Below, in pieces: positions 1 through 64,000 of a stretch of DNA of 64,000 nucleotides. Made by a program: the position numbers and the translations under genes. The notes under the pieces are model-generated. The model had not been told where the DNA came from and searched no databases. It saw only the letters and a program-made list of their open reading frames with translations. How positions within the stretch are numbered: the stretch's first letter is position 1; each line of letters opens with the position of its first letter. This DNA is from Planctomycetota bacterium (GTDB lineage Bacteria; Planctomycetota; UBA1135; UBA2386). The stretch lies in contig JBKAGP010000001.1 in the NCBI GenBank assembly GCA_046290465.1, forward strand, positions 2,368,001 through 2,432,000, read 5' to 3'.

Positions 1-1
1 T

Positions 2-2500
2 TGGGACGGCGCGATCTTCCATCCCGTCGGCACGTCGGCGACGTTCACGCTGGCGGTCCGCGCGATGCTGGCCCGCAGCAACGGCGACCTGCTGATCGCC
101 GGCGGCGGCAGCGCGCCGGTGATGCGCTGGAACGGCAGCAACTGGAGCACGCTCGGATCCGGGCTCGGCCAGCGGCCCGAACGGCTGATCGAGACCTCGA
201 CCGGCGCGGTGTTCGCCGGCGGCACGACCAACGTGCAGCCGTTCGTCGGTCAGGTTGCGGAGCTGATCGGCAGCAGCTGGACCACCCGCGGCACCGCGCT
301 CGACCAGGACGTGTTCGACCTGCTGGAGCTCGCCGACGGCCGCATCGCGGCGTGCGGCGGGTTCGCCGTGCTCGACGCGGCGGCGTGCGCGCGCATCGGC
401 GCCTGGGACGGCCAGGGATGGGCACCGGTGACGACCGGCTGCGAGGGCGTGATCATGTCGATCACGCAGCTCTCGGACGGCAGCGTCGTCGTCGGCGGCA
501 GCTTCCGGCACATCGGCGACCTGCAGACCCACGGCATCGCGCGCTTCGACGGCGCCAGCTGGCAACCGCTCGGCAGCGGCGTGTTCGGCAACGTCGCCGA
601 CGTCGCCGAGGCCCCCAACGGCGACCTCTACGTGGCCGGCTACTTCGGCGAGGCGGGCGGCGTGGCCTGCAACAGCGTGGCGCGCTGGGACGGCACGGCC
701 TGGCACGCGATCGGCGGCGGCGTGCCGTTCGGCATCCTGCAGACGATCGCCCTGCAGCAGAACGGCCTGCCGATCGTCGGCGGCGCCGTGGCCGGCGGCG
801 CCCACATCCAGCGCTTCGACGGCAGCGCCTGGGTGCCGCTCGGCGCCGGCACGTCCGGCACCGTCTACGACATCGCGATCGCGCCCAACGGCGACGTGAT
901 CGCCGGCGGCCAGTTCGTGTTCGCCGGTGGCCAGGTGGTCCAGAACATCGCGCGCTGGAACGGCAGCTGGTCGGCGTTCGGCACCGGCCTGACCGGCCCG
1001 GTCTACGACCTCGACCTGATCGACGGCAGCGTGCTCTACGCGACCGGCCTCTTCGACCTGTTCACGCCGACGGCGCACGGCCTCGAGCTGTGGGACGGCA
1101 GCAGCTGGACCGCCATCCCGGGGATCGGCATCGCGTCCGACACCACGGTGGCGCCCAATGGCGATCTGCTGGTCCACGTCAGCAGCACGCGCAGCATCGT
1201 GCGCTGGGACGGCGTCGGCCCGACGACGATCGCCGGCTACAACATCCCGGGCATCTCGGGCAGCGTCGCGGCACTCGCGTTCGTCGACGACACGCTGTTC
1301 GTCGGCGGCCGGATGAGCACCGAGGTCGCCGGCTTCCACAACTTCGCGCTCGGTCGGCTGGGCACGCCGTGCCCGCCCATCTCGTTCGACATCGGCGGCG
1401 GCTGCAGCGGCCACCAGCTGCAGGTCGACGCGCCGTGGGCCGGCCAGGCCGTGATCGAGAACGGCTCGGGCCTGCCGCCCGCCACGCTGGTCGTCGTCGC
1501 CCGCGGCCTGACCGCCACCAACGTGCCGCTGCCGAACGTGCTGCCACAGGGCCAGGCCGGCTGCACGCTGCGGGTCGGCAACGCGCTGCTCGAGCCGACC
1601 CTCTCGTCGACCACCGGCACCACCAGCACCTCGTGGCAGCTGCCCAACGACCCGGCGCTCGGCGGGGTGCAGGTGTTCGCGCAGCTGGTGACGCTGCCGA
1701 TCGCCGGCGGCGCGCTGGGCCCGGTCGCGGCGAGCAACGCGGTCGAGCTGCGGGTCGGGGCGTTCTCGGGCACGGGGCGTTCTACGGGCACGGGGCGTTC
1801 AGGGGCACGGGGCGTTCAGGGGCACGGGGCGCTAAGAGACACCGGGCGCGCCGGTCCGGCCCGCGGCAGCCGGACCCGGAGGGTGGTATGCTCGCCACTA
1901 CTCTGCAATGCAAAGCCCATCGACAGCCGCCCGCCGCACGTCCACCGCGCTCGCCATCCTGGCGTGGGGCGTGCTCCCCCTGCTCGGCCTGTGCGCGGAG
2001 ATCGCGACCGGCATGCTCAGCAGCGAACTGCCGCTGTTCCCGTCGCTGGGCTGGATCGCGGCCGTCGTGCTGGCGGTGTTCGCAAACCTCGCGCTGCACG
2101 CCGACGCCACCAGCAACCGGCTGCCGCTGCTGGCGTCGGCGTTGCTGCACGCGTTCGTGCTCGGCATGGCGGTGCTCTACGCCGCTGCGGAGCTGCCGGC
2201 GATCCTGGTCATCGTGATGCTGATCCCGGTCGGCTTCGGCGCACTCGCGGCCGCGCCGTTCCTGACGCTGCTCGGCATGGTGCGGCTGCTGCCGCGGCTG
2301 GCGCGTCGCTGGTCCGAAGCCGGCGGCACACCGGCCAACCTGGTGCTGCTGCTGCTCGCCGGCACCGGCGCACCGGCGGCGATCTGCACGTTCGGAGTCG
2401 TCGAGCGCAACCAGGTGCATCGCTGCATGCAGGAGCTCGCCGCGAGCCTCGACGGCGGGAGCTTCGACCGACAAGAACGGCTGGCCGCGCAGCTGCGTGA
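2..2500 (+). CDS. Secreted beta-propeller protein ([R/W]WDG repeats) with conserved C-terminal domain; 5'-partial. The homologous part ends at ~1765; the rest is read-through over a tandem repeat
   Basis: Frame open from base 2 (WDGAIFHPVG...). Repeated G.L.VGG.F.....IARWDG..W..LG.G units; C-terminal ...LPNDPALGGVQVFAQ...AASNAVELRVGAF at ~1765. No stop until 2500, overlapping the next gene by ~590 nt. Confidence 0.8.
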   Translation, partial: WDGAIFHPVGTSATFTLAVRAMLARSNGDLLIAGGGSAPVMRWNGSNWSTLGSGLGQRPERLIETSTGAVFAGGTTNVQPFVGQVAELIGSSWTTRGTALDQDVFDLLELADGRIAACGGFAVLDAAACARIGAWDGQGWAPVTTGCEGVIMSITQLSDGSVVVGGSFRHIGDLQTHGIARFDGASWQPLGSGVFGNVADVAEAPNGDLYVAGYFGEAGGVACNSVARWDGTAWHAIGGGVPFGILQTIALQQNGLPIVGGAVAGGAHIQRFDGSAWVPLGAGTSGTVYDIAIAPNGDVIAGGQFVFAGGQVVQNIARWNGSWSAFGTGLTGPVYDLDLIDGSVLYATGLFDLFTPTAHGLELWDGSSWTAIPGIGIASDTTVAPNGDLLVHVSSTRSIVRWDGVGPTTIAGYNIPGISGSVAALAFVDDTLFVGGRMSTEVAGFHNFALGRLGTPCPPISFDIGGGCSGHQLQVDAPWAGQAVIENGSGLPPATLVVVARGLTATNVPLPNVLPQGQAGCTLRVGNALLEPTLSSTTGTTSTSWQLPNDPALGGVQVFAQLVTLPIAGGALGPVAASNAVELRVGAFSGTGRSTGTGRSGARGVQGHGALRDTGRAGPARGSRTRRVVCSPLLCNAKPIDSRPPHVHRARHPGVGRAPPARPVRGDRDRHAQQRTAAVPVAGLDRGRRAGGVRKPRAARRRHQQPAAAAGVGVAARVRARHGGALRRCGAAGDPGHRDADPGRLRRTRGRAVPDAARHGAAAAAAGASLVRSRRHTGQPGAAAARRHRRTGGDLHVRSRRAQPGASLHAGARREPRRRELRPTRTAGRAAA
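1756..1841 (+). repeat. Five-copy 17-18 bp degenerate tandem repeat (CGGGGCGTTC(T/A)..GGGCA)
   Basis: cggggcgttctcgggca / cggggcgttctacgggca / cggggcgttcaggggca / cggggcgttcaggggca / cggggcgctaagagaca. Confidence 0.9.
1884..1892 (+). promoter_or_regulatory. Putative extended -10 element (TGnTATGCT) for the 1908 gene
   Basis: TGGTATGCT ending 15 nt upstream of ATG 1908, an AT-rich motif in a very GC-rich background. Confidence 0.45.
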
Positions 2501-4232
2501 GCTGGATCTTGCCTGGCAGCTGCACCTCGTGCGGATGGGCACGACGCTCGCGCTGCCGTGGTCCGACCACCCAGGTGCGGCGCACCTCGCCGACGGCAGG
2601 CCGTTCTGGTTCGTGCAACGCCTCTGCCTGTACGATCTGTCCCAACGCGACGCCGCCGACGCGTTCTACCGCGCGCACGGCCGCTCGGGGCTCGAACCGC
2701 AGCCGGGCGGCCGGGACCGGCAGGTCCGTTCGCGGTCGCTGCACTGGCACACGAGCGAGTTCGAAGCGCACGTCGAGCCGGCCGCCGGGGTCGCGCGCGT
2801 CGACTGGCTGCTCGAGGTGCACGCCTCGTCGATGGTGTTCCAGGAGGCCCGCTTCGATCTGCGGCTGCCGTTCGGGGCCGTGGCTTCGTCGCTGTCGATG
2901 TCGATCGAAGGCGAAGAACGGCCCGCCGCGTTCGCCGGGGCGGGCGAGGTGCGCAAGGCCTACGAGCAGGTCGTCGCGACCCGCCGCGATCCGGCGTTGC
3001 TGACCGAGACCGACCCGGGGCAGCTGCAGCTGCTGGTGTTCCCGGTGGCGCGCCAGCTGCCGCCGGCACGGGTGCGGGTGTCGTTCACGGTGCCGATCGC
3101 GACCACGGGCGAACACGGCCTGCTGTCGCTGCCGGACATCGCCGCGCACAACTGCAATGGCAGCACGCCGGCGGCGCACCACCTGACCGTGGTGACCGGG
3201 GATCGCCGGGAGTCGCACACGGTGCCGATCGACGCGCCGCCGCCCGAACTGCGCACCGCGCGGCCGGACGCGGTGACGTTCACCGAGGATGCCGACGGGG
3301 TGCTCACGCAGACCGTGCGCTCGGCCCCGACGTCGACCCGCACGCAAGACGCCCCGCTGCTGGTCGTGGTCGAGGCCTCGGCGTCGGTCGCGCGACTCGG
3401 GCGCGACCTCGGAGCACTGTTCGAAGGCCTCGCGACCGGCCAGCCGTGCTCGGTGTTCGTCGCCTGTGGCGGCACCCACTTCGAGCGCGTCGACGGCGAG
3501 GTCGGTGCGCCGTCGTTCGGAGCCGCGCTGGCGCGGATCCCGTGCCGCGGCGGCTGCGATCCGGCCAGGGCCCTGCAGGCGGCCCTGCAGGACGCCGAGC
3601 AGCATGCCAAGGCGACCGGCACGGGCGAGGTGCTCTGGCTGCAAGGCGCCGTGCCGCGACGCCTGGAGGACCTGGTGCCGACCGTGCCCGAGAACGTCCG
3701 CATCGAGGCCTATGCGCTGGCGTCCGGCGGCAACGCGCTGGCGGACGAGCCGACGCTGGCGGCGGCCATCGAGCGCCAGTGGTGCGGCGCGGTCACCGCG
3801 CGCCAGGCGAGCGAGGTGATCGCCAACACCGCACCGCGCCACGGTGATGGCCTGCGGGTCGGCGACAGCGAGCGACGGTTCGCGCGCTCCGAGGCGGCGC
3901 CGCCGGGCGCCGTTCGCGTGTCCGACCAGCTCGCGCGGCTGTGGGCCGGGTGGCGCGCCAGGGACCTGCTGCGCACCGGCGTGCCGGTCGACGCCGCCGA
4001 TCTGGCCAGCCGCTATCGCGTCGCCACCGCCGGCGTCGGCGCCGTCGTTCTCGAGAACCAGCGACAGTACGAGCAGCACGCGCTCGACCCTGGCGCCGCG
4101 ATCGGTCGCGAGCCCGAAGGCGTCGTCGGCGGCGGCCCGGTGCCCGAACCGACCACGATCCTGCTGCTCGGATCCGGCCTGCTGGCGCTGCTGTGGGCCC
4201 ACCGGCGGCGGCAGCGACCGGCCGCCGGATGA
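1908..4232 (+). CDS. Integral-membrane VIT-domain protein with PEP-CTERM sorting signal
   Basis: About 5 N-terminal TM helices; VIT-like core (EARFDLRLPFGAVASSLSMSIEGEERPAAF...AYEQVV..RRDPALL...LLVFPV); C-terminal VPEPTTILLLGSGLLALLWAHRRRQR (PEP motif + TM + basic tail). Confidence 0.8.
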   Translation: MQSPSTAARRTSTALAILAWGVLPLLGLCAEIATGMLSSELPLFPSLGWIAAVVLAVFANLALHADATSNRLPLLASALLHAFVLGMAVLYAAAELPAILVIVMLIPVGFGALAAAPFLTLLGMVRLLPRLARRWSEAGGTPANLVLLLLAGTGAPAAICTFGVVERNQVHRCMQELAASLDGGSFDRQERLAAQLRELDLAWQLHLVRMGTTLALPWSDHPGAAHLADGRPFWFVQRLCLYDLSQRDAADAFYRAHGRSGLEPQPGGRDRQVRSRSLHWHTSEFEAHVEPAAGVARVDWLLEVHASSMVFQEARFDLRLPFGAVASSLSMSIEGEERPAAFAGAGEVRKAYEQVVATRRDPALLTETDPGQLQLLVFPVARQLPPARVRVSFTVPIATTGEHGLLSLPDIAAHNCNGSTPAAHHLTVVTGDRRESHTVPIDAPPPELRTARPDAVTFTEDADGVLTQTVRSAPTSTRTQDAPLLVVVEASASVARLGRDLGALFEGLATGQPCSVFVACGGTHFERVDGEVGAPSFGAALARIPCRGGCDPARALQAALQDAEQHAKATGTGEVLWLQGAVPRRLEDLVPTVPENVRIEAYALASGGNALADEPTLAAAIERQWCGAVTARQASEVIANTAPRHGDGLRVGDSERRFARSEAAPPGAVRVSDQLARLWAGWRARDLLRTGVPVDAADLASRYRVATAGVGAVVLENQRQYEQHALDPGAAIGREPEGVVGGGPVPEPTTILLLGSGLLALLWAHRRRQRPAAG

Positions 4233-4286
4233 GGCGGCGGCGGCGCGCCAGCGGCTCACCACCGCGGGGCGGCGGCCGCGGCCGGC

Positions 4287-4312
4287 GGATCTGCGCCGTC
4301 CGGCGCAGCTCC
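4287..4312. terminator. GC-rich hairpin between convergent genes
   Basis: ggat-ctgcgccg-tc-cggcgcag-ctcc stem-loop; no U-tract. Confidence 0.35.
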
Positions 4313-4314
4313 GA

Positions 4315-6231
4315 TCAGAACTGCTCGAGTTCGCAGTTGGTGCGGAACCAGCCGCTGACGGCGTCGAAGCCGACCGCCTGGAAGCTCATCTGCTGGCCGA
4401 CCAGCAGCCAGTTCGGGATGTTGGTGTAGAGCCAGGTCTTGCCCGGGGTGCCGATCGCGCCGGTGCCCGAGAACGAGACGCCACCGAACGCGCCGGTGCC
4501 GTCTTCGAGCACGAGCGTCAGCGCGTAGCCCGGATCGGTGCAGATCGGACCGATCGGCGACGGCAGCGTCGGCGAACCGGGGTACGACATGAACACGATG
4601 TACGGGACCTGACCCGACGGCGCCGCGGTCTGGTTGACCGTGTTGAGCACCAGCAGCGTCGTGGTCGGGCCGACCACGCCGGTGGCCGACAGCTTGCGGG
4701 CGAACAGCGAGAACTCGCCGTTGCTCTGCGAACCGGGCGTGCTGGCGGTGACCGTCAGCGCGCCGCCGGCCGTGCCGTCGGCCGTGACCGTCGTCTGCGC
4801 GAAGCCGTTGCTGTCGGCGATGACCGGGTTGGTCGTCGACAGCGAGTGGCCGCCGGTCACCGAGAAGTTGACCGTGCCGCCCGGCAGCGGGTTGTTGTTG
4901 GTGTCGAGGACCTGCACCTCGATCGGCTGCGGGAACGTCTCGCCGTGCGGGCCGATCTGGTCGTCACCGCTGACGGCGACGACGCTGTTGGTCGGGCCGA
5001 GCGCGCGGATCCGGCGCAGGCTGCCACCAGACGTCGCGTAGGTGCCGGGGTGCTGCGTGAAGTAGATCGCGCCGTCCGGGCCCATGCGCATCGCGGTGGT
5101 CGCGACGAAGCCGTTGCCCCACGACGAGGCGTTCGGCTGGCCGGGCACCTGCGGCGCGGGCGCCCACGTGCCGTTGGTGTTCTTGATGCGGCGCAGCTGG
5201 CCGGCGAAGTAGTCGAGGTAGAACGCGTCGCCCTCGTAGCCGGTGCCGAAGTCGAAGTTCGTGCCGCCGTTGCGGTAGACGGGGCCGCCGATGATCGAGT
5301 TCCACGCGCCCGACGACTCGGCCGCGATCGGGTTGACCGACGACGGCGCGCCGCCGCCACAGCTCGAGTAGTTGCCGAGGCCTTCGCGCCACGGCCAGCC
5401 GAAGTTGACCAGCTGCAGGTTGCCCGACTGGTAGACGTACTCGCTGTACTCCTCCTGCGAGACCTGGCCGACGTCGCCGATGTAGCAGTTGCCGGTGACC
5501 TGGTCGACCTCCATGCGGAACGGGTTGCGCAGGCCGTTGGCGATCACCAGGCGGCTCCAGTTGTTGACGCCGCTGTTCGGGTTGTTGCCCGGATCGATGG
5601 TCGCGTAGCTGGGCTCCGAGTTGCTCGGGCCGGCCGGCAGCGCCGCGACGTTCATGCGCAGCAGGCAGCCGCTCTTGGACGTCAGGCTCTGCGCCGTGCA
5701 CTGCACCGCGTCGTCCCCGATCGACAGGTAGAGCATGCCGTCGGGACCGAAGCGAGCCGCACCGCCGTTGTGGTTGAAGTTCGAGTCGGGCGACGAGTTG
5801 ATGATCACGCGACGCGACGCCGTCGAGAACGACAGGTTGGTGCTCGCCGCGTTCGCGAGGTCGCCGGTGCAGGTCAGACGATCCAGGTGCATGAAGCTGT
5901 CCTGGGTGCTCGACCACCACACGTAGATGTAGCCGTTGGTCGCGAAGTTCGGGTCGGCCTCGATGCTGAGCAGGCCGCGCTCGCTGCCGGTCTCGACGCT
6001 GCTGACCGTGCCGATCTGCTGCAGGCCGACGCCGTCGGCGTAGACGTGCACGGCACCGCCGCGGTTGGCGATCAGGATCCGGCCGTCGGCCAGGAACGTG
6101 AAGTCGTGGCAGGCCTGCAGGCCCGACGACACCAGCGTGTCGACGACGAAGTTGGTCGGGACGTTCTGCGCGCACGCGGTCGTGGCGATGGCCAGACCGG
6201 TAGCCGCGGAGAGAAGAGCAGTTCGAAGCAT
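4315..6231 (-). CDS. Secreted PQQ-dependent glucose/sorbosone dehydrogenase (GSDH)-like beta-propeller with Ig-like domain and conserved C-terminal domain
   Basis: Start MLRTALLSAATGLAIATTACAQ (ATG 6231, GAGG upstream); GSDH motifs ERGLLSIEADPNF..NGYIYV, NHNGG..RFGPDG.LYLSIGD, GLRNPFR, DVG, NFGWP..EG; Big-like VSGDDQ...V.V.D...PL.G.TV.F segment. Confidence 0.85.
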   Translation of the reverse strand: MLRTALLSAATGLAIATTACAQNVPTNFVVDTLVSSGLQACHDFTFLADGRILIANRGGAVHVYADGVGLQQIGTVSSVETGSERGLLSIEADPNFATNGYIYVWWSSTQDSFMHLDRLTCTGDLANAASTNLSFSTASRRVIINSSPDSNFNHNGGAARFGPDGMLYLSIGDDAVQCTAQSLTSKSGCLLRMNVAALPAGPSNSEPSYATIDPGNNPNSGVNNWSRLVIANGLRNPFRMEVDQVTGNCYIGDVGQVSQEEYSEYVYQSGNLQLVNFGWPWREGLGNYSSCGGGAPSSVNPIAAESSGAWNSIIGGPVYRNGGTNFDFGTGYEGDAFYLDYFAGQLRRIKNTNGTWAPAPQVPGQPNASSWGNGFVATTAMRMGPDGAIYFTQHPGTYATSGGSLRRIRALGPTNSVVAVSGDDQIGPHGETFPQPIEVQVLDTNNNPLPGGTVNFSVTGGHSLSTTNPVIADSNGFAQTTVTADGTAGGALTVTASTPGSQSNGEFSLFARKLSATGVVGPTTTLLVLNTVNQTAAPSGQVPYIVFMSYPGSPTLPSPIGPICTDPGYALTLVLEDGTGAFGGVSFSGTGAIGTPGKTWLYTNIPNWLLVGQQMSFQAVGFDAVSGWFRTNCELEQF

Positions 6232-6444
6232 GATGGAAAGGACCTCTACCGGTGATGGGGAGCGCCGCCAGGGCGAGCGTCGGCGCGGTAGGCAGGTCGC
6301 AGAAGTGTAGCGGCCGGACCGCAGCTTGGCAGCGGGGAACTGCGCCCTGTGGCCCGGTCGGGCGTAAGGCCACGGCCGTCGCGTCGGGCCGTTCGCCGAT
6401 CGGTCAAGCCGGCTGCGCGCGGGTGCCGATCGATCCCCCACGGC

Positions 6445-7785
6445 ATGGGCCACATCGTCTTCGCAGCTCCGAGCATCCGCAGGTTCCACCTGCACGAGCG
6501 CCTCCGTCGCGACCTGCTGCGGCGCGACCACCGCGTCTCGGTGCTGTGCTGCGACCGCACGTCGTTCACGTTCTGGCGCGAACAGGTGGCCGCCGTCGAC
6601 CTGCTGGCCACGACTCGCAGCGACGCGCCCGACGCCAACATGCAGACGCTGCTGCAGCAGGTCACGGCCGGCGACGAACGGCGGCGGCTGGCGCGGCTGC
6701 TGCCGGCGGCGACCCGCTGGCTCGAGCGCGAACGTCCGGACCTGGTGCTGTTCCACGGCGAGCGCTCGGCGACGACCGCGGCGCTGCAGTTCGCGGCGCG
6801 CACGGTCGGCTGCCCGGTGCTGTGGACCGGCGACGGCCTGCTGCCACACACCATGCAGGTCGACGACCGTGGCCTCGACGCCGATGCCGGCTCGCGGCGC
6901 TGGCAGGCCAGGGACTACCGCGTCGTCGCGCCCGACGATGCGCTGCTCGACGCCAGCCTCGCCCACGCGCTCTCGGGCGGCGAACCGCTGGCGCTGCCGC
7001 GCGCCGAGGTGCACGTGCCGATGGTCTCGCGACGGCTGCTCGACGCGCTGTGCTACGGACTCGAAGGACGCTTCGCCGCGAGCCTGCACGCGCTGCACGG
7101 CTGGCAGGCGGCGTTCGCCGACGTGACGCCGCGGCCGCCGGTGGTGCCGGTGCTCGACCTGCGGCCGCCGTTCGTAGCCGTGCTGCTGCAGGCCGACGAC
7201 GACCCGCGCCTGGTGCACGACGGCCAGCCGGCGCCGTCCCCCGCCGAACTGGTGCAGCAGGCGCTCGCCGCCGCGGCACGCCTCGATCCGGATGCCACCG
7301 TGGTCGCGGCGCTGCCACCGCGCTGCACCGAGCGCCGCTGGGGCCCACAGGCCCTGGCCGGCGCCGCCGGCGATCGGGTGCGGATCGTGCCGGCGGGCGG
7401 CGCGGCGGTCGCCGCCGCGACCGCGGCCGCCGTCGTCACCGTCAACCATCCGATGGCGACCGCCGCGCTGCTGGCGGGCACCCCGGTGCTGCACACCGGC
7501 CGCGCGCTCTACGAACTGCCCGGCGTCACCCACGCGACCACGCCGGAGGGACTGCCCGACGCGCTGGCGGCAGCCAGCGGGCGCGACCGGCCGGCGCTGC
7601 GACGGCGATTGCTGAGCTGGCACCTGCGCCACGGCCACGTCTGGTGTTCGCCGACCGCGCCCAACCACAACGGCATGCTCGGCCTGGTCGAAGCGGTCGA
7701 GAAGCGGCTCGCCGCGGCCGGCGGGGCCGAGTCCCGGCCGCTGCCCTACCGGCCCGGTCCGACCTGGCCGCTCGCGACCTCGTGA
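6445..7785 (+). CDS. KpsS/KpsC-like capsular polysaccharide biosynthesis protein (divergent)
   Basis: DGLLPHTMQVDDRG.DA, PFVAVLLQADDD and VVTVNHP.A..ALL.GTPVL.TGRALY..PGVT resemble KpsS motifs (PLQV..D; VVTINS..G..AL..G.PV...G.A.Y). Confidence 0.65.
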   Translation: MGHIVFAAPSIRRFHLHERLRRDLLRRDHRVSVLCCDRTSFTFWREQVAAVDLLATTRSDAPDANMQTLLQQVTAGDERRRLARLLPAATRWLERERPDLVLFHGERSATTAALQFAARTVGCPVLWTGDGLLPHTMQVDDRGLDADAGSRRWQARDYRVVAPDDALLDASLAHALSGGEPLALPRAEVHVPMVSRRLLDALCYGLEGRFAASLHALHGWQAAFADVTPRPPVVPVLDLRPPFVAVLLQADDDPRLVHDGQPAPSPAELVQQALAAAARLDPDATVVAALPPRCTERRWGPQALAGAAGDRVRIVPAGGAAVAAATAAAVVTVNHPMATAALLAGTPVLHTGRALYELPGVTHATTPEGLPDALAAASGRDRPALRRRLLSWHLRHGHVWCSPTAPNHNGMLGLVEAVEKRLAAAGGAESRPLPYRPGPTWPLATS

Positions 7786-7815
7786 ACGGCGCCCCGAACT
7801 GCCGATAGGACTGCC

Positions 7816-9240
7816 GTGAAGCACACGGTCCGCAGCACCCTGCTCTGCCTCGGCACCGGCGTCGTGGTGCAGCGCGTGCTGCAGCTGGTGTCGTTCCTGA
7901 TCGTCGGCCACACGCTCGGGGTCGCCGGGCTCGGCGTCTACGCCGAGGGCATGGCGGTCGCCGCGGTGCTCGCCGTGGTCGCCGGCGCCGGCGTGCGCAA
8001 CCTGGTCGCACGAGCGGTCAGCCGGCAGCCCGACGCCGCCGGCGTGCTGGTCGGCCACGCGGTGCACATGCGGCTGCTGGTCGGCGTGACGCTGGCGATC
8101 GTCGCGGCGATGCTGGCGTTCGTCGGTTCGACGCGGCCCTGGTTCTGGCTGCTGTGCGTGCTGCACGTCGTGCCCGCCGCGTTCGACCTGAAGAACCTCG
8201 TCGACGCCGCCGGCCGCACCCGCGGCGAGGTCGTGCTCGATGCGTCGGCCGCGGTGCTGCAGCTGGCGCTGATCGGGGTCTGGTCGACGACCGCCGAGCC
8301 GCGCCTCGAGGTGCTCGCCGGGATCAGCCTCGGCTGCCGCGCGATCTACGCCGTCGGCGCGATCCTGTCGATCCGCCGCCTGCCGGCCCTGCGCGAACCC
8401 GACCACAAGCCGGTCGGACTCAACGCGGTCGGAGCCGGCCAGACCGCGCACGAACTGCTCGCGATCGGCGACGTCGCGCTGGTCGCGATGGTCGCCGGCG
8501 ACGTCGCGGCCGGCTACTACGCGGTAGCCGTTCGCTTCGCGGCTGCGGCGATGCTGCCGTCGGCGCAGCTGGCCCGCCTGCTGCTGCCCCACCTGCTGCA
8601 CGCGCAGCAGAACGGCGACGCCACCCGCACGTTCGCGACCGCGCTGCGCGCGACGCTGTGGCTGACCGCACCGGTGTGCGCCGGCGGGCTGGTCGTCGCC
8701 GACCAGCTGTGCGCGCTCAGCGGCGACGGCTTCGCGGTCAGCGGCCACGTGCTGCGGCTCTTGCTGTTCGCAGGCATCTGCCAGCACGTCGGCTGGCAGT
8801 GCAGCCACGCGCTGCTCGCCGCCGGCCGCGACCGCGCCTACGCCAACGGCCTGCTGTGGCCCGCGACGCTGCACGCCGCGGCGCTGGCGACCCTGTGGCT
8901 CGCGCCGACCCTGGCGCCGGATCTGGGCGGGGCCGGGCAGGCGACGCTGGCGGCGACCGCCGCCGCGTTGGCGCAAGCCGGCTACCTGTGCTGCAGCCTG
9001 TGGGCGATGCACTGCGGCCCCGCGTTCGCGCGGGCGCTGCTCGCCCCCACCGTCGCCGCGCTGGCCACCGCGGGGGCCGCGTCGCTGCCGGTCGACTGGC
9101 TCGCCACCTCGCTGCAGCTGCCGATGCGGCTCGCGTCCGGCGCCGCCGCGTTCGTGCTGGTGCTGTGGCTGCTCGAGCTGCGCGGCCGTCTGCGCCACGT
9201 CGGCGACGGCCTCGCCACCTCCAGCGGCTTCGGCAGCTGA
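7816..9240 (+). CDS. Wzx-like polysaccharide flippase (MOP superfamily)
   Basis: About 12-14 hydrophobic segments; LG...LGVY; D.ALV..V.G..AAGYYAVA.R; located in a glycosyltransferase cluster. Confidence 0.75.
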   Translation: MKHTVRSTLLCLGTGVVVQRVLQLVSFLIVGHTLGVAGLGVYAEGMAVAAVLAVVAGAGVRNLVARAVSRQPDAAGVLVGHAVHMRLLVGVTLAIVAAMLAFVGSTRPWFWLLCVLHVVPAAFDLKNLVDAAGRTRGEVVLDASAAVLQLALIGVWSTTAEPRLEVLAGISLGCRAIYAVGAILSIRRLPALREPDHKPVGLNAVGAGQTAHELLAIGDVALVAMVAGDVAAGYYAVAVRFAAAAMLPSAQLARLLLPHLLHAQQNGDATRTFATALRATLWLTAPVCAGGLVVADQLCALSGDGFAVSGHVLRLLLFAGICQHVGWQCSHALLAAGRDRAYANGLLWPATLHAAALATLWLAPTLAPDLGGAGQATLAATAAALAQAGYLCCSLWAMHCGPAFARALLAPTVAALATAGAASLPVDWLATSLQLPMRLASGAAAFVLVLWLLELRGRLRHVGDGLATSSGFGS

Positions 9241-9246
9241 CGCCGC

Positions 9247-9314
9247 GCCAACCGCCGGTTGGTAAGGCCTGCTCCCGGACCCGATCTTGCGGACCCGATC
9301 CTGCGGACCGGGAG
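9247..9314. repeat. Structured intergenic element: 14-bp direct repeat x2.4 inside inverted ends; related to the 49541 palindrome
   Basis: cggacccgatcttg cggacccgatcctg cggacc (9276-9309) flanked by ctcccgg/ccgggag; 9261-9290 matches 49577-49606 at 24/30. Confidence 0.7.
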
Positions 9315-9371
9315 GAAAATGTTGGGGATGGGATCCAACGGGCGGGGGGATCGAGCCGATAGCAACGGACG

Positions 9372-10037
9372 ATGCTGACCAAGAAGCCATGGCGACTGGG
9401 CACCCGGGCGAAGCTGCTGATGCGCGGGCTGCGCTACTCGTGCATCCTGCCGTATGCGTCGATCGACGGCTGGCTGACCGTCGACGAGGCGATCGCGCTG
9501 TTCGAGCTGGCGCGCGAGCTGCCCGACGAGGCGCCGCGCGCGGTCGAGATCGGCAGCTGGCAGGGCAAGAGCACGGTCTGCATCGCCAACGGCCTGCGCG
9601 GCAAGCCCGGCGCGCAGCTGACCTGCATCGATCCGTTCGACGCGTCGGGCGACGCCGAGAGCGAGCACGACTACCAGGACCGCGCCGGTCGCGCCGGCGG
9701 GCCGCTGCGCCAGGCGTTCGAACACAACCTGCTGCACGCGCAGGTGCGCGACCTCGTCGACGTGCGCCAGGGCTTCAGCCACGACTTCAAGGACGAGCTC
9801 GACGAGTCGATCGACCTGCTGTTCCTCGACGGCGACCACAGCTACGCGGCGGTGCTGCAGGACTTCGAGGACTGGGCGCAGAAGATCAAGCCGGGCGGCC
9901 TGCTGGCGATGCACGACGTCGTGCATCCGGTGCACGAAGGCCCGCGCCAGGTCGTCGACGAGCGTATCGCCAGCGACCCGCAGTGGGTCGACCAGCGCTA
10001 CGTGGACAGCCTGTTCGTCGCCCGCCGCAAGGCGTAG
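9372..10037 (+). CDS. Class I SAM-dependent methyltransferase (Methyltransf_24-like)
   Basis: VEIGSWQGKST, CIDPF, IDLLFLDGDHSY..V..D, IKPGG..AMHD. Confidence 0.88.
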   Translation: MLTKKPWRLGTRAKLLMRGLRYSCILPYASIDGWLTVDEAIALFELARELPDEAPRAVEIGSWQGKSTVCIANGLRGKPGAQLTCIDPFDASGDAESEHDYQDRAGRAGGPLRQAFEHNLLHAQVRDLVDVRQGFSHDFKDELDESIDLLFLDGDHSYAAVLQDFEDWAQKIKPGGLLAMHDVVHPVHEGPRQVVDERIASDPQWVDQRYVDSLFVARRKA

Positions 10038-10071
10038 CGCGAAGCCGCGCGCGATCGGGTACACCGGTGGC

Positions 10072-11712
10072 ATGGCCGCCGAAGCGCTGCTCGACGAACT
10101 GAAGGACCCCACCTGCTACGGCGAGGGCGTGCGCGCCGTGCAGATCGTGCAGACCCACCTGTCGGTCGTCTGCCTGGCCGACGAGCTGGTGTTCAAGCTC
10201 AAGAAGGCGACCACGCTGCCGTTCGTCGACTTCGCGCCGCTCGCCAACCGGCGCCAGGCCTGTCGCGACGAGGTCCGCCTCAACCGCCGGCTGTGCCCCG
10301 ACGTCTACCTCGGCACCGCCGCGCTGCGCCGCGTCGACGGCGCGCTGCGGTTCATGGCCATCGGCGACGACGACGACCCTCAGGACCTCGACGTCGCCGT
10401 CGTGATGCGGCGGCTGCCGCAGGATCGCATGCTCGACGAACTGGTCGGACGCGGCGACGTCGATCCCGACCAGCTGCGCGAACTCGCCGACGTCGTGGCC
10501 CGCTTCCACCAACGCGCCGAACGCGGCCCCGAGGTCGCAAAGCTCGGCGATCCCGAACGGCTCGCCGGCTTCGCCCGCGACAACTTCGACGAGCTGGCGG
10601 ACGTGCAGGGGGCCGACCTGCACGGTCCCCTGCTGGCCGCGACGCGCCGCGCCAGCGAGGCGGCGTTCGCGGCCCGTCTGCCGCTGCTGCGCGCACGCGC
10701 CGGCCGCGGCTGCGTCGTCGACGGGCACGGCGACCTGCACGCGCGCAACGTCTGCATGACGACGCCGCCGACCATCTACGACTGCATCGAGTTCGAGCCC
10801 GCGTTCCGCTGCGGCGACGTCGCGACCGAGGTGGCGTTCCTGGTGATGGACCTGCGCTACCGCGGTGCCGACCAGCTGGCGCGCACCTTCGTGCGCAGCT
10901 ACGTGGCGGCCAGCGGCGACGACGAACTGGCGACGCTGCTGCCGCTGCTGTGCAGCTACCGCGCGATGGTCCGCGGCAAGGTCGCCGCGTTCGCCGCCGC
11001 CGAGCCCGAGCTGCCGGCCGACGAACGCAGCGGCGCGCGTCGCTCGACGCACCGCCACCTGCAGCTGGCGGCCGGCTGCCTGCTCGAGGCCGGACCGCCG
11101 CGCTGGATCGTGGTCTGCGGCCCGCCCGCCAGCGGCAAGAGCGTGCTGGCACGGGGCCTCGCCGATGCCTGCCAATGGCCGCACGTGGCCACCGACGTCG
11201 AACGCAAGCGGCTCGCGGGCCTGCAGCCGACCGAGCGCGCTGCGGCTGAGCACTACACCGCGGCGTTCTCGCAGCGCACCTACGAACGGGTGTTCGCGAC
11301 CGCGGCGGAGGCCCTGTCGGGGGAGAGCCTGTCGAGGGAGAGTTTGTCGGCGGAGCATCGCGCGGTGCTGCTCGACGGCAACTTCGCGACCCGCGCGCAA
11401 CGCCGAGAGGCCGCGGCAGCCGCCCGCCGCTGCGGAGCGGAGCTGACCTTCGTGCACGTGCAGGTCGACGTCGCGACCGCCGTCGAACGTGCCGGGCAGC
11501 GCGCCGAGGCGGGCACCGACAGCAGCGACGCCGGCGCCGAGGTCACGCGGCAGCGGCACGCAAGCTTCGAGCCACCCGGCGACGACGAGGGCACGGTGGT
11601 GCGCGTCGACGGCTCGCGCCGTCCCGAACGACTCGCCGACGACGCGCTGGCAGCGCTGCTCGACGCGGCCTATGCGGACAGCGGCGCCGACGAGCGCAGC
11701 GCCCGCAGCTGA
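10072..11712 (+). CDS. Bifunctional aminoglycoside-phosphotransferase-like kinase / AAA_33 P-loop protein (Rv2004c-like)
   Basis: QTHLS.V, KLKK, DF..L..R...C..E.RLNRRL, DGHGDLH..N, DCIEF...FR..DV; C-terminal P-loop GPPASGKS, D..RK.L, SDA. Confidence 0.88.
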   Translation: MAAEALLDELKDPTCYGEGVRAVQIVQTHLSVVCLADELVFKLKKATTLPFVDFAPLANRRQACRDEVRLNRRLCPDVYLGTAALRRVDGALRFMAIGDDDDPQDLDVAVVMRRLPQDRMLDELVGRGDVDPDQLRELADVVARFHQRAERGPEVAKLGDPERLAGFARDNFDELADVQGADLHGPLLAATRRASEAAFAARLPLLRARAGRGCVVDGHGDLHARNVCMTTPPTIYDCIEFEPAFRCGDVATEVAFLVMDLRYRGADQLARTFVRSYVAASGDDELATLLPLLCSYRAMVRGKVAAFAAAEPELPADERSGARRSTHRHLQLAAGCLLEAGPPRWIVVCGPPASGKSVLARGLADACQWPHVATDVERKRLAGLQPTERAAAEHYTAAFSQRTYERVFATAAEALSGESLSRESLSAEHRAVLLDGNFATRAQRREAAAAARRCGAELTFVHVQVDVATAVERAGQRAEAGTDSSDAGAEVTRQRHASFEPPGDDEGTVVRVDGSRRPERLADDALAALLDAAYADSGADERSARS

Positions 11713-12581
11713 CGGACGAACAGCCGCAAGCGGCGATCGAGCAGCAGCGTCGCCAGCATGCCGAGCCGCAGCCAGACGCTGGCGGCCTCGCCGGCGGCCA
11801 GCAGCCGCCGCGCCAGCGCCACGCGCCACGCCGCGAACAGCCGCGGATGGTTGGCCTGGATCGCCGCGAACCGCTGGATCGCGCGGTCGTCGGAGTGCGC
11901 CAGCATCGTCTCGCCGTGCTTGCGGTACCAGAACAGCGGTTCGGGGCAGTGCACGAACGTCGCACCGCGCTCGAGCGCGCCGAGCCAGAAGTCCCAGTCC
12001 TCGTAGCCGAGCGCGATGGGCCGGTAGCCGCCGATCGCGTCGAACAGCTCGCGGCGGTAGAGGCTCGCGTAGACGAGGCAGTTGTTGGCGACCAGCCGGC
12101 GGCGGGTCACCGGCAGCGTCACCAGCGGTGCGTCGGCGTCGCCGAACGTGCGGCCGTTCGGCGTGGCGACGTCGGCGCCGCTGCGCCGGAGCGCCGCCAT
12201 CAGCACCTCGACCGTGTCCGGCGCGAGCTTGTCGTCGGCGTCGAGCGGCAGCACGAACGGGCTGTCGGTGGCGCGCACGCCGGCGTTGCGCGCCGCGGCC
12301 AGGCCCTGGTTCGGCTGCGACAGCAGCTCGATGCGGCGGCCTGGGTTCGCCGCGATCAAGCGCCGGGCGATCGCGGCGGTGTCGTCCGGGCTGCCGTCGT
12401 CGACGATCACGATGCGCAGGTTCGGCCAGGTCTGCGCGGCCGCGCTACCGACCGCGTCGGCCAGCGTGCTGGCGTAGCGGTAGCACGGGATGACGATCGC
12501 CACCTCCGGAACGTCCTGCGGCTGCGCTAGCGGCGAACCCGACACCTCGATGTCATCGGCTGATTCGGCCCCCGACCTCAA
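11670..12581 (-). CDS. Glycosyltransferase family 2 (start uncertain, 12546-12581)
   Basis: IVIPCY, IVIVDDGSPD, NQGLAAARNAG, LDADD, YEDWDFW. Confidence 0.9.
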   Translation of the reverse strand: MRSGAESADDIEVSGSPLAQPQDVPEVAIVIPCYRYASTLADAVGSAAAQTWPNLRIVIVDDGSPDDTAAIARRLIAANPGRRIELLSQPNQGLAAARNAGVRATDSPFVLPLDADDKLAPDTVEVLMAALRRSGADVATPNGRTFGDADAPLVTLPVTRRRLVANNCLVYASLYRRELFDAIGGYRPIALGYEDWDFWLGALERGATFVHCPEPLFWYRKHGETMLAHSDDRAIQRFAAIQANHPRLFAAWRVALARRLLAAGEAASVWLRLGMLATLLLDRRLRLFVRQLRALRSSAPLSA

Positions 12582-12582
12582 G

Positions 12583-12588
12583 TAGGCT
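12583..12588 (+). promoter_or_regulatory. Putative -10 element (TAGGCT) of a leaderless transcript
   Basis: TAGGCT 7 nt before GTG 12596; no SD sequence. Confidence 0.5.
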
Positions 12589-12595
12589 CGGCGCC

Positions 12596-13729
12596 GTGCC
12601 GGCCTCGCCGATCCTGTTCCTGAGCCACGTCGCCGAGCTCGGCGGCGCCGAGAACGTGCTGCTGGACCTGCTGGCGGCGCTCGACCGCGACCGCTTCGCC
12701 CCGCACCTCGGGGTGCCCGGCGACGGCCCGCTGGCGCAGCGCGCCGCCGCGCTCGGCTGCGGCGTGCACGAACTGCCGCTGGCCGCGCGTTCGCCGTGGG
12801 CCAAGGCGCTGCGGGCGCTGCGGGCCCGCGGCGCGATCCGGCGCCTCGGCGACGGGCTCGGCTGCCGGCTGCTGGTCGCCAACTCGATGATCGCCGGCTA
12901 CGCCGCCGTGCGGGCCCGGCGCCCGGACCTGCCGTGCGTCTGGCACCTGCACATCGTCACCGACAACCTGGTCGCGCGCAGCGCCCTGCGGCGCGCCGAC
13001 GTCGTGATCGCCCCGTCCCGGATCGCGCTGACGCAGGCGCGGGTCGCGGCCGGCGAGGTGATCCCCAACGGTGTGCCCGACCGCTACTTCGCCGCGAACG
13101 GCTCCGGCCTGCGCGCCGAGCTGGGCGTGCCCGAAGGGGCTCCGCTGCTCGGCATCGTCGGCCGCCTCGACCCGCGCAAGGGCCACGAGGTGCTGCTGCG
13201 CGCGATGGCCGACTGGCCCGACCAGCCGCAGCCGCACCTGGTCGTGGCCGGCGGCGAACTGTTCGCCAGCAGCCAAGCGCGGCTGGTCGGCGTCGGCCAG
13301 CGGCTGCGCGCGCTCGCCGACCAGTTCGGCGTCGCAGCGCGCGTGCACTGGCTCGGGGACGTCGACGACACCGCCGGCCTGCTGGCGCAGCTCGACGTGC
13401 TGGCGGTGCCGAGCACCGGCCTGGAGTCGGCGCCGCGCACGATCGCCGAGGCGCAGGCGGCCGGCTGCCCGGTCGTCGCGAGCGACGTCGGCGGCGTCCC
13501 GGAGATGCTCGAGAACGGTGCCGCCGGGCGGCTGGTCCCGCCGGGCGATCCCGGAGCCCTGCAGAAGGCGCTCCGGCACGTCGTGCACGATGAGGGCTGG
13601 CGCGCTCAGGCCGTTGGCGAGGCGAGGCGGCGCGCCGAGCAGAACTACCGGCCGGACGCGTTCGCCCGGCGCTGCGAGGCGGTCTTCGGCCGCCTCGTCG
13701 ATGCCGCTATTGGGCGATCGCGTTCTTGA
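12596..13729 (+). CDS. Glycosyltransferase family 4
   Basis: GGAE, IPNGV, IVGRLDPRKGH, ESAPRTIAEAQAAGCPVVASDVGG.PE. Confidence 0.92.
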   Translation: MPASPILFLSHVAELGGAENVLLDLLAALDRDRFAPHLGVPGDGPLAQRAAALGCGVHELPLAARSPWAKALRALRARGAIRRLGDGLGCRLLVANSMIAGYAAVRARRPDLPCVWHLHIVTDNLVARSALRRADVVIAPSRIALTQARVAAGEVIPNGVPDRYFAANGSGLRAELGVPEGAPLLGIVGRLDPRKGHEVLLRAMADWPDQPQPHLVVAGGELFASSQARLVGVGQRLRALADQFGVAARVHWLGDVDDTAGLLAQLDVLAVPSTGLESAPRTIAEAQAAGCPVVASDVGGVPEMLENGAAGRLVPPGDPGALQKALRHVVHDEGWRAQAVGEARRRAEQNYRPDAFARRCEAVFGRLVDAAIGRSRS

Positions 13730-14258
13730 TGACGTTGCTCTTGGCGACCGGCTTGTTACGCGGCTTACGCTGCGCCAGCAGCTCGCGCATCAGCGTGTCC
13801 TCGAGCTCCTTGTCGGCCTCCTGCTTGCCCTGCGACAGCGTGGCCTCCAGGTCCTTGGCGGCCGCCGTCGTCGGGCAGGTCATGCGCTGGGCCTGGGCGG
13901 CGGCGTCGTAGTAGCGGGCGCCGGCCTGGACCGCGACGAGGCGGACGCCGTCGTGGGTCGTGACCATCGCGCCTTCCGGGACCTCCATCCAGTCCCCGCG
14001 CGCGATCACGTTCTCGCGCTCGGACCAGCGGTCGCGGCTCTGCGGATCGATCGGGCGAGCGTCGTCCAGCAGGTAGGTCGGGGTGACATCGTAGTGCTTG
14101 CAGAGCGCCAGCAGCATCGGCAGCGTCGGCTGCGAACGGCCTTGCTCGAGGTGCGACATGGTCGCAGGGCGCACGCCGAGGGTCTTGGCGGTCACGCCCT
14201 GGGCTTCGCGCTTGATGCGGGTACGGAGATAGAACAGCTTGAGATGCAGGCGCCGCAT
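13707..14258 (-). CDS. XRE-family helix-turn-helix regulator with uncharacterised C-terminal domain
   Basis: A..LGV...TMSHLEQGRSQPTL..L..LC..Y.VT..YLL (HTH_3 signature). Confidence 0.82.
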   Translation of the reverse strand: MRRLHLKLFYLRTRIKREAQGVTAKTLGVRPATMSHLEQGRSQPTLPMLLALCKHYDVTPTYLLDDARPIDPQSRDRWSERENVIARGDWMEVPEGAMVTTHDGVRLVAVQAGARYYDAAAQAQRMTCPTTAAAKDLEATLSQGKQEADKELEDTLMRELLAQRKPRNKPVAKSNVIKNAIAQ

Positions 14259-14505
14259 GGAGGGAGGGAGAGGTTTCCTGGTGAAAGAGCGACCGTGCGC
14301 GCCATACCGCCGGAGGGCATCGCGTTCACGATCTGCGAAAGTCTAGCACCTTGGCGAGGCAGGCGACTTTCGGTGCAAGTGTGTAGAGTCTCAGGGCGAT
14401 TCTGCCGAGGCGGAGGCAGGCCATGCCATTGGACGACCAGGCCCCGCGATTCTGTTCGGTGGCAGATCAACTCCGCCAGACCGAAGCAGACTCGGCACGT
14501 GACCT

Positions 14506-15234
14506 ATGCCGGATAACCCAGAAGTAACCCTGGCTCCAGATGGATGTGGCACAGATCTCCAGATAGCCGAGCAGTTCGGCGTGGAGCTGGCAACCGCCCA
14601 GGATCCTAGCAGTTGGCAACTTTTGCGCTCTAACGGAACCATGGTGCTGCGGGCCCCTCGGCAGCAGGGCGGCTACGAGGTCCGGGTCGATGTCTCCGAA
14701 GGCCCCATGGCAAGGCGGATTCGCACGGCACGCCGTACGGATCCATTGCCGCGGGCCATAGGCATGCACCGGCGCAGGGTCGAGCGGGTCGTCGATGCCA
14801 CCGCAGGTCTCGGACGCGATGCGCTGGTGCTCGCCCATTTGGGCTGCACCGTAACCGCGATCGAGCGCGTGCCGGCGCTATGCGTTTTGTTGCAGAATGC
14901 GGTCGAAGAAAGTGAGGCCGACGTCGAGGTCGTGCGCGCCGAGGCGACCCCGTGGCTGCGCGAACGCGCCGGCTCACAGGACGCCCCCGACGTCGTCTAC
15001 CTCGACCCGATGTTCGCCGAGAACGGCAAGGCGCAGGTCAAGAAGGAGATGCAGGCGTGCCGGGCGCTCGCCGGAGCGCCGCACGACGCCGAGGAGCTGC
15101 TCGCGGCCGCCCGCGCGGCGGCCCGGGAGCGGGTCGTCGTCAAGCGCCACCCCCACCACCGCCCGCTGGCCGACGACGTGTCGTTCGAGGTCGGCGGCGA
15201 CCGGGTCCGCTTCGACGTCTACCTGACCGCCTGA
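14506..15234 (+). CDS. rsmJ: 16S rRNA m2G1516 methyltransferase RsmJ-like
   Basis: VVDATAGLGRDA.VLA.LGC.V..IER, PDVVYLDPMF, VKKEMQ, RVVVKR, RFDVY. Confidence 0.85.
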   Translation: MPDNPEVTLAPDGCGTDLQIAEQFGVELATAQDPSSWQLLRSNGTMVLRAPRQQGGYEVRVDVSEGPMARRIRTARRTDPLPRAIGMHRRRVERVVDATAGLGRDALVLAHLGCTVTAIERVPALCVLLQNAVEESEADVEVVRAEATPWLRERAGSQDAPDVVYLDPMFAENGKAQVKKEMQACRALAGAPHDAEELLAAARAAARERVVVKRHPHHRPLADDVSFEVGGDRVRFDVYLTA

Positions 15235-16034
15235 GCGCCCGGACCGCCGTCGGCGGCGAACGCGACCGCGGTGAACTCGCCGACCGTGGTGCGATCGACC
15301 TCGGGCCGGCCGACCCTCTCGACCAGGCCATCGACCTCGTGGCCACGCATGCCGCTGAGCACCAGCGGGGCGGGCCCGTGCCAGAGGTCGAGGATCGCCG
15401 CCAGCGACGCGCCGAGCTCCGTGCCGGTCATGTTGGCGACGACCTGTTCGCAGCCGGCGAGCCGCTCGGGACCGCCGTGCTCGACGCGCGCTGTCGGCAG
15501 CAGCTCGCGGGCGGCCAGCACCGACGGACCGTCGATGTCACAGGCCTCGAGGCGCGCGACGCCGCGCTGCTGCGCGTAGAGCGCCAGCACGCCCGAACCG
15601 CAGCCGACGTCGGCCAGGCTCGCCGGCCCCCGCCAGGTCCGGTGCAGCAGCAGCAGCGCCGCCTGGGTGCTGCCGTGTTCGCCGCTGCCGAAGGCACCGC
15701 CGCGCGGCACGACCAGCTCGACCCCGGAGAACCCCGCCGGACGCTCGACCCACGGCGGCCGCACCAACAGGTCGTCGGCGACCGCGATCGCGGTGTCCCG
15801 CTCCAGGCCGGTGATCGTGAAGTGCTCGTCGGCGACGGCCCGCTCCTCGAGCTCGACGGCGAGGCCGGCCGGCAGCGCCGGCATCCGGCCGACCAGCCAG
15901 ACCACGTGCGCGTCGTGCTCCTCGAGCGTGCCCTGTACATCGGCGTGCACGTGCAGGAAGGCCAGCGCGTCGTCGCGATCGGCGCCGCGCAGCGCGAACG
16001 CCCGCCAGCCGGCGGCGCCCGCCGGACCGCTCAC
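15219..16034 (-). CDS. prmA: Ribosomal protein L11 methyltransferase PrmA-like
   Basis: VRPPW, AFGSGEHGST, ADVGCGSGVLA, CDID, VANM, LVLSG; GTG start overlaps the coaC stop. Confidence 0.75.
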   Translation of the reverse strand: MSGPAGAAGWRAFALRGADRDDALAFLHVHADVQGTLEEHDAHVVWLVGRMPALPAGLAVELEERAVADEHFTITGLERDTAIAVADDLLVRPPWVERPAGFSGVELVVPRGGAFGSGEHGSTQAALLLLHRTWRGPASLADVGCGSGVLALYAQQRGVARLEACDIDGPSVLAARELLPTARVEHGGPERLAGCEQVVANMTGTELGASLAAILDLWHGPAPLVLSGMRGHEVDGLVERVGRPEVDRTTVGEFTAVAFAADGGPGAQAVR

Positions 16035-16567
16035 GACAGCCCCAGGATCGCGCCGAGGCGGGCCAGGATCTGGTCGGGTTCGACCATGCGACCGATCGCG
16101 TCGTAGCCCTCGGCGAGGTGGCCCTCGACCGGGCCGAGCGTCTCGATGCCGCGCTGGCGCAGCAACGCGACGTTCTGCTGCACGGCGGCCTGCTGCCACA
16201 TCGCGTCGTTCATCGCCGGGCAGACCACGATCGGGCAGCGCATCGTCGTGGCCAGCAGCGCAACCGGATCGTCGGCGGCGCCGCTGGCGAGCTGGGCCAG
16301 GATGCCGGCGGTCGCCGGCGCGATGCAGTAGACCCCGGCGTCGCGGGCGGCCTCGATGTGCGGCACGGTGCCGTCGGCGTCGACCTGGGTCGACGACAGG
16401 ATCGGCTGGCTGTTGGTCAGGCCCCCGAACGTCGACGGACCGACGAAGGCCAGCGACGACGGCGTCATCGCGACGCGCACGTCGACGCCGCGCTGCACCA
16501 GCCGGCTGGCGACGAACGCGACCTTGTAGGCCGCGATGCCGCCACCGACGCCCAACACGGCCTTCAC
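16031..16567 (-). CDS. coaC: Phosphopantothenoylcysteine decarboxylase (stand-alone CoaC flavoprotein)
   Basis: LGVGGGIAAYK, PHI, IAPATA, G.ADD, PAMN..MW, G.LA.G..AIGRM.EP; 178 aa, no CoaB domain. Confidence 0.85.
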   Translation of the reverse strand: MKAVLGVGGGIAAYKVAFVASRLVQRGVDVRVAMTPSSLAFVGPSTFGGLTNSQPILSSTQVDADGTVPHIEAARDAGVYCIAPATAGILAQLASGAADDPVALLATTMRCPIVVCPAMNDAMWQQAAVQQNVALLRQRGIETLGPVEGHLAEGYDAIGRMVEPDQILARLGAILGLS

Positions 16568-17151
16568 GGCCACAAGAGCCCCTTGACGCGATCGATGGTC
16601 GCGTCGAGGTCGGCGTTCTCGACGAAGCAGTCGTAGAGCGGCACGCCGTCGACCTGCTCGCGGGCCGCCGCGATCTCCTGCTCGGCGATCGCGACGCGCT
16701 GCGCGATCTCCTCGGCGTCGTTGGTGCCGCGGCGCTCGAGGCGCTGGCGCAGCTCGTCGATGCTCGGCGGCTCGATGAACAGGTAGAGGCCCGCGACGCC
16801 GCTCTGTCGCAGCTGCCGGGTGCCGTCGACCTCGATCTCGACGAGGAACGTCTTGCCGCGCTGCAGCGCGTCGTCCATCGGCCAGCGCGGCGTGCCGTAG
16901 AGGTTGCCGTTGTACTCGGCGTATTCGAGGAACTGGTCCTCTGCCAGCCGCTGCTCGAACACCTCGCGGGTCAGGAAGTGGTAGTCGATCCCGTCCTGCT
17001 CGCCGTCGCGCATCTGGCGCGTGGTCGCGCTGACCGAGAACTCGACCTGCGGGTCCTCCTTCAGCGCGCGACACACCGACGTCTTGCCGGCGCCCGACGG
17101 CCCGGAGATCACGACCAGCTTGCCCTGCTTCTCGCTCATCGACTTCGTCAC
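16564..17151 (-). CDS. gmk: Guanylate kinase
   Basis: VISGPSGAGKT, SVSATTR..R.GE.DG.DYHF, FLEYA...GNLYGT, FI.PPS..EL..RL..RGT. Confidence 0.95.
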   Translation of the reverse strand: MTKSMSEKQGKLVVISGPSGAGKTSVCRALKEDPQVEFSVSATTRQMRDGEQDGIDYHFLTREVFEQRLAEDQFLEYAEYNGNLYGTPRWPMDDALQRGKTFLVEIEVDGTRQLRQSGVAGLYLFIEPPSIDELRQRLERRGTNDAEEIAQRVAIAEQEIAAAREQVDGVPLYDCFVENADLDATIDRVKGLLWP

Positions 17152-18023
17152 TCGAGGTTCGCCACCTGCTCCTTGATCGTGGCGATGCAGCCCTTCATCG
17201 CAACCACGGTGTGCGCGGTCTCGGTGTCGGGCGACTTCGACCCGAGCGTGTTGGTCTCGCGCAGCAGCTCCTGCATCAGGAAGTCGAGGCGGCGGCCGAC
17301 CTCACCAGCCGCGGCGAGCACGTTGCGCACCTCCTGCTGGTGCGCGCGCAGCCGCTGCAGCTCTTCGGCGACGTCGACCTTGTCAGCGAACACCGCCACC
17401 TCGCGCACCAGATCGGCCGCCGGCGGCGGCTCCGGCACGTTGGCGGCGACGAAGTCCTGCACGCGCTGCAGCAGCCGTTGGCGGTAGTCGTCGACGATGC
17501 CGGGCGCGCGCTCGGCGGCGAGGCCGGTCAGCCGCTCGAGCTCGGTCAGCTGCGCGCCGATCGCCTCCCCGGTGCCGGCGCCGTCGGCGCGGCGGTGCTG
17601 CAGCAGCGCCTCGATCGCCTCGTCGAACAGCCCGGCGAGCTGCGCCGGCAGCGGCCGCGACGTCGCCGCCTCGTTGCGGCCGTTGCTGGCGGCCGCCTGC
17701 ACGACCTCGGCGAGGGTCGGCTTGTCGAGGCCCAGCTCGTCGGCCAGCTGCACCATCTCGGCGGCGGTGCTGCGCAGCAGTTCGGGGTCGGGCAGCGTCG
17801 CCGCGGCGGCGGTGCGCTCGACGACGACCAGCACCGAGCCGCGCGTGATCCGGGCGCGCACGCGCTCCTCGATCGCCGCCTCGTAGCCGCTGCAGGCCGA
17901 CGACAGGCGGAGCTTGAGGTTGAGCCCGCGGCCGTTGACCGAACGCACCTCGACCCGGACGGGGCCGATCTCCGAGTCACCGGCGGCGAAGCCGGCGCCC
18001 GTCATGCTCGCGATCGCGGCCAC
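17148..18023 (-). CDS. yicC: YicC/YloC family endoribonuclease
   Basis: SMTG.G, EVRSVN.R.L, RG.V, D..EEL.RL..H, GRRLDFL.QE..RE.NT.GSK, IKEQV.NLE. Confidence 0.92.
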   Translation of the reverse strand: MAAIASMTGAGFAAGDSEIGPVRVEVRSVNGRGLNLKLRLSSACSGYEAAIEERVRARITRGSVLVVVERTAAAATLPDPELLRSTAAEMVQLADELGLDKPTLAEVVQAAASNGRNEAATSRPLPAQLAGLFDEAIEALLQHRRADGAGTGEAIGAQLTELERLTGLAAERAPGIVDDYRQRLLQRVQDFVAANVPEPPPAADLVREVAVFADKVDVAEELQRLRAHQQEVRNVLAAAGEVGRRLDFLMQELLRETNTLGSKSPDTETAHTVVAMKGCIATIKEQVANLE

Positions 18024-18037
18024 CGGGCAGGGCCGGA

Positions 18038-18268
18038 TCAGACGTTCCAGGTGGCGCTGATCAGGATCGCCGAGCCGCAGAAGACACCGGCGAGCAGGAA
18101 CGTGAAGCGGCTGATGCCGCCGCTCTTGACGCCGAACGTCTCCGCGCCCGTGCCGCCGAAGGCTTCGGCGAGGCCGCCGCCCTTCGACTCCTGCAGGAGC
18201 ACGACGGTCGTCATCAGGACGGCCGACAGGAAGAAGAGGATCCAGGCGAAGTAGTGGAGGAAGACCAT
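18038..18268 (-). CDS. secG: Preprotein translocase subunit SecG
   Basis: Two TMs flanking VLLQESKGGGL..AFGG; directly downstream of tpiA. Confidence 0.9.
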   Translation of the reverse strand: MVFLHYFAWILFFLSAVLMTTVVLLQESKGGGLAEAFGGTGAETFGVKSGGISRFTFLLAGVFCGSAILISATWNV

Positions 18269-18293
18269 GGGAGGCTGGTGCAGGCCGAAGGGC

Positions 18294-19061
18294 CTACATG
18301 GAGTCGTATTCGATGATGGGCAGGAAGGTCTCGGGCGCCAGGCTGGCGCCTCCGACGAGCAGGCCGTCGACGCTCTCGAGGGCCATCAGCTGGCGCGCGT
18401 TGTCGGGCTTGACGCTGCCGCCGTAGAGGATGCGGATCGTAGCGGCCTCTTCGCCGACCTTGTTGGTCAGCCACTTGCGGATCGTCGCGTGGGCCGCGTC
18501 GACCTGCTCGAGGGTGGCCGACTCGCCGGTACCGATCGCCCAGACCGGCTCGTAGGCGACGGTCATGCGGTGCGCGTCGTCCGGCTTGACCTGTTCGAAG
18601 CCGGCTTCGAGCTGCTTCTTGAGGATGCGGTCGGTGCGGTTGGCCTTGCGCTCGTCGAGCGTCTCGCCGATGCAGTAGATCGGCAGCAGGTCGGCGTCGA
18701 GCGCCGCGCGCACCTTGCGGCCCATCCAGTCGTCCGGCTCGCGGAAGACGTGGCGGCGCTCGCTGTGGCCGACCAGCACCCGGTCGGCGCCGACCTCGCG
18801 CAGCATGCGCGGCGCCAGCTCGCCGGTGAACGCGCCGTTCTCCTCGAACCAGACGTTCTGGCCACCGACGCCGAGCGGCGAGCCCTGGCCGACGGCGCCG
18901 ACGTCCGCGAGGTAGATCGAAGGCACGAACACCGCGACCTCGCGGTCGTTGCCGTCGCCGATGCGCCCCTTGATCGTCTTGATCAGATCCAGCGACTTGC
19001 TGCGATCGAGGTTCATCTTCCAGTTGCCCGCGATGTAGGGCTTGCGTGAGGGCACGGTCAC
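18294..19061 (-). CDS. tpiA: Triosephosphate isomerase
   Basis: IAGNWKMN, GAFTGE, GHSERR, AYEPVWAIGTG, ILYGGSVKP, LVGGASL; GTG 19061 with GAGGTG SD. Confidence 0.97.
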   Translation of the reverse strand: MTVPSRKPYIAGNWKMNLDRSKSLDLIKTIKGRIGDGNDREVAVFVPSIYLADVGAVGQGSPLGVGGQNVWFEENGAFTGELAPRMLREVGADRVLVGHSERRHVFREPDDWMGRKVRAALDADLLPIYCIGETLDERKANRTDRILKKQLEAGFEQVKPDDAHRMTVAYEPVWAIGTGESATLEQVDAAHATIRKWLTNKVGEEAATIRILYGGSVKPDNARQLMALESVDGLLVGGASLAPETFLPIIEYDSM

Positions 19062-19068
19062 GGGGCGA

Positions 19069-20010
19069 TCACCTCGTCGTGAAGGAGTTGGAGCCCGCGG
19101 AGTCGCCCTGGCCGACACTTCGACCGGGAGCGGACAGCTCCGCGCTGGTGGGATTGCTGCTGGGGGTGTGGCTGCTGCTGGTGGTGCTGCTGCCGCTGAC
19201 GGTGCTGCCACCGACGGCGCGCCCACTGCGGATGGTCCGCTGACAGAGTGGCGCCAGCTGCTGCAGTTCGGCCATCAGGGTCGCGAACATCGCCGGCGTC
19301 AGCGCCTGCTGCCCGTCGCACAGGGCCTTGTCGGGCTCGGCGTGCACCTCGATCAGCAGGCCGTCGGCGCCGGCACAAAGCGCCGCCCGGGCCATCGGCG
19401 CGACGTAGCGCGACGCACCGGTGCCGTGGCTCGGGTCGACGACGACCGGCAGCGGCGTGCGCTCCTGCAGCACCGGGACCGCGGCGAGGTCGAGCAGGTA
19501 GCGCGTCGACGGGTCGAAGCTGCGCACGCCCCGCTCGCAGAGGATGACGTCCTGGTTGCCCTCGTCGAGCACGTAGTCGGCCGCGAACAGCAGCTCGTCG
19601 ATGGTCGCCGCAGCGCCGCGCTTGAGCAGCACCGGCTTGCCGAGCCGCCCCACCTCGCGCAGCAGCGGGAAGTTCTGCATGTTGCGGCTGCCGACCTGCA
19701 GCACGGCGGCGTGCTCGGCGACCAGCTCGACGTCGCGCGGGTCCATCACCTCGGTGACGACCGGCAGGCCGGTCCGTCGGGACGCCGCGGCCAGCAGCGC
19801 GAGGCCCTCTGCGCCCAGTCCCTGGAACGACTTGGGCGAGGTGCGCGGCTTGAACGCGCCACCGCGCAGCAGGCCGGCTCCGGCCTCGGCCACGGCGTCG
19901 GCGGCGGCGAACAGCAGTTCGCTCGACTCGACCGCGCACGGGCCTGCCATGACGACGAACTCGCCGTCGCCGATCTGCAGGTCGGAACCGATCGTGATCG
20001 TCTTGCGCAA
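19069..20010 (-). CDS. aroF: 3-deoxy-7-phosphoheptulonate (DAHP) synthase, type I-beta, with Ser/Thr-rich C-terminal tail (start 20010 or 20070)
   Basis: [66 protein letters not shown]. Confidence 0.93.
19144..19218 (-). repeat. Degenerate 15-bp x5 tandem repeat encoding [25 protein letters not shown]
   Basis: Plus strand: gctggtgggattgct gctgggggtgtggct gctgctggtggtgct gctgccgctgacggt gctgccaccgacggc. Confidence 0.7.
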
Positions 20011-20148
20011 GTGAGGAACGGGGCCGGAGAAGGGCCGGAAGACAGTAGGGCGGCGGCGGCGGGTGGTCAATGTCGGCCAGATCCCATCCCGTGACAAATC
20101 GAACCGGGACGGATCCAGCCGTTCGACCAGAAACGACGCCTTCCGAAC

Positions 20149-21576
20149 ATGAACCCCTCCACCCGCACGTTCTTTCCCGTTCTCGCCCTGGCGGCGACCC
20201 TGCCGTGCCAATGGCAGGAGCAGACGCCCGCGAGCAACCCCGGCCCGCTCAGCGCGATGGCCATGGCGGCCAACCCGGCCGGCCTGATCGTCGTGTCCGG
20301 CGGCGACACCGGCACCTTCCCGACGCCGTTCAGCACCGCGACCTGGCTCTACTCGCAGGGCACCTGGACGCAGTCGCCGGCGACCGGTCCGAGCGGTCGC
20401 TTCGAGGCGCAGATGGTGCACGACGCGCTGCGCCAGCGCTGGGTGCTCTACGGCGGCTGGACCTCGCCGTTCTCGATCGGCAGCGGCAACGACGAGACCT
20501 GGGAATTCGACGGCGCGGCGTGGAGCCAGATCGCGACGGCCAACACGCCGGGCGGCTTCTGGAAGCACGCGATGAGCTACGACGTCCTGCGCGGCGTGAC
20601 GGTCCTGTTCGGCGGCGCCACCAACGGCCTGCCGGGCGCGACCGACGGCACCTACGAGTACGACGGCACCGACTGGACCCAGCGCACCCCCACCACCACG
20701 CCGGGCTGGCGCGAGAACCACTCGATGTGCTTCCACACCAACCTCGGCGCCACGGTGATGTTCGGCGGCTTCGACCCGCTGGCCAACTCGGTGCAGAACG
20801 AGACCTGGACCTGGAACGGCACCGACTGGTCGCTGGTCACGCCGGTCGGGCCACAGCCGCCGGCGCGCGCCAGCGCCGAACTGGTCTACGACTCGGTGCG
20901 CGGCGTCAGCGTGCTGCACGGCGGTAATGACAACTCCGGCGCGGCCTTCGACGACACCTGGGAGTTCGACGGCGCCACCTGGACGCAGGTGCCGGGCACC
21001 GGCCCGGGCAACCGCGCGTTCGGCGCCGCGTTCGACGCCGGCGAACGCGTCGTGGTCCGCTACGGCGGCATCGGCCACACGTCGGAGACCTGGACGTTCG
21101 GCGCCACCGCGCGCACGTTCGGCACCGGCTGCGCGGGCAGCAACGGCGTGCCGGCGCTCGACGCGGTCGATGCGCCGCGCCTCGGCCAGAACCTCGACCT
21201 GACGCTCGCCAACCTCAACCCGGCGATCACGGTCGGCGTGTTCGCGCTGTCGCTCGCGACGATCGCGCCGACCCCGCTCGATCCGATCGGCATGCCCGGC
21301 TGCACCGGCTACGTCGCCCCCGACCTGCTGCTCAACGGCACCGCCGCCGGCGGCACCGCCACCTTGCAGCTGCCGCTGCCCGGCACGCAGGCGCTGATCG
21401 GCACGTCGATCTTCGCGCAGGGCCTGTCGTTCGACCCGGGCATCAACGCCGCGTGGCTGGCGGCGTCGAACGCGTTCGCGGGCGTGATCGGCAGCTCGGC
21501 GCGTCCATGTGGACGCGCTACCAACCGTGATCGCGGAAGCGGTGTGTACGCGTGCGGACGGGGCTTTGCCCGCTAG
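20149..21576 (+). CDS. Secreted kelch-like beta-propeller protein with conserved C-terminal domain
   Basis: Signal peptide ..ALAATLPCQ; repeats P..R....M.YD..R...VLFGG......ETWE.DG..W; C-terminal FGTGC...GMPGC...LP.P....L.G...AQ...AASNA...IGS. Confidence 0.85.
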
Positions 21577-21657
21577 GCGCGTCCATGTAGTGGACGCGCT
21601 GCCAACCGTGATCGCGGAAGCGGGGTGTACGCGTGCGGACGGGGCTTTGCCCGCTAG
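21494..21657 (+). repeat. Tandem direct repeat, two copies of 78/81 bp, each with an internal hairpin
   Basis: ggcgcgtcca[tg|tgtag]tggacgcgct.ccaaccgtgatcgcggaagcgg.gtgtacgcgtgcggacggggctttgcccgcta at 21498-21575 and 21576-21656. Confidence 0.95.
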
Positions 21658-21735
21658 TTTCCGGAAACCCCGGCCGCGAACGCCGCCAACAGCCCGCTGA
21701 CGCCGGCGCCCGAAGCGGTTACGCTCTCGGGTACC

Positions 21736-24700
21736 GTGTCGGAGGAGAAGAGAGCGCAGTGGACCGCACGGGCCGCGTTTGCGGCCGCGTTGGCGCTCGC
21801 CTACGTCGCGACCCTCTGCAACACCGACAATGTCCGCCAGGCGCTGATCTGGTTGCCGACGGGCGTCGCGATCGGCGGCCTGCGCCTGCTCGGCTGGCGG
21901 CAGGTCTGGATCGTGCTGCTCGCCGGGCTCGGCTTCCGCTCGCTGATGGACTTCGGCTGGCCGACCGTCGTGTTCGGCTCGCTGTCGGCGACCGCGGAGG
22001 CGCTGGCCGGCGCCGCCCTGCTGGGGCTGCTGCACGTGCAGCGCGGCATCCCGCGCCTGCGCGACGTGATGTCGATCTACCTGGTCGCGATGGCCGCGCC
22101 GATCGCGTCGATCCTGGTGGCGCTCGGTGGCCGGCTGGTCTACTGGCCGCACGAGCTGTCGCTGTTGACCGGCTTCGGTGGCTGGTGGCGGATGAACGCG
22201 ATCGGGGTGCTGGCGGCCGTGCCGCTGGCGCTGGCCTGGCCGCCGCGGCTGTCGCACCGCGGCTGGATGGAGAGCCTCGCGCAGATCACGGTCTGGGCGC
22301 TGATCTCGGTCGGGTTCGTGCTCGGCGTGCTGCTATTCGTGCGTCCCGGCGTGACGTCGATCGTGCTGCTCGGCGCGCTGCCGATGGTCTCGTTCGCGGC
22401 GGCGCTGCAGCTCGGCAACCGCGGCGCGACGGCCACCGCGTTCGTCGGCGCGATGGCGATCGCGATGCCGGCGGGCTTCGGCATCGGTCCGTTCGAGGGC
22501 GTCGACATCGCCGAACGGCACGTCGTCGCGCAGATGGTGCTGGTCGCGATCACCGCGCTGGCGCCGCTGTTCGGCGCCCTGCTCGCCGAACGCGACGCCA
22601 ACGCCGCGCGCCTGTTGCAGAGCGAAGGCGTCGGCAGCGCGCTGCTGCGCATCCTGCCAGACGCGAGCTACCGGCTCGACGCGCGCGGCACCGTGCTCGA
22701 CGCGGTGCTGCCGAGCGATCCGGCCCTGCCCCCCGCCAAGGAGGTCATCGGCAAGCACATCCGCGAGATCACCCCGCCCGAGCTCGCCGACCGGCTGCTG
22801 TCGCACCTGGAGCGCACGCAGCGCGGCGAGTCGACCGAGCCGCTCGAGTACCGGCTGGCGACCGCGCAGGGCCGCCGCGACCGCGAGGTCCGCTTCGTGC
22901 AGCTGCCCAACGGCGAGACGATGTCGGTGGCGCGCGACATCACCGACCGCAAGCGCGCCGAACGGCAGCTCACCATGCAGGCGGCGATCCTCGAGCAGAT
23001 CGCGACCGGCCACCGCCGCGCCGACGTGCTCGACGCCATCTGCGAAGGCATCGAGGCGCTGATCCCGGACGGGCGCTGCACCATCATGATGCTGCACGGC
23101 GACCGGCTGCACCTGGCGGCGTCGCGTTCGCTGCCAGAAGGCTACGTGCGCACCATCGACGGCATGCAGGTCGGCGACGGCAACGGCGCCTGCGGCACCG
23201 CCGCGTTCACCGGCCAGAACGTCATCTGCAGCGACACGGTGCGCGACCCGCGCACGCGCGACTACGTCGACCTGATCGAGCGCTACTCGCTGTATTCGTG
23301 CTGGTCGATCCCGGTGCGTTCGATCGACGGATCGGTGCTGGGCACGATCGCGATGTACCACGAGCAGGTGCGCGAGCCACAGCCGTTCGAGGTCCGCCTG
23401 GTCGAACGCGCGGGCGTGCTGGCCGGCCTCGCCGTCGACCGCGACCGCCGCGAGGCGCTGCTCGCGTCGATGCACGAGAACCTGACCGAGGGGCTGTTCC
23501 GGACCGTGCCCGGCGAGGGCTTCGTCTACGTCAACGCGGCGTTCGCGCGCATGTTCGGCTACGAGTCGACCGACCAACTGCTGCGCCACTGGAGCGACGA
23601 CGTGCTGACCGACGGCCAGCGCGGCCTGGCGCAGCTCGCCGGCGAGTCGGTGTCGGTGCGCGGCCGCAAGGTGCAGATGCACCGCCGCGACGGCAGTAGC
23701 TTCTGGGCGCTGATCTCGACCACGGTGACGTTCGACGACGACGACGCCGAACTGATCTGCGACGGCACCATCACCGACATCAGCAACGCGGCGGCACTCG
23801 AGGACCAGCTGCGCCAGGCGCAGAAGATGGAGGCCGTCGGCCAGCTCGCCGCCGGCGTCGCCCACGACTTCAACAACATCCTCACCGCGATCGCGGGCTT
23901 CGGTGAGGCGGTGCTGCTGGGTCTGCCCGAGCACAGCCCGCACCGCGCCGACATCGACCAGATCCTCGCTGCGGCGCGGCGCGCCACCAACCTGACGCGG
24001 CAGCTGCTCGCGTTCGGCCGTCAGCAGGTGCTGAAGCCCGAGATCCTCGACCTCGGCGAGGTCGTCGGCGGCGTCGCCGAGATCCTGCGCCGCCTGATCG
24101 GCAAGCATATCCAGCTGACGCTGGCCAGCGACGGGCAGCCGGTGCGCGCTACCGCCGACCGCGGCCAGCTCGAGCAGGTGCTGCTCAACCTGGTGATCAA
24201 CGCGCGCGACGCGATGCCGCAGGGCGGCCGGATCTCGGTGCGGACCGAGGCGCTCGACGCCTACGACGAGGCCCCGCACGCCGAGCTGACGCTCGGCCGC
24301 TACGCGGTGCTGCGGGTCCGCGACGAGGGCCAGGGCATGAGCCAGGACGTGCAGGCGCGCGCGTTCGACCCGTTCTTCACGACCAAGGGGGCCGGCCGCG
24401 GCACCGGCCTCGGGCTGTCGACCGTCTACGGCATCGTCAAGCAGAGCGGCGGCGCGATCGCGATCGACAGCAAGCCGGGCAAAGGCACCGAGATCGTCGT
24501 GTTGCTGCCGTTCGCGGACGAACTGCCCGAAGACGAGCGCACGGTGCTGGTGCCGCGACGCGAGCAGCGATCGACGACCGTACTCGTGGTCGAGGACGAG
24601 CCGTTCGTGCTCGAGCTGGCCAACCGGACGCTGGGCAACGCCGGCTACGAGGTGCTGCGCGCGCGCGACGGGCACGAGGCGCTGGCCGCGATGCGCGAGC

Positions 24701-24981
24701 ACGGCGACCGGGTCGAGCTGGTCGTCACCGACATCGTGATGCCGCACCTCGGCGGCCAGGAACTCGCGCAGCTCTTGTGGGAAGAACGGCCGAACCTGCG
24801 CGTGCTGTTCATGTCGGGCTACGCGCGCGAGATCCTCGACCTGCCCGCCGACGACGTCGGCCGGTCCGGCTTCCTGCACAAGCCGTTCACGACCCAGGAG
24901 CTGTGCGACCAGGTCACCGCGATGCTGCCGGGCGCGCGCAGCGATGCGACCGACGAGTCGACGACGCGCAGCGAACACTGA
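21736..24981 (+). CDS. Hybrid sensor histidine kinase (MASE1-PAS-GAF-PAS-HisKA-HATPase-REC)
   Basis: N-terminal multi-TM region (IWLPTGVA); GAF ([11 protein letters not shown]...DP); H-box [58 protein letters not shown]. Confidence 0.93.
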
Positions 24982-24986
24982 GCGCG

Positions 24987-25613
24987 ATGGCCTGCATCGA
25001 CCACTTCTACGTGTTCGCGCAGCCAGGTGCGCCGGAGCGACGCCGCCTGCTGGAGCGTGGCCTGCGGATCGGCGCGGCCCGGCGCCATCCAGGCCAGGGC
25101 ACCGAGAACGTCTGCTTCGGGTTCGCCGACAGCTACCTCGAGCTGATCTGGATCCGTGACGAACGCGAGGCCGCCAGCCCGGCGGTCGCGCCGCTGCGGC
25201 TCGGCGAGCGCGGCGACTGGCGCCGACGGGGCGCGTCGCCGTTCGGCGTCTGCCTGCGGGTCACCCCGGACGAAGGGGCGCCGTTCGCGAGCTGGCCGTT
25301 CCGGCCCGACTACCTGCCGGACGGGATGCGCTTCGAGATGACGCGCGAGCACGACGAGGTGCACCAGCCGCTGCTGTTCGCGCTCGACCGGCCGGTGGTG
25401 CCGCTTGCGGCGCCGCATCCGCTGGCGCGCGCCGCGTTGCGCGAGCTGCGGATCACGACGCCGGGGCTGGCCGCGAACTCGTCGCTGCGCGAACTGCCGG
25501 TGCCGGGCCTGGTGTTCGAAGCGGGCTCCGAACACCGCATGGAGGTGCGGCTCGGCGACGGCGACGACGCACTCGACCTCGCGCCCGACCTGCCGCTCGT
25601 GCTGCGCTGGTAA
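24987..25613 (+). CDS. VOC / glyoxalase-like (Glyoxalase_3) family protein
   Basis: IDH, HPGQGT.N....F...YLELIW, SPFGVCLR. Confidence 0.75.
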   Translation: MACIDHFYVFAQPGAPERRRLLERGLRIGAARRHPGQGTENVCFGFADSYLELIWIRDEREAASPAVAPLRLGERGDWRRRGASPFGVCLRVTPDEGAPFASWPFRPDYLPDGMRFEMTREHDEVHQPLLFALDRPVVPLAAPHPLARAALRELRITTPGLAANSSLRELPVPGLVFEAGSEHRMEVRLGDGDDALDLAPDLPLVLRW

Positions 25614-25628
25614 CGCCGTTCGCCGCGC

Positions 25629-27029
25629 TCAGCTGGTCCGCGCGGGCGGCGACTCCGGCGCGTCGAGGATCGTCTCGGCGCGCACCGCCTTGAGCGGCAC
25701 CTGCACGACCGGCGCATCCATCGCCCGCCGGCCGTCGCCGGTCGCCATCGCCTGCAGCGACGGCCCGCAGATGCGCGCCTGGCACGGCCCCATGCCGGCA
25801 CGGCAGCCGAGCTTGATCGCACGCATCGAATCGCCGTGGAACTCGGCGGCCTCCTGCGCGCGCAACCGGGTCACGTCCTCGCAGCGGCAGACGATCGTGT
25901 CCGGCCGCGCCAGTTCGCTGAGCCCCGGCAGCGGCGCGAACGCGCGCAGCATCGTGTCGGCGGCCCGACGTTCGGCGCGCGCACTGCGCTGCAGCGCCGG
26001 GTCGAGCGGCGCGCCGCGGACCTCGCGCAGGATCGCCGCCGCGCACAGCGCGCCCTCCGCCGAGGCGACCTCGGCGCCGCCGATGCCGCAGATCTCGCCG
26101 ACCGCGAACACGTTGGCGGCGGCGGTGCGCTGATCGTCGTCGACGACGAGGCAGTGGCCGCCGCGTTCGGCGACGTAGCGCGACGCGGCGCCGAGCCGCA
26201 GGCCCAGCTCGATCGACGGCACCAGGCCGAAGCCGGCGCCGACCACGTCGACGTCGATGGTCCGTTCGGTGCCGCGCCTGGGGCGCCCCTCGGCGTCGAC
26301 CTTGCCGATCACGGCGCGCTGCACGCGGCCGTCGCCTTCGCACCCGAACACGGTCCAGCCCCACTGCAGCTTCACGCCGTGGCGCCACAGCTGCTTCATG
26401 TACCAGACCGCTTCGCGGCGGCGCGCGGCGTTGCCGATCACGCCGGGCGCGGCGCGCAGCGCCCGCCAGCGCGACGATGCCTCGAGCGCCGCGACGACCT
26501 CGACGCCGGCGCCGAGCAGCGAGGTCACCGTCGGCAGCAGCAGCGGGCCCGAGCCGACCACCAGCGCGCGCTTGCCCGGCACCACGCCGAAACCGCGCAC
26601 CATCACCTGCAGCGCCCCGGCCGTGACCACTCCCGGCAGCGTCCAGCCCGGGAACGGGATGCAGCGGTCGTAGGCGCCGGGGGCCAGCACGATCCGTTCG
26701 CAGCGCAAGAGCTTGGACGCGCCATCGTGCTCGAACCACAGCCGGCCGGGACTGGCGTCCCAGACCGTCGCGCCGTGCAGGCAGCGCACGTCGGCGCCCT
26801 CGAACGCGTGGATCAGCTCGTGGCCGTGGTCGTGGCTCGGCGGCTCGGGGATCTGGTGCTCGCCGGCGGAGCCCGCGGGCAGCTGCCGATAGATCTGGCC
26901 ACCGGCGCGGTGGCCCTCGTCGAGCACGACGACCTTCAGGCCGGCGGCCGCGAGGCGCGTCGCGGCGGCCATGCCGCCGGGACCCGCACCGACCACGCCG
27001 ACGTCCGCGTCGAGGATCCGTTCGCTCAT
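25629..27029 (-). CDS. FAD/NAD(P)-dependent oxidoreductase with BFD-like [2Fe-2S] C-terminus (HcnB/OoxA-like large subunit)
   Basis: VVGAGPGG, GGQIYRQ, GAYDR..PFPGWTLPGV, GSGPLL, VCRCEDV, R.GMGPCQARICG. Confidence 0.88.
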   Translation of the reverse strand: MSERILDADVGVVGAGPGGMAAATRLAAAGLKVVVLDEGHRAGGQIYRQLPAGSAGEHQIPEPPSHDHGHELIHAFEGADVRCLHGATVWDASPGRLWFEHDGASKLLRCERIVLAPGAYDRCIPFPGWTLPGVVTAGALQVMVRGFGVVPGKRALVVGSGPLLLPTVTSLLGAGVEVVAALEASSRWRALRAAPGVIGNAARRREAVWYMKQLWRHGVKLQWGWTVFGCEGDGRVQRAVIGKVDAEGRPRRGTERTIDVDVVGAGFGLVPSIELGLRLGAASRYVAERGGHCLVVDDDQRTAAANVFAVGEICGIGGAEVASAEGALCAAAILREVRGAPLDPALQRSARAERRAADTMLRAFAPLPGLSELARPDTIVCRCEDVTRLRAQEAAEFHGDSMRAIKLGCRAGMGPCQARICGPSLQAMATGDGRRAMDAPVVQVPLKAVRAETILDAPESPPARTS

Positions 27030-27307
27030 CGCCGGCCTCCCCGCTCGACCTTCATGCCGGCGCGCACCAGCGTCGTGCACGAACGCACGGTCGCGCCGTC
27101 GACGACGACCAGGCACTCGTAGCAGATGCCCATGTTGCACAGCACGCCGCGCGGCTCGCCGTCGCGGCTGCTGTTGCGCACCGCCGACGTCTCCGCAGCC
27201 CACAGCGCCATCGCGACCGAGTCGCCGGCATACGCGGTGACCGACCGCCCCTCGAACGAGAACTCGACCAGCTCGCGCTCGCCCAGGCCCGGGATCCGTC
27301 CACTCAT
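27026..27307 (-). CDS. [2Fe-2S]-binding small subunit (HcnA-like, Fer2_4)
   Basis: G.SVA.AL, PRG..CNMG.CYECLV.VDG..VRSC; ATGA overlaps with both neighbours. Confidence 0.9.
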   Translation of the reverse strand: MSGRIPGLGERELVEFSFEGRSVTAYAGDSVAMALWAAETSAVRNSSRDGEPRGVLCNMGICYECLVVVDGATVRSCTTLVRAGMKVERGGRR

Positions 27308-28485
27308 GCGACGAACCTCGACGGCAGGTACGGCGTCACGTCGATCTCGGTGTCGACGCCGGCGATCTGCTGCGCCAGCAACAGGCCGGTGATCGGCGCC
27401 ATCGAGATGCCGAGGCCTTCGTGGCCGGCGGCGATGTAGAAACCCTCGACCGGATCCCACGGACCGATCAGCGGGTGGTTGTCGATCGAGTAGGGCCGCA
27501 GGCCCACCCAGGTGCGCACGATCGGCGCCGCCGCGACGCCCGGCGCGTAGCGCTGCGCGCGCTGCAGCGAACGGTGCAGCAGCTCGCGGTTGAGCTGCTT
27601 CTGCATGCCGCAGAACTGGCGCGTGCTGCCGATCAGGCAGCCGCCGTTGCTCTGCGGCTGCATGTTGACCGCGTGGCCGCCCGGATCGCTGTCGGTGCTG
27701 GTCGGATCGATCTTGCTGGCCGCGTGCGCGAACCGCAGGTAGCTGATCTCGAGCAGCTGCGTGCGGATCGGCGAGACGTGGTGGCCGGTGATCGCCAGGT
27801 TGCCGGCGCGCGGGTAGATCGGCAGGCGCTGCTCGCCCAGCCGTTCGCTGAGGTCGGGCGCCCAGACGCCGCAGGCGTTGACGACCGTGTTGGTCGCGAT
27901 CACGCCGTGCTCGGTGCGCACCGCCGTGATGCGGCCGCCGTCGCGCTCGAAGCCCTGCACCGCGCAGTGCGGCCGCACCACCACGTTGGGGTTGCGCCGC
28001 TTGGCGCCGCGCAGCATCGCACCGCACGCGAGCATCGGCAGCACGACGCCGTCGCCGGGGTAGAAGATCGCGCCCGGCACGTCGTCGGCGAGCCCGGGTT
28101 CGAGGTCGCGCAGCTGCTTCTGGTCGAGCGCGTCGGCGCGATCGCCGCACTCCGCGAACTGCTTCTGCAGCACCGCGAACATCTCCTGGTCCTCGTCGGT
28201 CTCGGCCAGGTAGAGCGCGCCGGTCGGGTTGTAGTCGAAGCCGCCGAGATCGTCGTTCATCCGGCCCCACAGGTCGACGCTGGTCTTGGTCAGCGCGTAT
28301 TCCTGGGCACTGTCGGGCGTGACCATCAGGTGGCCCATGCACGAGCCCGACGTCGCACCGGCGACGGGGCCACGATCACAGAGCACGATGCGCGTCGACG
28401 GATCGAGCAGCTGCGCCAGGTAGTAGACGACGGAGCTGCCGATCACGCCGCCGCCGATGACGACGATGTCCGCGGTTTCGGTCAT
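27304..28485 (-). CDS. FAD-dependent D-amino-acid/glycine oxidase-like subunit (HcnC/LhpB-like)
   Basis: VVIGGGVIG, GATSG..MGHL, VVNACG.W, LIGSTRQF, W.GLRP...D..PLIG, AAGHEGLGI..AP.TG. Confidence 0.88.
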   Translation of the reverse strand: MTETADIVVIGGGVIGSSVVYYLAQLLDPSTRIVLCDRGPVAGATSGSCMGHLMVTPDSAQEYALTKTSVDLWGRMNDDLGGFDYNPTGALYLAETDEDQEMFAVLQKQFAECGDRADALDQKQLRDLEPGLADDVPGAIFYPGDGVVLPMLACGAMLRGAKRRNPNVVVRPHCAVQGFERDGGRITAVRTEHGVIATNTVVNACGVWAPDLSERLGEQRLPIYPRAGNLAITGHHVSPIRTQLLEISYLRFAHAASKIDPTSTDSDPGGHAVNMQPQSNGGCLIGSTRQFCGMQKQLNRELLHRSLQRAQRYAPGVAAAPIVRTWVGLRPYSIDNHPLIGPWDPVEGFYIAAGHEGLGISMAPITGLLLAQQIAGVDTEIDVTPYLPSRFVA

Positions 28486-28528
28486 GAACAGGGGCGACGA
28501 TGATGCCTGCTGCGGCGGCCAGCGCAAG

Positions 28529-28534
28529 TAAGCT
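28529..28534 (+). promoter_or_regulatory. Putative -10 element (TAAGCT) of a leaderless transcript
   Basis: TAAGCT 6 nt before ATG 28541; no SD sequence. Confidence 0.5.
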
Positions 28535-28540
28535 GCCGCG

Positions 28541-30613
28541 ATGCGCGCGCTGCTGTCGGCATTCTTCGTCTCGGCCAATCTTGCCGCCCAGGCCCCGGTG
28601 GCGGTCCCCGACGACGCGACGGCCGACCAGGTGGTCGCGCTCGCGGGCGAGGTCCGGCCGAGCCCGCGGCAGCTCGCCTGGCAGGCGACCGGCTTCAACG
28701 CGTTCGTGCACTTCGGCATGAACACGTTCACCGACCGCGAATGGGGCGATGGCACCGAGTCGCCAACGACCTTCGCGCCGACCGGGTTCGACGCCGGCCA
28801 GTGGGCCCGCACGTTCCGCGATGCCGGCATGCGCGGCCTGGTGCTGACCTGCAAGCACCACGACGGCTTCTGCCTGTGGCCGTCGGCGACGACCGGACAC
28901 GACGTCACCAGCTCGCCGTTCCGCGGCGGCGCGGGCGACGTCGTCGGCGAGGTCGCCGCGGCCTGCCGCGAGCACGGTCTGCGGTTCGGTGTCTACCTGT
29001 CGCCGTGGGACCGCAACCAGAAGACGTTCGGGACCAAGGCCTACCAGAAGGTGTTCCTGCAGCAGTTGCGCGAGCTCTGCACCGGCTACGGCGAGCTGTT
29101 CGAGGTCTGGTTCGACGGCGCGCACTGCCCGCCGGACGACCCCGAGGTGTTCGACTGGCAGGCGGTGTTCGAGCTGGTGCGCGAGCTGCAGCCGAACGCC
29201 GTGATCGCGATCACCGGGCCGGACGTGCGCTGGGTCGGCAACGAGGCCGGCGTGACGCGCGGCGACGAGTGGAGCGTGCTGCCGCTGCCGGAGGCCGCGC
29301 CGGGGCCGTTCGCGAGCGACCGGCAGAGCTGGCGTTCGCTGTGGGCGCTGCGCGCGCGCAACCAGGCGCAGGATCTCGGCAGCCGCGACCGGCTGCGAAC
29401 GGCGCGGGCGCTGTGCTGGTGGCCGGCGGAGACCGACGTGTCGATCCGGCCGGGCTGGTTCTACCACGCGCACGAGGACGCTGAGGTCAAGCCGTTCACG
29501 ACGCTGCTCGACTACTGGTTCACCGCGGTCGGCGGCAACGCGGTGCTGCTGCTCAACGTGCCGGCCGATCGGCGCGGGCGGATCGCCGACGCCGACGCGC
29601 GGGTGCTGCGCGACGTCGGTCGCTACTTGCAGGCGACGTTCGACGACGACCTGACGCGAGCCGGCGACGTGCGCAACGGAGAGGTGCACTTCGACGAGCC
29701 GGTCACCGTCGACCTGTTCGACCTGCGCGAGGACGTCGGCAACCGCGGCCAGCGCATCGAGGAGTTCTCGATCGACGTGCTCGACGGTTCGCACTGGCGC
29801 GAGTGGACACGCGGCACGACGGTCGGCTTTCGTCGCCTGTTGCGCACCGATGCGATCACCTCCAAGGCGTTCCGGTTCCGCGTCGAGCGCAGCCGCGGCG
29901 ACGCCGCGATCGCGTCGTTCGGCCTCTACCGCCGGCCGCCGCTGCTGCGTGCGCCGACGATGCGCCGCCTCGCCAACGGCGACGTGCTGCTCGATGCCGG
30001 TGGCCTGCCGGTGCGCTACACGACCGACGGCACAGCCGTGACCGCGCAGTCCCCGCGCTACCGGGAACCGTTCGCTCTGCCCGCCGGCGGCACGGTGCGC
30101 GCCCGGGCGTTTGCACCCGCGGCCAACCGCGACGTGGTGCTCGGCACCGCCAGCGAGACCAGCCGGACGTTCGGCCTGGCGCGGCTCGGCTGGGGCGTGC
30201 TCGACTGTTCGAGCGAGCAGGCCGACAAGGGCGAAGGCGCGGCCAACGCGATCGACGGCGACCCCGACACGATCTGGCACACGCGCTACGCGCCCGACAC
30301 GCCCGAACACCCCCACCACCTGACGATCGACCTCGGCGCCGCGCACGACCTGACCGGCTTCGTCTACGTGCCGCGCAAGGGCGGCGGCAACGGCACGATT
30401 GCGGCCTACGAGTTCTTCGGCAGCGCCGACGGCGTCACCTTCACCTCGCTGGCCGAGGGCACGTTCGGCAACATCGCCAACAACCCGACCGCGCGCACCG
30501 TGCAGCTGCCGAAGCGGGCCGAGGGCACGCGCTACGTCCGCCTCGTCGCGCGCCGCGAGGCCGACGGCAAGCCGTGGGCATCCGTCGCAGAGTTGTCTGT
30601 GCTGGTGCGATGA
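28541..30613 (+). CDS. Secreted alpha-L-fucosidase (GH29) with Fn3-associated and F5/8 type C (CBM32-like) domains
   Basis: FVHFGMNTFTD.EWGDG, KHHDGFCLWPS, YLSPWDRN, EVWFDGA, RWVGNE.G, E.DVSIRPGWFYH; RYTTDG; AIDGD..TIWHT. Confidence 0.93.
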   Translation: MRALLSAFFVSANLAAQAPVAVPDDATADQVVALAGEVRPSPRQLAWQATGFNAFVHFGMNTFTDREWGDGTESPTTFAPTGFDAGQWARTFRDAGMRGLVLTCKHHDGFCLWPSATTGHDVTSSPFRGGAGDVVGEVAAACREHGLRFGVYLSPWDRNQKTFGTKAYQKVFLQQLRELCTGYGELFEVWFDGAHCPPDDPEVFDWQAVFELVRELQPNAVIAITGPDVRWVGNEAGVTRGDEWSVLPLPEAAPGPFASDRQSWRSLWALRARNQAQDLGSRDRLRTARALCWWPAETDVSIRPGWFYHAHEDAEVKPFTTLLDYWFTAVGGNAVLLLNVPADRRGRIADADARVLRDVGRYLQATFDDDLTRAGDVRNGEVHFDEPVTVDLFDLREDVGNRGQRIEEFSIDVLDGSHWREWTRGTTVGFRRLLRTDAITSKAFRFRVERSRGDAAIASFGLYRRPPLLRAPTMRRLANGDVLLDAGGLPVRYTTDGTAVTAQSPRYREPFALPAGGTVRARAFAPAANRDVVLGTASETSRTFGLARLGWGVLDCSSEQADKGEGAANAIDGDPDTIWHTRYAPDTPEHPHHLTIDLGAAHDLTGFVYVPRKGGGNGTIAAYEFFGSADGVTFTSLAEGTFGNIANNPTARTVQLPKRAEGTRYVRLVARREADGKPWASVAELSVLVR

Positions 30614-30641
30614 CGGCGGCGGTTGCTATGGTCGCGGTACG

Positions 30642-31886
<1,245 letters not shown>

Positions 31887-31899
31887 CCCACCGCGCCGC

Positions 31900-31976
31900 A
31901 ACCACCGCATACCGAACCGGGTTCATCCTGCGCCGCGAAGCGGCGCAGGATGAACCCGGTTCGGTATGCGGTGGTT
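31900..31976. repeat. Perfect 37-bp inverted repeat (REPIN-like doublet, family A); probable bidirectional terminator
   Basis: aaccaccgcataccgaaccgggttcatcctgcgccgc-gaa-exact reverse complement; between convergent genes. Confidence 0.95.
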
Positions 31977-33997
31977 CACGCGCGGTGGATCAGGCGCCGG
32001 CGCTGCCAGGCGATGAACAGCCCGCCGGCGCAGATGGTGACCGCGAACGCTGCGGTGACCTCGACCTTCTTCTGCTCGGGCTGGCCGCTGCCGCCGGCGA
32101 TCGTTGCCGCGACGACCATCGCACCGAGCAGCACCGGCAGCAGCCACGCGGTCAGCACGGCGAGGCCGGCATCGGCGTTGGAGCCGCTGTTGCGCACCCG
32201 CCGCACGGCAACGAAGCCGCAGATCGCGAACGTCGCGGCCGTCGGCCCACCGATCGTCATGATGTGCTGCACGCTGCCCGACATCGCATAGAACGCGTAG
32301 CTGCACGCCACCACCAGCACCAGCAGCCCCCAGGCGAACAGCAGCGGCCCGCGGGCGCTCGGCGCCGCGACGGCGGCGGCGACGGTCGCAACGGGGCCGT
32401 CGTCGACGATGCGGGCGGCCATCCGATGGTAGTTCCAGACCATGAACACGATGCCCAGCACGGCCATCGCCACCGCGACGATGGTCGCGACGATCACCGC
32501 GGTGTCGTTGTCGCGGATGTTCTCGGACAACACCACGGCCGGGATCGTCGCCGCGAGCGCGACCGGGCCGATCCACGCGGTGAACACGGTCAGGCCGAGG
32601 CCCCCGGGCCCGCGCCGCCGCGCGACGATCGACGACAGCCCGACGAAGCCGAGCACGGTGAACAGCAGGGACGCGACGCCCAGCCCGGCTGCGAAGATCC
32701 ACGACATCGCGATCGACGGGTTGTGGCCCGGCTCCGCCAGGATCATCGGCGGCTCCTCGAAGAAGCCGGTGCGCTGCTCCTCTGCCGCCTGGCGACGCGC
32801 CTGCCACGCCGGCTGCAACACCTCGCGGTAGTGCTGCTCGACCAGCGCCTGCGAATGCATCGGGTCGTAGGGGACGTCATTCTGCGCCGCCCACGCCTCG
32901 GCTTCGGCCAACCGGCGCTCGTACGCCCCCTCGGTCGCGTGGTAGAGGGTGTTCTTCGCATACATCGACTGCGCCGTGTAGGCGCTCGCAACGAACACCA
33001 GGATCAGCATCACCCACGCCATCCGCGTCGCCGTCGGCGCGCCGACCTCGCCGTGCCGAACGTCCGGCGAGGCGGTCGCCGCCGGCCGCGGCGCCTCGGC
33101 GTGCTGCCGCCGCAGTTCGTCGCCGACCTCACTGGCGCGCTGGTAGCGCTGCTCCGGCCGCTGCGCGAGGCTGCGCTGCACGACCTGATCGAGCCCCTTC
33201 GGCACGCCCTGCCGCGCCGACGGCGGGTCGAAGTGTCCGAGCGGCAACTGGCCGGTCAGCATCTCGTAGAGCACGACGCCGACGGAGTAGATGTCGGCGC
33301 GGTGGTCGACGTTCGCGCCCGAACGCCACTGCTCCGGCGCCATGTAGTGCGGCGTGCCCAGCACCTGCGTGCTGCGCGTCAGCGCGACCGCCGGCCCCTG
33401 CTCGCCGACGATCCGCGCCAGGCCGAAGTCGGCGATCTTCAGTTCGCCGTTGCCGTCGACCAGCAGGTTCTCGGGCTTGATGTCGCGGTGCACGACGCCG
33501 TGGTCGTGCGCGTACTGCAGCGCCTCGCAGACCTGCGGCGTCAACCGCAGCGCCTCCTGCGGGCTCAGCTCCCCCATGTCCATCAGCTGCCGCAGGTTCA
33601 TGCCCTCGACGAACTCGGTGACGAGGTAGAAGAACCCGTCGCGTTCGCCGAAGTCGTGCACGGTCAGGATGCGCGGGTGCTCGAGCGTCGCCAGCGCACG
33701 GGCCTCGCGCAGGAAGCGCTCTTCGAACGCCGGATCGGCAGCCAGCTCCGGCGGCAGCACCTTCAGCGCGACCGTGCGGGCGAGCTTGCGCTGCACGGCC
33801 CGGTAGACGGCGCCCATGCCGCCGCGGCCGATCAGCTCGACGATCTCCAGTTCGGGGAAGCGCTGGTCGAGCTCGGTCAGCGGCGGCGGCTGCCAACCCG
33901 CCGCGGCGGCCGACTCGTCACCGCCGGCGATCGCCTGCTGCAACAGCTTCTTGGGGTCCAGCGGGCCCTGGCCCGCACTGCGCTCGAACTCGTTCAT
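31976..33997 (-). CDS. Hanks-type Ser/Thr protein kinase with C-terminal multi-TM sensor region
   Basis: IGRGGMGAVY, VALKVL, HRDIKPEN, ADFGLA, GTPHYMAPEQ, DIYSVG; about 9 TM helices. Confidence 0.95.
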   Translation of the reverse strand: MNEFERSAGQGPLDPKKLLQQAIAGGDESAAAAGWQPPPLTELDQRFPELEIVELIGRGGMGAVYRAVQRKLARTVALKVLPPELAADPAFEERFLREARALATLEHPRILTVHDFGERDGFFYLVTEFVEGMNLRQLMDMGELSPQEALRLTPQVCEALQYAHDHGVVHRDIKPENLLVDGNGELKIADFGLARIVGEQGPAVALTRSTQVLGTPHYMAPEQWRSGANVDHRADIYSVGVVLYEMLTGQLPLGHFDPPSARQGVPKGLDQVVQRSLAQRPEQRYQRASEVGDELRRQHAEAPRPAATASPDVRHGEVGAPTATRMAWVMLILVFVASAYTAQSMYAKNTLYHATEGAYERRLAEAEAWAAQNDVPYDPMHSQALVEQHYREVLQPAWQARRQAAEEQRTGFFEEPPMILAEPGHNPSIAMSWIFAAGLGVASLLFTVLGFVGLSSIVARRRGPGGLGLTVFTAWIGPVALAATIPAVVLSENIRDNDTAVIVATIVAVAMAVLGIVFMVWNYHRMAARIVDDGPVATVAAAVAAPSARGPLLFAWGLLVLVVACSYAFYAMSGSVQHIMTIGGPTAATFAICGFVAVRRVRNSGSNADAGLAVLTAWLLPVLLGAMVVAATIAGGSGQPEQKKVEVTAAFAVTICAGGLFIAWQRRRLIHRA

Positions 33998-34059
33998 GCC
34001 CGTTCCCGAACAAAACGGCGCCGCGGGTTACCGAACGGATCGAGAAAATGCATGCCGGC

Positions 34060-34797
34060 TCAGCCGAGGGCCGCGAACAGCTCGCGCAACTCCGCCTCGG
34101 CGTCGGCTGGATCCTCCACGGTCGCCCCGAGCTGGCTCAAGAGCGCAGCCCGGAATCGCTGCCGCAGCCGGTGCGCCGCCACCTTGATGGCCGCCTCGCT
34201 GGCGCCGAGCTCGGCCGCGACCGCGGCGTAGCCGCCCGGCAGCGGCTGGCCGTCGAGCACCAGCCGCAGCCGCTCGAACTGCGCGCCCCGCCCCTTGGCC
34301 CGTTCGTGCTCGCCGACTTCACGCAGGGCCCGCGCGACCGATTCCTGCACCCAGGCACGCAAGTAGGCCTGCTCGGGGGTCTCGTCGCACGATGGCTCGA
34401 GCGCGTGCAGGCCCGCACCTTCGTCGCCGTCGTCGACCTGCACCCGGATCGGCACGTGCGCGACGTCGCCGCCGCGCTTCTGGGCCCGTTCGCGGTCGCG
34501 CTGGTTGCTGCGATAGTGCCGCGCGCACGCCAGCAGGTAGCTGCGGAACCGACCCTTGCCCGGATCGCCACCGGCGACGTCGCCGCGCTCGAGCAGTTCG
34601 GCGAACAGTCCCTGCGTCAGGTCGCGGGCCGCCGCCTCGGCCATGCCGTCGCGCCGGAAGAACGCGTAGACGGGCGCCCAGTAGCTGGCGCACAGCTCTG
34701 CGAGCGCCTGCCGGCCCTGCTCGTCGCCGGCGCGGGCGCGCTGCACCAGGCTCCAACGGGTCGGCTCGAAGCGCGCGCGCGTGGTCCGCCCGTCCAT
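34060..34797 (-). CDS. ECF sigma factor (Ser/Thr-kinase-associated type)
   Basis: F.PT.WSLV, AL.ELC..YW.PVY.F.RR.G, DLTQ..F..LL, GRFRSYL, region 4 YA.VA.ELG.SE.AIKV..HRLRQR. Confidence 0.9.
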   Translation of the reverse strand: MDGRTTRARFEPTRWSLVQRARAGDEQGRQALAELCASYWAPVYAFFRRDGMAEAAARDLTQGLFAELLERGDVAGGDPGKGRFRSYLLACARHYRSNQRDRERAQKRGGDVAHVPIRVQVDDGDEGAGLHALEPSCDETPEQAYLRAWVQESVARALREVGEHERAKGRGAQFERLRLVLDGQPLPGGYAAVAAELGASEAAIKVAAHRLRQRFRAALLSQLGATVEDPADAEAELRELFAALG

Positions 34798-34806
34798 CGG
34801 CTGCCC

Positions 34807-35727
34807 CTAGCGGTCTTCCGCCTCGTCGACCGTCGGCGCCGCCTCGACGCGCTCCTCGATGCGCGGCTCGGTCGCGAACTTCTCGCCGCCGTGCGTGTCG
34901 ACCCAGACCTCCTCGACCTTCGAGCAGTTGCCGTCCTGCCACGTCATGCGCACGAAGTGCGACAGCTCGACGCCGTTCTCGTCGCGTTCGACGCGCGGCA
35001 CGACCGCGCAGTTGACGAACAGCGTGTCGCCGCGCCGCACGAACCGCTTGCGCTCGGCGCCGCGCGGATGCAGCAGGCGGTGGTGCATGTGGCCGGCGAC
35101 GACCGCGCGCACGCGCAGGCCGAAGCCCTCGATCCGCTGCAGCGCCAGCGCCAGGTCGTAGTCGCCCCAGTCCCCGCCCGGCTTGCCGAAGTCCTTGCCG
35201 TAGATGTCGGACGGGTCGCTGCCGAGGCCGAGCGGACCGTTGTGCGCGAGGATCACCAGGTCGCGGTGCTGCGCATTGCGCGCCGCGTCGACGATCGCGG
35301 CCGCCGACTGCCGCATCGTGCGCACACCGTAGATCTCGTCGTAGAGCTCCGGGCTGCGCAGGCTCTGGCCGCCCCACGAGAACGGCCGGGCGCCGATCAC
35401 CGAGATGCCGGCTGCCGGAACTTCCCGCACGGCGTACGCGACGTGGTCGGCGCCGAGCACATCGAGGCTCTGGTGCAGGTCGTCGGTCGGCTCCTTGTTG
35501 GTGAAGCTGCGCCAGGCGTCGTGGTTGCCGAGCAGCACCGCCTTGGGCACGGCGATGTCCGCAATGCGCTGCACCATGGCGACGTCCTCGTCGCCGAGGT
35601 CGCCGACGAACATCGCCAGATCTGGCTGTGAACGCTCGAGATACACCGAATCGACCTCACGCCAGCAACGATGGATGTCGCCGATGGCGACCAGCGTGGC
35701 CGGGGCGGATGTCGGGCGGGTAGTCAA
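34807..35727 (-). CDS. Calcineurin-like metallophosphoesterase (TIGR04168/DevT-like)
   Basis: IGDIH, FVGD.G.E, LGNHDAW, ARPFSWGG, LAHNGP.GLG, GGDWGD.DL, GHMH; TACCCT -10 8 nt before TTG start. Confidence 0.85.
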   Translation of the reverse strand: MTTRPTSAPATLVAIGDIHRCWREVDSVYLERSQPDLAMFVGDLGDEDVAMVQRIADIAVPKAVLLGNHDAWRSFTNKEPTDDLHQSLDVLGADHVAYAVREVPAAGISVIGARPFSWGGQSLRSPELYDEIYGVRTMRQSAAAIVDAARNAQHRDLVILAHNGPLGLGSDPSDIYGKDFGKPGGDWGDYDLALALQRIEGFGLRVRAVVAGHMHHRLLHPRGAERKRFVRRGDTLFVNCAVVPRVERDENGVELSHFVRMTWQDGNCSKVEEVWVDTHGGEKFATEPRIEERVEAAPTVDEAEDR

Positions 35728-35881
35728 GGCGAAGGAGGGTAGCGGGGCTCGTGGTCCAAGTAGCAGGACAAACCGAGCGAAATGGCCTCACCGCATCCGA
35801 TGCGGTCAGAAAACCGTCCGGCAGTCGTGGTTAGCACGTATTGCCGCCGTCGCCGACGCCCCTAGCGTGGCATACCGATCC

Positions 35882-36256
35882 ATGAGGGACCCCATTGCGA
35901 GCGACCAACCAAAGCGCCTGCTGGTCGTCGACGACGACCAGCTCGTTCTGCGCATGATGGAACGGGCGTTGCGCGACGACGGCCTCCACGTGACCGCGGT
36001 GCATTGCCCGGAGGCGGCGCTCGACGTGCTGCGCGACGCGCGCCGCCACATCGACGTCCTGCTGACCGACATCGTCATGCCGAAGCTCGACGGCGTCGAA
36101 CTCGCCACGGTCGCCCGCCAGCACCGGCCGCAACTCGAGGTCCTGTTCACCTCGGGCTACATCGAACCGTCGCACCAGCACGGCATGCCGCCCGACGCGC
36201 GCCTGCTCTGCAAACCCTTCACCCCCGACGAACTGCTCGCCTTCGTCCGCCACTGA
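35882..36256 (+). CDS. Single-domain response regulator (REC)
   Basis: LVVDDD, LLTDIVMP..DG, FTSGY, KPF. Confidence 0.9.
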   Translation: MRDPIASDQPKRLLVVDDDQLVLRMMERALRDDGLHVTAVHCPEAALDVLRDARRHIDVLLTDIVMPKLDGVELATVARQHRPQLEVLFTSGYIEPSHQHGMPPDARLLCKPFTPDELLAFVRH

Positions 36257-36346
36257 GTTGCCGTACGGTACCTGGTTCATCCTCCAACTTCCGCGAGCGC
36301 TCGCGCTCGCGGAAGTTGGAGGATGAACCAGGTACCGTACGGCAAC
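36257..36346. repeat. Perfect 44-bp inverted repeat with 2-nt loop (REPIN-like, related to family A)
   Basis: gttgccgtacggtacctggttcatcctccaacttccgcgagcgc-tc-exact reverse complement; shares c.tac.g.acc.ggttcatcct with the 31900 element. Confidence 0.95.
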
Positions 36347-36355
36347 ATTGGTGGG

Positions 36356-37687
36356 GTGAATGCCTTGCTTTCGTGTCTGTCGGCGGCCGTCCTTGCGACG
36401 GTGGGTGCCGGGCAGTCTCCCGCCGAACGGATCGACCGGTACCTGGACCGCAAGGCCGAGGGCACGCGCGCCGAGACCGAAGGACTGCTCGCGGCGCTCG
36501 GCCGTGACGGGCACGCGGGGCCGGCGGCGATCGAGGCCCTGCTGCGCGCGCCGCGCAGCAGCTATCCCGACGCGTCGGCGCTGCTCGGCAAGACCACCGT
36601 GCACGACGTGAGCTGCTACCACGTCGACCACACCGCGAAGTACCGGCTGTTCGTGCCGAAGGACTACCGCGACGACCGCCCGACGCCGCTGGTCTTGGTC
36701 GCACACGGCGGCAACTCGTCGATGTCGGCGGCGCGCGCAGCCCGCACCGCCCAGAGCTACCTGCGGGCCTACGCGCCGACGCTGTCGCGCGAGCTCGGCG
36801 CGATCGTCGTCGCGCCGGACACCACCCGCGGCTGGGGCCAGATCGGCAACTCGCTGGCGCTGTCGACGATCTCCGACCTCAAGCGTCGACTGAACATCGA
36901 CCCCGACCGCGTCTACGTCACCGGGCAGTCGATGGGCGGCCACATGGCGTTCCGCGCTGCGCTCGCGATCGGCGACCGGTTCGCCGCGGTGTCGCCGCAG
37001 AGCGGCGGCTACGACTTCGTCGCGAAGGGCTCGATCGGCAACCTGAGCAACGTGCCCGGCTACGTGACGTGGGGCAAGCGCGAGCCGTACGGCATCGACA
37101 AGGACAGCCGCACCAACGCCGCGTGGGCGAAGCAACACGGCCTCGACTGGGTGTTCGTCGAGAAGCCGGGCGGCCACGAGATCTACGGCGACGAACTGCC
37201 GAAGGTCGCGGCGTTCTTCGCCGCCCGGCCGCGCAACCTCTACCGCGAACGCATCTACGCGCGGCTCGGCGGTGCGATGAAGTTCGTCAAGCCATGGGCG
37301 ATCAAGGGTTGGCCGCAGCACACCGTGCACCACGAGACGCGGCCGCTGCGTTGGAACCAGCAGCACTGGCTGGAGCTGACGCCGCGCCCCGACCACGAGG
37401 GACCGCTGCTGGTCCTGGCCGCCAACGTCGGCGACAACCGCTTCGAGATCACCAGCGAGAACGTGCGCGAACTGCACGTGCACCTGCACCCACGCATGGT
37501 CGACTTCGACGAGCCGGTGACGATCGCCGTCAACGGTGAGGTCCGGTTCGAAGGCCGCGTCGAACCCGACCCGGTGCACCTGCTCGAGCACGCGCGCGCG
37601 TTCGACGACCGTGGCAAGGCGTTCTGGGCACGCGTGCGGGTGACGGTCGAGACCGACGGCGAGGTGGCGTTCCCGGAGCGCTGGTAG
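36356..37687 (+). CDS. Secreted alpha/beta hydrolase (esterase/PHB-depolymerase-like)
   Basis: Y.LFVP..Y....P.PLV...HGG, IDPDRVYVTGQSMGG nucleophile elbow, GGHE; signal peptide ..ATVGAGQ; GTG 36356 chosen because 36323 lies inside the palindrome. Confidence 0.82.
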   Translation: MNALLSCLSAAVLATVGAGQSPAERIDRYLDRKAEGTRAETEGLLAALGRDGHAGPAAIEALLRAPRSSYPDASALLGKTTVHDVSCYHVDHTAKYRLFVPKDYRDDRPTPLVLVAHGGNSSMSAARAARTAQSYLRAYAPTLSRELGAIVVAPDTTRGWGQIGNSLALSTISDLKRRLNIDPDRVYVTGQSMGGHMAFRAALAIGDRFAAVSPQSGGYDFVAKGSIGNLSNVPGYVTWGKREPYGIDKDSRTNAAWAKQHGLDWVFVEKPGGHEIYGDELPKVAAFFAARPRNLYRERIYARLGGAMKFVKPWAIKGWPQHTVHHETRPLRWNQQHWLELTPRPDHEGPLLVLAANVGDNRFEITSENVRELHVHLHPRMVDFDEPVTIAVNGEVRFEGRVEPDPVHLLEHARAFDDRGKAFWARVRVTVETDGEVAFPERW

Positions 37688-37751
37688 TCGGCGCCGCAGC
37701 ATCGCTCCGCAGGATTTCGATCCAGCCCGGAGCTTCCCGGGCCGATGCCCG

Positions 37752-37780
37752 TTGACGGTGGCGTGCCGGCGAGGTATGCC
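37752..37780 (+). promoter_or_regulatory. Possible sigma70 promoter upstream of the efflux cluster
   Basis: TTGACG-17 nt-TATGCC. Confidence 0.3.
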
Positions 37781-37794
37781 CAAGCAGACCGAAG

Positions 37795-38349
37795 ATGCAG
37801 CCCTCCTCACGCGAACCCGAGACCGAACGCGCCCACCCGCAGCGGCCCGCGTCGGCCGCGGCCGCCTGGCTGGACCGGATCGCGCTGCAGGTCGGATGCC
37901 TGCTGGTTGGATTGCTGCTGATCGGGATCCTCTCGGCCGCAGCTCCTTTGGTCGAAGGGCCAGAGGCCAACCCAGGAGGCTCCGGCGCCAACACGGCGGC
38001 GGCATCGATCGCGTTCGCCGAGGTCGAAGCCGCCGATGGCTGTGACCGGCAACTGCCGATCGATCGATCGGACGCCCCGGTCGAGCAACGACGCCTGCCG
38101 GGCAGCGGCCACGGCGACGCCGATGCGTCGAGCGCCGAAGAGCCCGAGGAGGAAGAAGAGGAGGAGGAGGAGGCCCAGACCTGCTCTGGTGACCAGCTGC
38201 GCTGGTCCTGCGGCGAGTGCGCCGCCACCTGGGCGCGGCGCCGCGACGGCCCGTTGCTGGTCGCGACCTGCCGCCCCGCAGCGCCCCCGCGCGCGCCGCC
38301 AGCCTCGCGGTCCGATGACTGCTCGAGGCCGTTCTGGATCGCCGCCTGA
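37795..38349 (+). CDS. Hypothetical membrane protein with poly-Glu tract
   Basis: One TM (VGCLLVGLLLIGILSAAA), EEPEEEEEEEEE, C-terminal PRAPP; immediately upstream of the efflux operon. Confidence 0.5.
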   Translation: MQPSSREPETERAHPQRPASAAAAWLDRIALQVGCLLVGLLLIGILSAAAPLVEGPEANPGGSGANTAAASIAFAEVEAADGCDRQLPIDRSDAPVEQRRLPGSGHGDADASSAEEPEEEEEEEEEAQTCSGDQLRWSCGECAATWARRRDGPLLVATCRPAAPPRAPPASRSDDCSRPFWIAA

Positions 38350-38552
38350 GGCGTTCGTGATCCAGCGTAGCTGACCGCAGGGCAGCTGACCGACGCCGCG
38401 CCCGAGGGTGCGCGTGGCCAGACGCCTTCGGCGACCTCGAGACGTCGTTCCCCCTCCGTCCCGGCTCGCGGTCCGTCATCGCGATCCGGACCCGGCCCCT
38501 CGACCGCATTCCCGGTGGGGGTCGGCTGACCTCACGGGAAGTCTCCGATCGC

Positions 38553-40136
38553 ATGCTGCAGTCCATCCATCGCCGGAAACCGGCGATCCTCGCTCCGTCC
38601 ACCACCGACCTGCTGACCACCAACGGGACGCCGGAGCCTCTGCGCCTCCGGGCGCGACGACCTGCCGCACCGGTGCTCGCCGCGCTCGGCGTCGCCGCGA
38701 TGCTCGGCGGCTGCGTTCCCCAGCTCGGCTCGCGCGCCCCGCGTCCTGTCGACCTGAGCATGCCCGATGCGTTCGCCGGCACCGCCACCGCGAACGTCGC
38801 GAGCGCAGCGGTCACGAGCGTACGTGACTTCTTCCGCGACGAGCAGTTGGTCGCGTTGATCGAGCAGGCGCTTGCCAACAACCAGGAGCTCGCGATGCTC
38901 GCGGCCGAGGTCGGCATTGCCGATGCAGAGGTCCTCGACAAGCGAGGTGAATCCCTGCCCAAGGTCTCCGCGGGTGTTGGCGTCGGCATCGAGAAGGTCG
39001 GCCGCTACACCAGCCAGGGCGCCAGCGACGAGTCCGACCAGATCAAGCCGGGCACCAGCGTGCCCGAACATCTCGGCGACTTCCGCGCGGGCTTTCGCGC
39101 AACCTGGGAGGTCGACATCTGGCGCAAGCTGCGCAACGCGTCGAAGGCCGCCGGCTACCGCTACCTCGCGAGCATCGAGGGGCGCAACTTCGCGGTCACC
39201 CAGCTCGTCGCCGAGCTGGCGCGCTCCTACTACGAGCTGATGGCGCTCGACAACCAGCTCGAGGTGCTCGGGCAGAACATCGAGATCCAGGAGCAGGCGC
39301 TGCAGATCGTGCGGGTGCAGAAGCAAGCCGCGCAGGTCACCGAACTGGCGGTCCAGCGCTTCGAGGCCGAGGTGCTGCGCAATCGCGGCCGCCTGTTCGA
39401 CATCCAGCAGCGCATCGTCGAGACGGAGAACCGGCTCAACGTGCTGGCCGGTCGCTTCCCGCAACCGATCCAACGCAGCTCCACTGCCTTCCTCCAGATG
39501 ACGGCGCCGATCGCGGCGATCGGTTCGCCGCAGCTCCTGCTCGAACACCGTCCGGATCTGCGCCGCGCCGAACGCGAACTCGAGGCCGCCCGGCTCGACG
39601 TGCAGGTCGCGAAGGCGGGCTTCTACCCGTCGTTCGGCATCGACGCCGAAGCAGGCGTCGATGCCTACCGGATGTCTCGCCTGTCGTTCTGGCCCGAGTC
39701 GCTGGCCTACTCGGCGGTCGGCGGACTGATGACGCCGCTGTGGAACCGCAACTCGCTGACCGCGGCGTGGTTCGCCGCCAACCTGCGGCAGACGCAGGCC
39801 ACGCTGCAAGTGGAGAAGACGATCCGCATGGCCTACGCCGAGGTCTGCAACCAGGTCTCGAGGATCGAGAAACTCGGCGGCAAGCTCGCAACCGCCAACC
39901 GCCAGGTCGAGATCCTGCGCGCCGCGATCGCCGTGTCGAACCAGCTCTTCGGCTCGGCGCGCGCCGACTACATGGAGGTGCTGCTGACCCGGCGCGACGC
40001 GCTCGAGTCGCAGATGGAGTTGATCGAGACCAAGACGCGGCAGCTGCGCGCAACGGTCGAACTCTACCAGGCACTCGGCGGCGGCTGGCGCGATGCGACC
40101 GACGCCACCGCCGCCATCGACGGGGAGGACGCGTAG
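38553..40136 (+). CDS. TolC/NodT-family outer membrane efflux lipoprotein (start may be downstream)
   Basis: Lipobox MLGGC; D.QL..LIEQAL.NN.EL, WEVDIW.KLR, LL..RPD.R.AE..L.AA, LYQALGGGW. Confidence 0.92.
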   Translation: MLQSIHRRKPAILAPSTTDLLTTNGTPEPLRLRARRPAAPVLAALGVAAMLGGCVPQLGSRAPRPVDLSMPDAFAGTATANVASAAVTSVRDFFRDEQLVALIEQALANNQELAMLAAEVGIADAEVLDKRGESLPKVSAGVGVGIEKVGRYTSQGASDESDQIKPGTSVPEHLGDFRAGFRATWEVDIWRKLRNASKAAGYRYLASIEGRNFAVTQLVAELARSYYELMALDNQLEVLGQNIEIQEQALQIVRVQKQAAQVTELAVQRFEAEVLRNRGRLFDIQQRIVETENRLNVLAGRFPQPIQRSSTAFLQMTAPIAAIGSPQLLLEHRPDLRRAERELEAARLDVQVAKAGFYPSFGIDAEAGVDAYRMSRLSFWPESLAYSAVGGLMTPLWNRNSLTAAWFAANLRQTQATLQVEKTIRMAYAEVCNQVSRIEKLGGKLATANRQVEILRAAIAVSNQLFGSARADYMEVLLTRRDALESQMELIETKTRQLRATVELYQALGGGWRDATDATAAIDGEDA

Positions 40137-40295
40137 GCCATGCACGCCCCGCGACGCCCCCACTCCGTCCGCACCGCGAACCGCACCGACGCGGTTTCGG
40201 ACTCCTGCAACTTGCCGCCGCTCCACCCCTACCGCCCGTTCCGCCGGTTCTCCGGCGTGCGCCTTTCCCTTCCGTCCGCAACCAAGGACCTCACG

Positions 40296-41429
40296 ATGCT
40301 GCGAACTTCCCTCCTGACCTCGCTCTGCCTGCTGTCGGCAGCATGCAAGAAGTCCCACACCGACCACGAGCAGCACGGCGCGCACGGCCACGGGGCAGCG
40401 CACACGATCGTCGCGACCAGCCCACTCCGGCAGGACGTTCACGTGACGTGCAAGTACGTGTCGCAGATCCACTCGCGCCGCCACATCGAACTGCGCGCGC
40501 TCGAGCGCGGCTACCTCGAGCAGGTGCTGGTCGACGAAGGCCAGCGGGTCGAGCGCGGGCAACTGCTCTTCAAGCTGCTGCCGGTGCTCTACAAGGCGAA
40601 GCTGCATGGCGACCAGGCCGAGCTGTTGAGCGCCGAGATCAAGCTGCGCAACACCGAGCAGCTGTTCCGTGAGCACGTCGTCTCCGACCAGGAGGTCGCG
40701 CTGGCGCGCGCCGAGGTCGAGAAGGCCAAGGCCAAGGTCGAACTCGCGCAGGCGGAGCTCTCGTTCACCGAGATCCGGGCGCCGTTCGCCGGCATCGTCG
40801 ACCGCCAGTTCGAGCAGCAGGGCAGCCTGTGCGAAGAAGGCGACATGCTCACGACCGTCTCCGACAACACGGTCATGTGGGTCTACTTCAACGTGCCGGA
40901 GGCCGACTACCTCGACTTCCACGAACGGCAGGACGAGCAGCAAGCCGCGGCAAGCCAGCAGCTGCGACTGCCCGACGCGAGACTGCAGCTGAAGCTCGCC
41001 AACGGCAGGATCTTCGATCAGGTCGCCGACGAGACCGTGACGGTCGAATCGACGTTCCACCACGAGACCGGCAACATTCTGTTCCGCGCCGACTTCCCCA
41101 ACCCACGCGGCCTGCTCCGCCACGGCCAGACCGGCACGCTGCTGCTGCAGCAGACCCTCGCCAGCGCAACGGTGATCCCGCAGCGCGCGACGTTCGAGGT
41201 CCTCGACAAGCTCTACGTGTTCGTCATCGACGACCAAGGGTTGGCGCACCAGCGCCGGATCACGGTCGCACACGAACAGGACGACGTGTTCGTCGTCGAG
41301 GACGGCCTCGCGTGCGACGAGAAGATCGTGCTCGACGGCGTGCGCCAGGTGCGTGACGGCGAGCCGATCGCGTTCGAGTTCCGCGATCCCAAGGAGGTCC
41401 TGAAGAACCTCAAGCACCGCGCCGAGTAG
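40296..41429 (+). CDS. RND efflux periplasmic adaptor (MFP) lipoprotein with His-rich N-terminus
   Basis: AAGGA SD, lipobox SAAC, GYL..V.VDEGQ.V..GQLLF, IRAPFAG.V, ETG.I.FRA.FPNP..LLR.G. Confidence 0.92.
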   Translation: MLRTSLLTSLCLLSAACKKSHTDHEQHGAHGHGAAHTIVATSPLRQDVHVTCKYVSQIHSRRHIELRALERGYLEQVLVDEGQRVERGQLLFKLLPVLYKAKLHGDQAELLSAEIKLRNTEQLFREHVVSDQEVALARAEVEKAKAKVELAQAELSFTEIRAPFAGIVDRQFEQQGSLCEEGDMLTTVSDNTVMWVYFNVPEADYLDFHERQDEQQAAASQQLRLPDARLQLKLANGRIFDQVADETVTVESTFHHETGNILFRADFPNPRGLLRHGQTGTLLLQQTLASATVIPQRATFEVLDKLYVFVIDDQGLAHQRRITVAHEQDDVFVVEDGLACDEKIVLDGVRQVRDGEPIAFEFRDPKEVLKNLKHRAE

Positions 41430-41474
41430 CGCTCCCGTTTCGTTGCGAAGGCTGATTCGTCCCGAGGGGCAACC

Positions 41475-44400
41475 ATGATCACCAAGATTCTCAAGCGACC
41501 CGCGCTCGCGCTCGTCACCGCGATCCTCATCCTGTTCCTCGGCGGCCTCGGCATCGCAACCCTCCCGGTGGCGCAGTTCCCCGACGTCGCGCCGCCGACC
41601 GTCTACGTCTCGATCGCCTATCCGGGGGCCAGCGCCAACGTGCTGATCGACTCGGTGATCATCCCGTTGGAGCAGTCGATCAACGGCGTGCAGAACATGC
41701 GCTACATGGTCTCCGACGCCACCAGCGCCGGCGAGGCGACCATCCGTGTGTTCTTCGAGCCCGGCACGGACCCCAACATCAACGTGGTCAACGTGCAGAA
41801 CCGGGTCAACATCATGTTGAGCCGATTGCCGCCGCTGGTCGTGCGCGAAGGCATCCTCGTCAGCCAGGTCGTGCCGAGCATGTTGATGTACCTCAACCTG
41901 TACAGCACCGACCCCGACACCGACCAGAAGGACCTCTTCAACTACTCGAACGTCTACGTCATGCCCGTGCTCAAGCGCATCCAGGGCATGGGCATCCCGA
42001 CCAACCTCGGCAACCGCAACTTCGCCATGCGCATCTGGCTCAACCCGGAGCGCATGCGGGCGTACAACGTCTCCGTCGAGGACGTGATGGAGGCGCTCGC
42101 CGAGCAGAGCATCATCGGTTCTCCGGGCCGCCTCGGGCAGGCGACCGGCATGACGTCGCAGTCGAAGGAGTACGTGCTGACCTACGTCGGCCGCTACAAC
42201 AAGCCAGAGCAGTACGAGAACATCGTGCTGCGGGCGAACGCCGACGGCGAGATCCTGCGGCTCAAGGACGTCTGCGTGCCACCCCTCGGCGACGGCGCAG
42301 GACCGCGCTCGGGCGTCGAGCTGGGCTCGGAGTTCTTCGACATCTACTCCGACGTCGACGGCTATCCGGCGGCATCGGTGGTGCTCAAGCAGGCGCCCGG
42401 ATCGAACGCCGCGGAGGTCATCGCGGAGGTCAAGCGCACGCTCGAGGAACTGCGGCCGTCGTTCCCGCCCGGGATGGACTACGAGATCGCCTACGACGTC
42501 TCCAAGTTCGTCGGCGCGTCGATCGACAAGGTCCTGCACACGCTGCTCGAGGCGTTCATCCTGGTGTCCTTGGTCGTGTTCCTGTTCCTCGGCGACCTGC
42601 GCTCGACGTTGATCCCGACGCTGGCGGTACCGGTGTCGTTGATCGGCACGTTTTTCGTGCTCAACCTGCTCGGCTTCTCGATCAACCTGATCACGCTGTT
42701 TGCGATGGTGCTCGCGATCGGCGTGGTCGTGGACGACGCGATCGTCGTCGTCGAAGCGGTGCACGCCAAGATGGCCGAGAAGTTCCTGTCGCCGTATCGC
42801 GCGACCATGGAGGTGCTGCACGAGATCAGCGGCGCAATCATCGCGATCACGCTGGTGATGACCTCGGTGTTCGTCCCGGTGACGTTCGTGCCTGGCCCGG
42901 TCGGAGTGTTCTACCGCCAGTTCGGGGTCACGATGGCCACCGCGATCATCCTGTCCGGCGTGGTCGCGCTGACGCTGACTCCGGTTCTGTGCGCAATGAT
43001 CCTGCGCCCACACCAGCACGGCGCAACTGCCAGCGGCCCGCCCCGGACCCGCACGGGCCGCCTACGGAAGCTGCTGCTGTTGCTGCTCGGCCTGCCGACG
43101 CTCGGCGGACTCACCTGGCTCGCGTACGAACTCTGGGGCCCACTGGGCCTGCTGCTGGCCGTCGCGCCGTTCGTGCAGCCCGCCTTCAGTCGCTTCGTCG
43201 ATGCGGTCACCAACGTCTACGCCGGCATGCTGCGACCGATCGTCATGCGACGGGTGCTGACGCTCGCGGTGATCGCCGCGTTCGTGTTCGGCATCGTCGG
43301 CGTCAACACGCAGATGGCCAGCGGGTTCATCCCGGGCGAGGACCAGGGGATCATCTACGCGGTGCTGCAGACGCCGCCGGGCTCGACGCTCGAATACACC
43401 AACGCCAAGTCGCAGGAGCTGCAGAAGATCGCCCGCCAGATCCACGGCGTGTCGTCGGTCACCTCGGTCGCCGGCTACGAAGTGCTGACCGAGGGCCGCG
43501 GATCGAACGCGGGCACCGCGATCATCAACCTGGAGCCGTGGTCGGAACGGGAGCGCACCGCGGCCGAGATCATCGAGGAGCTGGAGCTGCAGACGCAGCG
43601 CATCAGCGACGTCAAGCTCGAGTTCTTCGAGCCGCCGGCGATCCCAGGCTTCGGCGCAGCCGGCGGCTTCTCGGTGCGCGTGCTCGACAAGACCCAGTCG
43701 AGCGTCGCGGACTACCGTCGTCTTGGCGAGGTCACCGACACGTTCCTGGCGGCGCTCGGCGAACGCGACGAGGTGCAGAACCTGTTCACGTTCTACGCCT
43801 CCGACTACCCGCAGTACGAACTGGTCGTCGACACCGACCTGGCGATGCAGAAGGGCGTGTCGGTCAGCAAAGCGCTCGAGAACCTCAACATCCTGATCGG
43901 CAGCACCTACGAGCAGGGCTTCATCCTGTTCAACCAGTTCTACAAGGTGTACGTGCAGTCGTGGCCCGAGTTCCGCCGCATGCCACAGGACCTGGACGCG
44001 CTGTTCGTCAAGAACGAGCACGGCGAGATGGTCCCGTACAGCGCCTTCATGCACATCGTCAAGCAGCAGGGGCTCAACGAGATCACGCGCTACAACCTGT
44101 ACCCATCGGCCGCGATCCAGGGCGTGCCGGCGCCCGGCTTCTCGAGTGGCGAGGCGATCCGCGCGATCCAGGAGGTCGCGGCGGCGACGCTACCGCGCGG
44201 CTACGACCTCGGCTGGGAAGGCCTGTCGTGGGACGAGTCGAAGCAGGGCAACGCATCGCTCTACATCTTCTTCGTCGTCGTGGCCTTCGTGTATCTGGTG
44301 CTGGTCGGCCAGTACGAGAGCTTCTTGATCCCGCTGGCCGTGATCCTGTCGCTGCCGATCGGCGTGTTCGGTGCGTTCCTGTTCCTGCAGTCGGTCGGGC

Positions 44401-44849
44401 TCGCCAACGACGTCTGGGCGCAGCTCGGGCTGATCATGCTGGTCGGGCTGCTCGGCAAGAACGCGATCCTGATCGTGGAGTTCGCGGTGCAGCGGCGCCG
44501 CGACGGGCTGTCGCTGCAGGAGGCCGCCGTCGAAGGGGGCAGAACCCGCTTCCGGCCGATCCAGATGACCTCGTTCGCGTTCGTCGCGGGCCTGGTCCCT
44601 CTGGTCGTCGCCACCGGCGCGGGCGCGATCGGCAACCGCACGATCGGCACCGCCGGCGTCGGCGGCATGCTGTTCGGAACGGTGATCGGCGTGCTGGTGA
44701 TCCCGGGGCTCTACTACCTGTTCGCCAGGATCGCGGACGGCAGGAAGCTGCTGCGCGACGAGACCGATCTGCCGCTGTCGGAGGAGTTCGAGCCGGCGAC
44801 GCCGAAAGCCCCGCCGCCGCTGCCGAACGACGACCCGCCGGCGCGGTGA
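41475..44849 (+). CDS. RND efflux permease, HAE1 (AcrB-like)
   Basis: LPVAQFPDVAPPTV.V...YPGA.A, VLAIGVVVDDAIVVVE, GLLGKNAILIVEFA, RFRPIQMTSFAF. Confidence 0.95.
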   Translation: MITKILKRPALALVTAILILFLGGLGIATLPVAQFPDVAPPTVYVSIAYPGASANVLIDSVIIPLEQSINGVQNMRYMVSDATSAGEATIRVFFEPGTDPNINVVNVQNRVNIMLSRLPPLVVREGILVSQVVPSMLMYLNLYSTDPDTDQKDLFNYSNVYVMPVLKRIQGMGIPTNLGNRNFAMRIWLNPERMRAYNVSVEDVMEALAEQSIIGSPGRLGQATGMTSQSKEYVLTYVGRYNKPEQYENIVLRANADGEILRLKDVCVPPLGDGAGPRSGVELGSEFFDIYSDVDGYPAASVVLKQAPGSNAAEVIAEVKRTLEELRPSFPPGMDYEIAYDVSKFVGASIDKVLHTLLEAFILVSLVVFLFLGDLRSTLIPTLAVPVSLIGTFFVLNLLGFSINLITLFAMVLAIGVVVDDAIVVVEAVHAKMAEKFLSPYRATMEVLHEISGAIIAITLVMTSVFVPVTFVPGPVGVFYRQFGVTMATAIILSGVVALTLTPVLCAMILRPHQHGATASGPPRTRTGRLRKLLLLLLGLPTLGGLTWLAYELWGPLGLLLAVAPFVQPAFSRFVDAVTNVYAGMLRPIVMRRVLTLAVIAAFVFGIVGVNTQMASGFIPGEDQGIIYAVLQTPPGSTLEYTNAKSQELQKIARQIHGVSSVTSVAGYEVLTEGRGSNAGTAIINLEPWSERERTAAEIIEELELQTQRISDVKLEFFEPPAIPGFGAAGGFSVRVLDKTQSSVADYRRLGEVTDTFLAALGERDEVQNLFTFYASDYPQYELVVDTDLAMQKGVSVSKALENLNILIGSTYEQGFILFNQFYKVYVQSWPEFRRMPQDLDALFVKNEHGEMVPYSAFMHIVKQQGLNEITRYNLYPSAAIQGVPAPGFSSGEAIRAIQEVAAATLPRGYDLGWEGLSWDESKQGNASLYIFFVVVAFVYLVLVGQYESFLIPLAVILSLPIGVFGAFLFLQSVGLANDVWAQLGLIMLVGLLGKNAILIVEFAVQRRRDGLSLQEAAVEGGRTRFRPIQMTSFAFVAGLVPLVVATGAGAIGNRTIGTAGVGGMLFGTVIGVLVIPGLYYLFARIADGRKLLRDETDLPLSEEFEPATPKAPPPLPNDDPPAR

Positions 44850-44871
44850 CGGCCGGACGCCTGATCGGGAC

Positions 44872-46806
<1,935 letters not shown>

Positions 46807-46901
46807 CGTATGCCCCAGTTTCTGCTAGGCTTGTCTCGTCGTCCAGCACCACCTGGGCCTTCGCCCCCACGGACGACGGGCACCTGCCGTCTCTCGCCCC
46901 A

Positions 46902-49532
46902 ATGCCGGTTTCCCCTGCCGCAGCCTCGGCCGACCGGGCCTGTCTGCACTGTTCGCCGCAACGAACGGTGTGGCATACGCACGCGCTCGACGCGGACGCG
47001 GGCGAGGTCCGCAAGGTCTACGTCGCCGGCGCCATGGCCGACGCCGAGCACGAACACGCGATGGGCATCGCGGCGTCGGGCCCGGGCGTGGTGCGCTACC
47101 TCGGCACCTGCACCGACGAGGCCAGCAGCCGCCCGGCGGTGCGGCTGCAGTTTGCCGACGGCGACAACCTCGAGGCGCTCGTGCTGCATGCCGGCGCGCT
47201 GCCGGCCGAACGCGCGCTGGCCCTGGTCAGCAGGGTCGCGACGACCCTGGCGCGGCTGCACGCGATCGAGACCGCGGCCACGCCGCGCGGCATCTGCCAC
47301 GGCGACGTCAAACCACAGAACCTGCTGGCGACCAGCGACGGCGACGTGCTGCTGCTCGACTTCGAGCACGCGCGTCCGATCGGCACCACCCGCAGCGAAC
47401 GCGCGTTCACCGGCGGCACCACCGCCTGGTCCCCGCCCGAGGCGCACGGCGGCGCGCAGCCGGATGCGGCGTTCGACGTGTTCGGGCTCGGGGCGACGCT
47501 CGCGTTCCTGCTCGACGGCGGCACCTCCCGGCGGGTGCCGCGGCACGCGGAGGTCGACGCGCTGGTGCTGGCCTGCTGCGACGCCGATCCGTCGTGCCGC
47601 CCCACGGCCACCGAGGTCGCCGCGCGCTGCGAACGGCTGCTGGCGGTCGTGCGCGACGACGAGGCCGAGCGCCACCTCGCCGACTGGACCACCGGCGCGT
47701 GCGCGGTCGAACCGACCTGCGACGACGACCCGCGCAGCGCGATGTGGTCGCGCCGCCGACGCCTGCTGCAGCGACTGCCGAACCTGCTGCGCCGGCCGCA
47801 GTCGAAGCTCCCGGGCACGGTGCCGACGGACCCGGTGCCGACGGACCCGGTGCGCCTGCAAGCCGAGCTCGAACTGACCGCGCGCGTGCTGCGGCGCTTC
47901 CCGCGCAGCGAGGCGGCGCTGGCCCGACGCCGTGAGCTGCTGGCGGCGATCGCCGAACTGCTGGCCGGCGCGGCCGAGACCGTGCACGCGCTGCACAAGG
48001 CCGAGCGCTTCGACGATGCGCTGCACTGGCTGCGCACGACCGAGCTGCTGGTGTCGACCGCGACCGCGATGCCGGCGGGCCTCGCCAGCATCGTGCCGGT
48101 CGCCGGCGGCGCGTCGCCGGGGCCGCTGCAGCGCGCGCCGTTCGAGTTCTTGCAGCTGCTGGTCGACAAGACCGATGCCGCGCGCGACGAACTGCGCGAC
48201 CGCACCGCCGAGGTTTCGGAAGCCGAGCGCGCGCTCGACCTGGCGCTCGCCGAGCAGCGCATCGACGCGATGGCCAACGACTACGGCGGCACGTCGCCGA
48301 CGGTCGCCGAGCGGCGCGACCAGCTGCACCGACTCGGCTTCTACCTCGATCGGATTGCGCGCGCCGCGACCAACGTCGAGCGCGTCGGCCCGCTGTGGGA
48401 CCCGGTCGCGCTGCAGCCGCTGCAGGCGCTGGTCGCCGCGGCCGGACGTTCACTGGAGGCGCGCGCGCAGCGCGACACCGGCAGCGGCGCGGTCGGCCTG
48501 CGCAGCCTGCAGTTGACGCTTGCCAACGTCGTCGAGGAGTTTCCGCACCTCGATCAGGTCGGTCCGGCCCTCGACGCGCTGGCGCAGGCGCTGATGCACC
48601 TGACCGACCAGGCCTGGCAGCAGCTGGCCGACGCCGAGCAGCGCCTGACCGTGGTGCCGGTGCCGGTGCGGCCGCTGCAGCTGGCGCTCGGACGGCTCGA
48701 CACGTTCCGCATGCTGGAGGCGTTCGTCGACCGCGACGGCCGCCCTCGCAGCGAACTGCTCGACGGCCTCGAGCGGCTGCGCCTCGGCCTCGAGCAGGCG
48801 CGCTCGGCGCGCGACCAGCTGGCGGAGAACGCCGAGCACGCGCTGGCGCGCGGCCACTGGACCACCGGGCTGTTCGAGATGGAGCGCGCGGTCGCCGGCC
48901 TCAACCCGATCGACGACAGCGAACGCGTCGAGGCCGAGCGGCTGCAGGAACGGCTGCAGGCGGCGCGCCGCACCAAGCAGGAGCTCGAGACGGCCGTTCG
49001 CCGCAACGTCGAGCTCAACGCCAGCTACGCCGCGCTCGAGGACGACGCGACCAGCACCGCCGCCGCGCGCCTGCAGGTGCTGCAGGATCGGCGCGACTGC
49101 CTGCTGTTCCTCGGCATGCACATGCAGAGCGAACGCGCCGAGCTGTACCGCAAGGACCTGCGTCAGGTCGAGGCCCAGATCGCGCTCGAGCGCGCCGGCG
49201 ACGCCGAGCGGCGCCTCAACGCGCTGACCGATCCGGTGCAGCGCTTGCGGCTGGCGCGCGACACCCTCGAGAGCCTCGGCGTCGACAGCTCGGGCGACGG
49301 TTCGTCGGAGCAGTCCGGTCGCGTGCTGCGCCTGCAGGAGCACTGGCGCACCGTCGCCGGCCAGTGCCAGCGCGCCGTCACCGCGATGCACGAGCAGCAA
49401 CAGCAGAAGCGACGCGAGAAGCGCCGCATGGTCCTGGTCACGATCCTGCTCGTGCTCGCCACCACCACCGCCGTCGGCTTCGCCCTCAAGCCCCTCCTCT
49501 TCGGCCAACCCGCCCTGGCCAACCAGAAGTAG
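46902..49532 (+). CDS. Atypical Ser/Thr kinase-domain protein with long helical/coiled-coil region and C-terminal TM anchor
   Basis: CHGDVKPQNLL, LLDFE, GGT.AWSPPE, DVFGLG, RP.A; about 550 aa helical stalk; KRREKRR + TM at the C-terminus. Confidence 0.8.
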   Translation: MPVSPAAASADRACLHCSPQRTVWHTHALDADAGEVRKVYVAGAMADAEHEHAMGIAASGPGVVRYLGTCTDEASSRPAVRLQFADGDNLEALVLHAGALPAERALALVSRVATTLARLHAIETAATPRGICHGDVKPQNLLATSDGDVLLLDFEHARPIGTTRSERAFTGGTTAWSPPEAHGGAQPDAAFDVFGLGATLAFLLDGGTSRRVPRHAEVDALVLACCDADPSCRPTATEVAARCERLLAVVRDDEAERHLADWTTGACAVEPTCDDDPRSAMWSRRRRLLQRLPNLLRRPQSKLPGTVPTDPVPTDPVRLQAELELTARVLRRFPRSEAALARRRELLAAIAELLAGAAETVHALHKAERFDDALHWLRTTELLVSTATAMPAGLASIVPVAGGASPGPLQRAPFEFLQLLVDKTDAARDELRDRTAEVSEAERALDLALAEQRIDAMANDYGGTSPTVAERRDQLHRLGFYLDRIARAATNVERVGPLWDPVALQPLQALVAAAGRSLEARAQRDTGSGAVGLRSLQLTLANVVEEFPHLDQVGPALDALAQALMHLTDQAWQQLADAEQRLTVVPVPVRPLQLALGRLDTFRMLEAFVDRDGRPRSELLDGLERLRLGLEQARSARDQLAENAEHALARGHWTTGLFEMERAVAGLNPIDDSERVEAERLQERLQAARRTKQELETAVRRNVELNASYAALEDDATSTAAARLQVLQDRRDCLLFLGMHMQSERAELYRKDLRQVEAQIALERAGDAERRLNALTDPVQRLRLARDTLESLGVDSSGDGSSEQSGRVLRLQEHWRTVAGQCQRAVTAMHEQQQQKRREKRRMVLVTILLVLATTTAVGFALKPLLFGQPALANQK
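47818..47853 (+). repeat. Exact 15-bp in-frame tandem duplication (VPTDP VPTDP)
   Basis: cggtgccgacggacc cggtgccgacggacc cggtgc. Confidence 0.85.
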
Positions 49533-49540
49533 CGGTCCAC

Positions 49541-49604
49541 AAGATTGGTTCCGAGGCAGGACCTCACGGACCGATCGGTGAGGCCTTGTCCCGGAACCGT
49601 TCTT
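49541..49604. repeat. Imperfect 27-bp inverted repeat (family B) between convergent genes; probable terminator
   Basis: aagattggttccgaggcaggacctcac ... gtgaggccttgtcccggaaccgttctt, 21/27 complementary. Confidence 0.75.
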
Positions 49605-50529
49605 ACCGACCGAGGGCGTGGTCGTCGCCGCGCACGGGGTCGGGGGAGAGCGCGCGCAGGTCGAAGCCGGCGAGCAGGTCGCGCGGGGTGCACCCGGCGC
49701 GCTTGCTGCGCAGGCCGCAGAGCACGGCGAGGTAGCCGCACAGGTCCTCCGACGTCACGCCTTGCTGGCGGAAGGACCGCAGCGAAGTGTCGCCGTGGCG
49801 CTTGGCCAGCCGCAGGCCGTCCTGGCCGACGACCAGCGGCACGTGCACGAAGCCCGGCTCCACCAGCCCGAGCGCCCGATACAGCAGCAGCTGCCGCGGC
49901 GTGCTCGGCAGCAGGTCGTCGGCGCGCAGCACCTCGGTGACCTCCTGCGCGGCATCGTCGACGACCACGGCCAGCTGGTAGGCCGGATCGCCGTCGCGCT
50001 TCTGGATCACGAAGTCGCCGCGGATCGCACCGCGCTGCTCGCCGCGAAAGCCGTCGACGAACGGCACCTCGTCGACGTCGACCCGGAACCGCAGCGCCGC
50101 CTGCCGGCCGGTTTGCGCGGTCGCCTCGCTGAGCGACGCGAACCGCCCCCGGCAGGTGCCGGGGTAGATCGGCCCGTCGGCCGGATCGCCCTCGTGCGGC
50201 GCCGACGCCGCCTCGTCGACCTCCTTGCGGGTGCACACGCACGGATACGCGACCCCGGCATCGACCAGCCGCTGCGCCGCCGCGCGATAGAGCATGCGCC
50301 GCGAACTCTGCACGAACACCTCGCCGTCCCAGTCGAGTCCGAGCCACCGCAGGTCCTCGATGGTCTGCTCGGCGGCCCCCGCTTTGACCCGCGGACCGTC
50401 GATGTCCTCGATGCGAAGCAGTAGGGTTCCTCCGCGCGCGCGAGCCGACAGCCAGGCCAACAAGAACGTGCGCGCATTGCCGAGGTGCAGGACCCCCGTG
50501 GGGCTCGGCGCCAACCGTCCCACCGCCAT
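49603..50529 (-). CDS. gluQ: Glutamyl-queuosine tRNA(Asp) synthetase
   Basis: GRLAPSPTG.LHLGN, RIEDID, YPC.CTR, GDFV....DG..AYQLAVVVDD, DLL.ST.RQ, RLAKR; no anticodon-binding domain. Confidence 0.92.
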   Translation of the reverse strand: MAVGRLAPSPTGVLHLGNARTFLLAWLSARARGGTLLLRIEDIDGPRVKAGAAEQTIEDLRWLGLDWDGEVFVQSSRRMLYRAAAQRLVDAGVAYPCVCTRKEVDEAASAPHEGDPADGPIYPGTCRGRFASLSEATAQTGRQAALRFRVDVDEVPFVDGFRGEQRGAIRGDFVIQKRDGDPAYQLAVVVDDAAQEVTEVLRADDLLPSTPRQLLLYRALGLVEPGFVHVPLVVGQDGLRLAKRHGDTSLRSFRQQGVTSEDLCGYLAVLCGLRSKRAGCTPRDLLAGFDLRALSPDPVRGDDHALGR

Positions 50530-50546
50530 CGATCCCGACGTTCCGG

Positions 50547-51527
50547 ATGCAGCAGCCATCAGAAGCAGGCCTCGTTCTACGCATCGACGCGAAGGTCTGC
50601 CACGTCGAGATCGACGGAGAACGTCGCCAGCTGCCGCTGGCCGGCAAGCTGTTCGAGCAGAAGACGCACGAGAAGCGGCCGCTGGCGGTCGGCGACCACG
50701 TGCTGCTCGACAACTCCGGCGAGGTCATCGACCAGGTCCTGCCGCGCAGCTCGCAGCTGCACCGCCGCGCCGCGACCGAAGGAGAAGAACTCGCGCAGGT
50801 GCTGGCCGCCAACATCACCCACGTGCTCGCGGTCGCGTCGGTAAAGTCCCCGCCGTTCCAGCCGGAGCTGGTCGACGGCGTGCTCGCTGCCGCCGCGCGC
50901 CAACGCATCCCCGCGACGCTGGTGCTGACCAAGGTCGACGTCGCGCCGAAGCTCGCCGAGAAGTGGGCCAAGGTCTACGAGGGCGCCAACGTGCGCGTGC
51001 TGCGCACGTGCTCGATCGGCGACGGCCGCACCGAGGACACGCTCGCCGAAATCGAGCAACTGCTGCACCAGAAACGTTCGGTCGTGATCGGCCTCTCGGG
51101 CGCGGGCAAGTCGTCGCTGCTCAACGCGGTCGTGCCCGGCGTGCAGCTGCGCACGGGCCACCTCAACCACATCCAGCAGGGCCGCCACACCACGACGCAC
51201 ACCGAACTGCTGCCGCTGCCCGGCGGCGGCCACGTGCTCGACACGCCCGGCGTGCGCAACTTCCACCTGTTCCACACCGGCTCGCAGGAGCTGCAGTTCT
51301 TGTTCCCGGAGATCGCCGAGCGGCTGCCGGAGTGCGAGTACCGTTCGTGCCTGCACGACGGCGAGACGACGTGTGCGGTCAAGAAAGCGCACGGCAACGG
51401 CGAGATCGCGGACACGCGCTACGCGTCCTACCTGCGCATGCTGCACGACGCGTTGGCGGCGGAGCAGCCGTCGGCGAAGACGTCGCGCGGCACCGTGCGC
51501 GGCGGCGGCCGACGCCGGCCGCGCTGA
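50547..51527 (+). CDS. rsgA: Ribosome small subunit-dependent GTPase A
   Basis: OB fold (AVGD.V), LAANI, TKVD, GLSGAGKSSLLN, GRHTTT, DTPG, C..R.C.H..E..C zinc finger. Confidence 0.93.
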   Translation: MQQPSEAGLVLRIDAKVCHVEIDGERRQLPLAGKLFEQKTHEKRPLAVGDHVLLDNSGEVIDQVLPRSSQLHRRAATEGEELAQVLAANITHVLAVASVKSPPFQPELVDGVLAAAARQRIPATLVLTKVDVAPKLAEKWAKVYEGANVRVLRTCSIGDGRTEDTLAEIEQLLHQKRSVVIGLSGAGKSSLLNAVVPGVQLRTGHLNHIQQGRHTTTHTELLPLPGGGHVLDTPGVRNFHLFHTGSQELQFLFPEIAERLPECEYRSCLHDGETTCAVKKAHGNGEIADTRYASYLRMLHDALAAEQPSAKTSRGTVRGGGRRRPR

Positions 51528-51613
51528 GCGCGACCCGCGACGCTCCAGCCACGCACGAGCAGGCCCCCGGGGCGCTACTTCGAGGGCTGAGGCTGCGGCG
51601 GCCCCGCCCAGGA

Positions 51614-54100
51614 CTACTGCACCATCAACAGCGGCACCGCGTTGCTCGCGAAGCGCGGCTGCAGCGTCTGGTTGTCCGTCACCAGATACGCATGCGAGAA
51701 CTGCAACCCCAGCAGGCTCGCCAGCTGTGGCACGACCAACGTCGCGGTCGCCTCGCCGTTGGCGTCGAGCACGCCGATCGTGTTCTGCAGGATCACCGGG
51801 CTGAACACCGCCTGCGTCAGCGCGAACCACGGGTCGTTCTGGCTGTTGAGCGGCAGCAGCACGTTGCCGAACTGCGTGCCCGGCGCGGTGCCGGTCATCG
51901 AGCCGAGCAGCTGGTAGTTCTGGCCGGCCTCGTCGATGCCGGCGCGCAGCGTGAAGTCGACCTGGCCGATCTGCGCGACCGACGCCTGGTCGGTGCTGGC
52001 CTGCAGCGGGTCGCAGACGTCGAGCACGCCGTTGGCGTCGAAGTCGTCGGCGCCGTTGGCGAGTTCGCAGGTGTCGGGCTGGCCGTTGCCGTCGCAGTCG
52101 GCGACGTCGCCATAGCGAACGCGCAGGATCCGGCCGCCGACGGTGGTCGGGCCGTTGAGGCCGTTGTCGGCGTAGAGCTCGCTGAAGTAGAGGCCGTCCG
52201 GCCCCGCCGTCAGCGCGACCGCGGTGGCACGGCCGTCGCCGGTATACTCGACGAACGGCAGCGGCCCCTGCTGCAGGTTGCCGTTGAGGTCGAACACCCA
52301 CTCGGTGATCACCTTGCCGATCGCCTGCTCGCCCTCGGCGTAGGTCGCACCGCTCTCGGTGACGAACGCGTGGTCCTGCTTGTCCTGCGGGTAGCCGCTG
52401 CCGCCGAACGTCTGCGGCTGCACGAACGCGATGTTGACCGGCCCGGTCGACGGCGCCCAGTTGTGGATCGCGAAGTTCGACATGCTCTGGTCGGAGCCGT
52501 TCCAGCCGAAGTTGCGGCCGCCGACGAGCCGCGACAGGCGATCGACGTTGGGACCGTTCTCGACGCAGTAGCGCTCGCCGTCGGCCGCGCGGAAGGCGCC
52601 GCCGAACGGGTTGCGCACGCCGTAGCACCAGACGTAGTCTCGCGCGTCGACGGTGCCGCCGTTGTAGAACGGGTTGCTGGCCACCGGCGCGCCGTTGAGG
52701 TCGAGGCGCAGGATCTTGCCGCGATACGACGACAGGTTCTGGGCGGTGCCGCTGTTGAAGCCGTCGCCCATGTGGCAGTAGAGCAGGCCGTTGACGATCT
52801 CGAGGTTGGAGATCTGGTGCGACTGGCCCTGCGTCTCGCCCTGCATGTCGAGGATCACCTGGCTCGATGAGGCGCTCAGACCGCCGTTGCTCGACGAGTA
52901 ACGGGTGATGCGCGGATAGTTGTTGTTGCCGGTGCGCCACAGGTGCGACACGAACACGTCGCCGCTGACCGGATCGACCGCGATGCCGGCGAGGCCCTGC
53001 TCGCCGCTGCCCGGGAACGCGCCGGACGGGGTGTAGTTGATCACGTTGGTCGCGTAGTTGGCGACCAGGCCGCTGTTGGTGACGACCTTGATCGTGCCGT
53101 AGAGCTCGGTCACGTAGAACTTCGGCGCGGTCGGCAGGCTGCTCTGGTTGGGCGCGAACGCGATGTTGACCGGCAGCTGCAGCCCCTGCGCGACCACGTC
53201 GAGCGTGTAGCCGGCCTGCACCGGCTGCCACGGCACCGGCACGGTGCGCGCCAGCGACGAGAAGTCCGGCACGAACGAGGTCGGGTCGGCGTCGTAGGTC
53301 GAACCGTGCTCGCCGACCCAGTAGACGACCTGACCGTGCGCCGGCAGGTTGACCGCCGGCAGGTGGATCGAGAACGGCTCGCATTCGGTCTCGAAGCCGT
53401 GCAGGTCGGTCGGCGGCAGCACCAGCCCGTTGCTGCCGGCCTTGAACACGACGCGCACGGCGCGGTGCACCGGCAGCGGCGGCGGGTTGCTGACCTTGTT
53501 GCCGACGCCGGGGTCCCCCTCGATGCGCAGCAGCTGCCAGTGCGTGTCGGTCTCGACCCGCAGCATCGGCTGCGGCGCGCCAGTCGGCAGGTCGACCGCG
53601 TTGCCCTGCAGGTCCTCCCAGCGCGGCGCCGCGACGTGGTCGATGTCCTGCAGGAACAGCGCGTCCTTGACGCCGGCCGCCCCGGTCGCGAACGGGATCG
53701 ACGACCACGGGCTCCACTCGGTGGCCGGGTCGCCACTGTCGTCGCGGTGCCGCACGCGCAATTCGAACGAGGCGTCGGCGAACAGCCGCTGGAAGCCCAG
53801 GTGCGAGTTCTCGAACACGCCGTCGCCGAGGTGCGCGTGCACCTTCTCGAGGCCGGTGACGTTGTCGGCGACCCAGACCCGCTGGCTGGGCGTGACGGTC
53901 CAGATCTCCCACGTCGACGCGAGGTGCTGGTCACCCGGGTCAGGATCCGAGAACGGCGCACTCTCCATGTGCACGTCGCTCGGGTTGACGACCAGGTTGG
54001 CGACCGGCGGCTCGGTGAACGTCGGCGCGAGCGGTGCGGTGTTCTGCGCGGCGAGCGCGCAGGAGAGGGCCGCGAACGGCAGGTGGCGGAGCATCGTCAT
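51614..54100 (-). CDS. Secreted GSDH-like beta-propeller protein with N-terminal extension, Asp/Cys Ca-binding motifs and C-terminal domain
   Basis: MTMLRHLPFAALSCALAAQ; EQGLAGIAVDP, SHQI, MGDG...AQ....RGKILR, YGVRNPFG, ENGP..DR, NFGW; DCDGNGQPDTC..DFDANGVLDVC; ends ..P.LASLLG...FASNAVPLLMVQ. Confidence 0.85.
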   Translation of the reverse strand: MTMLRHLPFAALSCALAAQNTAPLAPTFTEPPVANLVVNPSDVHMESAPFSDPDPGDQHLASTWEIWTVTPSQRVWVADNVTGLEKVHAHLGDGVFENSHLGFQRLFADASFELRVRHRDDSGDPATEWSPWSSIPFATGAAGVKDALFLQDIDHVAAPRWEDLQGNAVDLPTGAPQPMLRVETDTHWQLLRIEGDPGVGNKVSNPPPLPVHRAVRVVFKAGSNGLVLPPTDLHGFETECEPFSIHLPAVNLPAHGQVVYWVGEHGSTYDADPTSFVPDFSSLARTVPVPWQPVQAGYTLDVVAQGLQLPVNIAFAPNQSSLPTAPKFYVTELYGTIKVVTNSGLVANYATNVINYTPSGAFPGSGEQGLAGIAVDPVSGDVFVSHLWRTGNNNYPRITRYSSSNGGLSASSSQVILDMQGETQGQSHQISNLEIVNGLLYCHMGDGFNSGTAQNLSSYRGKILRLDLNGAPVASNPFYNGGTVDARDYVWCYGVRNPFGGAFRAADGERYCVENGPNVDRLSRLVGGRNFGWNGSDQSMSNFAIHNWAPSTGPVNIAFVQPQTFGGSGYPQDKQDHAFVTESGATYAEGEQAIGKVITEWVFDLNGNLQQGPLPFVEYTGDGRATAVALTAGPDGLYFSELYADNGLNGPTTVGGRILRVRYGDVADCDGNGQPDTCELANGADDFDANGVLDVCDPLQASTDQASVAQIGQVDFTLRAGIDEAGQNYQLLGSMTGTAPGTQFGNVLLPLNSQNDPWFALTQAVFSPVILQNTIGVLDANGEATATLVVPQLASLLGLQFSHAYLVTDNQTLQPRFASNAVPLLMVQ

Positions 54101-54108
54101 CGCGGGTC

Positions 54109-55863
54109 TCAGTTTCCGATGGTGAAGGCGAGGGCGTCGCCGAGCACGAAGCCGCACGCGGCCGCGCTGAGTTCGACGTACTGGCCGACGACGACCTGGC
54201 CGCACAGCCCGGGCGTGCCCGGCATCGGCAGCGTGAAGGTCGCGCCGCCAGCGCCGTCGACGAGCGCCGGCAGCAGCACCGGGCTGAGCACGTGCACCGT
54301 GCCCGAGCAGGCCGGGAACACCGTCGACAGCGGCAGCGACGTCTGGCCGACCGACAGCGCCCACAGGCCGAACGGCGTGTTGGGCGTCGCGCCGGCGACG
54401 GTCCAGTCGAGGTCGCAGCCGAGCGCGCCGTTCGAGGTCGTCGAGATGGTCGGGCCGACGCCGCCGCCGAGCACCACCGCGCCGCCGGCGTTGGCGCAGG
54501 CCAGGCAGCCGGTGACGTTGGCAGCGAGCACCGCGCAAGCGCCGCTCTGGTTGGAGAAGTTGGAGAACGTGATGCCGGTCAGCACGAAGCCCTGCAGCGG
54601 CGACAGGTCGACCGTGCCGCGTTCGATCCGCAGGGGCAGCCCGGGCAGGGCGCGGTCGGCGTTGCCGGTGCCGGCGAAGCTGCCGCCGACCCAGTCGCCG
54701 CCGCGCAGCGTCGCGGTGATCGAACCACCCTGCAGCGAGAACGTCACGTCGAACGCGCCGCCGCCGTGCGTCATCTGGAACAAGAACTCGGCTTCCGAGG
54801 CCCCGTCCAGCAGGATCGGTGCAGCGAGCGTCGTCGTCTGCGGACCGGTCAGGTCGACGTTCGGCAGCCACGCCGGCTGCACGCCGAGGTCGTCGCCATC
54901 GGGCGTGGGATCGAACGCGAGCGAACCGCCGGCGAGCGTGTCGCGGTTGCCGATCATGACCAGGTCGAGCACGCCCGGCTGGTCGACCAGTTCGAAGCCG
55001 TCGAGCAGCGCGTTGCTCGGCACACCTCCCTGGAAATCGAGCGCGCGGTCGGCGACCGCACGGAAGCCGTTGGGTGCGTCGGGCTGCTGCGCCTCGCCGG
55101 CGTGCACCATGCCGTTCCAGTTGTAGTCGAGGGCAATCGCGTTGACGCGCTCGGGCAGCACGGCCGCCTCGACGTTGACCCCGTAGAAGCCGTAGCCGGC
55201 GTTCTGGTTGCTGCGGTTGGCGAACGTGACGCTGGTCATCGCCTCGCCCGCCTGGCCGCTGAGGTCGATGACGAACTCGACCAGGTTGAGGTTGGACCCG
55301 CTGTTGGCGCGGTCGACGCTGTCGCGGCCGGGGATCGAGCCCCCGAACCAGTCCGGCGCGGTGACCACGTGGGTGCTGCTCGCGCCACTCTGGTAGCCGA
55401 AGGTCACGTCGCACGAGCCGCCGCCGTTGCTGACGTGGAACAGCACGCTGGCCGTCGACGTCGCGCCGAGCGGGATCGGCGTCGCGATGGCCGTCGTCTG
55501 CGGCCCGGCCTGGTCGGGATTGCCGAGCCACGACGGCTGCACGCCGACGTCGTTGCCGTTGGCGAACGAATCGAACGCCCAGTTGCCGTTGTCGACCGTA
55601 TCGCGGTTGCCAAGGTGCACCATGTCGAGCACGCCAGCGGTCTCGACCAACGCGAAGCGCTGCAGCACCGCGCTCGCCGGCACGCCGTTGGTGAAGTCGA
55701 GCGCGCGGTCGCTGATCGAACGGAAGCCGTTCGGCGCGTCGGGGCTGCCCGCCTCGCCGCTGTGGGCGATGCCGTTGAAGTTGTAGTGCAACGGCACCTG
55801 CACGGTGTTCTGGGCGGCGAGCGCGCCGGCCAGCGCGAACGAGACGAACAGGATCCTCGGCAT
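54109..55863 (-). CDS. Secreted protein with two copies of an unrecognised ~220-aa domain plus conserved C-terminal domain (paralog of 57504..59270)
   Basis: Signal ..GALAAQ; YN[FW]NG..H.GE...PDAPNGFR...DRALDF twice. Confidence 0.85.
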   Translation of the reverse strand: MPRILFVSFALAGALAAQNTVQVPLHYNFNGIAHSGEAGSPDAPNGFRSISDRALDFTNGVPASAVLQRFALVETAGVLDMVHLGNRDTVDNGNWAFDSFANGNDVGVQPSWLGNPDQAGPQTTAIATPIPLGATSTASVLFHVSNGGGSCDVTFGYQSGASSTHVVTAPDWFGGSIPGRDSVDRANSGSNLNLVEFVIDLSGQAGEAMTSVTFANRSNQNAGYGFYGVNVEAAVLPERVNAIALDYNWNGMVHAGEAQQPDAPNGFRAVADRALDFQGGVPSNALLDGFELVDQPGVLDLVMIGNRDTLAGGSLAFDPTPDGDDLGVQPAWLPNVDLTGPQTTTLAAPILLDGASEAEFLFQMTHGGGAFDVTFSLQGGSITATLRGGDWVGGSFAGTGNADRALPGLPLRIERGTVDLSPLQGFVLTGITFSNFSNQSGACAVLAANVTGCLACANAGGAVVLGGGVGPTISTTSNGALGCDLDWTVAGATPNTPFGLWALSVGQTSLPLSTVFPACSGTVHVLSPVLLPALVDGAGGATFTLPMPGTPGLCGQVVVGQYVELSAAACGFVLGDALAFTIGN

Positions 55864-55878
55864 GGGTCTCGCGGGGTT

Positions 55879-57309
55879 CTAGAAACCGAACATCAGCTGC
55901 TGGCCGTTGCTCGACGCCAGGCCGAGCGAGGTCAGCGTCGAGAACGCGACGCCCTGCGCCGACACCATCTGGCCGGCGAGGTTGGGGTCGGCGGGCAGCG
56001 GCAGCGCGAACGCGCCGGCACCGGCGGCAAGCGGCCCGGTGAGGTAGAGGCCGAGGTCGAGGTTGGTGTAGCCGAAGCAGCCGGCCATGCCGACCGCGGT
56101 CAGGTCGATGCCCGGGTTGACGACCTGCGTGCCGAACCCGACCAGCGCGGCCGGCGACGCCGCCGGCACGCCCGAGACGACCAGTTCGAAGCCGGCGTTG
56201 CCGATCGACGGCGCGCCGTTGGTCGCGAGCAGCAGGTTGTCGCAGCCGATGCCGTAGCCGCTGGCGTTGGCGAGTCCGCCGAAGTCGACCAGGAACGCCT
56301 GGATGCCCTGGTTGGTGCTCATCGCGTAGAGGATCGCCGTGCTGCCGGCCACCGCCCCCCACTGCACCGAACCGACGCCGTTGACGTTGCCCGGCAGCGC
56401 ACCGACCGTGTTGTTGGCGGTCGCCAGCTGCACCGGCGCGGCCGGGTCGGTGACGTCGAAGACGAGCACGTCCGACGAGTTGGTGTCGACCACGGCGAGC
56501 ACCGGCGTGTTGCCGATCACGGTGTAGTCGAGCGGCCGGCGGGCGGTGCCGCCGAGCGGGATCGACCCCGACACCGTCGCGATGCCGCCGGGCGTGAAGT
56601 CGGTCTGGCGCGCCAGGCCGCCCTGGTTGCCGATCAGCGTGTCGCCGTCGACGAACGACAGCGACAGGCGGTAGTCGTTGGACGCGCTGCCGGTGCCGGG
56701 CACCGACAGGTAGGCGGTCGCGAGGTTGGTGCCGTCGAGCGGGCCGACGACGAAGTTGCTGGCCTGCACGTTGTTGGTGCCGGCGGCGGCGAACGTCACC
56801 GGCGTCGGGCCGACGCCGCCGGTCACCGCGAACGCGTCGCCGGTGCGGGTGACGCCGGTGATCGCGGTGTAGGCGACGGTCGGCGGAGTCGTGAAGCCGG
56901 TCGCCTCCGAATCCCACTTGTAGACCGTGAACGGCGCCGTCGCCGACGTGCTCAGGTTGGCGACGTAGATCGAACCGTCGTCGGCGCAGCCGGCCATGTT
57001 GACCAGGAACGTGCCGCCGCTGAAGCCGGTGTTGTCGAGGCCGCCGAGGTCGGTGCCCGACGCGCCGTCGAGCACGCGGATGTTGTTGGACACGCCAGCG
57101 ACGTTCTGTCGCGCGACCAGCACCAGGTTGCCGGTCAGCGGGTTGTAGGCAAAGCCACGCTCGGTGTTGGCGGTGCTGAGGTACGGCGTGCTGCCGGGGG
57201 CGAGCCAGCCGTTGCTGCCGAACGTGGTCAGCGGGGTCATCGAGACCTGGGCGGCGGCGGACGCGGTGACGGCCAGCGTCGCCGCGGTGGCGAGAAGGGT
57301 GGTGCGCAT
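55879..57309 (-). CDS. Secreted beta-propeller-like protein (possibly DUF4623-like) with conserved C-terminal domain
   Basis: MRTTLLATAATLAVTASAAAQ; ERGFAYNP.TGNL.LV.R, GGTF..N....DDG.IYV.NL, F.VYKW..E, R.GD.F; C-terminal YG.GC..GMAGC..LP.DPNL.G...AQ...SSNG...FGF. Confidence 0.8.
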   Translation of the reverse strand: MRTTLLATAATLAVTASAAAQVSMTPLTTFGSNGWLAPGSTPYLSTANTERGFAYNPLTGNLVLVARQNVAGVSNNIRVLDGASGTDLGGLDNTGFSGGTFLVNMAGCADDGSIYVANLSTSATAPFTVYKWDSEATGFTTPPTVAYTAITGVTRTGDAFAVTGGVGPTPVTFAAAGTNNVQASNFVVGPLDGTNLATAYLSVPGTGSASNDYRLSLSFVDGDTLIGNQGGLARQTDFTPGGIATVSGSIPLGGTARRPLDYTVIGNTPVLAVVDTNSSDVLVFDVTDPAAPVQLATANNTVGALPGNVNGVGSVQWGAVAGSTAILYAMSTNQGIQAFLVDFGGLANASGYGIGCDNLLLATNGAPSIGNAGFELVVSGVPAASPAALVGFGTQVVNPGIDLTAVGMAGCFGYTNLDLGLYLTGPLAAGAGAFALPLPADPNLAGQMVSAQGVAFSTLTSLGLASSNGQQLMFGF

Positions 57310-57503
57310 CGGAGTTCTTCGGATGGGATTGCAGGTAGGAAGCCGCCACACAATGCGCGCTGTCGCACCGGGATCCAGGCACCGTGCGTGAATGTCACAA
57401 TCGGATGCGCGGTGCCGCATCCGACCCGGAGTCGCCGCACTTTGCCGCGCTGCAGATGCACGACGAACTGCTACCTTCGCGGCGTCTTCGACCCAACCAC
57501 TTC

Positions 57504-59270
57504 ATGAACCGCTCCATCCTCGCTTCGGCCGCCCTGCTCGGCCTCTCCGGCGCCGCGTTCGCGCAGGCGATCCCGGTCCCGCTCGCCTACAACTTCAACG
57601 GCATCGTGCACGCCGGGGAGGCCGGCCTGCCCGACGACCCCAACGGCTACCGCTCGATCAGCGACCGCGGCCTCGACTTCACGCTCGGGGTGCCGAACGA
57701 CACGCTGCTCAACGCCTACCAGCTGATCGGCAGCGCCGGCGCGCTCGACATCGTGCACCTCGGCAACCGCGACACCGTCGACGGCGGCAACCGCGCGTTC
57801 CAGGCGACGGCCAACGGCGACGACATCGGCATCCAGCCGGCGTGGCTGCTCACCGTCGACCAGTCGACGCCGCAGACGACCGTGCTGCAGACGCCGCTGC
57901 CGATCACCAACACGACGTCGGTCGCGTTCCTCTACCAGATCAGCAACGGCGGCGGCGCGTTCGACGTGACCTTCACGTTCTTGAGCACCAACACGCACAC
58001 CGCGACGCTGAGCGGCGGCGACTGGTTCGGCGGCACCTACGCCGGCACGGCCAACACCGACAACGGCTTCGGCGGCAACAACCTGTCGATCACCGAAGGT
58101 CGCATCGACATGTCGGCGTTCGACGGCGAGGTCGTCAGCGAGATCGCGTTCTCGAACCGCAGCAACCAGAACGCCGGCTACGCGATCCTGGCCTGCAACT
58201 TCGAGTACCCGCTGCCGCCGTCGCGCGTGAACCAGATTCCGCTGAACTACAACTTCAACGGCGTCGTGCACGCCGGCGAGTCGGGCAACCCCGACGACCT
58301 GGTCGGCTTCCGCGCGATCAGCGACCGGGCGCTCGACTTCTCCAACGGCATCCCGGCCGACCCGCTGCTCGCCGAATACCAGCTCGTCGACCAGCCGCTG
58401 GCGCTCGACATGGTGCACCTCGGCAACCGCGACACCGTCGACGGCGGCGCGCGACCGTTCGACGCGGTCGCCAACGGCGACGACTTCGGCGTGCAGCCGG
58501 CGTGGCTGCTGAACGTCGACCAGACCGGGCCGCAGACGACGACGCTGGCCGACGCGATCCGCATGGACGCGACCTCGTCGGCGAGCGTGCTGTTCCAGAT
58601 CAGTAACGGCGGCGGCGCCTTCGACGTCGAGTTCACGTTTGCCAGCGGTGCGCCCGTGGTCGCGACGATCTCGGGGCCGGACTGGTTCGGCGGCACGCTG
58701 CCGGGCACCGGCAACACCGACAACGGCCTGCCCAGCGCCAACCTCTCGCTGACCGAACGCACCATCGACCTGTCGGCGCAGACCGGCCGCGTGCTGACGG
58801 CGGTGACGTTCCTCAACCGCACCAACCTCAACGCCGGCTACGCGGTGCTCGGCCTCAACGTCGTCGGCTGCATCGAGTGCGCCAACGGCGCGAGCGCGGT
58901 GATCACCAACCTCGGCGGCGGCACCAGCGGTTCGATCTCGACGGCCAGCACCGGCAACCTCGGTTGCGACCTCGACTGGACCGTGTCGGGCGGCACGCCC
59001 AACGCGTTCGGCCTGTGGGCGCTCGGTGAGGGCACGACCGCGGCCCCGCTGTCGCTGATCACCCCCGGCTGCCCGGGCACGATCCACACGCCCAACCCGA
59101 TCCTGATCACCTCGCCGCTCGACGCGCTCGGCGCCAGCACGTTCGTGCTGCCGCTGCCGCCGGACCAGGCGCTGTGCGGCTACCAGGTGACCGGCCAATA
59201 CGTCACGCTGGCGCCCGGCCCGTGCTTCCTGGTGCTCAGCGACGCCCTCGCGATCACGATCGGCAACTGA
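57504..59270 (+). CDS. Secreted protein with two copies of the same unrecognised ~220-aa domain plus conserved C-terminal domain
   Basis: MNRSILASAALLGLSGAAFAQ; YNFNG.VHAGE.G.PDD..G[FY]R.ISDR.LDF twice; collinear with 54109..55863. Confidence 0.87.
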   Translation: MNRSILASAALLGLSGAAFAQAIPVPLAYNFNGIVHAGEAGLPDDPNGYRSISDRGLDFTLGVPNDTLLNAYQLIGSAGALDIVHLGNRDTVDGGNRAFQATANGDDIGIQPAWLLTVDQSTPQTTVLQTPLPITNTTSVAFLYQISNGGGAFDVTFTFLSTNTHTATLSGGDWFGGTYAGTANTDNGFGGNNLSITEGRIDMSAFDGEVVSEIAFSNRSNQNAGYAILACNFEYPLPPSRVNQIPLNYNFNGVVHAGESGNPDDLVGFRAISDRALDFSNGIPADPLLAEYQLVDQPLALDMVHLGNRDTVDGGARPFDAVANGDDFGVQPAWLLNVDQTGPQTTTLADAIRMDATSSASVLFQISNGGGAFDVEFTFASGAPVVATISGPDWFGGTLPGTGNTDNGLPSANLSLTERTIDLSAQTGRVLTAVTFLNRTNLNAGYAVLGLNVVGCIECANGASAVITNLGGGTSGSISTASTGNLGCDLDWTVSGGTPNAFGLWALGEGTTAAPLSLITPGCPGTIHTPNPILITSPLDALGASTFVLPLPPDQALCGYQVTGQYVTLAPGPCFLVLSDALAITIGN

Positions 59271-59279
59271 CCGCGCCCG

Positions 59280-59316
59280 GACGCCGCATACCGAACCGGG
59301 TTCAGGATGCGGCATC
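59280..59316 (+). repeat. Single REP-like unit (family A)
   Basis: ccgcataccgaaccgggttca is identical to the 31900 left-arm core; self-complementary gccgcat..gaacc-g-ggttc..atgcggc. Confidence 0.85.
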
Positions 59317-59349
59317 TACGGCGCCGCGGCCGCTCGCGTTCGTGGGGCT

Positions 59350-59820
59350 TCAGGTCTCCCAGACCAGATACTTGTAGCCCCACGCCGCCCACAGCAGCAG
59401 GAACATCGCGGCCACGATCTTCCAGAACGGCAGCCGCACCAGCGCGTCGACGAACGAGCGGCCGCGCAGCAGGCACAGCAGCGCGTGCACGCCGGCGACC
59501 AGGCCGAACAGCGCGATCGCGGCGCCGAACGGCTGCGTGACGAACGCGCCGACCAGGTCGCCGTGCACCACCTGGCACGCCGCGGTCGTGCAGCCGCAGG
59601 TCGGGCACGGAATGCCGTAGACCTTCGGCCAGCCGCACTCGGCCATGCCGAACGCCTCGTGCGTTCCGTGGCCGCGCGGATCGGGCGGGACCCCGCCCAG
59701 CTTCCAGGTCATCACGATCGCGACCCCGGCGACGACCGCCGCGGTGATGCGATCGGTCACCACCGACACCGGCCCGTCGGCGACAGGAATCGTCCAGGCG
59801 GGCTTCGGGGCGACGGGCAT
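59350..59820 (-). CDS. DUF2752-family membrane protein
   Basis: GHGTH..G...C.....GIPCPTCG.TTA....HG....AF..QPFG plus TMs. Confidence 0.8.
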   Translation of the reverse strand: MPVAPKPAWTIPVADGPVSVVTDRITAAVVAGVAIVMTWKLGGVPPDPRGHGTHEAFGMAECGWPKVYGIPCPTCGCTTAACQVVHGDLVGAFVTQPFGAAIALFGLVAGVHALLCLLRGRSFVDALVRLPFWKIVAAMFLLLWAAWGYKYLVWET

Positions 59821-59861
59821 CGCCCGCAGGATCGGCCCTGGCCGCGCCAGCCGCAAGGTGG

Positions 59862-59891
59862 CGCAACATGAACCCGGTTCAGTATGCGGTG
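59862..59891 (-). repeat. Single REP-like unit (family A), inverted
   Basis: atgaacccggttcagtatgcggtg matches the 31900 right arm (atgaacccggttcggtatgcggtg) with one mismatch. Confidence 0.85.
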
Positions 59892-59899
59892 TTTGGGGG

Positions 59900-60436
59900 T
59901 TAGCCGAAGTCGTAGACGTAGGCCATGCGGTCCTTGCGCAGGATCGCGTAGTCGAGGGAGCCGAGGATCTTGAGTTCGGGGTGCTTCAGGTCGAGGCCGC
60001 GAACGGTCGGGGCCTGCATGATGAAGTACTTGCGGCCGGTCAGCGGGTTGGACTCGTAGGCGCCCGGTTCGATCTGGCCGCCGACCTCGAACTGCACCGA
60101 GCCGTTGTAGAACGCGCGGATGCGGTTGCGCTTGTCGTTGCCCGCCAGCCGGCGCAGGGTGTCGTCGCCGGCGACGTCGACCAGTTCGTGCGCCAGGATC
60201 AGCTCCCGCGTGTTGACCATCACGGTCGGCGTCTTGATGACCTCGTTGTTGCGCAGCGACACCAGCGTCGCGTCGTGCACCGCCAGGTAGCTGCGCTGGT
60301 AGTCCTCGAGCACGTTCGACAGCCGCTTGGTCTTGTTCTGCAGGCGCCCCTTGATCAGGAACACGTCGGTCAGGAACAGGTCCTCGACGAACACCGGCGA
60401 GGCGGTGCCGCCGCTCTGATCAGGATTCTCGTTCAT
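59900..60436 (-). CDS. Conserved hypothetical protein (DUF6812-like)
   Basis: MNENPDQ...; LT..F.I.G.....RLS..L......L.V.DA; clean GC3 codon bias. The DUF call is from memory of the motif only. Confidence 0.6.
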   Translation of the reverse strand: MNENPDQSGGTASPVFVEDLFLTDVFLIKGRLQNKTKRLSNVLEDYQRSYLAVHDATLVSLRNNEVIKTPTVMVNTRELILAHELVDVAGDDTLRRLAGNDKRNRIRAFYNGSVQFEVGGQIEPGAYESNPLTGRKYFIMQAPTVRGLDLKHPELKILGSLDYAILRKDRMAYVYDFG

Positions 60437-61727
60437 GCTGTGGGCGCGGGTCGTTGCCGTCGACGAGCCGTCGCACGGCTCCGGCGAGGTAGAACGAACC
60501 GACGACCAGCCGCGGCCCAGGTCGATCGCGCAGCGTGCGCAACCCCGAGACGACGTCCGGCGCCACTTCGCTCCGCGCGCCGCGCTCGGCGAGCCACCCC
60601 GCGATCGTCGCGGGATCCTCGCCGGGCGTGCCCGACAGTTCGGTGACAACGAAGCTATCGGCAACGGGCAGCAGCGCACTCAAGCCTTCCCGCCAGCGTT
60701 TGCCGGCCGCCGCGGCGGTCAGCACGGCCGGCCGCAGCCCCGGATAGCGGCGGGCGAGCTCGTCGGCGACGGCCCGCAGCGAGTCCACGGTGTGCGCGCC
60801 GTCGAGCACCAGCACCTGCCCGTCGGCCTCGACGAACACCTCGAACCGGCACGCGAGCTGCGGCGTCGGCACCGGATCGAGCACCAGCGGCAGGTCGGGC
60901 AGCACGCGGTGGAGCGTCGCCGCCGCCAGCGCCAGCGCCGGCAGCGCGAACGCGCTCGCGTCCGGCAGCACGAACGGCTGGCAGCTGCCGTCCGGCAGCC
61001 ACAGTTCGCCGCGCGCCGCATCGGCCCGGTGCGACAGCCCGCGCAGCCCGAAGTGCTCACCGAGGACCAGCAGTTCGGCGTCGACCGCGCGCGCGTGCGC
61101 TCGCACGACCTCGAGCGCGTCGCCGGTCGTGCCGGTCAGGCCGAGCCCGCCCGGCCGGATCACCGGCGCCTTCTCGCCGGCGATCTTCGCGATCGTGTCG
61201 CCCAGCACCTCGGTGTGCTCGAGTTCGATGCGCGTCACGATCGCGGCGTCGACCGCGACGGCCGTGGTCGCGTCGTGGCGGCCACCGAGGCCGACCTCGT
61301 AGATCGCGAGGTCGACGCCGCTCTGCGCGAACCACTCGACCGCCGCCGCCGTCATTGCCTCGAAGAACGTCGGCGGCCGCGCGGCGTCGACCGCCAGCAG
61401 CGCCGTCAGCAGCCGTTCGAGCGCCTCGACCGGCACCGGTTCGCCGGCGACGCGGATCCGTTCGCGCAGCGTCACCACGTGCGGCGAGCTGTAGCTGCCC
61501 GCTCGGCGGCCGGCGGCGCCGACCAGCGCCTCGCAGAACGCGGCGGTCGTGCCCTTGCCCTTGCTGCCGGCGACCTGCACCGCCGGACGCGCGGGACCGG
61601 ATGCATCGTCGCGACGTAGCAGGCGCTGGATCGCCGCGAGATCCCACTCGCGCTGGTCCGGCCGCAGCCGTTCGTAGTCGACCATGCGGTCGAGCAGAGG
61701 TCGCAGACGTTCGGCGGCAGGATCCAC
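60420..61727 (-). CDS. folC: Folylpolyglutamate synthase/dihydrofolate synthase
   Basis: VAGSKGKGTT, YSSPH, ERIR, TFFEAMT, EVGLGG..DAT, IELEH...LG.T...IA.EK, LDGAHT, GSFYLAG. Confidence 0.92.
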   Translation of the reverse strand: MDPAAERLRPLLDRMVDYERLRPDQREWDLAAIQRLLRRDDASGPARPAVQVAGSKGKGTTAAFCEALVGAAGRRAGSYSSPHVVTLRERIRVAGEPVPVEALERLLTALLAVDAARPPTFFEAMTAAAVEWFAQSGVDLAIYEVGLGGRHDATTAVAVDAAIVTRIELEHTEVLGDTIAKIAGEKAPVIRPGGLGLTGTTGDALEVVRAHARAVDAELLVLGEHFGLRGLSHRADAARGELWLPDGSCQPFVLPDASAFALPALALAAATLHRVLPDLPLVLDPVPTPQLACRFEVFVEADGQVLVLDGAHTVDSLRAVADELARRYPGLRPAVLTAAAAGKRWREGLSALLPVADSFVVTELSGTPGEDPATIAGWLAERGARSEVAPDVVSGLRTLRDRPGPRLVVGSFYLAGAVRRLVDGNDPRPQHERES

Positions 61728-61808
61728 GTGAGGCTTTTCTCCTGCGCCCCCTGGGCGCACGGACGACGAAGCGCAACACTACCGACTGGCCCCCCACCCT
61801 GGAAACGC

Positions 61809-62801
61809 ATGCGCGCGATCCTCTACTCCTCCATCGCCCTCTTCACCCTCGTCAGCCTCCTGCCCGGCCAGCGCGGCCGGCGCCGCAGCCAGGCGCCCGC
61901 GGAGATGAAGAACTTCACGTTCGAGGAGGAGATGTTCCAGAGCGACGCCGTCGACCGCCGCATGCCCTACGGCATCTACCTGCCGAAGGACTACGACGCC
62001 GAGCAGAACGCCGGCAAGACCTGGCCCCTGGTGATCTGGCTGCACGGCATGTGGGAGGACCACATGCGCTTCCACACCCGCGGCGGCGCGCAGATGCTCG
62101 ACCGCGCCGTCAGCGAGATGCGCATGCCGCAGTGCATCTTCGTGACGGCCAACGCCGGCCGCTCGTCGATGTACATGAACCGCGGCAAGGAGCGCTGGCA
62201 GGACCTGATCAGCAAGGACCTGCTCGAGCACGTCAGCAAGAACTATCGCGTCAGCAAGAAGCGCGACGAACGCGCGCTGATGGGCGTGTCGATGGGCGGC
62301 ATGGGCGCGCTGCGGATCGCGTTCACCCACCCGGAGCTGTTCGGCGCGGTCGCCGTGCACAGCTCGGCGGTGTTCGCCAAGGACCCCGAGGACATGCCCG
62401 ATCGCATCAAGACGTTCGCCGGCCGGCTCGGCTTCGGCACGCCGATCGACAAGGAGCTGTGGCAGAAGGTCAACCCGACCTGCATCGCCGACAAGCTCGA
62501 GAGCAAGGACCTGTTGGGGCTGCGCATCTACTTCGACGCCGGCTCCGACGACCGCTACGGCTTCGACTCGGGCAACGAACTGCTGCACGAGTGCCTCGAG
62601 AAGCGCAAGATCGCGCACCAGTGGCGGCTGATCCCGGGCGGTGGCCACTCGTGGGGCAACCGCTTCCAGGACCGCACGCTGCCGTTCTCGTTCCAGTTCG
62701 TCGGCAAGCTGTTCCGCGGCGAGGACGTCGACGGCAAGCCGCTGCGCAAGGGCGACGGCAAGGCCGATCGCAAGGGCGATAGGGCCGACGGCGGCCGGTA
62801 G
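61809..62801 (+). CDS. Secreted putative esterase (alpha/beta hydrolase, Esterase family)
   Basis: YGIYLP..Y, PLVIWLHG, RALMGVSMGG.GA, D.GSDD, GGGHSW; signal ..SLLPGQ. Confidence 0.87.
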   Translation: MRAILYSSIALFTLVSLLPGQRGRRRSQAPAEMKNFTFEEEMFQSDAVDRRMPYGIYLPKDYDAEQNAGKTWPLVIWLHGMWEDHMRFHTRGGAQMLDRAVSEMRMPQCIFVTANAGRSSMYMNRGKERWQDLISKDLLEHVSKNYRVSKKRDERALMGVSMGGMGALRIAFTHPELFGAVAVHSSAVFAKDPEDMPDRIKTFAGRLGFGTPIDKELWQKVNPTCIADKLESKDLLGLRIYFDAGSDDRYGFDSGNELLHECLEKRKIAHQWRLIPGGGHSWGNRFQDRTLPFSFQFVGKLFRGEDVDGKPLRKGDGKADRKGDRADGGR

Positions 62802-62929
62802 CGAACCGTCCCGTTGCGCGAAAATGCGCGGCGATCCGTCAATCGGGGCTGCATCCAGGCCGATCGGCCCTGCTAGAGGAGGAGGGAGGCCGGGCGCCCA
62901 ATGGGGGGCGGTCGCGGCGTCCGATCGCC

Positions 62930-63355
62930 ATGTTCAGCCTCGAACACCGCATCCGCGTCTTTGTGTTCCAGGTGCTCGACGAACGCGTCGAGTTCCTGCT
63001 GTTGCGCCACAAGCCGCGCGAGGAGTGGCCGCTCGGCCCGGTCGTCGGTCCGGTGACACCGGGCGAGAAGCTCGAAGAAGCGATCCGCCGCGAGGTCGAG
63101 GCCGAGACCGGCCTGCGCCGCCCGGTGCACCTGCAGGAACTCACCCAACCCCAGAAGGAACTGTTCGGGGACGTGGGCGTAGTGGAGTGGCCTTACGCGT
63201 GGCAGGCAGGAACCCCCGGCGAACCGGTCGCCGACCTGACCCCCGGCCCGATGATCGGCGAGCTGCAGTGGCTGCCGTTCGACGAGGCATTTCAACGACT
63301 TGAAAACGGCGGCGACAGGGACGCACTGGTGCGCCTGCAGCTCAGCCTGCAATAA
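62930..63355 (+). CDS. NUDIX hydrolase (variant Nudix box)
   Basis: GPVTPGEKLEEAIRREVEAETGL. Confidence 0.8.
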   Translation: MFSLEHRIRVFVFQVLDERVEFLLLRHKPREEWPLGPVVGPVTPGEKLEEAIRREVEAETGLRRPVHLQELTQPQKELFGDVGVVEWPYAWQAGTPGEPVADLTPGPMIGELQWLPFDEAFQRLENGGDRDALVRLQLSLQ

Positions 63356-63439
63356 TCTTCCCCCCAGGTTGCGGAGATCGCCGTATACCCGCACCCTTGC
63401 GCCCGCTTTCTGCCGGGTTCGCCCCCTCTGATTCCCCTC

Positions 63440-63832
63440 ATGACCGACGACACCAAGCGCGCTGACGCGCAAGCCCCCGCCGACAACGGCGAAGTCCTCG
63501 CCGACGGCCGCCTGCCCAGCTCCAACATGCGCAGCTATGCGATGCTGACGCCGGAGCTGAAGCAGCTCTACATGGGCTTCTACAAGGCGACCTACGGCAA
63601 GACGCAGCTGGACCTCAAGACCAAGGAGTTCATCGCCATCGCCGCCGCGCTGACGTCGGGCTGCAAGGGCTGCCTCGAGGGCCACCTCAAGAAGGCCAAG
63701 CGCGAGGGCGCGACCAGCGAGGAGATCAGCGAGGTCATCGCCGTGACGCTCAGCGTCAACGCCGCGACGATCGTCGACCGCAGCGACATCGCGAACTTCC
63801 ACCTGGGCGGCCTGTTCGACAAGCCGGAGTGA
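63440..63832 (+). CDS. Carboxymuconolactone decarboxylase / AhpD-like protein
   Basis: LD.KTKEFIAIAAA...GCKGCL..H...A...GAT.EEI.E.I. Confidence 0.88.
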   Translation: MTDDTKRADAQAPADNGEVLADGRLPSSNMRSYAMLTPELKQLYMGFYKATYGKTQLDLKTKEFIAIAAALTSGCKGCLEGHLKKAKREGATSEEISEVIAVTLSVNAATIVDRSDIANFHLGGLFDKPE

Positions 63833-63918
63833 TCGGACCAAACCGACCACCCCGTCTGCCCGTTGGAGCTGGTGTGAAGACGCTCGGCTCCCGGAACTCC
63901 CACCGCATCCTCCCCCAG

Positions 63919-64000
63919 ATGCCCTCGTGGGTGCGCTACGTGGTGGCAGGTTTCATCGCCGCCTGCTTCGCCTACGCGATCTGGCTGCTCAACCGCGTCG
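63919..64000 (+). CDS. 3'-partial hypothetical membrane protein
   Basis: MPSWVRYVVAGFIAACFAYAIWLLNRV runs off the window. Confidence 0.4.
   Translation, partial: MPSWVRYVVAGFIAACFAYAIWLLNRV

Follow-up and report, generated by a model that had tools for sequence, protein, structure and literature searches.

Seven proteins of the window and their C-terminal tails

The window, the whole 64,000-nucleotide stretch of planctomycete DNA analyzed here, encodes seven proteins whose tails are the subject of this study, and the reading frames, tails and C-terminal ends given in the initial annotation were all located where it had placed them. The first is the 3′ part of a gene for an 832-aa WDG/DUF5122-type propeller protein (2..1765, + strand; ORF and domain search), which starts 730 bases upstream of the window and there encodes a signal peptide ending ...ALPA-Q; its domain (1361..1765, +) falls in the core subfamily (E 3e-20 with an out-of-window model). 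A 449-aa protein (20149..21498, +) joins a signal peptide and a kelch propeller to a second core-subfamily domain (21097..21495, +; E = 7e-26), whose AlphaFold model is a beta-sandwich with pLDDT 96.6. Three genes lie on the − strand one after another: an 828-aa protein (51614..54100) with signal peptide, GSDH propeller and a domain (51617..52012, −; hhalign 80%, E 6e-10) of subfamily B, which carries GT.PG...LPLN.D and is without cysteines; a 584-aa protein (54109..55863) with signal peptide, two unnamed repeats and domain (54112-54510, E 3e-13); and a 476-aa protein (55879..57309) with signal peptide, DUF4623 and domain (55882-56283, E 2e-12). A 588-aa paralog of the 584-aa protein, also ending in the domain, follows on the + strand (57504..59270; domain 58869-59267, E 3e-13). 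The two paralogs (54109 and 57504) are 53% identical, so the passengers are of six types and not of seven as first described; a homolog of the 588-aa protein in Saltatorellus ferox Poly30 shares 59% identity and ends in a sibling subfamily of the domain. The remaining protein (638 aa; 4315..6231, −) consists of a signal peptide, a GSDH propeller, Big_1 and a divergent tail (4318..4701, −) of a conserved subfamily, a probable member that retains P..L.G....Q...D..G...N. A crude heuristic and visual inspection agreed with the annotation in finding Sec signal peptides and no terminal TM helix.

The annotated ends run directly into a stop codon in five genes, and in the other two the window reads TCG. 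In the kelch gene the TCG follows ...VIGS and the frame extends 26 residues past it; position 21497 is A in three of four sequencing runs (the best run having one difference in 674 bases at depth 118), which restores TAG at 21496-21498 as the true stop. The missing stop is an assembly error in the window, and the end first reported is correct. In the WDG/DUF5122-type gene the codon after ...VGAF (1765) is TCG and the frame continues for 245 codons into the next gene; because GC3 falls from 0.98 to 0.57 past ...VGAF, an assembly error of the same kind is likely.

Whether the tails form one family was judged with a profile of 75 genome members, all from outside the window, which returned no matches among reversed-sequence controls. 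The proposal that all seven share a module stood for six of them, which by this comparison are one family (E <= 6e-10), and is probable only for the tail at 4318 (E 0.087). The latter aligns over the last hairpin only (hhalign probability 6-13%, E 0.002-0.006), and its model has the strand order and the short helix before the last hairpin seen in the core domain model, suggesting that it is probably a divergent member.

An uncatalogued domain family of planctomycetes

The domain comprises about 135 residues and was found in 213 of the 51,421 ORFs of the genome at E<1e-3 (reversed control, 0), always as one copy per protein and never in tandem within the genome set. Members are mutually only about 30% identical and form divergent subfamilies within one genome; the passengers of 215 domain proteins fall into 112 clusters, and about four proteins are stand-alone forms of signal peptide and domain only. 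Signal-peptide and lipoprotein calls are our own heuristics, and the former assigns a signal peptide to 194 of 201 members and to 1,448 of 3,755 other proteins. Matches to the domain occur in about 25,000 protein clusters, and one in five of the Planctomycetota species sampled has 100-300 candidate sites in its genome; by family, the domain is either present at high copy number or absent. The best 30 ESM Atlas clusters are all unnamed (30/30), Planctomycetota being commonest among them, and the window stretch is represented in algal, coral, marine and aquaculture metagenome runs. No family in Pfam, NCBIfam or PDB corresponds to it, a PDB sequence search giving a single match at E 0.54, and searches of openly accessible literature listings found no paper describing the domain. 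The domain is uncatalogued.

The predicted fold is an all-beta, Ig-like beta-sandwich. Its best structure matches are generic Ig domains (Z 8.3-8.7, about 90 residues, rmsd 3 A), and such matches to a model are uninformative about function. Similarity to the ML (MD-2/NPC2/GM2-activator) lipid-binding fold was not upheld: its Foldseek rows were weak (E 0.005-0.03, TM 0.33-0.38, rmsd 8-11 A) and absent from the best 50 on re-alignment. Two cysteines are both present in 80 of 103 members and both absent in 14, and a disulfide between them is predicted as likely. The domain is near-uncharged and strongly hydrophobic, has few conserved exposed aromatics, and contains a conserved hydrophobic insertion, LP.DL...G.PGC, together with a Q/D/SN hairpin.

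The domain had been described as always terminal, which fails genome-wide. Although no more than 15 residues separate the domain from the stop in 191 of the 213 members, the distance is 16-50 residues in 12 and more than 50 residues in 10. Two of the 12 are likely stop-loss artefacts and about ten carry an extension of 30-45 residues; one of the 10 is the artefact at 1765, and in the other nine the domain is N-terminal or internal. In eight members the domain is followed by 100 residues or more; for five of these the best domain-less paralog is a predicted lipoprotein (identity up to 49%, four independent families), and three have no paralog. The neighborhoods of stand-alone and N-terminal members have no gene in common.

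Tail swaps, cargo composition and export machinery

The same passengers are found with different tails. Among 120 homologs of the DUF4623 passenger, 101 end in the domain, 17 in PEP-CTERM (five of these flagged by PF07589) and two are fragments, the exchange between domain and PEP-CTERM occurring at 52-60% identity. GSDH passengers 36-40% identical to that of the 638-aa protein bear FlgD_ig/Por_Secre_tail-like tails at five of the six loci scanned, a set that includes three with Eisenbacteria titles, and one Polyangiaceae GSDH homolog has by eye a MYXO-CTERM-like tail.

The passengers also differ in composition from other exported proteins, with 0.6% Lys and a median Lys+Arg+Glu content of 7.3%, compared with 3.4% and 18.1% in 481 other proteins with a signal peptide and Gln. 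Biosynthetic cost hardly splits the groups (21.9 versus 22.5), and charge and Lys content were therefore used instead. Of 156 low-charge exported proteins, 130 bear the domain, and for the majority of the remaining 26 inspection by eye suggests a tail of similar appearance; some low-charge exported proteins have neither domain nor lipobox. The domain-less partner is the more charged in 10 of 12 chosen paralog pairs, the two exceptions being lipoproteins with a Gly/Ser linker. In the same genome, flagellins, hook and hook-junction proteins contain 0-1.5% Lys and the periplasmic FlgI/FlgA 2.4-4.4%. The cargo thus resembles the extracellular flagellar proteins of its genome, which supports an outside location; composition indicates another compartment, not attachment, and released proteins would look alike. 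The Lys-poor signature is not general, Lys reaching at least 3% in 13 of 81 longer top matches. Taken together, the tail swaps, lipoprotein paralogs and Lys-poor cargo point to the domain as a surface address. The earlier proposal of a lineage-specific export or anchoring signal is thus upheld as lineage-restricted surface targeting (by tail swaps and cargo composition) and weakened as a T9SS-like, always-terminal export signal.

The genome encodes homologs of GspD/E/F and GspG. GlyGly-CTERM and MYXO-CTERM proteins are stated to reach the surface via T2SS (10.1101/2023.06.07.544157). The cargo probably crosses the outer membrane by type II secretion. The T9SS components PorP/SprF, PorU and SprA (PF11751, PF01364, PF14349) gave no matches in the 94% complete single contig, the control genomes being equally silent, and TIGR04183 gave one sub-threshold match in five domain-rich genomes. 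Dedicated machinery was not found among the candidates profiled, whose distributions were either too narrow or too broad, and such profiling has little power because the families rich in the domain are probably a single clade. Large Big_5 lipoproteins were rejected as scaffold (query matches in only 5 of 80 genomes). The 372-aa protein of a twin-secretin operon occurs in 25/36 domain-rich, 1/4 single-hit and 7/40 domain-free genomes and the second secretin of that operon in 36/36, 4/4 and 33/40 of the same groups, distributions that are compatible with a link to the domain, yet not specific. About 25 candidate outer-membrane barrels were porins, a TonB receptor, DUF481, LpxR, alginate export proteins or unnamed, none indicating an exporter. 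Glutaminyl cyclase (PF05096) was not found in the genome. An exosortase and a PEP-CTERM protein are present as a separate system.

Possible roles and comparison with known systems

Our best explanation, which could equally prove right or wrong, is that the domain is retained on the mature protein and fixes its cargo to the cell's outer face in place of PEP-CTERM tails or lipid anchors. Proteins with a Sec-type signal peptide, evident in their sequences, and a first mature residue that is mostly Gln would be exported; the domain is predicted to form a beta-sandwich that probably contains a disulfide; the folded protein would traverse the outer membrane, most likely by the type II system of the genome; and the domain would bind one shared surface component, which may be an outer-membrane lipid, a glycan or a scaffold protein, through contacts that we place in the conserved hydrophobic insertion and the Q/D/SN hairpin. 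Such anchoring would need neither cleavage nor a free C-terminus. The N-terminal copies and the lack of detected T9SS genes fit an uncleaved anchor better than a T9SS-style export signal, whereas the terminal position of about 90% of copies is as expected for an export signal and counts against the anchor reading.

The domain might instead be an export signal for an undescribed outer-membrane translocon, with logic like that of the T9SS CTD and possibly later cleavage, any anchoring being separate; its reader could be the twin-secretin/ExbB/ExbD operon or a T2SS variant. We regard this as a serious contender that is nonetheless doubtful. It accords with the largely terminal, single-copy occurrence, with the substitution for FlgD/Por_Secre_tail-like tails on GSDH cargo, with the presence of the domain on nearly all low-charge non-lipoprotein exported proteins and with the twin secretins of all 36 domain-rich genomes, but the nine N-terminal or internal members, the extended ones, the silent T9SS searches and the twin secretins of most domain-free genomes argue against it. 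Since export signals can also work away from a terminus, those of T2SS being structural, this reading is only weakened by these exceptions.

It is improbable that the domains bind one another and so assemble a lattice or matrix on which the passengers are displayed at the surface, with domain-only proteins as fillers. The stand-alone forms and the uncharged, very hydrophobic domain would suit such a structure, as would the extracellular matrix and aggregates that Saltatorellota cells make (10.1101/817700); about 30% identity and divergent subfamilies in one genome are hard to reconcile with a regular lattice, and tandem copies are missing. We give slightly less credence still to a CBM-like module holding released enzymes or adhesins on algal or coral polysaccharide and not on the cell: the Ig-like sandwich, the occurrence of the domain at either protein end and the origin of the metagenome runs are in its favor, but the domain takes the place of a lipid anchor or cell-surface tag on the same cargo, its passengers include redox proteins as well as propellers, and exposed aromatics are few. 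Least of all do we expect the domain to be a mere cap that stabilizes periplasmic proteins or helps them fold, carried from protein to protein by domain shuffling and free of any sorting role, for while the fold is generic and no machinery was found, the sharp compositional split from periplasmic-type paralogs, the exchange with PEP-CTERM and the all-or-none, high-copy distribution among families speak against it.

If the domain is a surface anchor, it identifies in one step the surface proteins of a large lineage that is mostly uncultured, and represents a new means by which a diderm cell retains folded proteins with neither sortase nor lipid. The swaps with PEP-CTERM and lipid anchors make this reading testable, and the sibling subfamily in the cultured S. 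ferox Poly30 provides a host. More tentatively, and with doubt outweighing belief, we speculate that a deep Planctomycetota branch including the cultured, shapeshifting Saltatorellus has an undescribed display system, in which a 135-residue Ig-like superfamily would both direct virtually every surface protein that is not a lipoprotein (4-5% of genes) to an outer-membrane route, perhaps a proton-driven twin-secretin/ExbBD machine, and anchor these proteins there as a protein substitute for the lipid anchor.

Several known systems share part of this logic. The T9SS type A CTD (TIGR04183/PF18962) and FlgD_ig tails (PF13860) are likewise beta-rich, single-copy and mostly C-terminal on unrelated signal-peptide proteins, and occur on homologous GSDH passengers of other phyla. 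However, none of 41 domain members matches TIGR04183 or PF18962 at E 0.1, although genuine FlgD/Por-type tails of GSDH homologs were recognized, and the domain is longer (about 135 versus 70-80 residues) and also N-terminal or internal. PEP-CTERM/exosortase, MYXO-CTERM and GlyGly-CTERM are also many-to-one surface addresses on varied cargo, but consist of a short motif, a TM helix and a basic tail (10.1101/2023.06.07.544157), whereas 0 of 215 domain proteins have a TM-like last segment and 4 of 215 a basic end. Dockerin type I (PF00404) is a terminal docking module on exported enzymes and binds a shared partner non-covalently, as the domain would; none of the 41 members matches it, the domain model is all-beta without the EF-hand pattern, and the genome has only one weak dockerin locus. 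The GC-type dockerin of other Planctomycetota is also a terminal docking module on exported enzymes. SLH, CWB2 and LysM are non-covalent, uncleaved and position-flexible anchors that bind an envelope polymer, compared with which the domain has no Pfam match and is a single Ig-like fold, unrepeated here, in a diderm host.

The window tails and their family

The initial annotation reported seven exported proteins sharing one C-terminal module, and the ORFs and tails lie where it placed them: W1, a WDG/DUF5122-type propeller (2..1765 +); W2 and W4, GSDH propellers (4315..6231 - and 51614..54100 -); W3, a kelch propeller (20149..21498 +); W5, with two unnamed repeats (54109..55863 -), and its paralog W7 (57504..59270 +); and W6, with a DUF4623 passenger (55879..57309 -). 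Against a profile built from 75 members, all outside the window, six tails fell into one family (E 7e-26 to 6e-10), including the cysteine-free W4 domain of subfamily B (hhalign to the core subfamily, 80-92%), and the W2 tail (4318-4701) scored E 0.087. The latter represents a well conserved subfamily of 141 homologs that aligns with the core over the last hairpin only (probability 6-13%; reversed control 0.1%), and it is modelled (pLDDT 90) with the core's order of strands and short helix; we regard it as a probable member. A stop had been placed after each tail, and in this assembly W1 and W3 instead carry TCG after the last residue. The W3 end is supported by reads, with A at 21497 in three of four sequencing runs (the best with one difference in 674 bases) giving TAG. 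The missing W1 stop is likely an assembly error as in W3, because codon bias collapses past VGAF and the frame continues into the next gene.

Stop-loss errors at CTAG sites may be systematic in this assembly. Two sites were noted, 21497 and G000:C1 (the genome's contig) near 198270, with CTAG in the runs at 21497 versus CTCG in the assembly; CTAG is depleted fivefold across the genome, and in a third family member (ORF 195954-198371, G000:C1) the frame continues beyond the domain, past a TGG codon whose C-TAG context is the same. Directly behind the W3 stop (21497-21658) an ~82-nt repeat occurs twice; this is a REP/MITE-like element of which the genome has 155 copies measuring 60 nt or more, which ends at CTAG-like sites and varies in occupancy among strains. 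Immediately past W1 (1768-1835), an ~18-nt unit (GGGCACGGGGCGTT-like) recurs four to five times; it is not repeated elsewhere in the genome.

Searching all 51,421 stop-to-stop ORFs of the genome with five profiles recovered 213 members at E<1e-3 and none in reversed controls, about 4-5% of genes (by a crude gene caller, 3,956 proteins kept), with six or seven in the 64-kb window versus about two expected. The domain had been described as always terminal; it ends within 15 residues of the stop in 191 members, and the remaining 22 of 213 extend further (16-50 residues in 12, >50 in 10). Two-copy proteins are absent from this genome, each member having a single domain, and the passengers of 215 proteins group into 112 clusters. 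The core profile matched 24,940 of 1.84 billion cluster representatives (E up to 0.001), the domain standing at the protein end in 148 of the best 150, and a phylum survey found it in 65/301 genomes, including 17/17 of the same order; presence was all-or-none among the 30 families listed, barring one weak single match. Some proteins consist of signal peptide and domain only (132-168 aa; G000:C1:3606003, 4278839, 4859367, 6134578). Others, of ~350 aa (G000:C1:302787, 468966, 1574591, 3264590, 3776803, 3869823, 4614714, 4707969, 6592269), begin with a common unnamed domain, followed by the family domain and a two-strand tail of 30-45 residues, which may double back onto the N-terminal domain.

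The core AlphaFold model (pLDDT 96.6) is a beta-sandwich. The structures closest to it are generic Ig domains, which match about 90 of its 132 residues at Z 8.3-8.7, and Foldseek with this model returned nothing at E 0.001. In an alignment weighted to the core subfamily, conservation is highest at P95 and Q108 (98%) and two cysteines (92% and 86%), followed by a hydrophobic insertion (LP.DL...G.PGC), D113 and a terminal SN...IG strand. Among 103 genome members, 80 have both cysteines and 14 have neither, a pattern consistent with a predicted disulfide between them. Charged residues are nearly absent, and no member has a TM-like end, as first proposed. There was no meaningful match in Pfam or NCBIfam for any of 41 members, nor to the domain among PDB sequences; in the ESM Atlas, none of the 30 closest clusters has a name, and literature search-result listings yielded no description. 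The passages of PMC11032199 on 417 protein families confined to the Saltatorellus clade name no such domain. The family is real and uncatalogued.

Compartment of the cargo

By a loose heuristic, signal peptides occur in 194/201 members, but also in 1,448/3,755 other proteins. The mature chain has Gln as its first residue, or close to it, in 180/194 signal-peptide members versus 588/1,148 others. Throughout this genome, the mature forms of exported proteins very frequently start with Gln, resembling the "Q rule" of Bacteroidota; a search of the genome for the glutaminyl cyclase family PF05096 gave no match. Passengers (171 proteins) contain 0.6% Lys, with a median K+R+E of 7.3%, compared with 3.4% and 18.1% in 481 other signal-peptide proteins with Gln; for 1,354 proteins of cytoplasmic type the values are 3.0% and 18.4%. 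Low-charge exported proteins number 156; the domain is on 130 of them, and visual inspection shows similar tails on most of the remaining 26. This split is not mere fold bias, since in 10 of 12 paralog pairs (hand-picked from 27 matches) the protein lacking the domain has a clearly higher content of charged residues, its counterparts in the other two pairs being lipoproteins with a Gly/Ser linker. The genome's seven flagellins, hook and hook-junction proteins contain 0-1.5% Lys, and periplasmic FlgI and FlgA 2.4-4.4%. Because passengers are strongly depleted in K, R and E, and these outside proteins are likewise Lys-poor, the cargo would be predicted to lie outside the outer membrane. The flagellins are short (275-aa) paralogs at G000:C1:4657004-4661270 and three other loci. 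Lys-poor cargo is not general, as 13/81 longer top matches from other organisms have at least 3% Lys; passengers of P0063, P0065, P0066, P0074 and P0133 (other organisms) are strongly basic and Lys-rich, and those of this genome acidic and Lys-poor.

Host lineage and candidate machinery

The genome (6.59 Mb, one contig, about 71% GC, 94% complete) has in its 16S rRNA what we take to be a Pla46-type site with one mismatch, and close homologs of one window protein are nearly all in Planctomycetota records. The window corresponds to G000:C1:2368001-2432000. The genome encodes an actin-like gene, which, together with a domain sibling in Saltatorellus ferox Poly30, suggests kinship with the Saltatorellota/OM190 group as outlined in sections of 10.1101/817700.

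PorP/SprF, PorU and SprA were not found in the genome, and control genomes were silent too. GspD/E/F and GspG homologs are present, with a second secretin/E/F set and type IV pilus and Tad genes. The T2SS is a likely route out of the cell, by analogy with GlyGly-CTERM and MYXO-CTERM proteins, which it is reported to bring to the surface (10.1101/2023.06.07.544157). An operon at G000:C1:1693134-1707521, adjoined by an actin-like gene, encodes TPR proteins, ExbB/MotA and two ExbD, flanked by two secretins of ~870 aa. Its secretin occurs in 36/36 domain-rich genomes, but also in 33/40 domain-free ones (orthologs in 73/80 genomes), a neighbor gene in 25/36 and 7/40, and large Big_5 lipoproteins in 5/80 only; no dedicated gene emerged from these profiled candidates. 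The Big_5 lipoproteins (870-1,320 aa, low-charge, with Gly-rich domains) cluster at G000:C1:1991953-2005894 and 1960310-1969945, and one set is bordered by a PDZ membrane protein and the prepilin peptidase/type IV pilus locus; these lipoproteins match no family beyond Big_5 and are probably surface proteins. A VIT-domain membrane protein (1908-4232 +) is the sole PEP-CTERM protein found by pattern search, and an exosortase gene lies at G000:C1:421970.

Proposed surface anchoring and its alternatives

Related passengers exchange their ends. Among the 120 best homologs of the W6 passenger, 101 end in the domain, 17 (52-60% identity) in PEP-CTERM and two are fragments. GSDH passengers 36-40% identical to W2 have FlgD_ig/Por_Secre_tail-like ends in five of six loci scanned, including Eisenbacteria, and one Polyangiaceae homolog has a Cys-TM-Arg end like MYXO-CTERM (by eye, unscored). 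In eight genome members the domain is followed by 100 or more residues; for five of these eight the best domain-less paralog is a predicted lipoprotein (49%, 48%, 34%, 31% and 28% identity; four families), and for three there is none. A further N-terminal member, the ninth, came to light later. Of the 120 best homologs of the W7 passenger, 83 end in the domain and nearly all the other 37 in related two-cysteine tails, including Poly30_07340 of Saltatorellus ferox. Aligned to the core, 28 such sibling tails match across 121 columns (probability 91%, E 1e-6; 0.2% for the reversed control), and their cysteines, Q, D and SN coincide with those of the core; this subfamily has no member in our genome.

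The best reading, to which we give an even chance, is that the domain would serve as an uncleaved, folded surface anchor, as this accounts for its interchange with PEP-CTERM tails and lipid anchors, its occurrence at N- and C-termini alike, the single copy and extracellular-type cargo. The main rival, that the domain is an export signal for a putative translocon, is possible at a lower probability: it explains why most copies are terminal and why nearly all low-charge cargo has the domain, but accounts less well for the N-terminal and extended forms. Anchor and export signal are compatible, and both can hold. Self-assembly of the domains is unlikely, binding of an external substrate more so, and a role as mere cap the least probable of all. 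Like T9SS CTDs, PEP-CTERM and dockerins, the surface-anchor candidate marks many exported proteins, yet it falls outside all three in those membership tests run for them.
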